A stretch of DNA of 64,000 bases, from contig CBDCYI010000009.1 in NCBI GenBank assembly GCA_965224085.1, positions 802,951-866,950 on the forward strand, read 5' to 3'. This DNA comes from Candidatus Marinacidobacterales bacterium. Its GTDB lineage: Bacteria > Acidobacteriota > Vicinamibacteria > Marinacidobacterales > SMYC01. This document shows, in pieces, positions 1 through 64,000 of the stretch (position 1 is its first letter; every line of letters begins with the position of its first letter). The notes under the pieces were generated by a model that had not been told where the DNA came from, did not search any database, and worked only from the letters and a program-made list of their open reading frames with translations. Both the position numbers and the translations under genes were made by a program.

Positions 1-339
1 GACGAGAGCTCTGCTACGCTCGTTCTCGTCGCGGATGCTCGGATCCAAGAGCTCAATCGTGACTATCGCGGCTTCGACAAGCCGACCGACGTCCTGTCGT
101 TCCACGGCGTGGGCGGGAGTGCGGACTATCTCGGTGACATCGTTATTTCCGTGGAGACGGCGGATCGGCACGCAAGAAGGCGCCACAGCAATCTTAAACG
201 CGAGCTCAAGGTCTTGACACTTCACGGCTTCCTACATCTGCTCGGCTACGACCACGAAACGGATAACGGCGAGATGCGCCGCATCGAATATCGCTTACGC
301 CGGAAATTCCGGATCACGACTCCGAGGCGCGCCGCATGA
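1..339 (+). CDS. ybeY: rRNA maturation RNase YbeY, 5' end outside window
   Basis: Frame 1 is open from base 1: LNRDYRGFDKPTDVLSF, LGDIVIS and the HGFLHLLGYDH metal motif. Confidence 0.95.
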   Translation, partial: DESSATLVLVADARIQELNRDYRGFDKPTDVLSFHGVGGSADYLGDIVISVETADRHARRRHSNLKRELKVLTLHGFLHLLGYDHETDNGEMRRIEYRLRRKFRITTPRRAA

Positions 340-1580
340 TCTCATCTTGGCTCGCGGCTCTCGGCATTGCTCTATTGCTGGCGCTCGCGTTTTTTCTCGC
401 GCTCATCGATGTCGCTTTCGACTACTTCAGCAAGATCTCGATCCGCGCTTATCGCGAAGAGGGGTGGAAGCCAGAATATTTGACGCGCTCGCTCGAGGAC
501 CCGATGAGCTTTCTCCTACCGCTGCGCATCGGGCTTCAAGGTGCGTTCACGGGAATCACCGTCCTCGTCACGATGTTGTTCTTGTTCTCGTCCGCGCCGC
601 AGCCGTTTCTGCCGCTCCTTTTTGCCTTCGCGACGATGCTCGCGATCTTTCTCGTCTTTCGCGAGACTTTTCCGAACATCATCGCGCGCAAGAATCCCGA
701 ACATGTCCTGTTGACGCTCCTGCCCGCGTACCGTATCTACGCCAAGCTCGTCACGCCTATCAGCCGGCCGCTTTCTCGATTCGTCGGCGCGTTCATCCAC
801 GAAAGCGAAGAAGACGAGGTCGTTACGACCGAGGATGTGCAGGCTTTCATCGAAGCGGGTGAGGAAGAAGGTATCCTCGAGGGTGACGAAGGGCGTATGG
901 TGCAGTCTATCGTCGATCTCGGCGACAAAGTCGTGCGTGAGGTCATGACGCCGCGCCCAGAAATGGTGGCGATCCGAAATGACGCCACTCTCGGGGAAGT
1001 GCGCGAGCTTTTTACTAAAGAGAAACATGCGCGCGTTCCAGTTTATCGCGACAGTCTCGACAACATCGAAGGGCTCCTCTATGCGATCGATTTGATTGCT
1101 TTTCTCGAAGCGAACCCGGACGCGGCGATCAAACCTCTCGTACGGGAAGTGAGCTTCGTCCCCGAGACGAAGAAGGTCTCGGCTCTCCTCGCCGAGTTCC
1201 AGAGGAGCAATCAAACGCTGACAATGGTCGTTGACGAATATGGCGGGATCTCAGGTCTCGTGACCGTGGAGGATATCCTGGAAGAGATCGTGGGCGAGAT
1301 TCATGACGAGTTCGACGAAGTGGACCAGGAGATCGTCAAGGAACGCGACGGTGTCTTTCTTGTCAGCGGCCGTGCGGATATCGACGATGTGAAGCAACAG
1401 CTGCACTTCGAAGTGAACGGATCCGGCTTCGAGACGGTCTCGGGCTATGTTCTCGAATCGATCGGTCGTATCCCACGGGTGGGTGAGGTCATCGAGAATG
1501 GGGGCCTTCGCATCGAAGTCGTGGATGCGGACGGCCAGCGCATCCACAAGGTTCGCTTTCGCTTGGAGGGTGCTACCTAG
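336..1580 (+). CDS. Hemolysin/CorC-HlyC family protein (DUF21 + CBS pair + CorC domain)
   Basis: N-terminal TM helices, VREVMTPR, VVDEYGG.SGLVTVEDILEEIVGEI.DE; usual ybeY-corC-era order. Confidence 0.9.
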   Translation: MISSWLAALGIALLLALAFFLALIDVAFDYFSKISIRAYREEGWKPEYLTRSLEDPMSFLLPLRIGLQGAFTGITVLVTMLFLFSSAPQPFLPLLFAFATMLAIFLVFRETFPNIIARKNPEHVLLTLLPAYRIYAKLVTPISRPLSRFVGAFIHESEEDEVVTTEDVQAFIEAGEEEGILEGDEGRMVQSIVDLGDKVVREVMTPRPEMVAIRNDATLGEVRELFTKEKHARVPVYRDSLDNIEGLLYAIDLIAFLEANPDAAIKPLVREVSFVPETKKVSALLAEFQRSNQTLTMVVDEYGGISGLVTVEDILEEIVGEIHDEFDEVDQEIVKERDGVFLVSGRADIDDVKQQLHFEVNGSGFETVSGYVLESIGRIPRVGEVIENGGLRIEVVDADGQRIHKVRFRLEGAT

Positions 1581-1589
1581 GCGTCTTCG

Positions 1590-2471
1590 ATGCGTTCCGG
1601 ATTCATCTCTATCGTTGGTCGGCCGAACGTCGGAAAGTCAACGCTCTTGAACCGGCTCGTTGGCCAGAAGGTCGCGATCGTAACCGCCAAACCCCAGACG
1701 ACGCGGAATCGAATCCTCGCCATCGCGAATCGGCCCGAGGCGCAAATGGTGTTTTTCGATACGCCCGGCCTTCACAGAGGGCGACACGAGATGGATCGGC
1801 TGATGCTGCAGGCGGCTCTGTCGAGTCTCAAGCGGGTGGACCTCGTTTTGCTGATGATCGATATCGGCAAGAGGTTCGGGGGCAGAGACGAGCACGTGAT
1901 GAAGCTCATCAAAGAGGTACAGGTGCCCGTGATTCTGGGCATCAACAAGATCGATGCGAGCAAGAAGCAAGACATCCTCCCCGTGATCGATGCCTATCGG
2001 CACAAGCACGACTTTGCCGAGATCGTGCCTTTCTCCGCACTGACGGGTGACAACGTCGATCGTCTCGAATCCACGCTCAGGAGCTACCTCCCGGAGGGTG
2101 AAGTCCTCTATCCGGAAGAGACGCTCACGGATCTCTCGGAGCGCTTCTTCATCTCCGAGATGGTCCGGGAAAAGATCCTCGAACTCACGCGTCAAGAGGT
2201 GCCGCACTCGACGGCCGTTCTCATCGACTCCTGGGAAGATGGCGACGCGCTCACGCGGATCGAAGCTTCCGTCCTCGTCGAGCGTGATTCGCAGAAAGTG
2301 ATCCTTCTGGGCCGCGGGGGCGGGATGATGAAGAAAATCGGAACCGCGGCTCGTAAAGACGCAGAAGCGTTTCTTGGAACGAAAGTCTATCTCGGCCTCC
2401 ACGTCAAAGTGCGCGGCGACTGGCGCGAGAACAGGCGGCTGTTGAACGACCTCGGCATCGATTCACACTGA
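1590..2471 (+). CDS. era: GTPase Era
   Basis: GRPNVGKS, QTTR, DTPG, NKID motifs and C-terminal KH domain. Confidence 0.97.
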   Translation: MRSGFISIVGRPNVGKSTLLNRLVGQKVAIVTAKPQTTRNRILAIANRPEAQMVFFDTPGLHRGRHEMDRLMLQAALSSLKRVDLVLLMIDIGKRFGGRDEHVMKLIKEVQVPVILGINKIDASKKQDILPVIDAYRHKHDFAEIVPFSALTGDNVDRLESTLRSYLPEGEVLYPEETLTDLSERFFISEMVREKILELTRQEVPHSTAVLIDSWEDGDALTRIEASVLVERDSQKVILLGRGGGMMKKIGTAARKDAEAFLGTKVYLGLHVKVRGDWRENRRLLNDLGIDSH

Positions 2472-2493
2472 GTAGCTTTCTTTTTTCGACTTC

Positions 2494-3777
2494 TCAAGAA
2501 GCGCTCGCGAGCGACGCCTCGAGGATATCCAAGCCGCGCTCGAGCTCTTCGTCCGAGATCACGAGCGGCATGAGTGTTCGAATGACGTTTCCGTTCGCGG
2601 TCATCAACAAGAGCCCGCGCTCGAGCGCGTGTTCTAGAACACGATTGGCGCGTGACGTGTCGTCGAGCTCGAGACCGCACATGGCTCCGAGACCGCGCGC
2701 GTCTTTCACGAAGTCGAAGCGAGTGGCGAACTGGCGAAAGCTGGCCATCACCGTCTTGCCGATGACGCCCGCGCGCTCGGGAAGGCTCGCTTCTTTCATG
2801 ATGTCGAGGACAGCGTTCGCGGCCGCGCAGGCGATTGGGTTGCCGCCATAGGTCCCGCCGATCCCGCCGACTTGCGGCGCGTCGAGAATATCGGCTGGCG
2901 CCGTGATCGCGCTCAAGGGGAGGCCGGCCGCAAGTGACTTCGCCATGACGACCATGTCGGGCACAACGTCGAAGTGCTCGAAAGCGAAGAGCGCTCCCGT
3001 ACGCCCAAAGCCCGTTTGCACCTCGTCGCTCGCGAACAGGATGCCGTGCTCACGCGTTACCTCCCAGAGCGTGCGGAAAGCCGCGGGATGCGCGGGCAAA
3101 AAGCCGCCTTCGCCGAGCACGGGCTCGATCAACACGCAGGCAATGTGTTGCGGCTCGATCTGATACGTGAAAACTTGCTCGAGCGCGCTGCGGCAGGCGG
3201 CTTCGACCTCGCTATCGGGTCTCTCACCTGGGCCGAAGAACGGCTCGTAGGGAAGGCGATAGACCTCCGGTGCGAAAGGGCCAAAGCCTTCGGTGTAAGG
3301 CTTCACCTTGCCCGTAAGCGTCATCGCCAAAAGCGTCCGCCCGTGAAAGCCGCGTTCGAAGCTCAAAACCGCTTGCCGCCGCGTGTAGGCCCGGGCAATA
3401 TTCACGGTATTCTCGGTCGCTTCGGCGCCGCTATTGAAGAGTACGGTTTTTTTCGGGCTGGGAATGGCGACGATCTCGTTGAGCCGCTCCGCGAGGCGGA
3501 CGTAGGGCTCGTACATCACCACATGGAAGCACGTGTGGATGAAGCGCTCGGCCTGCTCACGGATAGCCGCAACGACTTTGGGGTGGTTGTGGCCCACGTT
3601 CTGGACGCCGATCCCGCCGCAAAAGTCGATGTATTCACGGCCATCGACGTCCCAGAGCTTCGCCCCTTCCGCCCTATCGGCAAAAATGGGCGCGACGTTG
3701 AAAGGGCCGCGCGGGACGGCCTTCTGGCGTCTGGACAGAAGCTCCGACTGTGTACTCTCGGAAGTCGGGGGGCTCAT
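2494..3777 (-). CDS. gabT: 4-aminobutyrate aminotransferase (class III PLP enzyme)
   Basis: WDVDGREYIDF, NSGAEA, FHGRT, DEVQTGFGRTG, AKSLA, GGTYGGNP. Confidence 0.88.
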   Translation of the reverse strand: MSPPTSESTQSELLSRRQKAVPRGPFNVAPIFADRAEGAKLWDVDGREYIDFCGGIGVQNVGHNHPKVVAAIREQAERFIHTCFHVVMYEPYVRLAERLNEIVAIPSPKKTVLFNSGAEATENTVNIARAYTRRQAVLSFERGFHGRTLLAMTLTGKVKPYTEGFGPFAPEVYRLPYEPFFGPGERPDSEVEAACRSALEQVFTYQIEPQHIACVLIEPVLGEGGFLPAHPAAFRTLWEVTREHGILFASDEVQTGFGRTGALFAFEHFDVVPDMVVMAKSLAAGLPLSAITAPADILDAPQVGGIGGTYGGNPIACAAANAVLDIMKEASLPERAGVIGKTVMASFRQFATRFDFVKDARGLGAMCGLELDDTSRANRVLEHALERGLLLMTANGNVIRTLMPLVISDEELERGLDILEASLASAS

Positions 3778-3940
3778 GAAGCACGCTCCTAAGATCCTAT
3801 AAGACGCCGCGATGGTGACACAGGGGTGCCACTAAATTCAAGAAAATACACTAGTAACGGCCTAAAGGGGTTGGTGGCGTTCAGCTGTTGTGTTAGTCTA
3901 GTCTCGACGATGGCCGAATCGATCCCGATAGGTAGCCAAT

Positions 3941-5302
3941 ATGCCGTTGACCCGGACACCTTTACTCGCCCAGACCGTGCGCAAGCTCGTGGCACGGGGC
4001 GCGTATGTCAACGCCTACAAGATTCTCAGCCGCCTCCATCCTTCTGATATTGCCGATATACTCGGCGACCTCTCCGAACATCTCCGCCGCGAAACGTTCG
4101 AAACGCTCTACAAGCGTGACTTGACGCTCGCGAGCGAAGCGCTCTCCGAGCTCGGGCCCGAGCGAGGCGCACCCATTCTGTCGGAGATGTCGTCTCAGGA
4201 GATCTCGAGGATCCTCCAGGAGCTCGATCCGGACGACGCCGCCGATTTCGTCGCGGATCTCCCCCAGGAGCTTCAAGAAGAAATTCTCGGCGCGATGCGC
4301 GAGAAGGAGGCCGCGGAGGTCGAGGATCTTCTGCAATATCCCGAGCAGACTGCGGGCCGCATCATGAGCCCAAAGGTCTTCTCGCTCGACGAGGACACTA
4401 CGGTAGCGGAGACCATCGAGCGTCTTCAAGATGCCGGAGACGACTTGGAGATGGTCTTCTACATCTATGTCGTGGACGAGCACGGCAATCTGGTCGGTGT
4501 CTTGTCCCTGCGCCAGATTCTCTTGAAGCGGCCCGAGACGCCTCTCAGCGAAATCATGGAGACCGACGTCATCCGGGTCACCACCGATACGGACCAAGAA
4601 GAAGTTTCGCAGCTCGTCGCGTCGTACAACGTTCTCGCCATCCCAGTGGTGGATGCGCAGAATAAGCTCGTCGGCGTCATTACCGTCGACGATGTCATCG
4701 ACGTCATCAAGGAAGAGGCGACCGAAGACATGTATCGGCTTGCGGGGCTCGATACGGAAGAGCGTGTCTTCACGCCGCCCCGCACCTCTTTCCAAAAGCG
4801 CGTCCCTTGGCTCGTCGTGAACCTGGTGACGGCGTTTCTTGCCGCGCTCGTGGTCGCGCAATACGAGTCCGTCATCGGGCAGTTCGCGGTACTCGCGGTC
4901 TTCATGCCCATCGTGCCTCTTCTCGCCGGCAATGCGGGCAACCAGACGCTGACCGTGATGGTGCGCGGGATCGCGCTCGGCGAGCTCTCGTGGGCGAGTA
5001 GCCGGAAGGCTCTGGTCAAAGAGGTCTTGGTGGGCGTTGCTAACGGGATCGTCATGGGGATTCTCGTCGGCTTCGTCGCATATATGTGGAAAGGCGATCC
5101 CATCATCGGCGCTGTGTTGGCGCTCGCGATGCTCGGGACGCTTTTTGTGGCTGCGGTCATGGGAACGTTGGTCCCGCTTTTTCTCCGATGGATCAAGATC
5201 GATCCGGCGCTCGCCTCCTCGGTATTTGTGACGACGGCCACCGACGTGACGGGGTTTCTACTCTTCCTCGGGCTAGGGTCCTTCGTCCTCGCGCGCTACT
5301 AA
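3941..5302 (+). CDS. mgtE: Magnesium transporter MgtE
   Basis: MgtE N-domain, CBS pair, GNAGNQ and DPALAS..VTT.TDV TM motifs. Confidence 0.95.
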   Translation: MPLTRTPLLAQTVRKLVARGAYVNAYKILSRLHPSDIADILGDLSEHLRRETFETLYKRDLTLASEALSELGPERGAPILSEMSSQEISRILQELDPDDAADFVADLPQELQEEILGAMREKEAAEVEDLLQYPEQTAGRIMSPKVFSLDEDTTVAETIERLQDAGDDLEMVFYIYVVDEHGNLVGVLSLRQILLKRPETPLSEIMETDVIRVTTDTDQEEVSQLVASYNVLAIPVVDAQNKLVGVITVDDVIDVIKEEATEDMYRLAGLDTEERVFTPPRTSFQKRVPWLVVNLVTAFLAALVVAQYESVIGQFAVLAVFMPIVPLLAGNAGNQTLTVMVRGIALGELSWASSRKALVKEVLVGVANGIVMGILVGFVAYMWKGDPIIGAVLALAMLGTLFVAAVMGTLVPLFLRWIKIDPALASSVFVTTATDVTGFLLFLGLGSFVLARY

Positions 5303-5311
5303 CCTCGTCAA

Positions 5312-6067
5312 ATGCCTGTCCGGCGGGCAATCGCGACCGTCCTCAGAAGCTACAAAGTTGGCGAGACCGACAAGATCGTTGTTTTCTTCACGCTTCCTTT
5401 TGGAAAGTTGCGGGGTATGGCCCGCGCGGCGAGACGCATGCGCTCGCGCTTTGGAAGCAGTCTCGAGATCGGCACCGAAGTCGAGCTCACCTTCTTCGAG
5501 AAGGAGAGCCGAGAGCTCGTCAGCGTAGATCGCTGTGATATAGTCCGGTCCAGGTTTTCGGAATTGGGAGAGCCCATTCTCGCGTCGACCCTTGGCTACG
5601 TGACGGATCTCGTCGACCATTTCGCGCTCGAGCGCGAGGCCAACACACGCCTCTATCGATTGTTGCGCGCGACCATTGAAGCCCTCGAGGTCGATGCGAG
5701 TCCCGAGACGAAAGCGCGTTATTTCGAGGCTTGGCTCTTGCGGCTCGTCGGGTTCTATCCGAGGCGGAAGAATTGCCCCTCATGCGGCCGCGCGCTCGCT
5801 GATGAGGGGGCGCGTTATCTCGCAGTCGAGCATCGTCTCGAGTGCCTACGCTGTCTAGATTCGGGTATTTTGTTGTCACCGCGCGCGCTCCAATATCTCG
5901 AAGTGATGTGGAAGACGGCGCCCCATGTGCTGGCGCCGCCGGAGACGGAGGAGGTGCTGCGCGAGCTCGGCTCGTTTCACTACCGTCTCATGCAGGAACA
6001 GCTGGAGAAGGATTTGAAGTCACATCAAGTATTCGAGGATTTGCTGCGATACGAGAAAGGACGATGA
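5312..6067 (+). CDS. recO: DNA repair protein RecO
   Basis: GETDKIV.FFT..GKL.G.AR OB fold, CxxC...CxxC zinc finger, upstream of glyQ. Confidence 0.9.
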
Positions 6068-6921
6068 CACTTCAAGAGCTCATCTTCACTCTCACGAAGT
6101 TCTGGTCGGATCGAGGCGTTTTAGTCCAGCAACCTTATGATGTCGAAATGGGGGCCGGGACGATGCACCCCGAGACGTTTTTGCGCGTCCTGGGTCCGGA
6201 ACCCTGGAAGGCGGTCTTCGTGCAGCCGTCCCGTCGTCCCGCCGACGGCCGCTATGGAGACAACCCGAACCGGCTCTACAAACATCTCCAGCTTCAGCTC
6301 GTCTTGAAGCCGCCGCCGCACGACATTCAGGACCTCTATTTGAAGAGCCTCTCGGCCTGCGGGATCGACCCGAAGGTACACGATATCCGCTTCGAGGAGG
6401 ACAACTGGGAGTCCCCGACTCTGGGCGCTTGGGGCATCGGCTGGCAAGTGCTGCTCGATGGTCTCGAGGTCTCGCAGTTCACCTATTTTCAGCAGGCGGG
6501 CGGCATCCTCCTTTCGCCCATCTCGGGCGAGATCACTTACGGGCTCGAGCGGCTCGACATGTATCTGCAGAATGTCGATGACGTTTATGATCTCGAATGG
6601 GCGCCCGGCATTTTGTACCGCGACGTCCGCCATCGCGACGAAGTCGAGGGCTCCCGGTTCAATTTCGACGCGGCGAATGTCGAGATGACGCGCCGCCACT
6701 TCGACGAGCTCTACGCGGAGAGCGGAAGGTTGCTCGAGGAAGGACTCGTGCTACCCGCCTACGAGCACTGTCTAAAGTGCTCGCACTTGTTCAATACGCT
6801 CGATGCGCGTGGCGCCGTATCCGTCAACGAGCGCATGGCGATGATCTTGAAAGTGCGCGAGCTGGCCTGTGCGGTGGCGAGAGCCTATGTCGGCGTGACC
6901 GAGGAGCCGGCCGCATCATGA
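6064..6921 (+). CDS. glyQ: Glycine--tRNA ligase alpha subunit
   Basis: Start MTLQELI at 6064; [36 protein letters not shown]. Confidence 0.97.
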
Positions 6922-9014
6922 ATAACCTTCCGCTCCTCTGGGAAATCGGCTGCGAAGAGATCCCGGCCTCGTGGCTTTCGCGAACCATCCGCGAGCTCGA
7001 GGAGCAGGCAAGAAAGGAGCTCGCAGAAGCCGGGCTCGACGCTAGAGGCGTGGCGTCGAGCGGCACCATGCGAAGACTCGTCCTACACGTGCCGAAGCTC
7101 GCCGACAAGCAGCCCGACCGAAGCGAGCAAGTGACGGGCCCGCCACTGCGGGTAGCACGGGACGAAAACGGCGCGTGGACTCGGGCCGGTCTCGGCTTCG
7201 CGAAGAAAAACGGCATCGGGCCGAAACGCCTCACTGTGCTCACGACACCCAAAGGCGAGTATGTCGGTTTCGAGCGCTCGACGAAGGGACAGAAGACATT
7301 CGCCCTGCTTCCGGACGTGATGACGAAGATCTTGCGCGGCTTGTCCTTTCCGAAATTCATGCATTGGGACGCGACGCTCGCCGACGGCAAGCCGTTCCCG
7401 TTCGGGCGGCCGATCCGCTGGATGGTCGCGCTCTACGGCACCCACGTCGTGCCGTTTACGATCCACGTTTCCGGCTCGCCTTCTGTAAAGAGCGGACGCA
7501 AGTCGCGAGGCCATCGCGTTCTCGCTTCAGCGGGCCAGCGCGGCGGCGCACCGTTCAAGGTGACGAGCTTTCGCGAGCTGAAGTCGACGCTCAAGAGCAA
7601 TTACGTGATCCTGGATCCGGACGAACGTCGCGAGCGGCTGATGAAGGAGTTGAGAAAGCTCGAAAAAAAGGCGGGCGCCCGCTGCGCCCCGGGGCTCGAC
7701 CCGGCGCTGGTGGTTGAGCTCTCTGAGTGGCCGGGCGCGGTGCTCGGGACTTACCCCGAGGAATTCTTGAGTCTTCCCGAAGAAGTTCGGCACACGGTGC
7801 TCATCCACCATCAGCACTATTTTCCTCTGCAGAAGAAGCCGGCCTTCATCGCGCCGACCAACATGGCGGCGGATACGAAAGGCAATATGAGGACGGGCGC
7901 CGAGCGCGTCGTCGTCGCGCGCCTTCGTGACGCTAAGTTCTTCTGGGACGATGATCTGAAAACGCCGCTCCACGCGCGCTCGACACGGCTCGAAGGCGTT
8001 TTGTTCCACGCGAAGCTCGGTAGCTATCGGGAGAAGAGCGAGCGTATGGTCACGATTGCGCTTGCCATTGCCGCGAAAACGGAGACGCGTGAAGCGCCGG
8101 TCCGCCGTGCGGCCGCGCTCGCGAAGTGCGATCTAGTCACGGGTATGGTGGGAGAATTCCCCGAGCTTCAAGGCATCATGGGCGGCCTCTACGCGAAGGA
8201 GCAAGGCGAGGCCGAGCCCGTTTGGAAAGCGGTCTATGGCCATTACGAGCCCAAGGGGCTCGAGGAAGACGGCTTTCCTCTCAACCGCGAAGGCGCGGTG
8301 GTAGCGCTCGCTGACAAGCTCGACACACTCGGGAGTATGTTCTCCGTCGGGCTCGTGCCGACTGGCTCACGCGATCCTTTTGCCCTGCGGCGTGCGGCGC
8401 TCGGCGTCATCCGTATTCTTCTCGAAAGCCACGAACGGCTCGACTTTCCGCTCGAGATCACGCCCGATGAGCTCCTGGCGCTCGGCGACGCGCCGGTAGA
8501 CGACAAGCTCCTGGAGTTTTTTACCGAGCGGCTCCGTTTCGTTTTCGCGCGGCGCTATCGCCATGACGAGATCTCTGCTGTGTTCGCTCTCGGAGCGCTC
8601 GACCGACCGGTTACCGACACCGCGCACCGGCTCGAGGCGGTCGCAGCGCTTCGCGGCTCGGGGGATTTCCAGGCGCTCTCCTCCGCGTTCAAACGCGTAA
8701 GGAACATCCTCGCCGACAAGAAGCCAGGCCGAGTCGATCCCGAAGCGTTCTCGGAGAAACAAGAGGAAGAACTTTATTCCGCGCTCGAAGCCATGGAGCC
8801 GAGCGCGACCGCGAAGATCAAAGACGGATCCTACAGGGAAGCGCTTCTGGAGCTTTCGACCTTGCGGCCCGCGGTCGATCGATTTTTTGACGAAGTGCTG
8901 GTAATGGCGGAAGACGAGAGGTTGCGGACCAACCGTTTGGCGCTCCTTCACCGATTGCGTACTCTGCTCTCCCAGGTCGCGGATCTTTCCGAGATCGTCT
9001 CCGCCGACAACTGA
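6918..9014 (+). CDS. glyS: Glycine--tRNA ligase beta subunit
   Basis: ATG at 6918 overlaps the glyQ stop; [39 protein letters not shown]. Confidence 0.95.
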
Positions 9015-9028
9015 GCCCCTTATCCAAG

Positions 9029-10795
9029 ATGACGAAGATCCGTTTGATGCCGGATGCGCTGGCGAATCAGATCGCCGCGGGGGAAGTCGTTGAGCGCCCC
9101 GCTTCGGTCGTCAAGGAGCTTGTTGAGAACTCACTCGATGCGGGCGCGAGTTCGATTTTCGCCCTCATCGAGAAGAGCGGCAAGGATCGCATCCGGATTT
9201 CCGATGACGGTATCGGTATGAGTCCGGAAGACGCGCGCCTCTCTCTCGAGCGTCACGCCACGAGCAAGCTCTACTCTGCGGACGAGCTCTCGAACATCTC
9301 GTCCCTCGGCTTTCGTGGGGAGGCGTTGCCGTCCATCGCTTCCGTGTCGCAATTCACGCTTCAGACTCGGGAGGCCTCATCGAACGCGGGCTACGAGATC
9401 GAAATCGTTGGCGGTAAGCTCGTTCGAGAAGGGGAGCTCGGTGTGCCTCCCGGAACAGTCATCGACGTGCGGCAACTATTCGTGAACGTGCCGGCGCGGC
9501 GCAAATTTCTACGTGCCGACGTCACCGAGGCGTCGCACATTGCGGCGCAGATTTCGAACCTCGCCGTTTGCTACCCCGACGTGCATTTCCGTCTCGAGCA
9601 CGGCAAACGAAAGGTGCTCGACACCCCTTCGGTGCCGTCGCGGCGCGAGCGTATCTATCAAATCGATAAAAGCTGGGTGGAGACCACTGTCGTTCTCGAC
9701 GATCACGTCGGAAGCCTCGCGATCCAGGCTTGGCTCGCACCGCCCGCGGAATCCCGCGGGACGTCAACGCGGCTGCACGCTTACGTGAACGGAAGGCCCG
9801 TCAAGGATCGCATCCTCACCCACGCGGTCATGGAAGCCTATCGCCAGGTTTCTTCGAAATCGGGGACCCCGCGCGTTTATTTGTTCCTGGAGCTTCCGCC
9901 CGACAAAGTCGACGTCAACGTCCATCCGGCGAAGAGCGAGGTGCGTTTCGTCGATCAGCAATTCGTCCACCACGCCGTGTTCTCTGCTGTTAAGAACACG
10001 CTGCACGGCGACGGGCGAGCGCCGGACGTACTCATTACGAGGTCGGGAAGCGGGCTCGCGCCGCCGCCGTTCAAACGCGAGCCGACTCCCGCCCTATACG
10101 GCCAATCGGGCCAATCGGGCCAATCGGGAATGACGGAAATGTCGGGGACCCAAATGGCCGAAGCTCTACTAAGCCCGCAGGCGGCTTCTTCTGAGCCCAC
10201 GCCCACTTTTGCCGAGTTCGTCGATACGCCGCCGATCCCGATCGGACAGTTTCGCGAAAGCTATATCCTCGCCGCCGATGACGACGACGTCTGGCTCGTC
10301 GACCAACACGCGGCGCACGAGCGCATCCTTTACGAAGATCTTGTCGATCGAGGCGACAGCGGTGAGCAGCAACTCTTGCTCACAGCTACGCCGCTCGAGC
10401 TCACGCCGTCCGAGCGCGTGACGATGGAGGAAGAGCTCTCGCAGCTTCTTGCTTTCGGCTATGACATCGAGCCCTTCGGCGGCGACGGCTACGTCCTCCG
10501 CGCCGTGCCCGCGGCACTCTCGGGAATCGACACGTTGCGGCTCGTGCGTGCGGCGCTCGGTGAACGCGAGCGCGAGTGCCGCAGCTCATCGGTCATCGAT
10601 GCGCAGAGCCGCATCGCCGCCCGGCTAGCTTGCCACGCTGCTATCAAAGTCAACTTCCCGCTCGCGATGGAGAAGATGCAATACATCGTGCGGACGCTCT
10701 GGAAGGCGCGGCAGCCGACCGTCTGTCCGCACGGCCGTCCGACGACCCTTCGGATCGGCCTCGAGCAGATTGAAAGAAACTTCGGGAGGATCTAG
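9029..10795 (+). CDS. mutL: DNA mismatch repair endonuclease MutL
   Basis: NQIAAGEVVERPASVVKELVENSLDAGA, GFRGEAL, DQHAAHER, CPHGRP. Confidence 0.97.
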   Translation: MTKIRLMPDALANQIAAGEVVERPASVVKELVENSLDAGASSIFALIEKSGKDRIRISDDGIGMSPEDARLSLERHATSKLYSADELSNISSLGFRGEALPSIASVSQFTLQTREASSNAGYEIEIVGGKLVREGELGVPPGTVIDVRQLFVNVPARRKFLRADVTEASHIAAQISNLAVCYPDVHFRLEHGKRKVLDTPSVPSRRERIYQIDKSWVETTVVLDDHVGSLAIQAWLAPPAESRGTSTRLHAYVNGRPVKDRILTHAVMEAYRQVSSKSGTPRVYLFLELPPDKVDVNVHPAKSEVRFVDQQFVHHAVFSAVKNTLHGDGRAPDVLITRSGSGLAPPPFKREPTPALYGQSGQSGQSGMTEMSGTQMAEALLSPQAASSEPTPTFAEFVDTPPIPIGQFRESYILAADDDDVWLVDQHAAHERILYEDLVDRGDSGEQQLLLTATPLELTPSERVTMEEELSQLLAFGYDIEPFGGDGYVLRAVPAALSGIDTLRLVRAALGERERECRSSSVIDAQSRIAARLACHAAIKVNFPLAMEKMQYIVRTLWKARQPTVCPHGRPTTLRIGLEQIERNFGRI

Positions 10796-10797
10796 GC

Positions 10798-11013
10798 GTG
10801 TCCCAGAAACAGAACGTCAACTGGTCAGGGTGGACGCTGTACTATGTCGGGCGCGGGCTCGAGTTGTTCGGCTTCATCGCCGTGAGCCTGGCGATGGTTA
10901 ACTTTTTCGGCACCAGCCAAATGCGGCCCATGCTCGGGATGACGGGCGTGGGTGGGGCCCTTTTTGTCGTTGGTTGGCTTCTTTCCAAGAACGACCCAGG
11001 ACGTAAACAATGA
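10798..11013 (+). CDS. Small two-TM hypothetical membrane protein
   Basis: Fills the gap between mutL and the next gene with an ATGA overlap; two hydrophobic stretches. Confidence 0.6.
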   Translation: MSQKQNVNWSGWTLYYVGRGLELFGFIAVSLAMVNFFGTSQMRPMLGMTGVGGALFVVGWLLSKNDPGRKQ

Positions 11014-12188
11014 AAAAGATAACGCGTGTCTTCAGATTAACTTGGGGATTAACTTTGGCTTTGGGCACCGCCGCCGCGGCTCAGTCGGTGCCGCCGCAAT
11101 TTACTCTTGACTACGAGGCGATGGCGAGGAAGATCGTCGAGCGTCTCGCGATGAAGCCGGGCGAGACGTTTCTCGCCGTGGCCCATCCAGGGCTCTTCGA
11201 TGCACTCATCCCCCATTTGCGCTACGAGGTGATGAAAGTAGGGGCGATCGATCTTGGCGTCATCGATGTGCTCGCGCAACCCGTGCCCGGCGGTTGGAGC
11301 GAAGAGACGCTCCGTGAAGACGGACGCGCATCGCGCGCGAAGCTTTTGGAGATGCTCGAGGACGTCGATGCCTCGATCATGCTTCCAGGGGCCAACCCCG
11401 GGCAGCCCGTCTACGCGGCCATTCAAGATCTCTTGCGCGCGGGCAAAGGACGGACGATCCACTTTCATTGGCTCGAGAACGGGAGTGCTTTTCCTTTGCC
11501 GGGCCAGCCGCTTCCGGCGCGTCATGTCATCGAAGCGGTTTATCAGCGCGCGCTTCTGGAAACGGATTATGTCGCGATGGCGGCCCATCAACGCCGCTTC
11601 GAGGCCGCCATGCGGGGTGCCGCCGTGCGGGTCACGACCTCGGCGGGAACCAATCTCCGCTTGCGCATAGGAGAGCGGCCAGTAAATTTCCAAGACGGCG
11701 ACGCGTCCAAAGCGCGGACGGATGAGGGCGTCATCTTGATCGATCGCGAGCTCGAGCTTCCATCGGGCGCCGTGCGTGTCGCGCCGATCGAGGATTCGGT
11801 GCATGGAACGATCGCTTTTCCGCCGTCGCAGTGGGCGGGCCGGCCCGTCCACGGTCTGAAGCTCGTGTTCGAGCGCGGTAAGGTGATTTCTTTTTCTGCG
11901 GACTCCGGCGAAGACGCTGTGCCTCGCGAGATGGAGGGCGCCGGCGACGCGGGAAAATCTTTCCGCGAGCTCGCGCTTGGGTTCAACCCGCTCCTCGAGG
12001 TGCCGGAAGAAAATCCCTGGATTCCGTATTACGGCTATGGCGCCGGTGTCGTCCGTTTATCTCTCGGTGACAATTCCGAGTTCGGGGGGGACGTTACGGG
12101 CGGCTATGTTCGCTGGAACTTCTTTGTTGGCACCACGGTCACGGCCGGCGATGACGTGTGGGTGCGCGACGGCGAGCTCATCAAGTAG
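11010..12188 (+). CDS. Secreted aminopeptidase-like protein (M29/leucyl aminopeptidase fold)
   Basis: Signal peptide; VRVTT..GT.L.L, ELP.GAV..AP, ELALGFNP resemble the M29 family. Confidence 0.6.
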   Translation: MKKITRVFRLTWGLTLALGTAAAAQSVPPQFTLDYEAMARKIVERLAMKPGETFLAVAHPGLFDALIPHLRYEVMKVGAIDLGVIDVLAQPVPGGWSEETLREDGRASRAKLLEMLEDVDASIMLPGANPGQPVYAAIQDLLRAGKGRTIHFHWLENGSAFPLPGQPLPARHVIEAVYQRALLETDYVAMAAHQRRFEAAMRGAAVRVTTSAGTNLRLRIGERPVNFQDGDASKARTDEGVILIDRELELPSGAVRVAPIEDSVHGTIAFPPSQWAGRPVHGLKLVFERGKVISFSADSGEDAVPREMEGAGDAGKSFRELALGFNPLLEVPEENPWIPYYGYGAGVVRLSLGDNSEFGGDVTGGYVRWNFFVGTTVTAGDDVWVRDGELIK

Positions 12189-12204
12189 CAGAAAGGATGA
12201 CACC

Positions 12205-13096
12205 GTGAAACGAATCGCATTGTTCTTGACCATGGCGCTACCGAGCGTCCACTTGCCGCAGGCGCAGACCGGGCTCAAAGTGCACATCTCGGCCGACCTC
12301 GAGGGCGTCGCGGGAACCGTTACTCGCGAATAGATGGGACAGGGCGGATTCGAGTATCAAAAGGCCCGGGAGTGGATGACGCGGGAAGTGCTCGCCGCCA
12401 CCGAGGGCGCGCGCGCCGCCGGCGCCACGGAGATTCTCTTGGCGGATTCTCACGGGAACAGCCAGAACTTACTACTCGACATGATTCCGAGCGGCATCGA
12501 GCTCGTCCGCTCGTGGCCGAGGCCTTTAGGCATGATGGAAGGCGTCGACGAGAGCTTCGATGCCGTGCTTTTCATTGGCTATCACACGTCGAGCTCGAAT
12601 GCCGCTGGCGTCTTCGCGCATACCATTACCGGTGCTTTCACGAATGTCGGCATCAATGGGGTCGCGGTTACCGAAGCCGCGTTCAACGCGGCCATCGCGG
12701 GGCATTTCGGTGTTCCGGCGGTGATGATCTCGGGCGACGACGCCGTCATCGAAGAAGCCCGCTCGATTGTCGGCGAGCTCGAAGGCGCTGTCGTTAAAGT
12801 TAAACATCGTTATAGCTTCAACGCCGCGCGGACGCTGACGCCTCAAGACGCCCGCGCCTTGATCCGTGACAAAGCAGGGTGTCGAGCGTCGAGCCGCGCT
12901 CGAGCCTTACGTCGTCGCGACGCCCGTCACGCTGGACTTGACTCTGCGCCGCCATCTCCCCGCAGAGCTTCTTTCTTATCTTCCTTCGGTCGAGCGAACC
13001 GGCTCGCACTCCGTACGCTTCGTCGGCGAGGACATGATGGTCGTGTCGAAGTTCATGGAGTTTGCCGCGACGGCGCTCTCCGGGATCGCGGAATAG
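12205..13096 (+). pseudogene. M55 D-aminopeptidase (DppA-like), in-frame TAG at 12331-12333 and frameshift near 12870
   Basis: ISADLEGVAG, ADSHG, RP.GMM.G, GYH, HT, SGDD motifs spread over three ORF pieces. Confidence 0.85.
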
Positions 13097-13159
13097 ACTG
13101 CCGTCGCTGAGAGACGTCTACGTGGCGTTCAAAGGTGAACGCCCAACGCTGCCTTCCGC

Positions 13160-13582
13160 CTACTCTCCGATGATCTTGATGAGCACCCGTTTCGGCCGGC
13201 GGCCGTCGAACTCCCCGTAGAAGATCTGCTCCCACGGGCCGAAGTCGAGCTCGCCCTCGGTGACCGCGACCACGACCTCGCGCCCCATTACCTGGCGCTT
13301 GTGATGCGCGTCGCCGTTATCTTCGCCCGTCCGGTTGTGGTGATAGCGCTCCGGGCTCGCGTCGAAAGGCGCGAGCCACTCGAGCCACCGCTTGTAATCT
13401 TCGTGGAGTCCGGGCTCGTCGTCATTGATGAAAACGGAGGCGGTGATGTGCATGGCGTTGACGAGGCACAGGCCTTCTTGAACGCCGCTCTCACGAAGCG
13501 CCTCTTCGACCTCAGGCGTGATGTTCACGAAGTCCATCCGCTCCGCCACCTCGAAGGTGAACGTTTTGCGGAGGCTCTTCAA
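13160..13582 (-). CDS. yjbQ: YjbQ (UPF0047) family protein
   Basis: [29 protein letters not shown]. Confidence 0.92.
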
Positions 13583-14013
13583 CCGCCGATTCCGTCCGCT
13601 GTGAAAAAGGCGACGACCGAGTCGAGCTCTTGGCTCAATTTGTCGACGCGTTGATGCAGAAGGTTACGAATCGAGAGTAGGCCGAGAACTTTCTTGTCGG
13701 CGTCGACGACGGGTAGATGACGGAAGTGCCGCTCCGTCATGATCTGGAGGGCTTCGCCCATCGACATGTCTTTCTGGGCGGACAAACAATCCGGTGTCAT
13801 GACGTCGCCGACCGGCGTCTCTTTCGAGTCTTTCCCTTCGAGCACAACCCGGATCATGAGATCTCTTTCGGTGAAGATGCCCGCCAACGCGTCGTCCTTG
13901 ACGACGGCAACCGCACCCACACGCTGGTCGTTCATGAGTCGCACGGCTTCGAAAACAGAGGTCTCGGACGAGACTAGGGCTCCTGGTACACTCGCGATCT
14001 TCAGAAGGTCCAT
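13579..14013 (-). CDS. CBS-domain protein
   Basis: Likely start MDLLK at 14013 after AAAGGAG; [17 protein letters not shown]. Confidence 0.85.
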
Positions 14014-14264
14014 GGCGTGCTCCTTTCTGAGCGTTAATCCTAGTGTCCGGCTAAAACCAGTTCCCTGGGAGCGTCCGGTTAGTGAGAGAGTGCGTATCGA
14101 ACTCGGGGAATGCCGACACCGCTCCGATTCCGAACTTCCGAATGTTAGATTGTTTACCAAGTTGGTCCCGTTCCGCAAGGCCGGCCCGGTGCGGTGCAGG
14201 ATAGGGCTTCTCGACAAATCTGTATCTTGTTGATATGGTTTTAAGTAACGGGTCTTTCCCTCCC

Positions 14265-14982
14265 ATGTCGAGATATTTTCTTCGTTTTTTGCCGGTCCTG
14301 TGTGTCCTGTCCGGGCTCGTGCCGGACATTGTGGAAGCGATCCCCGCATTCGCGCGGCGCTACGATCTGCCGTGTCATTTCTGCCATGATGGCTTTCCAA
14401 AGCTGAGCGTTCTCGGCGAGCAGTTCAAGGAGCGAGGCTTTCGGCTCGAAAACGACAAGAGCGATGTGAGCACGTGGATTCGCTCCGTGCCTGTGAGCGT
14501 TCGCGGCGCGTTTCATCAGACCTTCGAGGAGAAAGGTATTGCGGACTCGAGCGGCCTCGTTCGGCTCGTGACCGCCGGCGACCTAGGCAGCCGCGTATCT
14601 TATTGGATAGAGGACAACTATCTTTTGGAGAGCGAGGATTCGAGACGCATTGGGCTCGACAATGCGTTCGTGCGTGTCGAGATCTTGCCCGACGAGCTCT
14701 ATGTCCGGGGGGGAAGGATCGAGCTCGATTTACCGTTCAGCCAGACGCGCACACCCCAGCTGTTCCGCTACGAGATCTATTTCGCAAATACCGGTTTCGA
14801 GACCGACAGTATTGGCGTTCACCAGGACGGCGTCGAGATTGGCGGCTTTCTCGACGACACCACGCGGTGGTCGATTGCCGTCGTGGACGGCTATGACAGT
14901 GAAGAGCAAATCTCTATGTCCGGTGATGTCGGCAAGTTTGAAGGGAACGTTTTCGGCCGTCTCGTACGCCGCTTCGGTGAGT
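14265..14982 (+). pseudogene. Outer-membrane protein with N-terminal CxxCH, 3'-truncated by IS
   Basis: Signal peptide, IPAFARRYDLPCHFCH.GFPKL..G..FK..G, then beta-strand-like sequence cut at the IS end. Confidence 0.7.
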
Positions 14983-16070
14983 GGCGTTGTTGCACGGCCC
15001 GGAGCAAATCGCTGACCTCCCTGTGCCGGTCGGAGAGTCACCCGGCGCAGTAAGTATCGGGCATACCGAGCGCGGTCATCTTGTTGAGTATCTCGCACCC
15101 AATTCGGTGTTCAACTCGTTGCCTCGCCAACGTTCGAGCCCGCATCTCGGGCCCCATGATCGCCTTGTAACGATAGACCGCGTTCTCCACCATGCTTCGC
15201 TCGGTGCAGCCTGAGAGCTTGTACCATTCACGTCGGCCGTGTCTTTCGATGGCACGAATATGGCGGTCGCGTTCCCGCATGGCGGTGTTCGAATTCTGAC
15301 TGAGCGTGGCGTTTCGTTGCGGCGGAATCACCACGCGCGTCCTTCGTTCAGGGCTGTGCGCTTCGATGGCTTCGTAGACCGCTTCCTTGTCGTATGCACT
15401 GTCCGCCGCCACCGACGCTATAGGTGCTTGAATCTGTGTTAGCAAAGGGGGGACTCGCGTTGCGTCGCGAGCTCGTGACACCGTCAGTTCGGACGCAACA
15501 ATGTTGCCGGTCTTGCGATCAACGGCGATGTGCAACTTGCGCCAGGCGCGCTGCTTTGGCGGTTTGCGGGTGGTTCCAACATGAATCCTCAAGCCCGTGC
15601 TATCGATCATCAGGTGGATTGGTTGATTGCTTGCGGCTTTCCCAATCCGCAGCTTCTTGCGGAGCAGCCTCGACCGCCGACACAACGTCGAGTAGTCCGG
15701 GATCTAGATACACAGCCGGAGAAGCGAGGCGATCGAGTGCAAGAAGCCTTCGGTTTGGCGGTAGGCAAGCTTGTACACCATCCGGACAACCAGGCCCGTT
15801 TCAATCGCCATCTCTGAATAGACCCGTTGACCGCCAGGCTTACCGCTCTTGTCGGCCTTCCAGTTCGCGATTGCCTCCTCGTCAAACCAGACCGTCAAAT
15901 CGCCCCGGCGGCGCAGCCCTTCGTTGTATTCCGCCCAGTTGGAAACGTGGTACTTCTTCTGTTTCGCGTGTTTGTACTGGCTGCGCTTGGGATACTTCAT
16001 GGTCGAACATTACCTCGGCCACCACCATAGGGTAGATTTCGCGCTCAGCCAAGAGCGGTGCAACAACGCC
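14983..16070 (-). mobile_element. IS5 family, IS903-group insertion sequence (1088 bp)
   Basis: Perfect 13-bp TIR GGCGTTGTTGCAC / GTGCAACAACGCC; no target duplication. Confidence 0.88.
15038..16000 (-). pseudogene. IS903-group transposase with in-frame TAG at 15704-15706
   Basis: NW.EYN.GL.RRG.LT.W, PDYSTLCRR, IDSTGL, WRKLH, N.MT.LGMP. Confidence 0.9.
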
Positions 16071-16522
16071 GCGGCAAGGCGGCGACCACGCCAACGATCA
16101 TGATCACGAGCTGGATGAAATCGGTATATGGGAGCCGTCGGGAAGTCGCAACTCGGCAGTGAACGTCCTGGGGCGCGCCTCAGTGGGAGAGAGGCTCGGA
16201 ACCAAGATCGGATCGTTGCTCCGACCGTTTCGTAGTAGAACGTGATGAACGCCTCTCCGGGCCCGACTGCAACGGCCGTTTCGAGCTTGGGAGCGCCGGA
16301 TCTTTCGAGCCGGAGCGGCCGCTGATCCTGTCCCACGCGCAGGTTCTCGATCCTAGCCCCGTCCATCTCGAGGAGCGTGAACGCGAGCTCGCCCATACCC
16401 GGAGGCGCGCCGTCGAGGGTGAGCTCGTAAGCGAGCTCGACGGCGACCGTGCGGTAGGCGTCGATGTTCGCCACGAGGTGCGCTTCGACGTCGCCGGAAA
16501 GGGCGAACAGCAGAAACAGCAC
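16071..16522 (-). pseudogene. Hypothetical exported protein, probably degraded or truncated at the IS boundary
   Basis: Signal-like N-terminus directly after the dipeptidase stop; ORF runs into the IS end. Confidence 0.4.
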
Positions 16523-16526
16523 AGGC

Positions 16527-17727
16527 CTACTCCCAAACCTCCTTCAGGAGACGTAGCGCGTTGCCGCCAATGACCTTGGTCGTGTCCTCGTCGGAGTAGT
16601 CGTGTTTCACGAGCCAGCGCACGATGTTCTCGGACGCTTCCGTCGGGTTCTCGACCCCTTCGACGTAGTCGACGCGCTCGTCGTCTTCATGGATCGCCGC
16701 TTTGATCGAAAGGCTCGACTTATACGTGTTGTGTAAGCCGACGTGATCGCCGTAGAGCGTGTCGGGGCCGAAGCCAACATGATCGATCCCGACGAGATCT
16801 TTGATGTACTCGAAATGCTCCATATAGGCCTCCAGGTTGTGTCGCGGATGGCCTTTTGTGATCGTCGTGTGCGGCGCCGCTTCGATCCCGATAACGCCGC
16901 CTTTGTCGCCGCAAGCCTTCAGCACATCATCGGGCGCCATGCGATTCGTGTTCCATAGCGAGCGCGCCCCGATGTGGGTGAGTGCTACCGGTTTCTCACT
17001 CGCCTCAATGACGGTCGAGGGTCGTCTGGTCACCGCAATGCGAGCAGTCAATGAGCATGCCGACCTTGTTCATCCGCTCGACGACCCGCCGTCCGAAGGC
17101 CGTGAGACCGCCGTCTTTCGCCTCCTTCAAGCCGGACCCTAGTCCGTTCGACTCGCTATAAGTGATACCCATCGCGCGGACGCCGAAACCGTAGAGAATC
17201 TCGATACGATCTGGCTCGTTCTCGATGGGCGCGGCGCCCTCGATCGACGCCACGAGTGCTATCCGGCCCTCTTCGTGAGCGCGTGAGATGTCGTCGACAC
17301 CGCGGCATAGGGTCACGAAGTCCTGATGAGCGAGGTCGCACAGACGCATCCCCAGGTCGTGGAGCACTTCGGTCCACTTCCAGCCGCGCTTCGAGTGGAT
17401 CTGACAAACGCCGTCCATGAAATTCTCGAAGATGCAGTCCCAGTGACAATGGGACAAACCCTCGAAAGCGGTGGCTTGCCGACCTTCGCGGACGTAAGCA
17501 GGCGTGTCGGATATGGGCTCCGGGAAACGGCCAAGGTGATCATGAAGAGAAACGAGGATCTGCTCGCGTGCGATGCGCTCGGCGCGCTCTTCTTGTGCGT
17601 CGCTCAACGGTAGACGGTATGGCGGTACGCGCTCGATCTCGGTCGCGAGCTCGAAAGACGGATAGTCGATGCCTTCTTCAAGGTATTGGAAGGACCGGTA
17701 GCCGCGATAGCGTTTGTCTCGCCCCAT
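16527..17727 (-). pseudogene. M19 membrane dipeptidase, frameshift near 17015
   Basis: SLHDH, SIEGA, GLT.FGR.VV.RMN..GMLIDCSH in one frame; THIGAR, GIDHVGFG.D, GGN.LR in another. Confidence 0.85.
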
Positions 17728-17731
17728 AAGT

Positions 17732-18637
17732 CTAGTCTCCTTGGATCTTCGTCGCCGCCAAGTCTTCGATAAACGAAGCGATAGCGGAATGATCTCGGTC
17801 GCCTTTACCGCCAACGACGAGCGCGCCTATCATTTGTTGTACGAGCGCCGTTACCGGGAGGGGCACGCCGAGCTCATTTCCTGTCCGCAGCGCGTTGTTG
17901 AGATCTTTTTGGTGCAGGCGAATGCGAAAACCTGGATCGAAGTTGCCGGCGATCATCATCGGGGCTTTGGCGTTCAGCACGTTGCTCCCGGCAAGCCCGC
18001 CTCGAATCGCCTCGAAGACGTCGTTGGGGTCGAGCCCGGCTTTTCTCACGAGCACGAACGCTTCAGAAACCGCTTCGATATTGGCGGCCACAATGATCTG
18101 ATTGGCGAGCTTCGTCGTATTGCCGGCGCCGTAGCCGCCGCAGAGGACGTAACTCTTTCCGACCGCCTCGAAGATCGGCCGGCACCGAGCGAAGGCTTCT
18201 TGCTTGCCGCCGACCATGATGGCGAGTTGGCCTGCGATCGCACCGGGCTCGCCGCCGCTCACGGGAGCGTCGAGCGCATCGACCCCTTTTGCCTCGCAGG
18301 CAGAGGCGATCGTCTGAGAGATAGCTGGAGCAATCGAGCTCATGTCGATGATGGTGGCACCCGCCTTTGCTCCAGATAGCACGCCGTTGTCACCGAGGAT
18401 AACGGCCTCGGAGTCCGGCGAGTCCGGGAGCATCGTTACGATGGCGTCCGTCCCGGAGGCGCAAGCGCTCGGCGAATCGGCGGCGGTCGCGCCTTCGGAA
18501 GCGAGCTCGTCCACGGGCGGCCTCGAACGGCTGTGTACTTTGAGCTCGAATCCCGCTTTGAGAAGATTGCGAGCCACGGGCTTTCCCATGATGCCCAAGC
18601 CGACGAACCCGACTCTTTTTACTTCCGTCACCGTCAC
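17732..18637 (-). CDS. garR: 2-hydroxy-3-oxopropionate (tartronate semialdehyde) reductase
   Basis: GFVGLGIMGKP, DAPVSGG, KLANQ, FDPGFRI.LH.KDL. Confidence 0.85.
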   Translation of the reverse strand: MTVTEVKRVGFVGLGIMGKPVARNLLKAGFELKVHSRSRPPVDELASEGATAADSPSACASGTDAIVTMLPDSPDSEAVILGDNGVLSGAKAGATIIDMSSIAPAISQTIASACEAKGVDALDAPVSGGEPGAIAGQLAIMVGGKQEAFARCRPIFEAVGKSYVLCGGYGAGNTTKLANQIIVAANIEAVSEAFVLVRKAGLDPNDVFEAIRGGLAGSNVLNAKAPMMIAGNFDPGFRIRLHQKDLNNALRTGNELGVPLPVTALVQQMIGALVVGGKGDRDHSAIASFIEDLAATKIQGD

Positions 18638-18668
18638 GCTCCTTGAGACGGCCGATTATAACGCCCAG

Positions 18669-19673
18669 TCAGCTGATGACGAGCTGACCGCAGGCGGCAC
18701 TTGCGTCGGCGCCGCGCACGCGGCGAATTGCGCAGAACATACCGTGGCCACGGAGCCGCTTCTGAAAGGCGAGCACGTGCTGCTCGGAGCTCGCGCGCAC
18801 GCCTTCTCGCCCAGCGTTCATGGGAAGAAGGTTCACCCGCACCGAGGTCGAAAACGGCGCGAGGAACTCGATGAGCTCATCCGCGTGTTGGAGCGATTCG
18901 TTCACGCCGTCCACCAGAACCATCTCTACAAAGAGGCTTCCTCCGGTTTCCGAGAGCCGGTCGAGGAAGGCTTGTCTGAGGGATACGGTCGAATGACGCA
19001 TCGTGGGAACGAGCCGCCGGCGCAGTGCGTCATCGACCGCGTGAAGCGACCACGCGAGCTGCACGGGAAGCTCACGCGTCTTTAGGATGGCGTCCGGCGT
19101 GGTGCCAACGGTCGAGAGCGTGATGTGCGCGGGGCCAAGCGCGAGGCCCGAAGGATCACAGAGAACGGCCACGGCGGTACTTACCGCGTCGAGGTTATCG
19201 AGAGGCTCGCCCATACCCATGAAGACGACGTTTCGGATCGCGGGAAGATGCGCCAAACGAGCCTCTCGCACCGCGAGTACCACTTGCCCCACGATCTCAC
19301 CCGCCGCGAGCCTCCGTTCGAGCCCCATCGTCGCGGTGAGACAGAAGACGCATCCGCGGGCGCATCCGGCTTGCGTCGAGACGCACACGGTCGTGCGGCG
19401 ATGGGAAGGGATGAGCACGGTCTCGATGCGCTTTTGGTCGGCAAGCACCAAACGCAACTTGGTGGTGCCACAGGCCGCGACATCGCGACGCTCCACGACG
19501 AAGTGGGCGCGGGACGTCTGAGCTTGGAGCCGCGCGCGTAAGGGCGGTGAGAGCTTTGGATCCTCGAAGGGATCCGCGCCCTTGAGCATCGCACGCCAGA
19601 CAGCCTTGGCGCGCCCGGCTCCACCCAGAAGCTCCGAGAGCTCCGCAGGCGTGAGCGCTTCCAGCTCGACCAT
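18669..19673 (-). CDS. rlmN: RlmN/Cfr-family radical SAM RNA methyltransferase
   Basis: CVSTQ.GCARGCVFC, VFMGMGEPL.N, SLHA, ACGQL; start uncertain. Confidence 0.85.
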   Translation of the reverse strand: MVELEALTPAELSELLGGAGRAKAVWRAMLKGADPFEDPKLSPPLRARLQAQTSRAHFVVERRDVAACGTTKLRLVLADQKRIETVLIPSHRRTTVCVSTQAGCARGCVFCLTATMGLERRLAAGEIVGQVVLAVREARLAHLPAIRNVVFMGMGEPLDNLDAVSTAVAVLCDPSGLALGPAHITLSTVGTTPDAILKTRELPVQLAWSLHAVDDALRRRLVPTMRHSTVSLRQAFLDRLSETGGSLFVEMVLVDGVNESLQHADELIEFLAPFSTSVRVNLLPMNAGREGVRASSEQHVLAFQKRLRGHGMFCAIRRVRGADASAACGQLVIS

Positions 19674-19973
19674 CGGACCATCGTACTTCACTCTTCGTGA
19701 CGTTGGGAAAGCGTGACTCTCTCCCACCCGCGCGACGCCAATTCTACCCGCTTCGCGCGAAGTGACACGAACGGCGGTGACCAGATGGGCTCGACTCGGT
19801 CAAGTCGCCGATGGCCGGTGAAAGGCCGCTAGGCACAGCATGTATCTATTTCACCACGCCATGCGAGCCACTTCGGGGAGTTTCCCACCAGGCGCGCGGC
19901 CGGATCAGGGCGACAGCCGCTCTTCCACCCGATGTCTCACGCCTCGACCAGTCTCTAGAGACGCAACTAGCGA

Positions 19974-21647
19974 GTACCCGTCCTGGCGGACGTAAGAGGT
20001 TGAGAAAAAGGGAGTAATCGCAAATTTAGGGCTAGTCTTCTGAGGGGTTGTCGCTTAGAATCGAAGTCGTCAAAAACAAGAGTCTAAACGACTTAACTCC
20101 AAAGGAGACCAGCCCTAAATGCGAAAAACAATCAACCCACAACCAAGCCCTGGCTGGAGGTGGAGCACGCGCGCGAGCTCGAAGCGATCTCGTCGGTGCT
20201 CGATGCCCATCCTAAGCTGAATGAGCTGGTATTGCAAGACCTGAGGTCGGTCACCCCATCGGCAGGGAGCGATGTTGGTCGTGGGGGAATGAGCGCGGAG
20301 CAGGTTCTCCGGGCGTTGTTGGTCAAGCAGCTGAATCAGTTCACCTATCGGGAGCTGGCGTTTCACTTGGCAGACTCTCGAAGCTATCGGACGTTTTGCC
20401 AGCTCGGCATCATAGAGCCGAGCCCGTCGAAGTCGACCCTAGCAGCAAACATCAAAGCCGTGAAGTTCGAAACGCTGGAGAAAATCAACCGAGAGTTGGT
20501 GAGTGTTGCCGAGAAGACCGCGATCGAAAAAGGAAGAAAAGTACGAGTGGACTGCACGGTAGTGGAGTCGAATATTCATTCTCCTACGGACTCCGAGCTT
20601 CTTTATGACTGCGTCCGAGTTCTCACTCGCCTCATGTGCCGAACTCGCGAACTGCTGGGTACAGTAGTGGTCTTCGGCAATCGAACGCGTCGAGCGAAGA
20701 GACGTCGACTGGGAGTTCTAAACGCGAAGGATAAGGAACAAAGGCGTCGCGTCTATCGAGATCTACTGAAGGTGTCGGAAGAAACCTATCGCTCCGCTCA
20801 ACGCGTTGCAGACCAGTTGGACGAGTCCGGCTTGACCGAGCCGGTGAAGCGAGCGAGTGCGGAGAAGATCGCCGCGGATTTTAAGCACTTTCTCGTCCTC
20901 ACCGAAAAAGTCATCAACCAAACTCGGCGTAGAGTGATTGATGAAGAGCGTGTGCCTGCGGAGGAAAAGGTCGTTTCGATCTTCGAAGAACACACCGACA
21001 TTATTCGCAAAGACCGGCGCGAGACTCTCTACGGTCACAAGGTGTGTTTGACTGGTGGCTCGTCCTCGATGATTTTGGATTGCGTGATCTTGGATGGGAA
21101 TCCGTCCGATTCAACTCTCGCGGAAACCATGATCGACCGTCAAGTCGAACTCTACGAACGGGCCCCGCGCCAGGTTGCCTACGATGGCGCGTTTTCTTCA
21201 AAGGCAAACTTGGAAGCCATCAAAGGCAAGGGAGTTGAAGATGTTGCCTTTACCAAGGCTCACTTCGCGGTGACCGATATGGTCAAGAGTTCCTGGGTCT
21301 ATCAACGCCTACGGCGATTTCGCTGCGGAATCGAAGGCGTCATTTCGTTCTTGAAACGAGTCTTTGGTCTCGACCGATGCACATGGCGCTCATTGCCTTC
21401 TTTCAAATCCTACGTATGGAGTTCCATCATCACCTGCAACCTGTTGGTAATGGCAAGGCACCTATTACGATAATAATGATTACTCTTACTGCGTTTATAG
21501 CCATGGATTGCTGACGATTCGCCTCTCGTTTCGTCCAAGATTTTCATTCGCTTCCGAGCCTACGAGGTGCCGACTGAAAACGTATAATACCCACATCTTC
21601 GATAGGCCTCTCGTACACCACAAGTTATGGTGTTTCTGGACAGGAAC
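19974..21647 (+). mobile_element. ISNCY-type (ISDol1-like) insertion sequence, 1674 bp
   Basis: Imperfect TIR GTACCCGTCCTG / GTTCCTGTCCAG(rc); 6-bp direct repeat TAGCGA at 19968-19973 and 21648-21653. Confidence 0.75.
20119..21473 (+). CDS. ISNCY/IS5-like DDE transposase, probable frameshift near 20150
   Basis: AAAGGAG plus ATG at 20119 is out of frame with the main ORF; RVDCTVVESNIH.PTDS.LL, KVVSIFE.HTDII.K, R.GIEG.IS.LKR. Confidence 0.85.
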
Positions 21648-21916
21648 TAGCGAGGCACCATCGCCAACTTTGGCGAGACTTCTGCGGAACACGTTGACAG
21701 CGCCCTAGTTGGGGCCACGCTACTTCGTCGGGACCGGACACGCCCTAGGATCGCGATTTCCGAACCCACCCGCGGATGGGAAACGATGTTACAGCGTTTG
21801 TCCGCCCTGGAACATGGCACACTTCGTGCTTTTTCTGACCCGGAGACGAAAGCAGAACCGCAAGGCTAAACCCTAGAGTTACGATAAGGATCCTCCTCAG
21901 CCGTCCGCCCGCCGTT

Positions 21917-23302
21917 ATGTTGCAGCAAGCTCCGCGACCCAGTCGTTCGCCAGGGACGCGCCTAGCGGCGCTCGGCGCGTGCACTCTCCTCGCGATTGGG
22001 CTGTGGCGCCACCCGAGTGGCTTCGCAGGGAGCACACCGGCTGTGGGCGCCGTCACCGATCAACTCATCACGCAACAGGGGTCGGGTGTGCTCACGCAGT
22101 ACGGCGACTACATCGCCGCGGCTGCGGGACTCGACCAGCCCTACCGGTACTACGTCGAGGTACCCACGGGCACCTCCTGCTTGTTCGTCGACATCTTCGA
22201 CGCCGATATCGGGACCAATGCGGTCAACAATGACCAGGCCAACGATCGCGATCGTGCGATCGGCAGCTACAACACCACGGCGGCGTACCGACTGACGGAT
22301 CCCAGCGGAACGTCCGTCATCGCCGATCAACTTTTTACCGTCGGGAACAATGCGGGCCCCGCGGGCGCGGACAACGCCTGGCTTACGTTGTTCGCGGGCT
22401 CCACCTCGGACAACTTTCGTGACGAGTTCAACGGCGTGCCGGCATATAACGACAATAACGGCAGTCTCATTTGGGCGGGAAACTGGACGGAGTTCGGCGA
22501 CGATGGCGCTGTCGCGACCGGTAACGTTCAAGTCAACGTCAACCGCCTCAGGATGCGCGCTGCCGTTCGCGGGGCCACGCGCGTCGCCGATATCTCGGCG
22601 GCGGGTGGCTGCTCCGCAACATTGAGCTACACCGTCGACGATATTGGCAATCTCGAAGGAAGCGACTGCGCCGATGTCTCGGTGCGCTCGAGCAGCAGCA
22701 GCCCCTACACAATCCTCCAGACATTCTGCAACGATATTCCGCTGACGGCCGCCTCTCACGACATCACGCCCTGGATCTCGAGCCAAACCGAAGTGCGCTT
22801 CCGCGCCTCGAACGCTCTCGGGGGCGGCGGCGAGTGGATGGCGTTCGACGATATCGATATCTCGGTGACGGGTGCGCCGGCCGCCGGGCACTGGGAGCTC
22901 GAAGTCGGCCATTCTGGGCTCGACCGGTTCGCGGCCGCGGGTGTGTTGCGAAGTGAGGATGTGGGCTTGCTTCCGAACGACGAGCACCCCACGACGATAC
23001 TGGCTCTGACTTGTGTCGTGAATCGATTCGAGCTTGCCGGCTACCCTTCACTCGGAGAGGAGCTCGTGCGCAGCACCCGAGGTGGCGCCGTCGCCGTTTG
23101 GGCGCCCACCGGTCTGTCGGAGCATTTCCAGGCGCGGACTCTCGACGAAGTCTTCCTTGCTCGCGCCTTCGCTGATCCATCAGCCGCGTTGGGTGACTTC
23201 GCGCTGGAAGCGATCCAACGGCTCGAAGGTTCACCGAACGCCAAAGAAATGGCGGCCGTTTATACTTTGCTCGGCGATCCCGCCATCACGTTCTCACGGT
23301 AG
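21917..23302 (+). CDS. Secreted protein: beta-rich extracellular region fused to a C25 (gingipain-like) C-terminal part
   Basis: Signal-like N-terminus; C-terminal GH.GLD, ALTC..NRF, SLGEEL, GGAVAVWAPTG, Y.LLGDP. Confidence 0.65.
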   Translation: MLQQAPRPSRSPGTRLAALGACTLLAIGLWRHPSGFAGSTPAVGAVTDQLITQQGSGVLTQYGDYIAAAAGLDQPYRYYVEVPTGTSCLFVDIFDADIGTNAVNNDQANDRDRAIGSYNTTAAYRLTDPSGTSVIADQLFTVGNNAGPAGADNAWLTLFAGSTSDNFRDEFNGVPAYNDNNGSLIWAGNWTEFGDDGAVATGNVQVNVNRLRMRAAVRGATRVADISAAGGCSATLSYTVDDIGNLEGSDCADVSVRSSSSSPYTILQTFCNDIPLTAASHDITPWISSQTEVRFRASNALGGGGEWMAFDDIDISVTGAPAAGHWELEVGHSGLDRFAAAGVLRSEDVGLLPNDEHPTTILALTCVVNRFELAGYPSLGEELVRSTRGGAVAVWAPTGLSEHFQARTLDEVFLARAFADPSAALGDFALEAIQRLEGSPNAKEMAAVYTLLGDPAITFSR

Positions 23303-23332
23303 GCCGCTATGTGGTTCGGGAGGAAGTAGTTC

Positions 23333-23430
23333 CTACTTCAGCCTGCGCCGGCGTGCGAAGCCCCAGTCCCGCAAGGCCAAGACCCACCAACGCGAGGGTG
23401 GTGGGTTTGGGGACGGGGGTGCGAGGCGGT
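23333..23430 (-). pseudogene. PEP-CTERM sorting-signal remnant
   Basis: PVPKPTTLALVGLGLAGLG followed by a frameshifted FARRRRLK* tail. Confidence 0.6.
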
Positions 23431-23752
23431 GGGGGGGCATGGTCATGAAGGGCTGGTGAGAGATGTCGGATTCGGTGAAGTTGATCGTTCCTCCCCCGAT
23501 GATTTGACCAAACAGCCCCCCATGAAGAATCGTCGGCTTCCCGACCCGCTGATTGCGAAGTGTCTCGAGCCATTTGAGAGCACCCAGGAAGACCCATTGG
23601 CGCCTGAAATCAACGATTTAGATGCTCCGTAGGTGCTCCTGGGTGCTCCGGTAGCAGAGTGGTAGCAACCAGCCTCATCGCCAGTCTCGGTTTCACGACA
23701 GCGATTCCAAGCGGCTTTGCCGTGGGGAGGCGTCCGAGAAGTCAGCTCTCGC

Positions 23753-25040
23753 TCAGCTGCGACGGCGGAACACCCCAAGTGCGAGGAAGGCCGCCCCGAT
23801 AAGGAAGACGGTCGAGGGCTCCGGAATATTCGCCGGCGGAATAGGCGGAGGAGTAGGATCGAACGCACATCGATCAACGCTGACATCATTCCAATCTTTC
23901 AGTGCATTACTTACCCATTGACCACAACCTCGAAGATTGTTGGCCACGATGGATCCATCCCAGGGATGATCTTTCATGGACAAATCCCAAAATGCTGCTC
24001 CATATACTTCACTTTGGCTGAAATTAAAATGTGTGTCGTTATTGTCCGTCAAAACGCCGAAGAGGATATTGTTGAGCCCCAAATTTTTACCGGCTAAAAT
24101 TCGGGAGTTGGTGATAAGTGCATTCTGGTTTTCTTCCACCAGGAAAATGAAGCTCGAATTCGCACTACCATTTACAATAAAATTGGAATTGTTTAAATTG
24201 AAATCATTGCCGCCAGTTACAATATGAATAACATTGAGACCATCGACTAGAACACCACTGTCAAGATTGTCACCAACAATGAAATCCATAGAGTCTCCAG
24301 GATTTCTGTTGTTAATGTAGCCGTCCGAACCAAATTTGCCAAGGGTCAGATCAATTATCGCGGTGAAATTCGCATCGGCAAGAATGCTGCTGAAGAGGCC
24401 TTTTGTGTAGTTGATATCGATCAATAGATCGGTGAAGTCCACATTCTCCGTGACGCCGTTCCCACTGTCAATCGTGCCTTGGTTTGTCCCAATAGGCAGA
24501 CCCACATCCGGGTTTTCGTTGGCGTCATTGGGTGTAAAGAAATTGGAATTGCTATTGTCTTTCACACAATCGGAATTCGCACACTCAACACCAAAGTTTG
24601 ATGTATTAGTATTGCCCAGTGCATAAGTGTCGGTGTCGGAGAATTCGATTTGGGTATCACCCAAATGTAGAAACCGGTGCGTCACTACCGTCCGGCACGG
24701 TTTGTGCCGCCGAGGCAACGGCTGGACCTGATATCCCCGGCATAGTTGCCGGTAGATCGTTGGTAGGATTAATGCGGCCTAGTGCCGAGCGATTGTTTGA
24801 TCCAGCACCGCCGCCGTCACTGCCTACGCTTAATACATCCGCACCAGAATCTTTAGTCCCCAGATGAATACCCAGATACTTCGAAGCATTTTCAAATTTG
24901 AGATCATCCAGTATGGTTGGACCGGCAATACTAACGGCCGGAGAGCCCATCGCTATGACGGCAACGAGGCAGGCTCTTATCGATGATAGCTTGGTCCGTG
25001 GTTGGCCTAACAAACAGGCTGTATTGTTAAAGTGTACCAT
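23753..25040 (-). pseudogene. Low-GC Asn/Asp-rich PEP-CTERM surface protein, frameshift near 24660
   Basis: C-terminal IPEPSTVFLIGAAFLALGVFRRRS; signal-bearing N-terminal part (24657-25040) is in another frame. Confidence 0.8.
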
Positions 25041-25051
25041 ACATTCGAAAG

Positions 25052-25277
25052 AGCATGAACTGTGCCAATCCGATCACTCCCAGACTCTTGTCCTGATATT
25101 TCAATAGGTTGGGGCGAATCGCGCGGCTGGGCCGGTGATGGCTCTGAGCGCCAAAGCGTTAACGATCCTGACAGCATGGTGGGAATGTTTTCTCTAGATT
25201 ATGTTAAAAGTATCTTTATTTCAATAACTTACACCATATTATTCGTGAATTCCGATAGTGTCAAATATTTCGACACT
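25052..25277 (-). promoter_or_regulatory. Putative sigma54 promoter with IHF-like sites and palindromic enhancer upstream of the PEP-CTERM gene
   Basis: Minus strand TGGCACAGTTCATGCT (GG-N10-GC) at 25067-25052; TTTCAA-N4-TTR at 25099-25111 and 25219-25231; AGTGTC-N9-GACACT at 25257-25277. Confidence 0.6.
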
Positions 25278-25487
25278 GGCTGTGCGCAGCGCAGTGTCGC
25301 GAACAGTGCCTGCTGGGCAGCTTTACGGCGCGACGCCGCGGTTCGTCGTAGGTAGCATCCGCACGAACACGCTTTTCGGGCGCTGACGACGTGCAGCGGC
25401 GTCACGCACGACCGGCTCGAGTCACGCGGCGCTTGTGAAGGGGTCCAAAGTGACGTCTAGATCGCGTCGTTCCTTAAGTCATTTATT

Positions 25488-25565
<78 letters not shown>

Positions 25566-25570
25566 CCTTT

Positions 25571-25646
25571 TGGGGTGGGCGATGGGGCTCGAACCCACAA
25601 CCCCCGGAACCACAATCCGGTGCTCTACCATTGAGCTACGCCCACC
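25571..25646 (-). tRNA. tRNA-His(GTG)
   Basis: G-1 base, GTG anticodon, encoded CCA. Confidence 0.95.
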
Positions 25647-25679
25647 ACGCGACTGAATGCTACTAACGTACTTCCTCTC

Positions 25680-25756
25680 TGGTACGCCAGGGAGGATTCG
25701 AACCCCCGACATCCGGCTTAGAAGGCCGGCGCTCTATCCAACTGAGCTACTGGCGC
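25680..25756 (-). tRNA. tRNA-Arg(TCT)
   Basis: Cloverleaf with loop CTTCTAA, encoded CCA. Confidence 0.95.
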
Positions 25757-25766
25757 AAAACGTATT

Positions 25767-25844
<78 letters not shown>

Positions 25845-25882
25845 AGGAAACTAGCTATTATATAAGGAGTTAGGTGACCGCG

Positions 25883-26479
25883 TCAACGACGAGAAACGAG
25901 AAAATCGACGAGAGACGCCATGGCCTTTCCCCGGTGGCTGACTCCGTTCTTTTGCTCCGCCGTCAGCTCGGCCATCGTCGCGCCGAATGATGGATAGAAA
26001 AAGATAGGGTCGTACCCGAAACCACCGTCGCCCGAAGGCTCGGTCGCGATACGGCCTTCGCACGTGGCTTCGCTCACGAAGACGACGCTTTGTTTCTCGA
26101 CGAGGGCGACGGCGCTCACGTAGCGAGCGGTGCGCTCGGTTTCGGGCGCCTCGCTCAAAATCTCGAGCACGCGCGCGTTCTTGACGTCATACGGTGTGTC
26201 ATGACCGAGCCATCTAGCCGAATGCACACCGGGTTCGCCGTCGAGAAAGTCGACAACGAGCCCCGAATCCTCGCCGAGCGTCGCGAGCCGGGTGGCTTGA
26301 TGGTAGTAGAGCGCTTTCGCGACAGCGTTGTCGCGGAAAGTCGGTCCGGGCTCTTGGGGAGGCTCGAGCTCCGGCAGCTCGGAGAGCGTGACGACCTCGA
26401 TCTCGAGGCCGACATTTTCGAGAGATTTCCGCTGCTCACGGATCTTCCCCTGGCTCATCGTCGCGAGAAGGAGCTTCAC
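25883..26479 (-). CDS. rdgB: dITP/XTP pyrophosphatase (RdgB/Ham1)
   Basis: GTG start overlaps the rph stop; [31 protein letters not shown]. Confidence 0.93.
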
Positions 26480-27195
26480 TCGCCGAGAATCTCGCGCTGG
26501 CATCGGACGATATCGTGGATGCCGCGCGCGGCGAGCGCGAGCATTTTCTCGAGAGTGCCTTGCGAGAAAGGGCTCGACTCCGCGGTGCCTTGGATCTCGA
26601 TGAACTCGCCCGAGCCTGTCATCACGACGTTCATGTCGACGTCGGCCCGCGAGTCCTCGTGATAGTTGAGGTCGAGAATAGCGTCTCCGTCGAACACCCC
26701 GACGCTCGTCGCGGCGACGTGCTCACGGATCGGCACGCTCGCGATCTTGCCCGCTTCTTTCGCGGCGCGCAGCGCGAGCGCGAGCGCGACAAACGCACCG
26801 GAGATCGAAGCGGTCCGCGTCCCACCATCGGCCTGCATCACATCGCAGTCAATCCAAACCGTGCGCTCACCGAACTTGGGAAGATCGATGACGCCTCGGA
26901 GTGAGCGTCCGATGAGCCGTTGAATTTCCTGGGTCCTCCCGGAGACCTTTCCGCGCACCGACTCGCGCGGGATACGCTCCTTCGACGATCGAGGCAACAT
27001 CCCATATTCCGCAGTGACCCAACCGGTTCCGCGGCCCTTCAAGAATGGAGGGACACGGTCTTCGAGCGTGGCGGCGCAGATCACTTTGGTGTCTCCCACG
27101 GTGATCAGGACGGAGCCTTCGGCATGTTTCAGAAAATTGGGCGTGATCGTAAGAGGCCGGGCTTCGTCGCTCCGGCGATTGTCAACTCGCTTCAT
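26476..27195 (-). CDS. rph: Ribonuclease PH
   Basis: [45 protein letters not shown]. Confidence 0.97.
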
Positions 27196-27823
27196 TGTTG
27201 CGGGACTCGCTGCGCTCGGACTTCGGTCGCAGATAATCGGGAGCGCGTCCGTACGGGATGGTGAGATCGAGATGTCCCGCTATGCTTTGAATCTCCCGGC
27301 CCTCCACCAGGATCTTGACCGTCTTGATGATGGGGAAGTTCACTACGAGGGTGTGTGACAAACCAAACACGGTCAGCTCTTCGGCCGAGGTACCTCCGGG
27401 GTGGTCCTGTACGAGCTCGGGAGAAAAGTCGATATAGGCCACGCCCTGCGACGTGATGAAAACCTCTCGAACTTCGACGCCACCAGGGAAAGAAGCGGAG
27501 CGCCGCACGAGAAGCTCGACGACCTGACGAACCTGTTTCTGCACCGAGTCTTCGAGCTGAATCTCTTGTTCCTCGGTCGCTAGGCTCTGGCCTGAACCGT
27601 CGGGAACATAGAGCATGATTTGAAAGCCGCCGGCGGCAGGCGCGGGCTGGCTCGCTTCCATGCTCGCTTCGGCCGCCGCGGCCTCGGGTCGATTCGGAGT
27701 TGTCTCGGGTGCTGCGGTCGGCTCGGAAACCGGCTGGCCTAGAAGCCAGAGCGTCGCGTAGACCGCCGCGACGATCATAGTCACCGCCATCGTCGCCGCG
27801 ATGAGGACACCCTTACGGCTCAC
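27182..27823 (-). CDS. GerMN domain protein
   Basis: N-terminal TM anchor; AYIDFS..L...HPGG..AE, V.ILVEG.....IAGHLDL; amidase-GerMN-rph order. Confidence 0.85.
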
Positions 27824-29448
27824 CGTTGGCTCCGGCGCGTACGGTCGCCGCTACCTCCGCGCTCGAAACTGTCTTTGTATCTTATGAGGCCGCGATAGAG
27901 AGCCTCCGCCAGCCTATTCTGGTAGTCCGCCGAGCTCAGAAGCCGTTCTTCTTCCGCGTTCGAGATGAAGCCGACTTCGACGAGCACGGCCGGCATCGTC
28001 GCGCCCTTCAAGACACGAAAGGTGTTCTGCTTGATACCACGGTTCACGCTCTCCGTCACCGTCACCGCCCGGAGCTCCTCTTGCATAATCTCGGCGAGTT
28101 GTGACGATTGGCGCAAGTGGGACGCCTGCGCCATGTCCCAAAGAATAAAGTCGAGGTCGTCGCCGCCGCTTGACGCGTTCTGTGCGGTGGACGAATAGGA
28201 CAGGAAGTACACCGACGAGCCTCTCGCATTGCGACGCGGCGAGGCATCCGCGTGGACGCTGATGAACAAGTCCGACTTGTTGGTGTTTGCGAAGGCCGCA
28301 CGCTCGTCGAGCGAAAGGTCGCGGTCCCCATCGCGCGTCAAGATCACGCGGATCCCGAGACGCGTTTGCAGCAATTGTCGAAAGCGCCGGCAAATCGACA
28401 GCACGACGCCTTTTTCGAGAGTGCCGCCTTGGCCTTCCGCCCCCGTCTCGGCACCGCCATGGCCGGGATCGAGTGTCACAATCCGAAGCCTTGCCGGACC
28501 ATCCGGGTCGGAAGGAAGCTCTAATGGCGCAGCGGGAAGGTGATAGTCCTCGGGAAGCTCGATGATCTCGGCGTTGGGGTTGAGCTCGCCCTCGCCGCTC
28601 TCGTCCGTGAGGTCGCCTTCCGCATCCTCATGTTCGGGGTCTTTGGGCTGTGACAAGACCCACTCGAACTCGTCCGTCAGGCCCCTCCTGCGATTCGGGA
28701 CGCGGCTACGGACCAGGTTCAAAACGATACCGTTGCCGCTCGGCTCTGTCCTGAGGCTTCCGTAGTGCTCACCCAGCTCCACGACGAGCACGTAGGTGGA
28801 CTCTCTCTTTTCGAGCGAGATACGCTCGACGACGTCGTCGATGTTAGCTTCGCCGCGATAACTCGTTTGGAGAAAGGGCGTGTCGAGCGTGACACGAATG
28901 ACGCTCTCGGCCTCGTCCTCCTCAATCGCGAGGGGTACCACGCGATCGGATTCGAGAAAGACGCGGGTGAAGGTCGGTGTGTGGCGGGATCGAACCTCCA
29001 CTTCGGGAAAGTCGTCGCCGAGGATCAGCATCCGATCGCGGCCACGATAGGCGACAGCCTCCGCCGCGAGCGAAGGGAGAACCTTGGTGAGAAAATCAAG
29101 CGGCACGAACCACTCGTCGCCCACGAGGCGCGCGGGCGATTGAAGCAGCACGAGGTTGGCCGCAACTGGAACGAAATTCTTTCCGTCGGAGACGCGTGCC
29201 ATCTTGCCGTTGCCGGAAACGGTAACAGCGTTCGGCTCGGAGCCAGGACGCACGCTGGCGCCGACGAAGCTCGCCGCTCCCCGAAGCGGGATCATCTCCG
29301 TTCCCGAGAACTTGCTTATCGGGATGCTCCCGGGACCGTCCTTCGAAACGACCCGGATCTCATAGGGCGGTGACTGCGCGATCGCAAGGGCTGGGAGCAA
29401 GAGAAATAGAACCACGCCACATAGGTTCCAGTGTCTCCATTGGCTCAT
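27820..29448 (-). CDS. N-acetylmuramoyl-L-alanine amidase (Amidase_3)
   Basis: LDPGHGG, EK, TRD.D..LSL.ER..FAN, SVHAD, PAVLVEVGFISN. Confidence 0.92.
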   Translation of the reverse strand: MSQWRHWNLCGVVLFLLLPALAIAQSPPYEIRVVSKDGPGSIPISKFSGTEMIPLRGAASFVGASVRPGSEPNAVTVSGNGKMARVSDGKNFVPVAANLVLLQSPARLVGDEWFVPLDFLTKVLPSLAAEAVAYRGRDRMLILGDDFPEVEVRSRHTPTFTRVFLESDRVVPLAIEEDEAESVIRVTLDTPFLQTSYRGEANIDDVVERISLEKRESTYVLVVELGEHYGSLRTEPSGNGIVLNLVRSRVPNRRRGLTDEFEWVLSQPKDPEHEDAEGDLTDESGEGELNPNAEIIELPEDYHLPAAPLELPSDPDGPARLRIVTLDPGHGGAETGAEGQGGTLEKGVVLSICRRFRQLLQTRLGIRVILTRDGDRDLSLDERAAFANTNKSDLFISVHADASPRRNARGSSVYFLSYSSTAQNASSGGDDLDFILWDMAQASHLRQSSQLAEIMQEELRAVTVTESVNRGIKQNTFRVLKGATMPAVLVEVGFISNAEEERLLSSADYQNRLAEALYRGLIRYKDSFERGGSGDRTRRSQR

Positions 29449-29591
29449 TGCGCTGTCTCTTATTGCTTAATGCTCGCTCGCAGCAGGGTGCAGGTGACTC
29501 TCTACCACCCTGCTGGTGCCTATTGCGCGCTGGGAAAGGCGAAGGGCTCGATCTGCCTCTAACTACAAGATTAGCACAAACGTCCGCGCAG

Positions 29592-30947
<1,356 letters not shown>

Positions 30948-31052
30948 CGGATCTCCTAGTGAAACCCACTAATAGAAGATAAAAGAGCCCCCAATTGTGA
31001 CGCAGGCGCCGGTCCGGCGCAACAGCCACAGCATCGTTATATACTCATCCAC

Positions 31053-31877
31053 ATGAAGATCTCGCTCGATCGCTGCGTCGCGTGCGGGAATTGTGTTGCC
31101 ATTTGCCCCGTGGGCGCTATCAATATCGACCCCGCTATCAACCGGGCGACGGTCGACCAGGATCGCTGTGTCGAGTGCTTCACGTGCTATCGAGGTCTCT
31201 CGACCGAGCACCTCAACCCGACGCTCGTGCGGAGCATCCGCAAAGTGTTCAGCTGGTTCCGGGTACGCTTTGACCCTGAGCCAGATGTCTGCCCCACGGC
31301 TGCCATCGAGCCGCAAGAGCTCGCATGGCCGCGTCTCGTACGACGCGCCTTCAGCGACCCCCTCGTCCCCCATGAGTCAACCGGGATCCACGGCCGGGGA
31401 ACGGAAGAGGTCAAGACGAACGACGTGACTCACCGCGTTGGCGAAGGCGAGGTAGGGTTCACCATCGAGTTCGGCCGTCCGACCGTGTCGGCGCAGTTCC
31501 ACGAAATTTCAGGCGTGACGGAAACCCTCGCCGCCGCCGGCATCGCGTTCGAAGCGAACAACCCCGTTACACACCTGATGGACGATCCGTCGACCGGCAA
31601 GATCCGCGAAGATATTCTCGACGAGCGTGTTCTTTCGGCCATCGTCGAGGTCAAGACGACGATGGAGCGTGTTCCTGAGATTCTGCGCATCGTTCGAGAG
31701 GCGGCCGATAAGATCGAGACCATCATTTCTGTCGGTGTCTCCACGCGCTGCGACGCCGAAGGCGGAAGCGCCCTCGAGAGCGTTCTCGAAAACGAAGGCG
31801 TGGCCTTCTGGCGCGGCAAAACCAACTTGGGCCTGGGCCGAGCCCGCCACGTTGAACAGCCAACAGGTAGCAGGTAG
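31053..31877 (+). CDS. 4Fe-4S dicluster protein with uncharacterised C-terminal domain
   Basis: CVACGNCVAICP, CVECFTC...VCP; HGRGTEEVKTNDVT. Confidence 0.8.
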   Translation: MKISLDRCVACGNCVAICPVGAINIDPAINRATVDQDRCVECFTCYRGLSTEHLNPTLVRSIRKVFSWFRVRFDPEPDVCPTAAIEPQELAWPRLVRRAFSDPLVPHESTGIHGRGTEEVKTNDVTHRVGEGEVGFTIEFGRPTVSAQFHEISGVTETLAAAGIAFEANNPVTHLMDDPSTGKIREDILDERVLSAIVEVKTTMERVPEILRIVREAADKIETIISVGVSTRCDAEGGSALESVLENEGVAFWRGKTNLGLGRARHVEQPTGSR

Positions 31878-31888
31878 CCGGGTATACC

Positions 31889-32566
31889 GTGACCAACACT
31901 CTTCATCGCTATGGTGCCCCCGAGACGTTGAAAGACGACTACATCGTCTTCGCTATGGCCGCCCGCGGTGTCAACGACGAAGGCTCGGTCGAGAAGTTCA
32001 AAACGTTTCTCGAGATCGCGCAGAAACACGGCCCCATCAATCTCGGTGACGCCACCCACGGTGGCGTGTACCGGCCGTCTAGGAGGCTCGACCCGCTCGC
32101 GCATTGGTTTCGAAAAGATGAGCGCGACCCCGAGAGCCTGGTGAAAAACGTCAACCAGCCGACGGTAGTCTCCGCGGTGTTCGACGACCCCAAAGCACTC
32201 GAAGCCTTTCTCGTCGACATCAAGCAAGCCGATCTGGGTCTGTCCGTCAATATCAGCGCGCTGACCGATAGCGCGGCGGAGATCGCCAAACAAGCCGGCA
32301 TTACCCGGCACAGCGTCGAATATTCTCTCGGCTTCTTCGGAGCGCTCGATAGGCTCCCCGACCGCGCGACTCTATCGCTCGCGACGATGTGTGGTCACGG
32401 GATGATCTCGTTCAACCTCGCGAAGAAAATGATCGACTGGGTGAAACAAAGCCGGCGCACCCCGGAGGAAGCCTCGGCCTACATGGCGCGCTTTTGCAGT
32501 TGCGGCATCTTCAACACCACGCGATCCTGTCGCCTCCTCAACGAGTGCTCGCATCGCAACGGCTGA
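31889..32566 (+). CDS. Conserved-looking hypothetical protein, Cys-rich C-terminus
   Basis: Co-oriented 11 bp after the Fe-S gene; TMCGHG and CSCGIFN motifs. Confidence 0.75.
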   Translation: MTNTLHRYGAPETLKDDYIVFAMAARGVNDEGSVEKFKTFLEIAQKHGPINLGDATHGGVYRPSRRLDPLAHWFRKDERDPESLVKNVNQPTVVSAVFDDPKALEAFLVDIKQADLGLSVNISALTDSAAEIAKQAGITRHSVEYSLGFFGALDRLPDRATLSLATMCGHGMISFNLAKKMIDWVKQSRRTPEEASAYMARFCSCGIFNTTRSCRLLNECSHRNG

Positions 32567-32757
32567 TGCCGCTCGATTGGAACCGTTCCAATCTCGACGC
32601 TTCGGCGGCGGTCGACTTCGAGCCTGTCGCCAATCCGCAAGTCCAGACCGACCTTCGCTGGATGCTCTTCGTCGGCCACGACGAGACCGCGCTCGAGGAG
32701 GTCGCGCGCGGTGAGCTCTCGGGTGAGGTCCTCTCGCCACCCGAGCATCCCCCGTAA
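32566..32757 (+). pseudogene. Probable truncated third gene of the Fe-S operon
   Basis: TGATG stop-start coupling; ORF ends at the edge of the mobile region. Confidence 0.4.
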
Positions 32758-33167
32758 GGGCCGTAAGTGCGGACGATCAGGACTGGTTCGCGGTCGAATG
32801 GGACGACGGCGGCGGCGAAGGCGACAACGCCCCGCACCTGGACCGGAATGTGCTAGGCCGGCTACGCGGCGGGTAGCTCCGGCCTCGATTCTGGGCCTCT
32901 CGGGTGGCGTCTTTTTCGCTGCCGTACGGCCCCGTAAGCGGCCGTCTCTTTTTGGCGCAAACGTGGCACTCGAAAATCGAGATTAGAGACGAAAACCGAA
33001 AATGAGGCCCGTTCAGCCCTTTTAGCGAGTCTCTGGTGACACCTAATCCTCAAAACACCGCCAACCGCGCGGAAAACCCCGCCCGTCTCTGCAGTGCCGC
33101 AATTGGCAAGACTGGGTGGCGGATGGTGCAGTTTGGAGCTAGCCGGTCTCGGCTGGCAACCATGAAT

Positions 33168-33341
33168 AACAGGGAATTTGGGCCATTTTGAGGCTGATTG
33201 GGCCGTTTTTTCACGTGGTAACCATCTGTATTTCAAATGGTTAGATGGCAATTCCCTGTTCCCAAAAAACAGGGAAGTTAAGATGACCTAACAGGGAAGT
33301 TAAAATAGGCAAACAGGGAATTGAGATGAGCGAACAGGGAA
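33168..33341. repeat. AACAGGGAA iteron-like array
   Basis: Direct copies at 33168, 33268, 33290, 33312 and 33333; one inverted copy at 33252-33260; AT-rich context. Confidence 0.85.
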
Positions 33342-33419
33342 ATGTTACGAGCAGCACGTGAGGGGTTCCATTCGAGGACACGAATGGTTGTGTGCCCCTC
33401 CGGTCAAAAGAGTCCCGTC

Positions 33420-33525
33420 TCCGACCTGGGGCAAGAATGTCCGGGTCGTCGTTCCGAACGCTGTTCACTCTGGTGCTGACGGCACACTTTTCGTAAGGGC
33501 CGCCATAGGGTTCACGCTCGGACAC
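33420..33525 (-). pseudogene. SRAP (SOS response-associated peptidase) C-terminal remnant
   Basis: AVSTRVNSVRNDDPDIL resembles the SRAP C-terminal motif. Confidence 0.5.
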
Positions 33526-33669
33526 GACGAGTTTCGGCTATAATTTGGGGGATGGGAAATGGCCCGTCAGACGGCTCACTGGTAACGAGCCTCGGGAATC
33601 CGCTCAAGTTCCCGGCCCGACCCGCTGGCGCACTACTGATCGACTGGAAAGACTGGAGGGATATACGTA

Positions 33670-34035
33670 ATGATGCGGTCACTGTTTCTCTGCGCGCTGC
33701 TTGCAGCCACCGTTGGACACTTCCACATGTCCGTCTCGGCGTCCGGCTCGATCGGGCCCGGCCCGGGCAAGATAAGCCCTCGCGCCGCGTACTCCCAAGG
33801 CAAGGCGCTGACGTTCGACGCGTTGGTCTGTGACAGCTGCCTGCTTCAGAAGAACGAGCTCAACCGCGACCGCGCGCGGAGCCTGACGGCCAGCCTCGAG
33901 GCAGCCTATGAAGGCAACGAGACCGGGTCGCGGGACGACGAGGCAGTCAAGGCGCTGTGCGGCGCGGCGGTCGAGGATTGCAACGTGCGCATGGAAGTCG
34001 TGCGCTACTTTCTCACCCGCCGCTACAAGCTTTAG
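33670..34035 (+). CDS. Small secreted hypothetical protein with CxxC and a second Cys pair
   Basis: GGAGGG RBS, signal peptide, CDSC, C-x6-C. Confidence 0.65.
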   Translation: MMRSLFLCALLAATVGHFHMSVSASGSIGPGPGKISPRAAYSQGKALTFDALVCDSCLLQKNELNRDRARSLTASLEAAYEGNETGSRDDEAVKALCGAAVEDCNVRMEVVRYFLTRRYKL

Positions 34036-34072
34036 TGGGACCCCGTCCATGTACCAAACGTTGCAAGGAGAT

Positions 34073-34969
34073 ATGGAACAGATGCTGTGCATTCGCCGCC
34101 CACTCGTGACTGCTCTCGCCGGCTCTGCGCTCTTGGCGTGCTTGATGGCCGAGACAGCCTTGGCGCAGGGCACGCCGTGGATCGCCGAGCCGGGGACTGG
34201 CACCATCAACCTGTCGTACGTGAACCAGAACGCCGCCGAGTTCTACCGTCAGACCACGCAGGTGAAGGGGCCACTCGAAGCCACCGGCGCACACCTGTCG
34301 CAGAACACCGTGTGGATCGGCGTCAACTACGCGCTCACGGATGCTGTGGCTCTCGACGTGCAGTCGGGATGGGCCCGGAGCTTCGTGCCGGGACCGGTCG
34401 GGCCGACCCCGGAGGAAAGCCTCAGCGGCCTGGTAGATTCCAACATCGCCGTGACGTGGCGCTTGGTTGACGAGCTGGTCGGCAATGCGCTGAGCGTCGC
34501 GCTCCGCGGGGCCGTGATCGCCGCCGGCCGTTACGACACCGCCTACTTCAACTCCATCGGTGACGGCGGCAGCGGGGCCGAGGCGTCGATCATCGCCGGC
34601 CGGTTCGCCCGCCGGTTCGGCTTCTCCACGGAGCTCGGCTACCGGTACCGCACCTCGGAACTGGACATCCCGGCGGACATCTTCGCCAACCTGGCCGCCT
34701 TCATTCCGGTCGGCGACGTGGTGACGCTCAGCGTCGACTACCGGCTGGTCAACGCCACGTCCGGGATCGACATCGGCGGCCCCGGCTTCTCGCCGAGTCG
34801 ATTCCCCGAGTTGCAGGAGGACCGCCACATCGTGGGAGGACGGCTGCTAGCCAACGTCACCGACGTCGTGAGCGTGAACGGGTTCTTCGGGCAGGTCGTG
34901 GCCGGCCGGAACACCGCTGCGTCCCGCATCTTCGGCTTCGGCCTGAGTATCGCGTTCGATACCTTCTGA
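34073..34969 (+). CDS. Putative outer-membrane beta-barrel protein
   Basis: AAGGAG RBS, signal peptide (ALA), amphipathic strands, terminal Phe. Confidence 0.65.
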   Translation: MEQMLCIRRPLVTALAGSALLACLMAETALAQGTPWIAEPGTGTINLSYVNQNAAEFYRQTTQVKGPLEATGAHLSQNTVWIGVNYALTDAVALDVQSGWARSFVPGPVGPTPEESLSGLVDSNIAVTWRLVDELVGNALSVALRGAVIAAGRYDTAYFNSIGDGGSGAEASIIAGRFARRFGFSTELGYRYRTSELDIPADIFANLAAFIPVGDVVTLSVDYRLVNATSGIDIGGPGFSPSRFPELQEDRHIVGGRLLANVTDVVSVNGFFGQVVAGRNTAASRIFGFGLSIAFDTF

Positions 34970-35018
34970 CCGCCTCACGGGACTCCCCGTCCCGCCGTTC
35001 GCGTTCCGAACGAACGCG

Positions 35019-35882
35019 TCATGGGCAGGGCGGTGCGTTCAGACTCCAGTCGTACTCGTGATCCAGCGACCCGTCGAAGCCTCGTAGCTGCTCCGCCAGC
35101 TCGTCGTCCGCGTACTTCAGCAGGTGTGCGAGCACCCCGGCGTCCGAACCGCCGAAATCCTCATGGTACCAGTAGTAGATGCTGGACACGACGGCGAACG
35201 CCTCGTCCAGAAACTCGACGCCGCGCGGGTGATTCACGTATTCCCGCGCGCCCTGATCGAGCATACGCTCCAGGTTGGCGGCGGTATAGACCTCCGGGGA
35301 CAGATTCGGACAGCCGATGCCCGCACAATTCACGGCGTAGTGGATCCGGTTATCCCGCCAGATGGGCCGCAGGATGTCGTGCTCGATGTTGTTCAGGGTC
35401 AGTTCTTTTCCGGCAACGGTCGCGTGGACATCGTCCCACGGCCCCAGCAGGGGGATCAGACCCTCGTGGATCTGCTTGATCGAGTCCACGGGATACTCGC
35501 CCAGGACCACCTGCACGGTCAGCGCGTTGTAGAGATTGATCCAGTACGCCATCTGCTCCGCCTTCGCGTAGCGCCTCGGATCGAGCCCCTGGAGGTAGTC
35601 GAGATAAACGGCGAGACGCTGCTGGTCGGCGACGTTCGCCTGCAACGCCCGGTAATCGACCAGATTGACGCCGGACGGGTCATCGGTGATCAGATAGATG
35701 TCCAGGAGCGCCTGCCAGTCGCGGTGGTCGATTCGCTCGTTGCTGGCGGCGTCGTGGTCGGCCCAGGAATGATCGTCGGGCGGCGACGTACAGGACGCCG
35801 AGGCCAGCGCCAGGAGACCAATCAAGCTAGACAGCGCCGAGTCGAAGGCGCATCTTCCTCGCGCGTGCGGCGTGCGTGTCAT
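35019..35882 (-). CDS. DUF547 domain lipoprotein
   Basis: AYWINLYNALT, TLNNIEH.ILR, RIHYAVNCA..GCP.L, YDWSLN. Confidence 0.9.
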   Translation of the reverse strand: MTRTPHARGRCAFDSALSSLIGLLALASASCTSPPDDHSWADHDAASNERIDHRDWQALLDIYLITDDPSGVNLVDYRALQANVADQQRLAVYLDYLQGLDPRRYAKAEQMAYWINLYNALTVQVVLGEYPVDSIKQIHEGLIPLLGPWDDVHATVAGKELTLNNIEHDILRPIWRDNRIHYAVNCAGIGCPNLSPEVYTAANLERMLDQGAREYVNHPRGVEFLDEAFAVVSSIYYWYHEDFGGSDAGVLAHLLKYADDELAEQLRGFDGSLDHEYDWSLNAPPCP

Positions 35883-35909
35883 CGTTGTCCTTCCGTTCCG
35901 GCTTGCTAC

Positions 35910-36197
35910 CTACGTGCCGAGTTTCCCCCGCTCGGTGAAGAGCACGACATCGACCGGGTGGAGCGCTGCGAGGGCCGTCAGGCAGGCGATGCCGTACCCA
36001 GGTGCGTCCTGGCGCACCACCCGCGCCCCCGCCTCGCTCGCCCGGAGCGCCGTGGCGTCCGTGGATCCGTTGTCGCACACGACGACATCGTCGATTAGGC
36101 GCGCGCCCTGACCGTCGCGCAACGCGAGCAGCTCGGCGACGACTGGACCGATGTTGCGTTCCTCGTTCCGCGTCGGCACGACCGCGCCGACCGTCAT
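35910..36197 (-). pseudogene. Family 2 glycosyltransferase, C-terminally truncated
   Basis: VVP.RNEE.NI, VVCDNGSTDAT, GYG.AC; stops just before the DxD motif. Confidence 0.8.
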
Positions 36198-37576
36198 CCG
36201 TGCGTACACGGCGACCGCCCTTCCACGCCATCGGACGCGCCGTCGCCCGGGCCGCGGCGCACCCGGCGGATCATGTCATAACCCATCGCCAGCAGGATAA
36301 CGCCGTACTCCACCGGGCGCACCCAGGACGGATGTCCGAAGGGATGCACCTGCAGGTCGTTCAGATTGATCCCGGTCACGTAGGCAAGGAGCACCGCTGC
36401 TGACGCCGCCCAGGCCCACGCGCTCGGACGGACCACCGCAAAGGGAAGCAGCCAGAGCAGGTACCAGGGATTGACGACCGGCCACAGGGCGAGTAGCGCA
36501 CCATAGATCCAGTCACCGCGGGGGACGGCGCCGGACGCGGATCGCCGGTAGCGGAAGTAGTACCAGACCAGGCCACCGCACAGCGCCAGCCCACACACAA
36601 GTCTGGCGGCGGGGGCGGGTATCAACGGCGTCAACAGCCCGAACAGGGCGGCGTTGAACTCCCACTCCCGCGCGAACACCGCCAGCGTCGCTAGGTCGGT
36701 GCTGCCCTGCCAGACGAAGGGAAGGTACAGTAGCGCCAGTACGCCCGCAAACGCGGCCCAGTGCACCGGCCGGCCCCGCGCCAGAACGAACGGCGCCAGC
36801 AGCAGAGCCAGCACCTTCGCGCCGGCGCTCAACGCCAGGCAGACGGCTGCGTCCCGCAAGCGGTCTCGCCGCGCCAGCACGATGGCCGCGAGCAGCAGAC
36901 AGACGGCGGCGCCGTCGTGATGCGCGGTGAAGGCGATCTCCTTGACCACCAGTGGGCACCAGGCGTAGAGCAGCACCGCGCGCGCCGGGGCCAAGCGGAG
37001 CAGCAGCCCGATGGTGATGAGATCGACGAGGATGAGCGTCGTCTGCAGCGCCGCAACGCTGCCGGGTCGCAGCCCGTAACCCACCAGGAACAGGAGCTGG
37101 GTCACCGGTCCGTAGATGGTCGGTAGCTCCGGGTGGTTAACCTGATCCAGAATCCGCTGGAACGGCGCCGGCACGCCGGGGTCGGTGAAGAACGCCTCCG
37201 GCACCGCGCCGTAGGGGGTGCCGTCCTGAACGAAGCGATAGGCGTCCCAGAGGTACCGGTAGAAGTCGTCCTCGTAGAACGGGCCGCCGAACAGGCCGCA
37301 CACGCGGAAGACCACGGCCCAGCCGATCAAGCGGCCCACCGGAAACGGCTCGGCCCGCCGACGGTGGTAGGCGTACAGGCCAAACGTCAGCAGGGAAGTC
37401 CAGCCAGCGATGCCCAGAAAGAGGGGCAACGCGGGCTCTCCCGGCTGTCGGGCGAACCAGGCCAGCACACCGTAGGCCAGCGCGCATCCGAGCCCTGCGG
37501 CGTCAATCGGTCCGGAAGCCCTCATCGACGACATCGACCTGACCCGGCGTCTCGGCCGTTGTTCGGATGGCGGCAT
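36194..37576 (-). CDS. Polytopic membrane glycosyltransferase-like protein (GT-C/GT87-like)
   Basis: EDDFYRYLWD, TIYGP, YAW.PL...E, PWY motifs; many TM helices. Confidence 0.7.
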   Translation of the reverse strand: MPPSEQRPRRRVRSMSSMRASGPIDAAGLGCALAYGVLAWFARQPGEPALPLFLGIAGWTSLLTFGLYAYHRRRAEPFPVGRLIGWAVVFRVCGLFGGPFYEDDFYRYLWDAYRFVQDGTPYGAVPEAFFTDPGVPAPFQRILDQVNHPELPTIYGPVTQLLFLVGYGLRPGSVAALQTTLILVDLITIGLLLRLAPARAVLLYAWCPLVVKEIAFTAHHDGAAVCLLLAAIVLARRDRLRDAAVCLALSAGAKVLALLLAPFVLARGRPVHWAAFAGVLALLYLPFVWQGSTDLATLAVFAREWEFNAALFGLLTPLIPAPAARLVCGLALCGGLVWYYFRYRRSASGAVPRGDWIYGALLALWPVVNPWYLLWLLPFAVVRPSAWAWAASAAVLLAYVTGINLNDLQVHPFGHPSWVRPVEYGVILLAMGYDMIRRVRRGPGDGASDGVEGRSPCTHG

Positions 37577-37801
37577 TGTATTGGTTCAGCGTGAAGATGA
37601 CAGCGAGGTTGGACGTTAACGCAATGCCCGGCGGCAGGATGTCCCCTATCGCCCCAGGGATCGTACCAGAGTGCTCGGGGGCGTCAAGGGTAAAGCGCGC
37701 TGCGCGCGCCGGCTTCGCCGCCATTGACGCCCCCTGCGCTCTCTGGTCCTCAATGCTTGTGGGCGAGAGGGAACGGAGTGGGGCTCCTGGGATCAGAGTG
37801 T

Positions 37802-38064
37802 TCATGCGGGCACCTTGTTCGCACGGCGCTCACGCCGCAGCTTCCGAGCCTGCTCGAGTTTGCGGTCTCGCTCTGACCAGATCTGGGTGGCCTTGCCATC
37901 CATGAAGTCCAGCGGCGCAATGTAGCCGATCGCGCTGTGCAGGCGAGACCCGTTGTAATATTCGACGAATCGTTCCATCAAGCGGCGAGCCTCTTCGAGG
38001 CTCGTGGGGCTGGCAGGACGCAGGGCGTCCGATTTTATCGTCTTGTGCCAACGCTCGATCTTCC
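37802..38064 (-). pseudogene. IS3-like integrase C-terminal fragment
   Basis: GKIERWHKTIK, YYN..RLHSAIGYI.P; cut exactly at the repeat terminus at 38065. Confidence 0.8.
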
Positions 38065-38289
38065 CGTCCTGTGCAAAAACTCGGCCCTTTTGAAATAGAC
38101 CATAAATCAGCAGCTTAGTGTCTGTGTTTGCGACCGGGCCAAGGGCCGTAGGCTTTACAATCGTCTGGCCCGAGGGTGTTATCTTCAGCTCCATGATGAC
38201 GTACCACGCGCAATTCCTACTGCTCGTTCTAGCTGGCTGGGTCAACCGCCAGCAGCAGGATGTGATCGACTACCTGCAAGAGGAGAACC
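38065..38289 (+). mobile_element. Left end (102-bp TIR plus transposase start) of the long-TIR rve IS, truncated
   Basis: Near-identical to the reverse complement of 57511-57290; [32 protein letters not shown]. Confidence 0.85.
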
Positions 38290-38319
38290 ATTTCCTTCTA
38301 CTGCGATGGCCCGGCTTTA

Positions 38320-38620
38320 TCAACTTGGTTGGGACCGAGCAGTCCTCTCCTTCAAGACGAACACCGGCGGGGCTCGACGCTTCAGTCGCCGAGCGTATTC
38401 CGGCCCGAACTTGATACACCAAAGTCGGATCGTTTCATAGGAAACGGTGATGCCGCGTTGAGCCAGAAGATCCTCGACATCGCGAAAGCTGAAGCAAAAT
38501 CGGTGGCACAGCCAGACCGCGTGGCTGATGATTTCGGGAGGAAATCGATATCCGCGGTAGCTCGGCGTGTCCCTTTTCATCCGCCCAGTCTGTCAGACGC
38601 CAGCTCAATTTGAAAGTACC
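38320..38620 (-). mobile_element. IS6-family 5' fragment
   Basis: GYRFPPEII.HAVWL..RF..S.RDVEDLLA.RGI.VSYETIR.W; IS6-like end GGTACTTTCAAATTGAG. Confidence 0.85.
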
Positions 38621-38694
38621 CCGCCATTAACCCTAATCGCAAATAAACGTCACCGTGTCTGAGGTCTTTGGCCCCGTGAATAGCACCTTTTCAG

Positions 38695-39161
38695 CGAACG
38701 TTCGGTGATGCCGCAGGATACAGGGGTTGGCCGGAACGTCGTTCTGGACGGTTTGGACTTCGCCAGCTTACGGCGGGTCTGGGAGCAGACCTTTGGGGCT
38801 GCTCCTCCAAGCTCGCTCTCGCGTGTTTTCCTGCGCCGCGTTCTCTTGCACGAACGCCAGTGCCGGACCCATGGCGGGCTTTCGGCCGCAACCCGGCGCG
38901 CTCTGGCTGCCATGGCGAACGAGACACCAAGCTCCGGCGCTCCCGCAGGGTCCGTTTCTGCCGGCACCGCTCTGTGTCCATCCTGCTCGACCGCAATGCG
39001 TTCGCTGCTTGCCTCTTTATGGGACCCGAACGCATTCGCGAGGATGCACTCCGCATCCTCGCACCGTTCCGCTTGCGTCGACGCGGCGTCGAGACCAAGC
39101 TTGTTCTGGGCAACCCCACGAAATCCGTCGACCGCACACTCCTGCGCAATATCGCCAACGC
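38695..39161 (+). pseudogene. Fused remnants of a DUF2924-like gene and a recombinase C-terminus
   Basis: LRRVW...FG..PP.SLS..FL...Q...HGGLS..TRR.L, then PFRLRRRGVETKLVL..D.TL...IA.A in another frame. Confidence 0.6.
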
Positions 39162-39430
39162 CGTCCTGTGCCAAAACTCGGCCCTTTTGAAATAGACCAT
39201 AAATCAGCAGCTTAGTGTCTGTGTTTGCGACCGGACCAAGGGCCGTAGGCTTTACAATCGTCTGGCCCGAGGGTGTTATCTTCAGGTCCATGATGGACGT
39301 ACCACGTGCAATTCCTACTGCTCGTTCTAGCTGGCTGGGTCAACCGCCAGCAGCAGGATATGATCGACTACCTGCAAGAGGAGAACCGTGTGCTCCGAGC
39401 CGGGCTTCGGGGCAAGCGTCTCAGGCTCTC
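39162..39430 (+). mobile_element. Second left-end fragment of the long-TIR rve IS
   Basis: CGTCCTGTGCCAAAACTCGGCCC... plus frameshifted transposase start. Confidence 0.85.
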
Positions 39431-39432
39431 GG

Positions 39433-39566
39433 GATTGCGACATCTGCTATTCTTCACTTCGGATTGGCCCTGACGAGGAGAGAACTGTGTCTTCGGAATT
39501 CTGGCTCAAACTCTAGCACGCGAGCGGGTTACGCGGCGGCCACCAACACTTGATGGCGGAAGCACC
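39433..39566 (-). mobile_element. Left end of an IS1-like element
   Basis: Terminus GGTGCTTCCGCCATCAAGTG also at 41898, 41983 and 63936(rc); 39433-39460 matches the start of ORF 41955-42323. Confidence 0.65.
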
Positions 39567-39680
39567 GTACGAGTTCCAATGGGTGGCGATACGGAACAAG
39601 AGAACCCCGGGAAGGCCTTTAATGAACTGGTGCAGTAGGCATATCGATCTGATTGCGGTTCCGCACGCCGGGAGTGAACC

Positions 39681-40850
39681 GTGAGCGGCGCTGCAAGCCA
39701 GGAGGACCTCGCGATCACGCTTGGGGTCGAGGAGGAATTCTTTCTCGTCGATCCCGGCTCCCGAGACCTGCTTGCGGACCCGGACCCCGCCATCTTCGAC
39801 ACCTGCGAGAAGACGGCCGGGCCGCATAAGGTCGTGCGTGAGTTCCTGCGCTCTCAGATCGAGACCAATACCCGCGTGTGTGGGTCGGTGGCCGAGCTAT
39901 CCCAAGCCTTGCGCGAGACCCGACGGATCGTCATTGAGGCGGCCGAGCGACACGGGGCAACAGTGATGGCTGCCTCGACTCATCCCCTCGCATCGTGGAC
40001 GGAGCAGGCACCCACGCCGCAGGAGCGTTACGCAAGGTTCGCGGTCACTTTCCAGGACAATGTGCGTCGGTTCCTCATCTGTGGCATGCACATCCACGCC
40101 GGCTTCGGCAACGCCGATTCACGCATTCGGATCATGACAGCGATCCGCCACTATCTGCCGTTGCTCCATGCACTGTCCACATCGTCGCCGTTCAACGCTG
40201 GGCGAGAGACGGGGTTCAAGTCCTGGCGGCTGACCCTCGTCGGCGGTCTCCCGCGCACCGGAATGCCGGCTCCTCTGCGGTCGCGAGCGGAATATGACCG
40301 GCTGGTTGCTGAGTACCGGCGCATGAAATTCATCAATGATGGCAGCGAGTTGTGGTGGGACATTCGCCCCTCCCACGCCTATCCGACGGTGGAGATGCGG
40401 ATCTGCGATGTTTGTACGCGCATCGAGGACGCGGTGTGCATTGCGGCGCTGTATGCGTCCCTCATTCGGCTACTGATGCGCTGGGACCGGGAAGGTACCT
40501 TGCCGCCGACACCGCTCACCGAAATCATTGCGGAGAACCGCTGGGTCGCCCAGCGCTACGGGGTACTCGCCTTCTTCGGGGATGCGACACGGGAGGACGG
40601 TCGGGTGGATATCGACGATCTTGTTGCCGACCTAGTCGAGGAACTCGCCTCCGATGCCCGCGCACTCGGCTGCGAGGCCGAGACGCGTCGCGCCCTCGCC
40701 ATCATCCGCGAAGGAACTAGCGCCGACCGGCAGGTCGACCTATTTCGCCTGCGCCGCCTGGAGGGGGACACCAAGGAGGAGGCGCTCCACAGCGTGGTCG
40801 ATCTGCTGCTAGCCGAGACCCGAAAGGGGCTCGGACAAGCGTCTCGTTGA
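39681..40850 (+). CDS. ybdK: Carboxylate-amine ligase YbdK (glutamate--cysteine ligase 2 family)
   Basis: TLGVEEEFFLVD, QIE, THP, GMHIH, SSPF, WWDIRP..YPT.E.R.CD. Confidence 0.9.
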   Translation: MSGAASQEDLAITLGVEEEFFLVDPGSRDLLADPDPAIFDTCEKTAGPHKVVREFLRSQIETNTRVCGSVAELSQALRETRRIVIEAAERHGATVMAASTHPLASWTEQAPTPQERYARFAVTFQDNVRRFLICGMHIHAGFGNADSRIRIMTAIRHYLPLLHALSTSSPFNAGRETGFKSWRLTLVGGLPRTGMPAPLRSRAEYDRLVAEYRRMKFINDGSELWWDIRPSHAYPTVEMRICDVCTRIEDAVCIAALYASLIRLLMRWDREGTLPPTPLTEIIAENRWVAQRYGVLAFFGDATREDGRVDIDDLVADLVEELASDARALGCEAETRRALAIIREGTSADRQVDLFRLRRLEGDTKEEALHSVVDLLLAETRKGLGQASR

Positions 40851-40907
40851 TCCGCGCGGGACCTGAGAAATAGGAGTTGTTGCCTCACTACAACCTTGAG
40901 CGAAGCC

Positions 40908-41182
40908 CGTCCTGTGCCAAAACTCGGCCCTTTTGAAATAGGCCATAAATCAGCAACTTAGTGTCTGTGTTTGCGACCGGGCTAAGAGCCGTGGGCTTTA
41001 CAATCGCCTTGGGGGGCGGGTCGTCACCATGCAGATGACCACCTAGTCCCCTGGGTCTTTGCTTACTATACAAAGTTAGGCTTTTCGCCAGCCCATAAGA
41101 TTCATAAGATTCATGCACTTAGAATGGTTTCGGCAAGCTCTGCTTTGTCTAGTTGTTTCTGATACATAGGACTAGTCGAGAG
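40908..41182 (+). mobile_element. Right-end fragment of the long-TIR rve IS carrying the 125-bp mini-element
   Basis: Matches the copies at 48473 and 53796 through ...GATGACCACCTAG. Confidence 0.85.
41047..41171. mobile_element. 125-bp AT-rich mini-element (MITE-like), orientation A
   Basis: Flanked by CTAG at 41043-41046 and 41172-41175; diverged reverse complement of 53936-54060. Confidence 0.85.
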
Positions 41183-41581
41183 ACTACCTCCGACCGATGG
41201 AAGCCATAAATCCTTCAGAATAAGACCCTTCCACGCCCCATGTGGAAATCGCTGTGGAAAACTCGGGCTCGGGATGCCAGATCCGCGCAAGTCCCGGCCC
41301 TCATTGAACTTTATCGAAGCGTCTCGGATTAGATTTTGTGGAAAATACGGTCCTCAAGCGATGGCTTCTCAGGCGAAACTACCCGTTGGTCGAATAAAGT
41401 GTGGCTGGCCCGAGCGGGCCGTTTCAGAGCCCATGATTACGACGGCGAGAAGGCGCAAGCCTGCCTGGGGCTTGACGCAGGACTTCATCGTCGATGCCAT
41501 CGGCCGCTACCAGACCAATGAGCGGAGAAACATGGGAGTAGACCGGCCTCTCGACATCACGCAGACCAGCGCAAAACCATC

Positions 41582-41735
41582 TTATCGTTGCTCGACAAAC
41601 ACCACTGCCTGGGCACGCACCGTGGGGGCGCGCAGGTTTCCCGTTGGCCCTACAAGCGCGTCCACGATTTCCTTGGACGCCTTCCCGCCGGGAAAGCTTT
41701 GGACTTTCTTGCCCTTGGCAACGATGACTTTGGTC
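41582..41735 (-). pseudogene. ArsC/thioredoxin-like family fragment
   Basis: VAKGKKV...LVGPTGNLRAPT.R motif. Confidence 0.5.
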
Positions 41736-41809
41736 TAAACCGCACAATCAACGCTGGATCGACTTTTTGCGGAGCACAGCCGCATGGATTCCCTTTCGAG
41801 CGGCCCGGA

Positions 41810-41897
41810 TCGCCCGGTTATCTTTCTATCCGAATAGGGCCGGGATGAGACGATTGCGAGGGCCTTGGAGCTCGGAGCCACCGATTACGTCGTCAAA
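41810..41897 (+). pseudogene. Response-regulator receiver fragment
   Basis: PVIFLSE*GRDETIARALELGATDYVVK. Confidence 0.6.
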
Positions 41898-41982
41898 GGT
41901 GCTTCCGCAATTAAGTGTTGGCGGCCAACCTCTAACCCCGTCCTGTGCCAAAACTCAGCCCTTTTGAAATAGGCCATAAATC

Positions 41983-42323
41983 GGTGCTTCCGCCATCAAG
42001 TGGTTGAATCGACGACACACTTGGGCTGCCTTCTCGAGCCAGCGGGCGACGGTGTTCCAGGCAATCCCTTCGATCCGAGAAATCGAGGAAATGCTGACGC
42101 CCTCGACTCTGAGAGCGATGACCCCATCGAAAGTAGCTCTTCGATGTTGGAGACGGTAGTAGGGCGTGCCTTTCGTCGAGGAGAACGTCTTTCCGCACTC
42201 GCCGCACCGGTATCGACGGCGTTTCCCGGACCTGGTTCGGTAGAATCCGTGGCGAACGATGTTTCCGGAACTGACTTTGCCCCGCAACGGACATGCGAGA
42301 TTGAGACATCTGCGATTCTTCAC
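41983..42323 (-). mobile_element. IS1-family InsA-like fragment (zinc ribbon plus HTH) abutting an element terminus
   Basis: C.N..C, RHG, RYRCGECGKTFS, G.SI..I.R......NTV.RW. Confidence 0.75.
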
Positions 42324-42352
42324 TTCGGCTCGGCTGTGCCTTCTATTTATAC

Positions 42353-42510
42353 ATCCGCGTGATGGAGATCACGGATATACTCAGCCAGAACGTGCCCCTG
42401 GAGGACGTGCAGTATCTGGCCGGGACACTCCAACCCCTCGGGCCACACAGATCTATGACCGGCGTAGACAGCACGTCACTCGCAACATCGTGGAGCGTGT
42501 CTCGATATGA
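42353..42510 (+). pseudogene. Tyrosine recombinase C-terminal fragment, frameshifted
   Basis: ITD.L.Q.VPLEDVQYLAG(H)...TQIYDRR...VTRNIVERVSI. Confidence 0.7.
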
Positions 42511-43061
42511 AAGAAGGACCAAGGAAGAGAGACATCCTTTCGAGGCCTGCTAGCAAGAAAGCCGCTGCACGGCCTCGTTCGGCTCCCCGCAATGAACCCA
42601 AGCCGGTGCCGGTTCCTCTGCCCGAAGGTGTCCGCTACCAGCGGGTGGGTGAAACGACGGAACGTTCCGCGCATCTCGAAAAACTCAAACAACTCTTCGA
42701 GGCGGCTCCGATCAGCCGCTACCTGGGCATGACACTCAGCTATTGCGAGAACGGCGTGCGCGTGCGTTTGCCGTTTCGGGCCGAGTTCGAAGAAAGTCAT
42801 GGCGTCATCCACGGGGGTCTCATCGGTCTGCTGGCGGACACGGCGGGGAACTTCGCGGTGGGTTCGGTCTCGCCGGGCTCCACGGTCAAGACGGTGGAGT
42901 TCAAGATGAGCTTGCTGGCGGGAGTCCAGGGAGACCTGCTCGCCATCGGAGAGGTCGTCCGCAAGAGACGCACGCTCGCCACCTGCCAGCTCGAGGTCGT
43001 TGGGGGCAACGACCATGTGGCGGCCATCGGGCTGGCCACTTATGCCCTCCAGGCTGTTTAG
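42507..43061 (+). CDS. PaaI-family thioesterase
   Basis: HGVIHGG.I..LADT, TVEFK..LL hot-dog fold. Confidence 0.85.
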   Translation: MKEGPRKRDILSRPASKKAAARPRSAPRNEPKPVPVPLPEGVRYQRVGETTERSAHLEKLKQLFEAAPISRYLGMTLSYCENGVRVRLPFRAEFEESHGVIHGGLIGLLADTAGNFAVGSVSPGSTVKTVEFKMSLLAGVQGDLLAIGEVVRKRRTLATCQLEVVGGNDHVAAIGLATYALQAV

Positions 43062-43159
43062 CCCCTAGACCAAAACGTGCTAGCCCGCTAAGCCGCGCGC
43101 TAGCCCCGGCCTCGATTCTGGATCTGTGCCTTCTATTTATTGGGAATTATAAGAAACGA

Positions 43160-43188
43160 TTGACAAGGCACCCGTGATCGTGTATTCT
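43160..43188 (+). promoter_or_regulatory. Sigma70-type promoter of the IS1595 transposase, probably leaderless
   Basis: TTGACA-N17-TATTCT, 6 bp before the ATG at 43195. Confidence 0.65.
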
Positions 43189-43194
43189 ACGATC

Positions 43195-44175
43195 ATGATG
43201 ACGCGATACAACTCCCCAGGGCGAGGGCACCGGGAAGGCATAACCGTTGTTCAGCTCATGGACATGTTCCCGACCGATGAAGCGGCAACCAAATGGTTCG
43301 AGGCTGCAATCTGGCATGGCACTCGGTGCTGCGGACATTGCGGTAGCCTCAGCACCAGCGAAGTCCCGAACGAAAAGCCGATGCCCTACTGGTGCTCCAC
43401 CTGCCGGAGCTACTTCAGCGTTCGCACGGGCACCCCTATTGCCCATTCTAAGATCGCGCTCCGCAAATGGGTTATCGCCATCTACCTCTGCTTGACTAGT
43501 CTCAAAGGCGTCTCGAGCATGAAGCTCCACCGAGACATCGGCGTCTCACAGGCCGCGGCTTGGTTCATGCTCCATCGGATTCGAGAAGCGTGGAGCGGTC
43601 CTAACGGCAAATCGTTCGCCGGGCCTGTCGAGGTAGACGAAACCTTCTTCGGCGGGAAGGCTCGCAACATGCAGCACGCCCACAAGCGCGAGCAGGCTAT
43701 TAAGGGCCGAGGATCCGCAGGGAAGACGGCCGTCATCGGCGCGAAGGACCGCCGGACGAACCGTGTCAGCGCCGAGGTCATCGGCAACACCGACCAACCG
43801 ACGCTCCAAGGCTTCGTCGCGAAGAATGTCGATCCTAGCGCGAAGCTCTACACCGACGACCACAGAGGCTATGTCGGTCTACCCAATCACGAGACGGTGA
43901 AGCACAGCGTCAAAGAGTACGTCAACGGAATGGCGCACACCAACGGGATTGAGAGCTTCTGGTCGATGCTCAAGCGGGCGCACAAGGGGACGTTCCACAA
44001 GATGAGCCCCAAGCACTTACAACGCTACGTTAATGAGTTCGCTGAGAAGCACAACATCCGCGACCTAGGAACTCTCGACCAAATGCTCGACACCGTCGCT
44101 CGGCTTGTCGGACACCGACTTCTCTACCGTGACCTCGTCGCCAAGAACGGGCTCAGTTCGATGGCGAGGTCGTAA
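43195..44175 (+). CDS. IS1595-family (ISXO2-like) transposase, apparently intact
   Basis: Zinc ribbon CCGHC...YWCSTC, KGVSS.KL.R, VEVDETF, YTDD, HTNGIES.W. Confidence 0.92.
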   Translation: MMTRYNSPGRGHREGITVVQLMDMFPTDEAATKWFEAAIWHGTRCCGHCGSLSTSEVPNEKPMPYWCSTCRSYFSVRTGTPIAHSKIALRKWVIAIYLCLTSLKGVSSMKLHRDIGVSQAAAWFMLHRIREAWSGPNGKSFAGPVEVDETFFGGKARNMQHAHKREQAIKGRGSAGKTAVIGAKDRRTNRVSAEVIGNTDQPTLQGFVAKNVDPSAKLYTDDHRGYVGLPNHETVKHSVKEYVNGMAHTNGIESFWSMLKRAHKGTFHKMSPKHLQRYVNEFAEKHNIRDLGTLDQMLDTVARLVGHRLLYRDLVAKNGLSSMARS

Positions 44176-44252
44176 GGGACTCAGCAACGCGCGGGCCAAT
44201 CTCTCCGGCGTGGCGCCGGCCAGGTCGCGCTCGGGGATGATCATCGGTGGTC

Positions 44253-44570
44253 TCATAGCTTCACCTTGATGTTACCGACCCGGTCCTCTACGCGTTCGAG
44301 CCGCTTATCCATCTTCTCGGTCCTACGGCCAATGAGGTCTAGCTTCTGACCGAATACTCCAAAATTGTGCTCAAGGGTGCTGAACCGGTGACCCATCGCG
44401 TCGAGCTTTGACGACAGCCCGTCGATTTTACCCGACACTTTTTCGATGTCGTCGATTATCTCTCCTTGCCTGAACCCGTACTTCTCGTCGAGCCTCGTCA
44501 CGATTGCTCGGCGCGCGGGGGCACTTGCCGAGATCACGCGATCAATGGGCCGCGGAGCTGGACAACGCAA
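44253..44570 (-). CDS. Coiled-coil hypothetical protein, possible IS1595 passenger, 5' end uncertain
   Basis: Heptad-like repeats; ATGA coupling to the small ORF 44065-44256. Confidence 0.4.
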   Translation of the reverse strand: MRCPAPRPIDRVISASAPARRAIVTRLDEKYGFRQGEIIDDIEKVSGKIDGLSSKLDAMGHRFSTLEHNFGVFGQKLDLIGRRTEKMDKRLERVEDRVGNIKVKL

Positions 44571-44613
44571 TCGCGAGGGACCCCAGCAATCGACGCGCAG
44601 CGACTAAACTGGC

Positions 44614-45663
44614 TCAGGCGGCGTCGCGCCATTCGTAGCGGTGGTGGAGCCCACCCACTCGCGGCAACGCGACGACTTTTGCGGTCGGTGATGGTCGGGG
44701 CGTGACGGGTCTTGAGTTCGGGGTGTTTTTGTCGAGACCCAAGTGGCAACGGTCCTCGTGGTAGTAGCTGATGTACAAGCGCATGAGCCGGACGAGATGC
44801 CGCTCACTGAGGACAACTACATGCTCTAACATCTCGCGGCGGCAGTTTCCGATCCAGCGTTCGGCGGTACCGTTTTGCCAAGGGCTGCGATAAGAAATGC
44901 GAACAGGCTTTGCGCCCATGGCCCTGATGAACTCCACCACTGCAGGGCTGAAAATCGCGTCGCGGTCAAAGACCAAGTATCGTGGTGCCGTGTCGTATGG
45001 GAACGCCTCGCGCAGTTGTTGAATCACCCACGCTGACGTGGGGTTGTACGTCGCGTTGAAGTGCAAGATATGGCGACGGCCGTGCTCGATGACGAAGAAG
45101 CCGTACAGCAGCCGTAGCGACGCCGTCGGTACGGCGAACAGTTCCATCGCGGCGATGTCGTCCTTGTGGTTCCGCAAGAACGCAATCCATCGCTTCACTT
45201 CGTCGGGTTCGGCTCGGCGGCGCGGCATGTATCGCGACACCGTCATCTCGCTGACAACGAATCCGAGCTTCGTCAGCTCAGCGTGGATACGAGGTGCACC
45301 CCAGCCGTCTTGGGCCATCGTGCGGACGAGACGACGAATCTCGGCATCAATCCGAGGTCGACCTGGATAGCACGGACGGGAGATCCGAGCCCAGTATCGG
45401 CAGAACCGATCTCGATTCCACCGGGCGACCGTGTCGGCGTTCACGATAACGAGCCGGCTCGCCCACGCTGGCCACGAGCTTCGGAGCGCAACCCAGAATG
45501 CTCGGTCCGTGTCCTCGAGCGGTGGCCGGGGGCGTTCCTTCTTCAACGCCGTAACTTGCTGCCGCAGGGCCAGGTTTTCAATCACGAGGTCGGCTCGGCA
45601 CCGACACATCGTCCGGATCGCACGGGCGCCGAGTGAGACAAGGAAGATGAGGACACGGAGCAT
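44614..45663 (-). CDS. rve/integrase-core DDE transposase
   Basis: ENLALRQQ, WGAPRIH.EL, DRD..F, SPWQNG.AER, RCH.GL.K.TP, GGLHH.Y; terminus-like CTGTGCATCATCAATATCC at about 45783(rc). Confidence 0.9.
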   Translation of the reverse strand: MLRVLIFLVSLGARAIRTMCRCRADLVIENLALRQQVTALKKERPRPPLEDTDRAFWVALRSSWPAWASRLVIVNADTVARWNRDRFCRYWARISRPCYPGRPRIDAEIRRLVRTMAQDGWGAPRIHAELTKLGFVVSEMTVSRYMPRRRAEPDEVKRWIAFLRNHKDDIAAMELFAVPTASLRLLYGFFVIEHGRRHILHFNATYNPTSAWVIQQLREAFPYDTAPRYLVFDRDAIFSPAVVEFIRAMGAKPVRISYRSPWQNGTAERWIGNCRREMLEHVVVLSERHLVRLMRLYISYYHEDRCHLGLDKNTPNSRPVTPRPSPTAKVVALPRVGGLHHRYEWRDAA

Positions 45664-45783
45664 GGCGGCAGAGTTTGCCGTCTCAAGACCGGGATCTCAA
45701 GCGGAAGATGCGCTCGTTGCCCGAGGCGTGAACGGTGCGTAAGTCCTTGATTTCAGGAGCGGACGGATATTGATGATGCACAG

Positions 45784-45986
45784 GCAATCCCGACCTCTGC
45801 GAGCCAGTCGGCCAACTGGTGTAGGTCGCCCGTGAAGCTTCGAAACGTCCGCACGGACATCTCGACCCGCTCCGGTGGGACCGCAACCACATGGAATGTC
45901 GCTCCGATGTCGATTCCTGCGGCGTTAACGTGGATGGACGTAATGGATCGTCTGGACGACTTCCGACGCTTCCTTCTTGTCATCAT
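45784..45986 (-). pseudogene. IS110-family recombinase N-terminal fragment
   Basis: AAGIDIG...HVVAVP...VRTF..FT.DL..LADWL; GGAGG RBS. Confidence 0.85.
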
Positions 45987-46199
45987 TCCTCCTTCCGGAT
46001 TAAACCCGAAAGGAGGGATGGGCGGAAGTTCATCATTTTCCTAAACGGGATCGCCAAATGGCGCCACCACTGTCAAGTCCGCAGCCACCCCCGGACCATG
46101 TTTTTTTACGGGATCGAAATCACCAGTAAGCGGACGGCCTCTCCTCTCGAGTAGCCAAGAGGGTAGCCGTCAGCGAGTTTCTGGTTCAACAGGAGGCGC

Positions 46200-46690
46200 G
46201 CCCGCGCTCGAAGGTTTTTTTGGATCTCCAACATCGTCTCCACCCGAGCCAGCCGACGTTGGAGTCGGGCGTTCTCGCGCTCGAGCTCCTTGACTCGTGG
46301 ATCCTCTGCCTTCGCCTTCCGGCCTCGCTTTCTCGATGTCAGCCCCGCTTTGGCGATCTCGTCACGTTGGCGGCGCCACCTCGATAGATGCGACGAGTAC
46401 AGGCCCTCTCGACGCAGAAGAGCAGCAACATCCCCGTCACCCTTGCAGGCATCGGCCTCGCGCACTATCCGCAGCTTGTACTCCGCGGTAAAACGTCGAC
46501 GCTTCGCTTGCTCACTCACTTCGGGATCCTCGACCCCCGCCGCATCGCGGCCGGCGGGATCTCCAGTCGCCCTACGGGCTCCTTCCGATCCCGCCGAGGT
46601 CTCTCTCTCTAGCAAAATACTCATGCGTTGATCCTCCTCCGCCCTCTACACTAATTTCAAGGGGCGAAGTGTCTCAGCGATGTTGGCACA
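46200..46690 (-). mobile_element. IS3-family left end plus orfA, truncated after the A7 slip site
   Basis: RRRFTAEYKLRI..EAD.C...G...ALLRREGLYSS.L..WR, IQK(A7); end TGTGCCAACATCGCTGAGACAC. Confidence 0.8.
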
Positions 46691-46760
46691 GAGGGCTGGG
46701 CCTCGGCGTTCGGCGTGTATCCGGTGCAAATCACGCAGTGGAAGGAGCAGGCGCTGAGGT

Positions 46761-46816
46761 TGTGATCCGCAAGAAAGAAGATCGCGTACCGCTGGATCGA
46801 CTTTTTGCGGAACACA
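46761..46816. repeat. 56-bp mini-element bounded by inverted repeats
   Basis: TGTGATCCGCAAGAAAG...CTTTTTGCGGAACACA; single ends also at 41753-41778, 62572 and 63789. Confidence 0.65.
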
Positions 46817-46896
46817 GGCAACATCGCGTGATGAACTTGGTGCAGATGTCGCGTTTCGAGAGGCTTCGCTTGTCTATTCTGCTTTGGATCGACAGA

Positions 46897-48261
46897 CTAG
46901 TTTGCTTCGCGGAGCTTGCGCATGATCCGGTCTTCGACCCATTGGCTGCTCCACCAATCGATCGGTGTGATAGCGGTACCGTGCAGGAGCGTCGTGAAGT
47001 GCAGGTGGTCGCCACCCGCTAAGCCTGTCGCACCGCTCCGGCCGAGTTTCCCGTCGAGTTCGATCATCTCGCCGACACGGACATCGATGGACGACAAGTG
47101 TGCGTAAAGCGACTGCAGACCCATACCATGATCGAGAATCACGCAGTTACCGTAAATACCGAGCCAGCCGGCGTGGACGACACGTCCGCGGTTCGCGGCA
47201 GACACTGGCGCTGCCGCCGTTGAAGCGAGGTCAAAACCCAGGTGAGTCTGATGATCGACGACATCACCTTCATAAATGTAATCACGCTGGTCGGCAAAGC
47301 CCGATTTGACAGCCGTGTTGATGAGCTGCTTGAAGGATCCCTGCCAGAGCATCTCTGGAACCGTCTCGACACTCAGGCTCGCGATGTACTCGTGGTTTTC
47401 GCGACGCATATCGCTATTGATGCTGATATAGGACGCCAGAACATCAGTTGAGTCATCGACAAGAAAGTCGGGCGAGTTTTGCAGGATGGCCGGCACGACA
47501 CGAGAGAGAAAGCGATCACTCAAATTGATTCGGCTTTCCCGAAATTGCTGTGGAAAAACATGTTGATCGAAAGTTGCACTGCCTTCGTTACCAAGAGGGT
47601 CACGTGCGAAAACGCTGATCGGTGTGTTGAGATCCTGATCCCACGAAAGGGCGTAGAACGCAACATGCAACATAGGATCAGCGCTTTCGACACCGGCACC
47701 GGCAGCCGGGAAACCTGGATACTCACGCTCGCCGACACGCACGCCGGAAACTGAATCGGCTGGTGTTACGCGATACACGACGAACTCGGAACCGCCGTGA
47801 TTGATGTGGTGAAACTGAGATTGAACGACGATAACCGGCCGGCGCAAACGAACTTCGATCCCTAGTTCGGATTGCGTTATGGCTTCGCGAAGGCCGAACA
47901 ATACGGGTCGACCCGCTGTGACCGCGACACTCGCTGACCCATCACTGAGTGACTCAAACCGTTGCCTGCCAATCGGCTGCCTGAGCACCAAGCGATCCTC
48001 GCCTTCGCGTACAAGCCCTGACGCACCGCCGCGGGTCGCAAGATTGAATACTTGCAGCATCTCGCCGCCCTGTTCGAGCGTCACCTCGAGCAAACTGAGC
48101 TCACCGCCCGGCGTATCGATCGTCATGACGAGCTCACCCACTTGACCGACGGCCACAGGCTCAATGAATTCGATCATAGGGCCAGGCGCACACCCAGCCA
48201 CAACCCAAGCGGCACCCGCGCCCGCAGCCACTAAGATAAACAGCGCGACATATTTCTTCAT
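46897..48261 (-). CDS. M23-family metallopeptidase
   Basis: HLGFDLAS, YGN.V.LDHG.GL.SLYAHLS, G.TGLAGGDHLHF. Confidence 0.92.
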   Translation of the reverse strand: MKKYVALFILVAAGAGAAWVVAGCAPGPMIEFIEPVAVGQVGELVMTIDTPGGELSLLEVTLEQGGEMLQVFNLATRGGASGLVREGEDRLVLRQPIGRQRFESLSDGSASVAVTAGRPVLFGLREAITQSELGIEVRLRRPVIVVQSQFHHINHGGSEFVVYRVTPADSVSGVRVGEREYPGFPAAGAGVESADPMLHVAFYALSWDQDLNTPISVFARDPLGNEGSATFDQHVFPQQFRESRINLSDRFLSRVVPAILQNSPDFLVDDSTDVLASYISINSDMRRENHEYIASLSVETVPEMLWQGSFKQLINTAVKSGFADQRDYIYEGDVVDHQTHLGFDLASTAAAPVSAANRGRVVHAGWLGIYGNCVILDHGMGLQSLYAHLSSIDVRVGEMIELDGKLGRSGATGLAGGDHLHFTTLLHGTAITPIDWWSSQWVEDRIMRKLREAN

Positions 48262-48344
48262 GCGCCAGATTCTAGCAGTCCTGTGCGCTCAGGTGGACCC
48301 ATCGCGTCCAAAAACACAAACGAACTCAAGACCCACGCGCCGGG

Positions 48345-48472
48345 ACGTTTCGCATCGGTCAGGCGCAAGCAACCCTGGACCTGATTTCGAAGAACTCGAT
48401 TCTCGGCCACAAGATACCCGTTGCGCAGGAGCAATTCCTCATCCACTGACCCTGAGATGTAGCCCAGCATGG
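48345..48472 (-). pseudogene. N-terminal fragment of another rve-type transposase
   Basis: LGYISGSVDEELLLRN.YL.AENRVLR. Confidence 0.55.
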
Positions 48473-48951
48473 CGTCCTGTGCCAAAACTCGGCCCTTTTG
48501 AAATAGGCCATAAATCAGCGACTTAGTGTCTGTGTTTGCGACCGGGCCAAGGGCCGTGGGCTTTACAATCGTCTTGGGCGGGCGGGTCGTCACCATGCAG
48601 ATGACCACCTAGTCGAGAGCGAATATCCAAGCGTGTTCCTGAAGCTGTTTCCACGCTACGCCGGTCGAGCCCGCCGAAGGGCTACCGTCGCCGGCGACCA
48701 TCTACGCGGCACGGCAGTAGTAGTTGAGAATGCCCCCAAGTCGCTCTCGCGACACGATGGGGCCAGCGTCATTCGCGCTTGTCGGCAGAGGTGTGAGGAG
48801 CTCGTTGCCGAGACCTTGGCGGTTCCGTTCTGTGTGATAGTGCACTACGTATTCGGTTACCGCTCGCTCACTAAGAGGTACGAAGCGGTCGAGACACTCT
48901 CGACGTATGGAGAGAACGAATCTTTCCGCGTATGCGTTCAGATTCGGACTA
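48473..48951 (-). mobile_element. Right end plus transposase C-terminus of the long-TIR rve IS (empty CTAG allele)
   Basis: [18 protein letters not shown]...[11 protein letters not shown]; single CTAG at 48609-48612. Confidence 0.88.
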
Positions 48952-50048
48952 CCCGAGTTGGGCGGGTGAGTCGCGAAGGCTTGCGCGATGGCGAGCATCG
49001 TGGCGACCCCGGAAGCATTGTCGACCGCACCGTTGTAGATGGCATCCCCGCCGACCGGGGGGCCGATGCCCACATGATCAAGATGCGCCGTGTAGACGAC
49101 GAACTCGTCACGCCTCGGGCCGGACCCTGGAAGAATCCCAATCACATTGCGAGTTGGCAGGTCCTCGTGTTGCGTACGAAGCCTGAACTCGGCTGTGACC
49201 ACGCTGGTCTCTTGTGTCGTGGCGGTGCTCGGGCCGACGGACGGGAAGCCTGCAAGCGCTAGCAACTTTGCTGTTCCCGAGGGGCTCAGAGTGCCAGTGA
49301 CGCCAAGTCGAGCCGCACCCGAGGTGCCGTCAGTATCGATCCAGTGATAGGAACCATCCTCTGCGGCCGCCCGTCGCGTGGACCACGAGCGAGGCTCGTC
49401 TTCGTCGGTCACCATGAGTGTCAGCGCACCCTGAGCTCCGCTCACGGCAGCCGTTCGCCACCGTTCATCTGTGTAGAGGAAGAGCGGTCTGACGGATTCG
49501 GAGAGATCGGCGGGGACGTCGTCGATGTAAGCCACCACCTTGTCGACGGCGTTCAGGCCGTCGTAGTCATCGCGCACGGTGTCGGCTTGTACACCTGATC
49601 CCACGAAGACGATCTCGCGTGTGAGCGCCACGTCGCCTTGCTCCGGGTGGCCATTCAGCAAGAACTCTTCGGGTTCGAGTTCGAGCTGCTGTTCGCCAAC
49701 TGACAAGTTGAGTTCACGTGCCCCGGGTACGGCCCGTCGCAACGTCATCTCCTGGTAGAAATCTTCATCGAATGCTCTCAGCCCAATCGCTCGGTACTGA
49801 GCAGCAACGTACTCGGCGGCGACATCGAAGCCTCGGTGACCTGCTTCACGACCTTCCAGTAGGTCGTCAGCGAGGAACTCCATGTGGGCGCGGATAGTCG
49901 AGGCGAGGACCAGCCCTTCCGGCGCCGTTTGCTGTTGGCATCCCGTTAGGAGACACACCGCAAAGGCTAGCACCCTCCACTGCTTGACTCTGACGGGCAA
50001 CCGAGAGCCGCGTGATAGGCAGCAGTTGGCGTGCACGGCACCACTCAT
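48952..50048 (-). pseudogene. M28-family peptidase lipoprotein, truncated and fused to an IS fragment
   Basis: LADD.LEGR, PA domain, [21 protein letters not shown]; later catalytic motifs missing. Confidence 0.85.
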
Positions 50049-50632
50049 CCCAGAAGTCTACCTGTAGCGACCGCGTCGTGTCTAATGGGAGCTAGAATGA
50101 GAGGTCGGCTCGGGAGCGCCTATCACAGAAGCCAGTGCTGCGTCGTCTGGTTTCTGCGAATTTCGCGAACACCTACAGGATTCGAGCTTTCGGGCTCCGT
50201 TCGTATTTTCGGACACCTGGCATGTTCAGTGGGAGAGAGTCCCACCGGGGAAAAAGTTAGCGCCCCGTAGCTTGAGTCACGTTCGTGGAGGAAACGAGAC
50301 GGATGAAGCTGACTGACAAAGCCATCTTGAGGATGGTGAGCGAGTCACCGGGCCGTAACACAAGTGAACCCATAGGTGGCCCCGACAAAAAATAGACCCC
50401 AGAGGCCGAGTTTTCTCGTGTCGGACGAAGGCAACAGGATGTGTCGCCAGAGTATCTGATGAGGCACATCCCTCTGGCGGGGTGGTAGGGACAGCACGGT
50501 GACAAGGACATGCCAAGCAACAGGAGAAGCCGTCCTCGTCCCGTCGAGAAATCGACGGAGCAAGGTAGACCGCATAACCGGAGGCCCCGGGAAAACGGTC
50601 GAAGACGAGACGGTGGCGGCTGGGTCGGTAGT

Positions 50633-52665
50633 GTGTGCTGGGCAGCGTCCAGATCAGGAAGGTTGAAGTCCCTCTGGTGCTCGGATGAGGAGCGCCATAT
50701 CCAAAAGCGGGGGTAACGCCTCGCTGGCCGGGGAACGCGGATAAGGAGAACCCTAAACGGGCACGAAGTTGGAAACGATGGCTACTGCCAAGGGGATGTA
50801 CCTAAGTTCGGGTTCTGTCCACTGGACAACTGGAGGACAGGGTGTCCACCGCGAGGTGGAATCTGAAGGGTATGCGGAGCAGTACCGGGCCGTAATCGAG
50901 GGGGCGACCCCGTTGATGAACCGGTCGGCCAAAGGTGGGGCAAGGTCGAGCCTGCACTATGGAGGCGAAGGCGTTCTCATTCACCCACCGAATCAAGGTG
51001 TTTGCGGACGGCACGGTACGGAAGATCTGGACGTGACCCCAGGAGGGCTCATTGGGTTCCCGAGTGGCGTCGGGATAAGCGACCCTATAAGCGAGAGCGA
51101 AATGGGAAGTGAAGCCGGGTGAGTCGTCGGACAGCCCAATAGTACCTGAAGCGCGGTGAAAGTCGTGTGATCGAGAGATCGGCAGCCGAGTGGGCTGGGG
51201 AAGGGGGCTGGCAAAGGTGGTTGGTGACAACAAGGATGACAGACGAGTAAGGGCGATGACGCGGATAAGTTCCTTTAGTGAAAGACCCAGAAGTGATCGT
51301 CCGAGGAAACTGTCGGCCTGGTTGAACCCAACGGGTGAGAGGAAGGTCCACTCTCTGGTGGACAAGATATACAAGCGGAAGAACTTGGAGCTGGCCTGGA
51401 ACCGAGTGAAGCGGAACAAGGGTGCCGGTGGCATCGATGGACAAACTCTGGACGAGTTTGAGGAGCAGCTTGATGCGCACCTCAACCGACTCCATGAGGA
51501 GCTCAAGACCGATGCCTATCGTCCACTACCTGTTCGGCAGAAACTCATTCCCAAGGCTGGACAACCGGGAAAGTTCCGCCCGCTCGGCATTCCGGCCGTT
51601 TATGACCGCGTGTGTCAGCAGGCACTGCAGAACCGGTTGGAACCGATCTTCGAGCAGGTGTTCGATGCCGCCAGCTTCGGATATCGACGAGGAAGATCGA
51701 CAAAGGATGCTTTACGCAAGATCTGGCAAGAGATCGAAGAGGGTTACGAGTGGATCGTGGATGCGGATCTTTCCAATTTCTTTGGGACTGTGGACCATGA
51801 GAAGCTCCTCGCTCTTGTTGCCAAGCGAGTGTCGGATGGTCGCGTCCTTCGTCTTATTCGCAGCATGCTCAAAGCAGGCTGCATGGCGGAGGGGAGACGG
51901 CTCCCGACCGAGCAAGGTGCACCGCAAGGCGGTGTGGTCTCACCGATCTTAAGTAACGTCCTTTTGACTCCGTTTGATCGGGAGATGCGCCATCGTGGCT
52001 ATCGCCTGACGCGGTATGCCGACGACTGGGTCGTGACATGCTGCACCAAGGCAGAGGCCCAGAAGGTGCTGGCCGAAGCCCGGATGATCCTTACGACGTT
52101 GGGTGTAACCTTGAACGTGGAGAAGACTCGTATCGTTCACGTTGCACACGGCTTCGAGTTCTTGGGATACAAGATCAAGCGGGGTAGTCGCCCTTTGGCC
52201 CTACCCTCACACAAGATCCGTACGGGTGTCCGCAAGGGTGACCTGTACGCGTACCCTCGACAGAAGTCGCTCCAGCACTTCAAGGATCAGATTCGGCGAC
52301 GGACCTGTCGCAAAGCTCCTGTGAGTACGCAGCAGCTAATCGACGAGATCAACCCGGTTATTCGCGGTTGGGGTCTTTACTATCATAAAGCTCACGTCCG
52401 CAAGCTCTTCGCGCGTCTCGATCGTTGGATCCTGCGACGTATCTGGTCGCATCGGTTCAAACGCTGGCGCTGTCGGGGGTGGAAGCAGCTCCCGGAGCGT
52501 CAGCTCTACGATGAGATGGGCCTCGTACGCTTTGTCTTCCTGATTCCTTCCATCAAGCCGCGATGAATAATCCAACCTTTGTGAAAGCCGGATACGGGAA
52601 AACTGTATGTCCGGTTTGAGCGGCGGACGGGGGTCAGCGCTGCGGTGCGCCCCCTCCGACCCGAC
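50633..52665 (+). mobile_element. Inner group II intron (2033 nt), complete
   Basis: 5' GTGTG; DV AAGCCGGATACGGGAAAACTGTATGTCCGGTTT at 52585-52617; 3' CCGACCCGAC; removal restores GGTCGGTAGT-AGCGTTGAAACGGGG. Confidence 0.88.
51256..52566 (+). CDS. ltrA: Group II intron reverse transcriptase/maturase, no endonuclease domain
   Basis: VKRNKGA.GIDG, RPLGIP...DR..Q, PQGG..SP.L.N, RYADD, FLGY, domain X INP.IRGW..YY. Confidence 0.95.
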   Translation: MTRISSFSERPRSDRPRKLSAWLNPTGERKVHSLVDKIYKRKNLELAWNRVKRNKGAGGIDGQTLDEFEEQLDAHLNRLHEELKTDAYRPLPVRQKLIPKAGQPGKFRPLGIPAVYDRVCQQALQNRLEPIFEQVFDAASFGYRRGRSTKDALRKIWQEIEEGYEWIVDADLSNFFGTVDHEKLLALVAKRVSDGRVLRLIRSMLKAGCMAEGRRLPTEQGAPQGGVVSPILSNVLLTPFDREMRHRGYRLTRYADDWVVTCCTKAEAQKVLAEARMILTTLGVTLNVEKTRIVHVAHGFEFLGYKIKRGSRPLALPSHKIRTGVRKGDLYAYPRQKSLQHFKDQIRRRTCRKAPVSTQQLIDEINPVIRGWGLYYHKAHVRKLFARLDRWILRRIWSHRFKRWRCRGWKQLPERQLYDEMGLVRFVFLIPSIKPR

Positions 52666-52748
52666 AGCGTTGAAACGGGGCAACGCCCGTGGAGCAAAGG
52701 GGCCCTGCTGCACACAACTCCTTCGTCAACAAGCGAGGCAGGGGTGAG

Positions 52749-52952
52749 ATGACAAAATCACCCATCACTCTGCAGGAGCTGAGACGAAGGATATACGTCA
52801 AGGCGAAGGCCGAGAAGTCTTGGCGCTTCTTGCGCCAAGGTTTCGGCTGGAAGCGATGGAGTAGGCGATGGATGTACGCGACTGTCGGACTGTTCACAGA
52901 TTACCGAGTTCGATATCTCGTAGATTGGCCGAAAGACGCCCCGGCTCGATAG
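52749..52952 (+). pseudogene. Outer-intron IEP remnant: N-terminus fused in frame to C-terminus
   Basis: MTKSPITLQELRRRIYVKAKAEKSWRF joined to GFGWKRWSRRWMY...GLF.DYRV. Confidence 0.8.
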
Positions 52953-53138
52953 GTCACATAACCCTTCGCGGGAAGTGTGCAGGAGCGCGTAGTGCGGGAA
53001 AGCCGCACGCTGCGTGCGATGTGGCGGGGGCTGGAAACGGACTTACGGTGCGGCTAGTGAGGCACTCCCACAGGAAACGGGGAGAAACAGATAGGCCGCG
53101 CCTACGGAGCACCGCGCTAGCCCTCGACCCTACCGGGA

Positions 53139-53460
53139 TCACACTTGACTCGGTATGACTTTCCGTACGTCCTTCAGTCTCAGATGGCATTCCTCTGCGG
53201 TGCCGCCGAAGATATGGGATCTGACGAAAGGTGACTCGTTGTACCTTGACGATAACGACTCCTCGATGTCATTCAAAATGCGACCTCCGTTCTGTTGGAA
53301 GTACCAGAACGCGCTGTCCGGTAGCGGAGTTGTCCCGGAGTGGGTGTGGACGTAGGCAAGTGTCAGGAGAATCTCGAGCTTGTCGAAGATCAACGTGTAC
53401 CGGGCATCGTCCGGGACGATGCGCCGGGCATGTGGACGCAGGCACTCGCGCAGGCTCTTA
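53139..53460 (-). pseudogene. C-terminal fragment of an unknown protein
   Basis: Coherent protein-like frame (YTLIFDKLEILL...ESPFV..IFG) with no plausible start. Confidence 0.4.
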
Positions 53461-53603
53461 CTCAGGGTCGAATTGATGACTGGGTCAGACTTTGCCAGGC
53501 GAACTGGATGAAGCACCTGTATCGCGGCCTCTTCCTGCCGATACCGGGTGCGAACGGGCGTCTTCAGCAACCGCTCCAAGAACCACAAGCTGTCTGCCTC
53601 GAC

Positions 53604-53780
53604 GGCTGGATGACCCTAACTCAAGCGGCCGCCTATCTTGGCGTCTCTGGCAGCGCCCTCCGGGCACAGGGTCGAATGAGGTGAGCTGAAAGCCATGCAT
53701 CCGCTGCCTGATGGACCTTGGGTTCTTAATAGGCAACAACTTGATCAACCGGGTGTTCGCAAGGTTATCGAGAGGATCCG
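53604..53780 (+). repeat. Degenerate duplicate of the serine recombinase 3' region
   Basis: Near-identical to 56158-56332. Confidence 0.9.
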
Positions 53781-53935
53781 CCTGATCTGATACCCCGTCC
53801 TGTGCCAAAACTCGGCCCTTTTGAAATAGGCCATAAATCAGCAACTTAGTGTCTGTGTTTGCGACCGGGCCAAGGGCCGTGGGCTTTACAATCGTCTTGG
53901 GCGGGCGGGTCGTCACCATGCAGATGACCACCTAG

Positions 53936-54060
53936 TCCCCTGTAGCAGAAAAAACTAGACAAAGCAGAGCTTGCCGAAACCATTCTAAGTACATGAATTT
54001 TATGAATCTTATGGGCTGGCGAAAAGTCTAATTTTGTATAGTAATCAAAGATCCAGGGGA
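53936..54060. mobile_element. 125-bp mini-element, orientation B
   Basis: TCCCCTG...CAGGGGA ends, flanked by CTAG at 53932-53935 and 54061-54064. Confidence 0.88.
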
Positions 54061-54295
54061 CTAGTCGAGAGCGAATATCCAAACGTGTTCCTGAAGCTGT
54101 TTTCACGCTACGCCGAGCGGGCCCACCAAGGGGCTACCGTCGCCGGCGACCATCTACGCGGCACGGCAGTAGTAGTTGAGAATGCCCCCAAGTCGCTCTC
54201 GCGACACGATGGGGCCAGCGTCATTCGCGCTTGCCGGCAGAGGTGTGAGGAGCTCGTTGCCGAGACCTTGGTGGTTCCGTTCTGTGTGATAGTGC

Positions 54296-56431
54296 TCGGC
54301 AACACAGTGCCCACAATCGCGAGTTTCTTGAACTCCACTATCCTTGGCATCCGCTCCACGGACGTAGGATTCTCGTCCGCGGCCGGCGAAAGTGGGGCAA
54401 GCACACAGCCGTTCGCTTCACGGTAGAAGACGAACCGCAACGAGTCTGGACCGAACTTCCGGTCTGGATGTTTGACCGTGCCGTCTGTTCACGGATGCGT
54501 TTGACTGACCGACCCCGCGTTCATTGGAAAGCCTTGGTAGAACTTAGGCAACTGCTGGACGAGACGGTGTGTGCGCCTCCGTTGGCAAGGGTACAAGATC
54601 AGCAGTCGGGATTGGCAGAAGCTGGTGGAAGTGTGTCGAGTGGTCGACACTCTTCTTATCGATCAGGAGACGATCTACGATTCTCGCCGCGGTAACGACA
54701 GGTTGCTTCTAGGATTGAAAGGCAGTCTCAACGAATACGAGCTCGATATCCTAAGGCTTCGCGCCGTAGAGGCTCGTCACGAGAAGGCGCGACGTGGAGA
54801 GTTGGTCGTCATAAGGTCTGCTGGCTATATCACGACCGACGAAGGCATCGTGAAGGAGCCAGACCGCCGTGTCCAGCGGACCATAGGATTAGTGTTCCAA
54901 AAGTTTCTCGAGCTTGGCTCAGCCCGCCAAACCTTGCTGTGGTTCATCGAGCACGGTTTAGAAATCCCTGTGCGCGAGTATGGCACAACGGGCTGGGAGA
55001 CCGTATGGAAACGCCCCACCTACCAGCTGGTAATACGAATTTTGCAGGACCCGATCCACGCGGGCGCCTACACCTACGGCAAGACCGAAGTAACGACTGA
55101 GTTTGAGAGTGGAGTCGCTCGCAAGAAAATCAGGCGAAAACCGAAAGAAGAGTGGCTTGCTTTGCTCTACGATCACCATGAGAGCTATATTGCTCGCGAA
55201 GAGTTTGAGCGGATCCAAGAGATGATCTCAAACAACGCTCAATGGCCGAACGGCCCTGGACCTGGAGCAGCAAAAAAGGGGCGAGCGCTCCTGTCGGGCT
55301 TGCTGCGGTGCGGGCGTTGCGGCCGCAAGCTGATGGTGGTCTACACGGGCCGGAACTGCGACGTTGCGCGCTACATGTGTGGTCGGGGAGCGCTGAACAA
55401 TGCGGAAGCTCGTTGTATCAGTTTCGGAAGTCAGCCAGTAGACGATGCTGTAGCCGGTGAAGTGCTCCGGGTGATCGAGCCTGGTGCCATAGAGGCAGCG
55501 ATGCTCGCACAGCGAGAAGTTGCTTGCGAGCAGGATGACGTCGTCGAAGCGCTGCGTCTGGACCTCGAGGCAGCACGCTACACAGCGGAGCGCTCTTGGA
55601 AACAATACGATACCGCTGACCCAGCAAACCGCCTGGTGGTTGATGAGCTGGAAAGACGGTGGAATATCGCACTCGAAAAATTTCAAGAGCTCGAAGATAG
55701 GATCACGCAACAGGAAGCTCAGCGAAAGCAAGTGGTGGCGCCGGACCTGAAGGTTTTCGAACAGCTAGCCGAAGATCTCGGTCGCGTATGGAGTGATCCA
55801 GAGACGGACGTCCGGCTGAAGAAACGCATCGTTCGTGCGCTGATTGAAGAGGTGATTGTCGACATCGACCGAACAATCGGTGAAACCTCACTCGTGATTC
55901 ATTGGAAAGGCGGCACGCACACTGAATTGCGCGTACCGATTCGTCGCCGCGGGCAAAACAGTCTCCATACGTCAAAGGACATCGTCGATGCGGTACGAAC
56001 TCTGACGCTGGTTTGTACTGATGATGTCGTAGCAGCTTACCTGAACCGTAACGGCCTACTCACCGGTCGTGGAAACCGCTGGACCCGAGAGAGAGTTGTT
56101 TCCCTTCGAAATAAGCGCGGGATCGCTAAGTATTCACCCCGACGGCAAGAGGCAGAAGGCTGGATGACCCTAACTCAAGCGGCCGCCTATCTTGGCGTCT
56201 CTGGCAGCGCCCTCCGGCACAGGGTCGAACGAGGTGAGCTGAAAGCCATGCATCCGCTGCCTGATGGACCTTGGGTTCTTAATAGGCAACAACTTGATCA
56301 ACCGGGTGTTCGCAAGGTTATCGAGAGGATCCGTCAGAATCGGAACCCCGCATCGCAATCACTCGAACAACGAACCCTTTTTGAAACAACAACATGACAT
56401 GATGAGGCAGTATGAAACGTCATTCTAGTGC
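54296..56431 (+). mobile_element. Large-serine-recombinase element with small accessory ORF, integrated into the rve IS
   Basis: TAGTGC duplicated at 54290-54295 and 56426-56431; single copy in the uninterrupted allele near 48838; accessory frame HYPWHPLHG...LP.WMFD. Confidence 0.8.
54571..56397 (+). pseudogene. Large serine recombinase lacking its catalytic N-terminus
   Basis: SRDW..L.EVC, NDRLLLGLKG.L.EYEL, LLSGLLRCGRCG zinc ribbon, C-terminal HTH; no Y.R.S motif. Confidence 0.8.
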
Positions 56432-57565
56432 ACTACGTATTCGGTTATCGCTGTCCGCAGGTGTCGCTCATTGAGAGGTACGAAGCGGTCGAGACACTCT
56501 CGACGTATGGAGAGAACGAATCTTTCCGCGTATGCGTTCAGATTCGGACTATTGGCGGGAAGGCGGAGGGGCTTCACGCCTGAATCTCTCAACAGCCCAC
56601 GTACTGCCTCGGTGAATAGCGGGTCCCGGTCGTGGATGAGGTATCGCTTGCCAAGGAGGAACCCATCCCACATGTCCGTGAGGTTTCTTGCCACCTGCTT
56701 CATCCACTCCCCGTTGGGGTCCGAGGTCATCCCACCGATGCACACGCAGCGAGTGGCGATATCGATGACAAACAGGACATGGTAGCGGACGAGCCCGAAC
56801 GGGTTCACCCACCTCGACGGTGAACAGGTCTGTCGCAGCGATAGCGCCCCAATGAGCCTTGAGGAAGGTGCTCCACGACATGCTCTTGCCCCGCTCCGGA
56901 GCCGGCGCGATACCGTGCTCGGCGAGGACCCTCTTGATGGTGTTGCGTCCGAGTTCATGTCCGAGGTTCTTGAGTGCGCCCCGCAGGCGCGTATATCCCC
57001 ACGTCGGGTTCTCTCGCGCCACGCGCACAATGAGCTCACGGATATCCTTCGCCGTCGGAGGTCGGCCTGGGCTCCGGTTCTTGCTGCCATCGTACTTGGC
57101 TGCGATGAGGTAGCGGTACCAGCGCAGAAGCGTAGCGGTACCAGCGCAGAAGCGTAGCGGGTGTGGCAACGGACGCAATCTGGGCCAGCGCCTCGCGGCC
57201 TAAAGCCTGGGCCTTGACCGCGAGCCTGCGCCGGTCGTCGTCCGAGAGCTTGAGACGCTTGCCCCGAAGCCCGGTTCGGAGCACACGGTTCTCCTCTTGC
57301 AGGTAGTCGATCACATCCTGCTGCTGGCGGTTGACCCAGCCAGCCACAACGAGCAGTAGGAATTGCGCGTGGTACGTCATCATGGAGCTGAAGATAACAC
57401 CCTCGGGCCAGACGATTGTAAAGCCTACGGCCCTTGGCCCGGTCGCAAACACAGACTCTAAGCTGCTGATTTATGGCCTATTTCAAAAGGGCCGAGTTTT
57501 GGCACAGGACGGGGTCTTCGTTTCGTGTTTGCTAGTCGAGCATCGGTGACTCGTTCCCCTCGCCG

Positions 57566-58231
57566 CTACTGCGTGATATAGGGCTTGAATTCCTCTTCGT
57601 TGCGCAGCTTTTCGACGATTCTCTCGGCTTCGTCCCGAGTCGCAAAACGACCCACACGCACCCGGTGGAGCTCCGCTTCGCCTCCCGCTTCCAGATAGGC
57701 GCGGTAGTTCTTTCTCTTCAGCCGCGAGAGAAGGGCCCGAGCCGTCCCTTCCGTCCGGAGCGCCACCACCTGAATGCTGAAGGTGCCGCTGTCAAGGCCG
57801 AACTGCTGGGGCCTTCTCGGTGCCGGAGCGGCCGGCGCCGGGATATCCCGGGCAGGGGCTTTCTTCGGGGTTGGAGTCGGCGGCGAAAAGGTCTGGTTCA
57901 CCGTCGCCTCGGGGCTCGTCCATCGCACCGGATCGAGTTTGGCCTCGGGTTTCTCCTCCTCAAGACGCTGGGCGTAGTCGCGTTTCGGAGTTCCAGCGGA
58001 TACCGTACGACGGCTGTCAGGGATCTGGCGACGCGTGCCGACCGCGATGTACTTTCCTGGAACCGCCAAGGTGGCGTTCCGGACTCCACGTCCGACCATC
58101 ACCTCACGTCCGACCATCGCGCCGCACAGGAACACGACTACGGCAATTGCCAGGGTCGCCATGAAAAAGAAGACCAACAGCTTGTTGTTCAGTTGGACCG
58201 TGTAATAGGCCCCGTCGTCATATTCGGCCAT
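57566..58231 (-). CDS. SPOR domain protein (FtsN/DedD-like)
   Basis: TM anchor, Pro-rich linker, FSIQV.AL...A..L...L, HRVRVG.F....A. Confidence 0.85.
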   Translation of the reverse strand: MAEYDDGAYYTVQLNNKLLVFFFMATLAIAVVVFLCGAMVGREVMVGRGVRNATLAVPGKYIAVGTRRQIPDSRRTVSAGTPKRDYAQRLEEEKPEAKLDPVRWTSPEATVNQTFSPPTPTPKKAPARDIPAPAAPAPRRPQQFGLDSGTFSIQVVALRTEGTARALLSRLKRKNYRAYLEAGGEAELHRVRVGRFATRDEAERIVEKLRNEEEFKPYITQ

Positions 58232-58677
58232 TCGCTTAACACTCCTTGGCCGTGCCATACCTAGTTGCACCCAAAGTGCTCATATTCTACATTAAGTCTA
58301 ACGGTTTATCACACTATGTTTATGGAATGTTCGTACACTGGGAATTCTGAGCTGCGCATGGCTGAGGATACTGGTGGCGACGACTTTCTGCTCTCCGGTC
58401 TGAAATAACAGCGGGTACGCGCGCGTCGTGTCCAAAATGTCAGCGCCGGTCTCGCGGTGGTCCATTTCGGCGTTGATGGGCTGGTCCAGGGCGGCATTAA
58501 GGGGTGGTCCACGTGGGGTTGGGGGTTAGATAGAATATCTGTGAGCGGGAGCTGCTGAGGTAACTTCGCCGAAGCGTCTCGGAGGAGAGTAGGAGCTCTC
58601 CCCCGAGACTTGACCCGCTGGGAGCAAGACCTCCCGCGCGCCCACCGAACGATCGGCCAAGTCGAGGACAAAGGCAA

Positions 58678-59184
58678 GTACGGGATCGTCGTGCTCTCGG
58701 CCCGACGATGTCGAAGGGATGCGGCAGATTGTTCGAGCCGCAGCGGGCGCAGGCGCGCTGCGGCGCAGAATGCCGTAGGGCAGCGAAGCGATGGAGAGAT
58801 TCGAAAAGTAGACGGCGCTACCGTAAAACGACGGAAGCGTCGGGAACAAAGTCGTCGTCACCGACGACGTAACGAAAGGTGGGAGGTTCGTTATCGTGCA
58901 GGGCGACAACGAATCGGTGCGGTCCAAAGCGGTTGAGCGTGAGGTATTGCCAAAAGGATGGAAGGAGTTCTAGTCCCTATACAAGCGCGATTGTGATAAA
59001 AAAAAATAGGAAGGGAAGTAAAAAGATACTCGAAATGCCCGTACGGGATCGTCGTGCTGCCCTACGGCATTCTGCGCCGCAGTAGCGCGCCTGCGCCCGC
59101 TGCGGCTCGAACGAGAGCGTCGACGTTCTGAAAGTGCAATCTGCCGCATCCCTTCAATAGACATCGTCGCTTTTTCGGCCGAGA
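58678..59184. repeat. Two inverted copies of a 105-145 bp non-coding unit
   Basis: 58696-58784 is the reverse complement of 59056-59184 with indels; both are preceded by GTACGGGATCGTCGTGCT. Confidence 0.8.
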
Positions 59185-59784
59185 CGGCAGGGGATTTTGG
59201 TCGTCAATTCGACGAGGAAGACATCAACGCGTTGATGGAAGCGTTCAACGGGGTGCGTCGGCGAATATGGTCATGTCAACCGGAAGAGTTTTTTGACGAA
59301 GCGAAGATCGACGCGAACGGCACACTATTGGAAACATTGGGAGAGTGTAAGGAAGGAATGCACATCTCGTACAAGGGGACATGGGGCTTCCACCCATTGG
59401 TGGTGTCGTTGGCGAATACGCAGGAGCCTCTTTTTCTGGTAAATCGAGGGGGCAATCGTCCGTCGAGTGAAAGGGCGAGCGAACGATTGGACCAGGCCAT
59501 CGAGTTGTGTCGGCGAAGCGGCTTCAAGAAAGTAACGCTACGCGGTGACACAGATTTTACGCAAACGAAACACCTGGACCGCTGGGATGAGCAAGAGGTC
59601 GAGTTCGTGTTCGGAATGGACGCCAGACGGAACGTGGTCGAAATCGCGGAAAGCCTTCCCCGCCGGGCCTGGAAGCGGCTCGAACGGCGTCCAAAGTATG
59701 AAGCGAAGACGGCTCCTCGGTGCAGACCGGAGAATGTGAAACAGGCGATTGTTCGGGAACGGGAATACAAGAACATCCGGACCG
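59184..59784 (+). pseudogene. IS1380-family transposase internal fragment
   Basis: TAGDF..F, ID..GT....GECKEG..ISY.G.WG.HPL.VSLANT.E, LRGDTDF. Confidence 0.8.
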
Positions 59785-59943
59785 CGTCCTGTGCCAAAAC
59801 TCGGCCCTTTTGAAATAGCCGTCCTGTCCAAAAACACAAACGAACTCGAGACTGGCGCGCCGGGACGTTTCGGATCAGAGACGTCTGAGCCTTGGTTGGC
59901 CAATGGAAGCTAGAATCCTCGGTCATGAGGAGGCAGAGCCAGC

Positions 59944-61132
59944 TGTCCCTTCCATAAACTCGAGCTGCGTGAGATTAGCGAGCTGCCTGCAACCAGGATG
60001 CTTGGGTCGTCTTCATGTAGGACGTTTCGAGGATCGGCGTCGGCTCTACTCAGGGGTATAGGTGTAAGCTGGCGCGAAGTCCCGTAGCCGTCCCGAGCGG
60101 ATCGGCTCAAGCAGCGGCGTGTCGAGTGTAATAATGATGGAGACCACCGACCTTTGGAATGGCTCTCACTTTGCCCATCGCCGGTGACTCTACCCGGCGA
60201 GGCTCAGGCGCGTCCTTCTCAAGCGACAAATGAGTCCGGCACGAATGATAGTAGTCGACGTATTTGCGTAGGATTCGCTTCAGGTGCCGCTCATCAAGGA
60301 CGATCACGTGGTCGAGACACTCACGTCGAATGGAGCCGATCATCCTTTCGACGAATGGATTCTGCCACGGGGAGCGCGGTGCGGTAAGGACCTGCTCTAT
60401 CCCAAGACCGTCGACGCGACTATCGAAGTACGCTCCGTAGGTCTGGTCTCGGTCCCGTACCAGGTACCGAGGCGCCGTGTCCCATGGAAAAGCATCGACC
60501 ATTTGCTGCGCCGTCCACTCGGCGGAAGGATGCTCGGTGACATTGAAATGAACGATACGGCGACGCTCGTGGCGAAGGACGATGAAGACGAACAGAACTC
60601 TGAAGGTTGCGGTCGGCAAAGTGAAAAAGTCGAGCGACACCAAGTCCTTTGCATGATTATCGAGAAAGCTCCGCCAAGTATGGGACGGCGGGGTGCGATG
60701 GCGAACCATATACTTGGAGACGGCTGCCTGGGAAATGGAGATGCCTAGCTTCGCCAGCTCGCCATGCACGCGGGGAGCTCCCCAGAGAGGGTTGGCCCTG
60801 CTCATGTCCCGAATCAGCTCACGTATTTCGGGAGCGACGCCTGGTCGTCCGGGCCTACGCCGTCGGCTCTTCCAAGTCCAATATCGTCTGAACCCACAAC
60901 GGTGCCAGCGGATGACCGTCTCAGGTTTCACGATGACGAGGACGCTCTCCCAGTCAGTCCAGATTCTGCGCAATAGCACCCAAAACCCGCGACATTCTCG
61001 AGAGCCAGCTCGCGACGAGCCTTGAAGGTAGAGATGAGAGCGCGAACCAACGACGAAATCATGCCGGCATGGTGCCGGCAGACCGGAGATTAATCAAGTT
61101 CGGGGCGCGCGGATGAATAAATAGAAGGCACA
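59944..61132 (-). mobile_element. Second rve-type IS with TGT...ACA ends; transposase 61062-60107 has an N-terminal deletion or frameshift
   Basis: Ends TGTCCCTTCCATAAAC / TGTGCCTTCTATTTAT(rc); [34 protein letters not shown]. Confidence 0.82.
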
Positions 61133-61388
61133 ACCGAAATCAAGCTGTCGTGTGATAGATTCTTGGGTCCGGAAACCGATGCAACGTGTCCACGGGCTTG
61201 AGAAATGCCAGGAATTTGAGAGGTTTCAATGAAAGACAATAAAACGATTGCCGAGCTGACATCGGAGTTGGTGGCACAGGTGGAGAAGCTGCTGCATAAG
61301 CTAGTTCCACGAATCACCGCTGTTCTTGCTGAGCCGGAGGCTCGATGATTAAGTCGAAACCCTCGGCCAGAGCGGGGAAGCTCGGCTC

Positions 61389-61643
61389 GGCAAACGAAAG
61401 TGGCACACAGAATCGGGCTACAGCAAACGGAGCAAAGTCGAGACAACGTTCCATCGCTACAAGGCTATCGTGGGCTCAGCAATGCGAGCGAGAGGGCTGG
61501 CGGCACAGAGAGTCGAGGCAAGGATCGGGTGCAAGATTCTCAACACGATGACGGCGCTCGGGATGCCTGATAGCGAGATGATCGGATGATGGGAGTCGGG
61601 GCCAAGCGAGTTCTCGGCCTCTATCGGAGTTGTGCACCAAGGC
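61389..61643 (+). mobile_element. IS903-group 3' fragment with right end
   Basis: W...SGY.KRS.VET...RYK...ILN.MT.LGMP; GTGCACCAAGGC end. Confidence 0.8.
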
Positions 61644-62133
61644 AGCAGATCTCCGGCCAGGATGGCCCAGAATGAGCGGCGGTGAGGTGATGTTCCACTA
61701 CACCCTATCAACCTGCCACACAGAGAAGACGCCACGCTCGGATGTACGACTCGAGATGCTGGCCGCATTGCGTTCTACCGTCGAGGTAGCCATCGGTGGC
61801 AAGGCGGTGCCATTGCCAGGATTCCCCTATTACGCGCTCAGCATCAGGAACACCTGGACCGGCGCGGTGGGCTGGCTTCTCGAGGGAGCCGAGCGGCGCG
61901 TCTTGGTTCGTTGCGTGACCGCCTGGACGGGCGGGGGCGTGACGAAGGGCTTGGCCTGGTTGGCGGCGACACTACCGGCGGATCTGGCTCTAGAGTTTCC
62001 CTGCTGTCTGGTCAAGCCTGGAGTAGCATTCCTTAAGGATTCCGGCGCGGCTAGTTGTCTTGATGACGCGGAACGTTGCATTAGCTGGGCGCTCGTCGAT
62101 GCGAGCGCGCCCGACCCCGAGACGGCGGCCTGA
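61630..62133 (+). CDS. Hypothetical protein, start uncertain
   Basis: Open frame only; no recognised motif. Confidence 0.3.
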   Translation: MCTKAADLRPGWPRMSGGEVMFHYTLSTCHTEKTPRSDVRLEMLAALRSTVEVAIGGKAVPLPGFPYYALSIRNTWTGAVGWLLEGAERRVLVRCVTAWTGGGVTKGLAWLAATLPADLALEFPCCLVKPGVAFLKDSGAASCLDDAERCISWALVDASAPDPETAA

Positions 62134-62309
62134 TTCGAGGCCAGGGTGGGTTGTCCATCATCATTACTAGTCCGGGACTGGACTCTAGGGCCCGGACCGC
62201 CCTTGAGCACATGCTGGAGAGCGTGGTCAGCGCGCGAGGGAAGGTGCTGAGGACGAACTTCTCGGCGACCAGCCGAGTTAACGCGAGCGACCAAGCTGAC
62301 TCAGGCTGC

Positions 62310-62527
62310 CTGTCCCTTCCATAAACTTGAGCTGCATGAGATTGTCAAACTGCCTGCAACCAGGACGCTCTGGTCATCTTCATGTAGGACGTTTTGAGAG
62401 CCGGCGTCGGCTCTACTCAGGGGTAGAGGTGTAAGCTGGTGCGAAGTTCTGCAGCCGTCCCGAGCAGATCGGACTCAAGCAGCGCGTCGAGTGTAATAAT
62501 GATGGAGACCACCAACCTTTGGAATGG
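62310..62527 (-). repeat. Duplicate right end of the 59944-61132 element
   Basis: Homologous to 59943-60163; cut at the repeat terminus at 62528. Confidence 0.85.
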
Positions 62528-62666
62528 CGTCCTGTGCCGAAACTCGGCCCTTTTGAATGGTTGGAGAAGATTGTGATCCGCAAAAAAGGAAGAACGCGTA
62601 TCGGCGGGCAGAAGAAAACGCCCCCGATGCCGACACCCCATTAGACTGGACTTTGCGGCGCAAAAG

Positions 62667-62795
62667 AGCGAACGTCGGGTGATGCTGAAGGATACAGGGG
62701 TTAACCAGGAATGTCGTTCTGGACGGTTTGGACCTCGCCAGCCTGCGGCGGGTCTGGGAGCAGACCTCTGGGGCTGCTCCTCCACGTTCGCTCTC
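62667..62795 (+). pseudogene. Second DUF2924-like 5' fragment
   Basis: Homologous to 38695-38820. Confidence 0.65.
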
Positions 62796-62816
62796 AAGCG
62801 CGAGAGGAACTAATAA

Positions 62817-63702
62817 ATGCCGTCCGATTCGGAAGACCGGAACATCGAGCAGCCGGAAGAAAGTGCGGTTTCCGAACCCGTCCTGACGGACGATGGCAAG
62901 TCCCTCCGGCATTGGCTCCTCGTCCCTGCCGGAGTCGTCGGGATTGCTTTTGTCGTGGGAATCGTCCTGTACTTTCTCCTTACTGGCGGAGGTATCGACG
63001 AGGCTCCCGACGCACTCGAGGCGCCGACGAGCACCGTGGCAGAGCCGGCTGCGCCACCGTCCGGCGAGACGGGAGCTCTACCCGAGGCGACGCCGATCGT
63101 TTTGCCACCGCTGTCCACTAGCGATGACTTCGTCCGCGCGATGGTCGAGAAGCTCTCCGCACATCCCGTGCTGGCGTCGTTTGTGGTGACCGAGCAGCTC
63201 GTTCGCAAAGCGGTGGTCGTGGTGGCCAACGTTGCGGAAGGGCTCAGCCCGGCTCGTTTGTTCCCGCATCTACGACCGGAGGAGCGGTTCGAGGTCGCCT
63301 CCCACTCGGGCCGACTCGTCATCGACGCGGAGAGCTACCATCGATATAACACGTACGTCGACCTCCTCGTTTCCCTCGATTCTGCTGGCCTCGTCGAAAC
63401 GTACCGCAATGTGAGACCCCTGATCGACGAGGCGTATCAGGAACTCGGCTACGGCGAGCAGCCATTCGAGGACGTTCTGACCATGGCCTTCGCGGTCGTT
63501 CTGAAAACACCCATTGTTCGGGGTGATATGGCCGGTCGAGACAGTAAGCGTCAACTACACTTACTCCGAGCAGTGGATCGAAGACCTCCCGCCCGTTCAG
63601 AGACAGCTTCTTCGCATGGGACCGGACAACGTCCAGCGGATCCAGGTGAAGCTACGGGAGATCGCGGTCGAGTTCGGTCTTCGTCTGCCCGCCGAGGGCT
63701 GA
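62817..63702 (+). pseudogene. DUF3014-like protein, frameshift near 63535
   Basis: LPPL..SD, SY.RY, PL..EAY.ELGY in one frame; Q.QLLRMGP.N...I..KLRE in another. Confidence 0.75.
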
Positions 63703-63877
63703 GCCCGCTCCCGGCAGGTGTTTACTCACTGAATATTTATATCCTTAAATCTAATTCAATCAGGACTCTGGCGGACAGCCAGTTAGGCTGTGATCCGCAA
63801 AAAAGCAGATCCCGTCCTGTGCCAAAACTCGGCCCAGCCGGCATCGACGAAAGAACTGCGCCTCTCGAAATCAGGCG

Positions 63878-63936
63878 AAACTCTAGCACACGAACAGGTT
63901 ACGCGGCGGCCACCAACACTTGACTGCGGAAGCACC
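63878..63936 (-). mobile_element. IS1-like left-end copy
   Basis: Homologous to 39508-39566. Confidence 0.7.
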
Positions 63937-64000
63937 TTCGAGCGCGCAGCCGGACGGTAAGGTCAGGGCAAGGGCAACAACGCCCTCGAATTCTTCACCA

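Follow-up and report, generated by a model that had tools for sequence, protein, structure and literature searches.

Same-direction solo termini of an rve-type insertion sequence family in an uncultivated acidobacterium: a pattern that looks like ordinary decay

Elements of the IS481 family are about 1.2 to 1.4 kb long, with TGT...ACA termini and a single unframeshifted ORF for a transposase that combines an HTH with an rve-type DD(35)E core and a basic residue at E+7. Their target duplications are said to be 2 to 15 bp long, mostly 6 bp (PMC10045372). Members of the IS3 family, such as the copy-out-paste-in element IS911, share this catalytic signature, use two overlapping ORFs with a -1 frameshift and give duplications of 3 to 5 bp. 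IS911 inserts next to end-like sequences. The IS30 family has a palindromic target preference and a very short target duplication. For one of its members, ISApl1 of Tn6330, copies are lost and remnants left by deletions about one IS long, and the authors invoke abortive copy-out transposition (PMC5821093). One exact and one variable end are described for one-ended products of Tn3-family and IS91-family elements (e.g., IS801); these use other transposase types (Tn3-type DDE and HUH rolling-circle, respectively), and donor DNA from outside the element is carried along in their products.

Here we describe a stretch of 64,000 nucleotides (the window) in which a first-pass annotation had noted at least ten copies of one terminus, nine on the plus strand and one on the minus strand, and had proposed that repeated one-ended insertion or directional deletion assembles the region. 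The terminus, a 23-mer, was indeed present at all ten coordinates in these orientations (seven exact matches and three with one mismatch); none would be expected by chance, and 0 of 100 shuffles contained any match. It is the conserved tip of a 1,428-bp insertion sequence, which we named IS-A. The same tip also terminates several MITEs and sister elements, so that distinct element classes share it. Judged from the sequence, the 23-mer is best explained as the putative transposase-recognition tip of an rve-type DDE insertion sequence family. We consider it probable that the ten tips are the ends of this jumping-gene family, inserted into one another and then partly deleted, and that the plus-strand runs arise from nesting plus a few deletions. 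Seen this way, the one-sided pattern looks like ordinary decay and not like a novel route to assembling part of a genome; a few traits of the family are unusual, but the finding is an ordinary one.

IS-A encodes a single rve-type DDE transposase and has inverted repeats of 102 bp. The annotation had reconstructed a 1.43-kb element with shared ends of about 102 bp, and both features were confirmed in the only intact copy in the genome (C5:1887074-1888501, 1,428 bp), which is the single full-length copy among 168 BLAST segments and in which the two ends are identical at 95 of 102 positions. Within the window, the pair at 53796-57511 is the sole complete one, as had been stated. An IHF-like site had also been reported in the ends; AATCAGCARCTTA fits WATCARNNNNTTR, which we take to be the IHF consensus, and this pattern has nine matches in the window versus 1.24 expected, six of them within IS-A repeats.

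The transposase is a single 356-aa ORF with rve_3 (E = 1.6e-10) and HTH domains and no others. Its catalytic triad is D178, D246 and E279, with an arginine at E+7 (R286); in an alignment of 15 sequences D178 was nearly invariant, D246 and E279 were invariant, and R286 was present. At E<=0.001, only IS481, IS3 and IS630 models matched the transposase, and the IS30 family model did not. The best NCBIfam match was to the IS481 model NF033577 (99.3 bits, E = 2.8e-28, profile positions 16 to 280 of 284), under its curated cut-off of 224 bits; the second best was to the IS3 model NF033516 (84.3 bits), under a cut-off of 160 bits. The description of a poorly described rve family was therefore apt, since the curated models leave this transposase unplaced. 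The element resembles the IS481 family in length, in its single unframeshifted ORF, in its HTH and DD(35)E core with a basic E+7 residue and in a TGT near the end, and it resembles the IS3 family in its catalytic signature. Unlike IS3 elements it has one ORF, and unlike IS481 elements, in which the TGT starts at base 1, IS-A as delimited begins CGTCCTGTGCC, with the TGT at bases 6 to 8. No Tn3-type DDE or HUH domain is present. A distant-mode search of PLSDB plasmids with the 1,428-bp element and a sequence search of the PDB gave no match. Relatives in other phyla (54 to 66% identity) have kept a related tip, CGTNNTGTGCCAAAAC in most of 11 loci, and their repeats are just 13 to 24 nt long at the 11 loci measured. 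The 102-bp repeats are lineage specific, a further difference from the IS481 family, and are best explained as having grown to this length in IS-A.

The annotation saw no target duplication, and we agree. A direct target repeat was found in 0 of 11 intact copies of relatives and in 0 of 11 paired elements here, unlike the duplications of the IS481 and IS3 families, although the flanks may have been shuffled or may conceal a 2-bp duplication of CG. Searches of this genome with both flanks of the 11 paired elements and with the flanks of 18 copies from relatives found no empty site, nor did searches with the left flanks of three loci (L007, L010 and L055) in 5, 5 and 3 other genomes, where two candidate places were read; the matches were to repeat families only and continued differently. 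The flanks show a strong and symmetric palindromic preference, AYCC before the element and GGGT after it, which would fit an IS30-like target choice. The target sequence just right of the insertion point often resembles the element's tip (NGTC or NGTA after CC), as with IS911.

The features of the window are listed in the table. By class, the ten tips comprise six IS-A ends, one end of another repeat class (63813), one tip followed by that of a sister element (59785) and two stubs (41939 and 62528).

Table. Tip-bearing features of the window, with positions in window coordinates
Feature	Position	Strand	Remarks
IS-A fragment, IRL (transposase-start) side, positions 1-225	38065..38289	+	preceded on the left by the C-terminal part of an older rve transposase gene
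IS-A fragment, IRL side, positions 1-270	39162..39432	+	within a DUF2924-type repeat unit
IS-A fragment, IRR side, positions 1428 to about 1280	40908..41184	+	MITE inside at about 41049-41175
44-bp tip stub	41939..41982	+	followed by an IS1-like transposase gene fragment, - strand
Degenerate IS-B-type tip and about 170 bp of IS-B-like end	48300..48472	+	nested insertion: the next tip cuts it
IS-A fragment, IRR side, positions 1428-938	48473..48951	+	abuts a 5' piece of an M28 peptidase gene
Full-length IS-A with two inserts, 3,716 bp	53796..57511	-	transposase frame broken
34-bp tip stub	59785..59818	+	IS-B tip directly after
IS-B, sister element	59820..60991	-	tip CGTCCTGTCCAAAAACAC
30-bp tip stub, one mismatch	62528..62557	+	within an IS-B-like interior fragment (62310-62527)
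'Class B' repeat end: 23-bp tip, then about 100 bp of another repeat	63813..63942	+	not a truncated IS-A

Decay as we propose it would run as follows. The 38- to 64-kb part of the window is a mobile-DNA junkyard at a contig end, where insertions of one element into another mix family members with MITEs, a group II intron and other IS of at least five kinds. The tip-bearing elements of the genome include one autonomous IS-A, the sister element IS-B, several non-autonomous derivatives of 113 to 437 bp and other repeat classes. Each plus-strand tip would mark the left-hand edge of a genuine insertion, and this would explain why the tip is exact and lies on the preferred AYCC half-site. The right-hand parts would have been lost later, through insertions of other elements and a few deletions or rearrangements; how many deletions there were, and in what order, we infer. 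Because the elements are nested, one rightward deletion out of an inner element could strip the right ends of all those around it and leave a stack of same-direction stubs. Some partner ends may also lie past the end of contig C9, which is the end of the window.

The individual sites only partly fit the earlier picture of one element truncated at variable lengths, which holds for five of them (38065, 39162, 40908, 48473 and 53796-57511) but not for 63813, 59785, 41939 and 62528. The class B end shares only the first 23 bp with IS-A, and four further class B copies have the same junction. The IS-B transposase has about 30% identity to that of IS-A; the far end of IS-B is absent, and in its place is a unit of 147 bp (60989-61135) whose end is an IS1595-type repeat. 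The full-length copy contains a 125-bp MITE (53936-54060) with CTAG on both sides and a 2,130-bp segment (54296-56425) with a 5'-truncated large serine recombinase gene, bounded by a 6-bp repeat of IS-A positions 1058 to 1063; its outer flanks do not match one single target. The MITE of the 40908 fragment occupies the same CTAG site in the opposite orientation. Tips had also been said to cut neighbouring genes. Such cuts exist, but they fall mostly in genes of mobile elements (the rve fragment, the DUF2924 repeat unit, the serine recombinase and the IS-B-like copy). In two other genomes, too, the M28 peptidase gene fragment stops at w48948.

At least three tips lie within older family elements (the pairs 48300 and 48473, 59785 and 59820, and the tip at 62528 with the IS-B-like interior 62310-62527), and those at 38065, 39162 and 53796 interrupt genes that belong to other mobile elements. 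The DNA between the four consecutive tips from 38065 to 41939 does not demonstrably show one element lodged in another. Alternatively, the nesting might be intact, with the right-hand ends still present beyond the contig end in unassembled repeats. The window does stop where the contig ends, in a 12-contig assembly with a completeness of 95% in which C5 ends in a duplicate of the start of C9. However, a fragment complementary to any window stub (starting at IS-A about 226, 271, 937 or 1286) was absent from the whole assembly, and most breaks are followed by sequence other than a known element's terminus, so that we regard intact nesting as very unlikely.

Some break junctions might be chimeric joins at repeats of a metagenome-derived genome, and the extreme copy number of the repeats, the duplicated contig ends and the lack of any match across the breaks at 38290 or 39432 in related genomes point that way. 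Logan contigs of 4 of 15 sequencing runs, compared with 37900-57800, break at repeat borders and leave the IS-A break points unbridged, which speaks neither for nor against an artefact. Other runs, labelled sponge metagenome, contain about a fifth of the words; no indication of habitat was drawn from them. An assembly artefact is nevertheless very doubtful, as the flank-plus-tip junction at 38065 recurs with 99% identity in an independent assembly, that of the complete genome G002 from the same genus, and complete relatives assembled as single contigs are rich in similar solo tips.

A third alternative is that the transposase itself drives one-sided decay. Abortive copy-out-paste-in or single-end integration would repeatedly delete from an internal point to exactly one terminus, or insert tip first with a variable inner end; solo ends would be direct products, and a polar process such as replication would set the local direction. 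The loss of ISApl1 by abortive transposition (PMC5821093) is a precedent in the IS30 family, although IS-A matches no IS30 model and ISApl1 deletions are about one IS long, unlike the inner endpoints here, which range from 23 to 1,102 bp. At 39432, IS-A position 270 is joined to GGATTGCG..., a repeat boundary that stands immediately next to family tips at C4:56010 and in another genome (G015); the deletion ends 0 to 3 nt from this boundary, which hints at transposase involvement rather than random deletion. In addition, the right tip of one ancestral copy has been lost twice independently, here and in G002, where the 38065 copy consists of positions 1 to 251 plus 736 to 1270; this observation also favors ordinary decay. 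Yet the proposal that all inner breaks end at the other terminus was rejected, as only 1 of the 20 terminal fragments listed does so. The sole other 'GGAT' break partner, listed twice through the duplicated contig end (C5:2287710 and C9:3806), is the end of a 1.1-kb IS. Among the 20 fragments listed the breaks are heterogeneous: some adjoin another IS at its end, some a MITE that duplicates CTAG, and others are plain deletions. Variable ends without DNA from a donor flank also differ from what one-ended transposition predicts, as in the Tn3- and IS91-family products.

Orientation bears on the same alternative. Window solo tips all point in one direction (8/8), as do 11 of 12 tips when two IS-B-type tips are added to all ten. 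Genome-wide, however, the tips are balanced (46+/41- here and 208/208 in G002), the outcome that the first-pass annotation itself had named as contrary to its proposal, and solo tips are so too (35+/30- here). The 65 solo tips form 28 runs versus 35.3 in shuffles (standard deviation, 3.9; P = 0.039), which favors one-sided decay and suggests that some local clustering, albeit weak, is real. The nine plus-strand tips mix several element classes and, among the long fragments, two IRL-type and three IRR-type ends; hence the polarity reflects the surviving side of each copy and not the orientation of the element. IS26-like translocatable-unit arrays were rejected for the same reason, as the copies do not lie in one orientation. 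A common element between outward-facing tip pairs was likewise rejected, since these have no sequence in common. The GC skew of the window is dominated by foreign segments. Overall, transposase-driven one-sided decay appears unlikely. With balanced orientation, mixed classes, heterogeneous breaks and nesting, we found no evidence that one-ended insertion or directional deletion assembles the region.

A broader and quite unlikely reading is that IS-A and its relatives form an undescribed clade beside IS481 and IS3 in many uncultivated phyla, which integrates without conventional target duplication at palindromic AYCC-GGRT sites that mimic its own ends and whose copies are destroyed by abortive transposition one terminus at a time. 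If so, solo ends and local same-direction runs would be the signature of a mechanism and not random decay. The decay by nesting and deletion that we favor matters little as found: it records the erosion of an IS family in the IS-saturated genome of an uncultivated acidobacterium and illustrates that a striking one-sided pattern can come from nesting plus a few deletions. Of possible specialist interest is a very large, generically named transposase clade that lies under the curated IS481 and IS3 cut-offs, has a strong preference for symmetric flanks and leaves no visible target duplication. In the junkyard, short gene modules have 99 to 100% identity to modules in other genera, families and orders, which implies very recent exchange between their genomes.

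The 23-base terminus CGTCCTGTGCCAAAACTCGGCCC (the tip) is present at ten places in the window, seven exact and three with one mismatch, with nine on the '+' strand and one on the '-' strand, and was matched in none of 100 dinucleotide shuffles of the window. The recurrence seen in the first-pass annotation is therefore real. From this polarity, that annotation proposed that one-ended insertion or directional deletion builds the region piece by piece. Mapped genome-wide, such a bias disappears, an outcome that the annotation itself had named as counting against its proposal: with the stretch shared by the end of contig C5 and the start of C9 counted once, the source genome has 87 tips at up to three mismatches (46 '+' and 41 '-'), and G002, a congeneric genome complete in one contig, has 208 forward and 208 reverse tips. 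Eleven +/- pairs lie within 4 kb in the source genome, leaving 65 solo tips, 35 of them on '+' and 30 on '-'. These solo tips are weakly clustered by direction at the local scale (28 runs versus 35.3, sd 3.9, in 20,000 shuffles; one-sided P = 0.039). The window (C9:802951-866950), which shares its end with contig C9 (866,950 bases), has eight of eight solo tips on '+'; all its tips taken together, with those at 48300 and 59820 that are of the type of IS-B, a sister element, the count is 11 of 12. The end of C5 (C5:2287688-2302205) and the start of C9 (C9:3784-16852) bear matching series of tips and fragments, so that either the assembly overlaps here or a large segment is duplicated.

Aligned inward from the tip, the ten sites form three groups (see table). 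Six run into the ends of IS-A, an insertion sequence with an rve-type transposase, and four have only 23-44 bases in common; hence, the truncation at variable lengths described previously is partly an artefact of lumping different elements together. Since the '+' tips of the long fragments comprise two IRL-type and three IRR-type ends, the polarity reflects which side of a copy survives and not the direction of the element. Indeed, the family tip is common to several elements. Its 16-base core occurs at 116 genome sites (63 '+' and 53 '-'), each of which was read 260 bases inward. The first recurrent class is the IS-A repeat; another splits off after 23 bases into AGCCGGCATCG..., with an identical junction in five copies, including 63813 of the window, while further classes split off after base 54, immediately behind an IHF-like motif. 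There are small two-ended derivatives of 113, 134, 180 and 437 bp with the family tip, and IS-B, whose transposase is only ~30% identical to that of IS-A, has the tip CGTCCTGTCCAAAAACAC. IS-C, a sister element at 29% identity, also has an IHF-like pattern (45740-45752), ~33-45 bp inward of its right end, and a bend site at this distance from the end may be common to the element group. A ~95-bp repeat core (..AAACTCTAGCACGCGA.CGGGTTACGCGGCGGCCACCAACACTTGA..; 39474-39573 and 63845-63942), with 13-14 copies in the genome, is found upstream of different genes and beside family tips.

Features of the tip-bearing region (window coordinates)
Feature	Position	Detail
IRL-type sites (transposase-start side of IS-A)	38065, 39162, 57511 (reversed)	inward alignment
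IRR-type sites (other end of IS-A)	40908, 48473, 53796	inward alignment
Short-sharing sites	41939, 59785, 62528, 63813	inward alignment
Thioesterase-bearing unit	42335-43063	730 bp; multi-copy in relatives
IS1595-type element	43133-44507	
IS-C	44508-45784	another rve element
Group II intron	50633-52665	RT + maturase ORF 51160-52563
IS-B	59820-60991	
147-bp unit	60989-61135	at least 15 copies in source genome
Gene fragments, IS1-like, IS1380-like, IS3/IS66-like	within mosaic region	
Serine recombinase genes	within mosaic region	two, partial
MITEs (small non-autonomous elements)	within mosaic region	several

With up to two mismatches allowed, the 23-mer is found 93 times in the source genome. 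BLAST gives 168 segments of IS-A there, all of them fragments except for exactly one intact copy (C5:1887074-1888501, 1428 bp). The terminal inverted repeats of this copy match at 95 of 102 positions, and its one ORF encodes 356 aa if the start is taken at MMTYH. The transposase has the Pfam domains rve_3, HTH_32 and HTH_21; its best NCBIfam models, IS481 (99 bits; cut-off 224) and IS3 (84 bits; cut-off 160), are both sub-threshold, and a PDB sequence search gave no match. An alignment of 15 sequences, including two sister transposases from the window (28-29% identity), identified the triad D178, D246 and E279 and, at E+7, an R; this is the DD(35)E signature of the IS3/IS481 and integrase group. 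The family is unplaced by the curated NCBIfam and Pfam libraries; our literature search was limited to family features and one-ended transposition. The family is large, with a relative encoded in 472 of 497 candidate stretches from species-representative genomes and E<=1e-10 reached by 7999 of 8000 scored proteins; 'transposase' and 'InsO family' are the only names in use. Close copies (83-98% identity, mostly 91-98%) are in records titled Candidatus Marinacidobacterales, and relatives at 54-66% in records titled Myxococcota, Planctomycetota, Gemmatimonadota, Verrucomicrobiota and others. Eleven more distant elements measured 1206-1387 bp (eight of them 1206-1247 bp) and had inverted repeats of only 13-24 nt with a related tip, CGTNNTGTGCCAAAAC in most. 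As the 102-bp repeat is restricted to the close clade, it is a lineage-specific extension and not a family trait.

The earlier observation that no target duplication is visible was borne out, as no direct repeat of any length was seen flanking 11 intact copies from relatives (1427-1445 bp). CC precedes the left tip in ten of these copies and GGG follows the right tip in eight. Among 88 distinct flanks in the source genome, the bases before the tip were A at -4 (62/88), C or T at -3 (76/88), C at -2 (76/88) and C at -1 (70/88), compared with a genome-wide CC frequency of 0.072. For flanks in repeats that have uninterrupted copies, the displaced target often starts with a tip-like NGTC or NGTA. 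Not one empty site with both flanks was found in the source genome or the other genomes searched; hence, the missing duplication can be explained in three ways: the family may truly make none, the palindromic tip may conceal a 2-bp CG duplication, or recombination among the many copies may have shuffled the flanks.

Several tips are associated with other elements. At 48300 begins an IS-B-like end, which the IS-A tip of 48473 interrupts after ~170 bp; the 59785 stub extends for 34 bp before the IS-B tip, and tip 62528 is located within an IS-B-like interior. Tip 38065 breaks an older rve gene, tip 39162 a DUF2924 repeat unit and tip 53796 a serine recombinase gene. Where elements are nested, fewer events are needed to explain one-sided tips: a single deletion running out of the innermost element would strip all right ends of the stack at once. 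A search of the assembly for right-hand fragments complementary to the window stubs found none, so these partners have been deleted or are in unassembled sequence. Inner break points, compared over 20 listed terminal fragments, are heterogeneous. Some adjoin the end of another IS, e.g., TGTGCTCCGCAAAAA... and the IS1595-type repeat TGTGCCTTCTATTTATT..., two fragments bear a 125-bp MITE flanked by CTAG, and others are plain junctions. At 39432, IS-A breaks off at position 270 against GGATTGCG..., a boundary that directly adjoins a family tip at C4:56010 and a sister element's end in a related genome (G015). This junction, one case among the 20, would fit a deletion stopping exactly at a transposon terminus; for ISApl1, abortive copy-out transposition has been put forward as the source of such deletions (PMC5821093). 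The 38065 copy and 850 bp of its left flank are present in G002 at 99% identity, where the copy has decayed differently (positions 1-251 and 736-1270), with the right tip likewise missing. The breaks at 38290 and 39432 were carried by none of the related genomes, and the contigs of four public runs do not span the IS-A breaks and so have no weight for or against the junctions. With orientation balanced genome-wide, tips from several elements and heterogeneous breaks, there is no support for assembly by a one-ended or directional mechanism; such a mechanism is possible at a minority of junctions. The IS family is real and has a few unusual traits, and it is seen in an ordinary decay landscape.

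The two copies of the 125-bp MITE (TCCCCTG...CAGGGGA; 53936-54060 and ~41049-41175) occupy the same CTAG in two copies of IS-A, in opposite orientations, and are 92% identical versus 97% for the surrounding IS-A, a pattern which suggests two independent hits on a single hot site.

The region around the tips is a mosaic, in which short gene modules that are unique in the genome (GCS2, thioesterase, M23 peptidase, M28 fragment, SPOR protein and DUF3014 protein) lie between mobile elements. For several modules, segments of 99-100% identity exist in other genera, in other families and in a relative at the level of order; 39430-40890 matches G015 at 100%. Modules with such matches (39430-40890, 46862-48461 and 48948-50085; GCS2 ligase, M23 peptidase and M28 peptidase fragment) have different neighbours on both sides, and the M23 and M28 modules each have one boundary that is constant across genomes. 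Synteny with G002 stops at 37753, past which that genome holds its own, different junkyard. The group II intron sits upstream of a serine recombinase gene and splits the region; contigs from each of the four public runs, as well as G002, contain the join without the intron (50632>52666). The 17-base terminus TGTGCCTTCTATTTATT begins three different units: the thioesterase-bearing unit, the IS1595-type element and the 147-bp unit. Three related genomes carry dozens of copies, at 93-100% identity, of a 276-bp unit (38693-38968) that has constant ends and overlaps a piece coding for a DUF2924-like N-terminus. A different IS of ~1.5-2.2 kb, found from C4:43023 onward and at more than 60 other places, is by far the source genome's most active element; its copies, over 60 in number, are near-identical (98-100%) and often appear as tandem hits that overlap.
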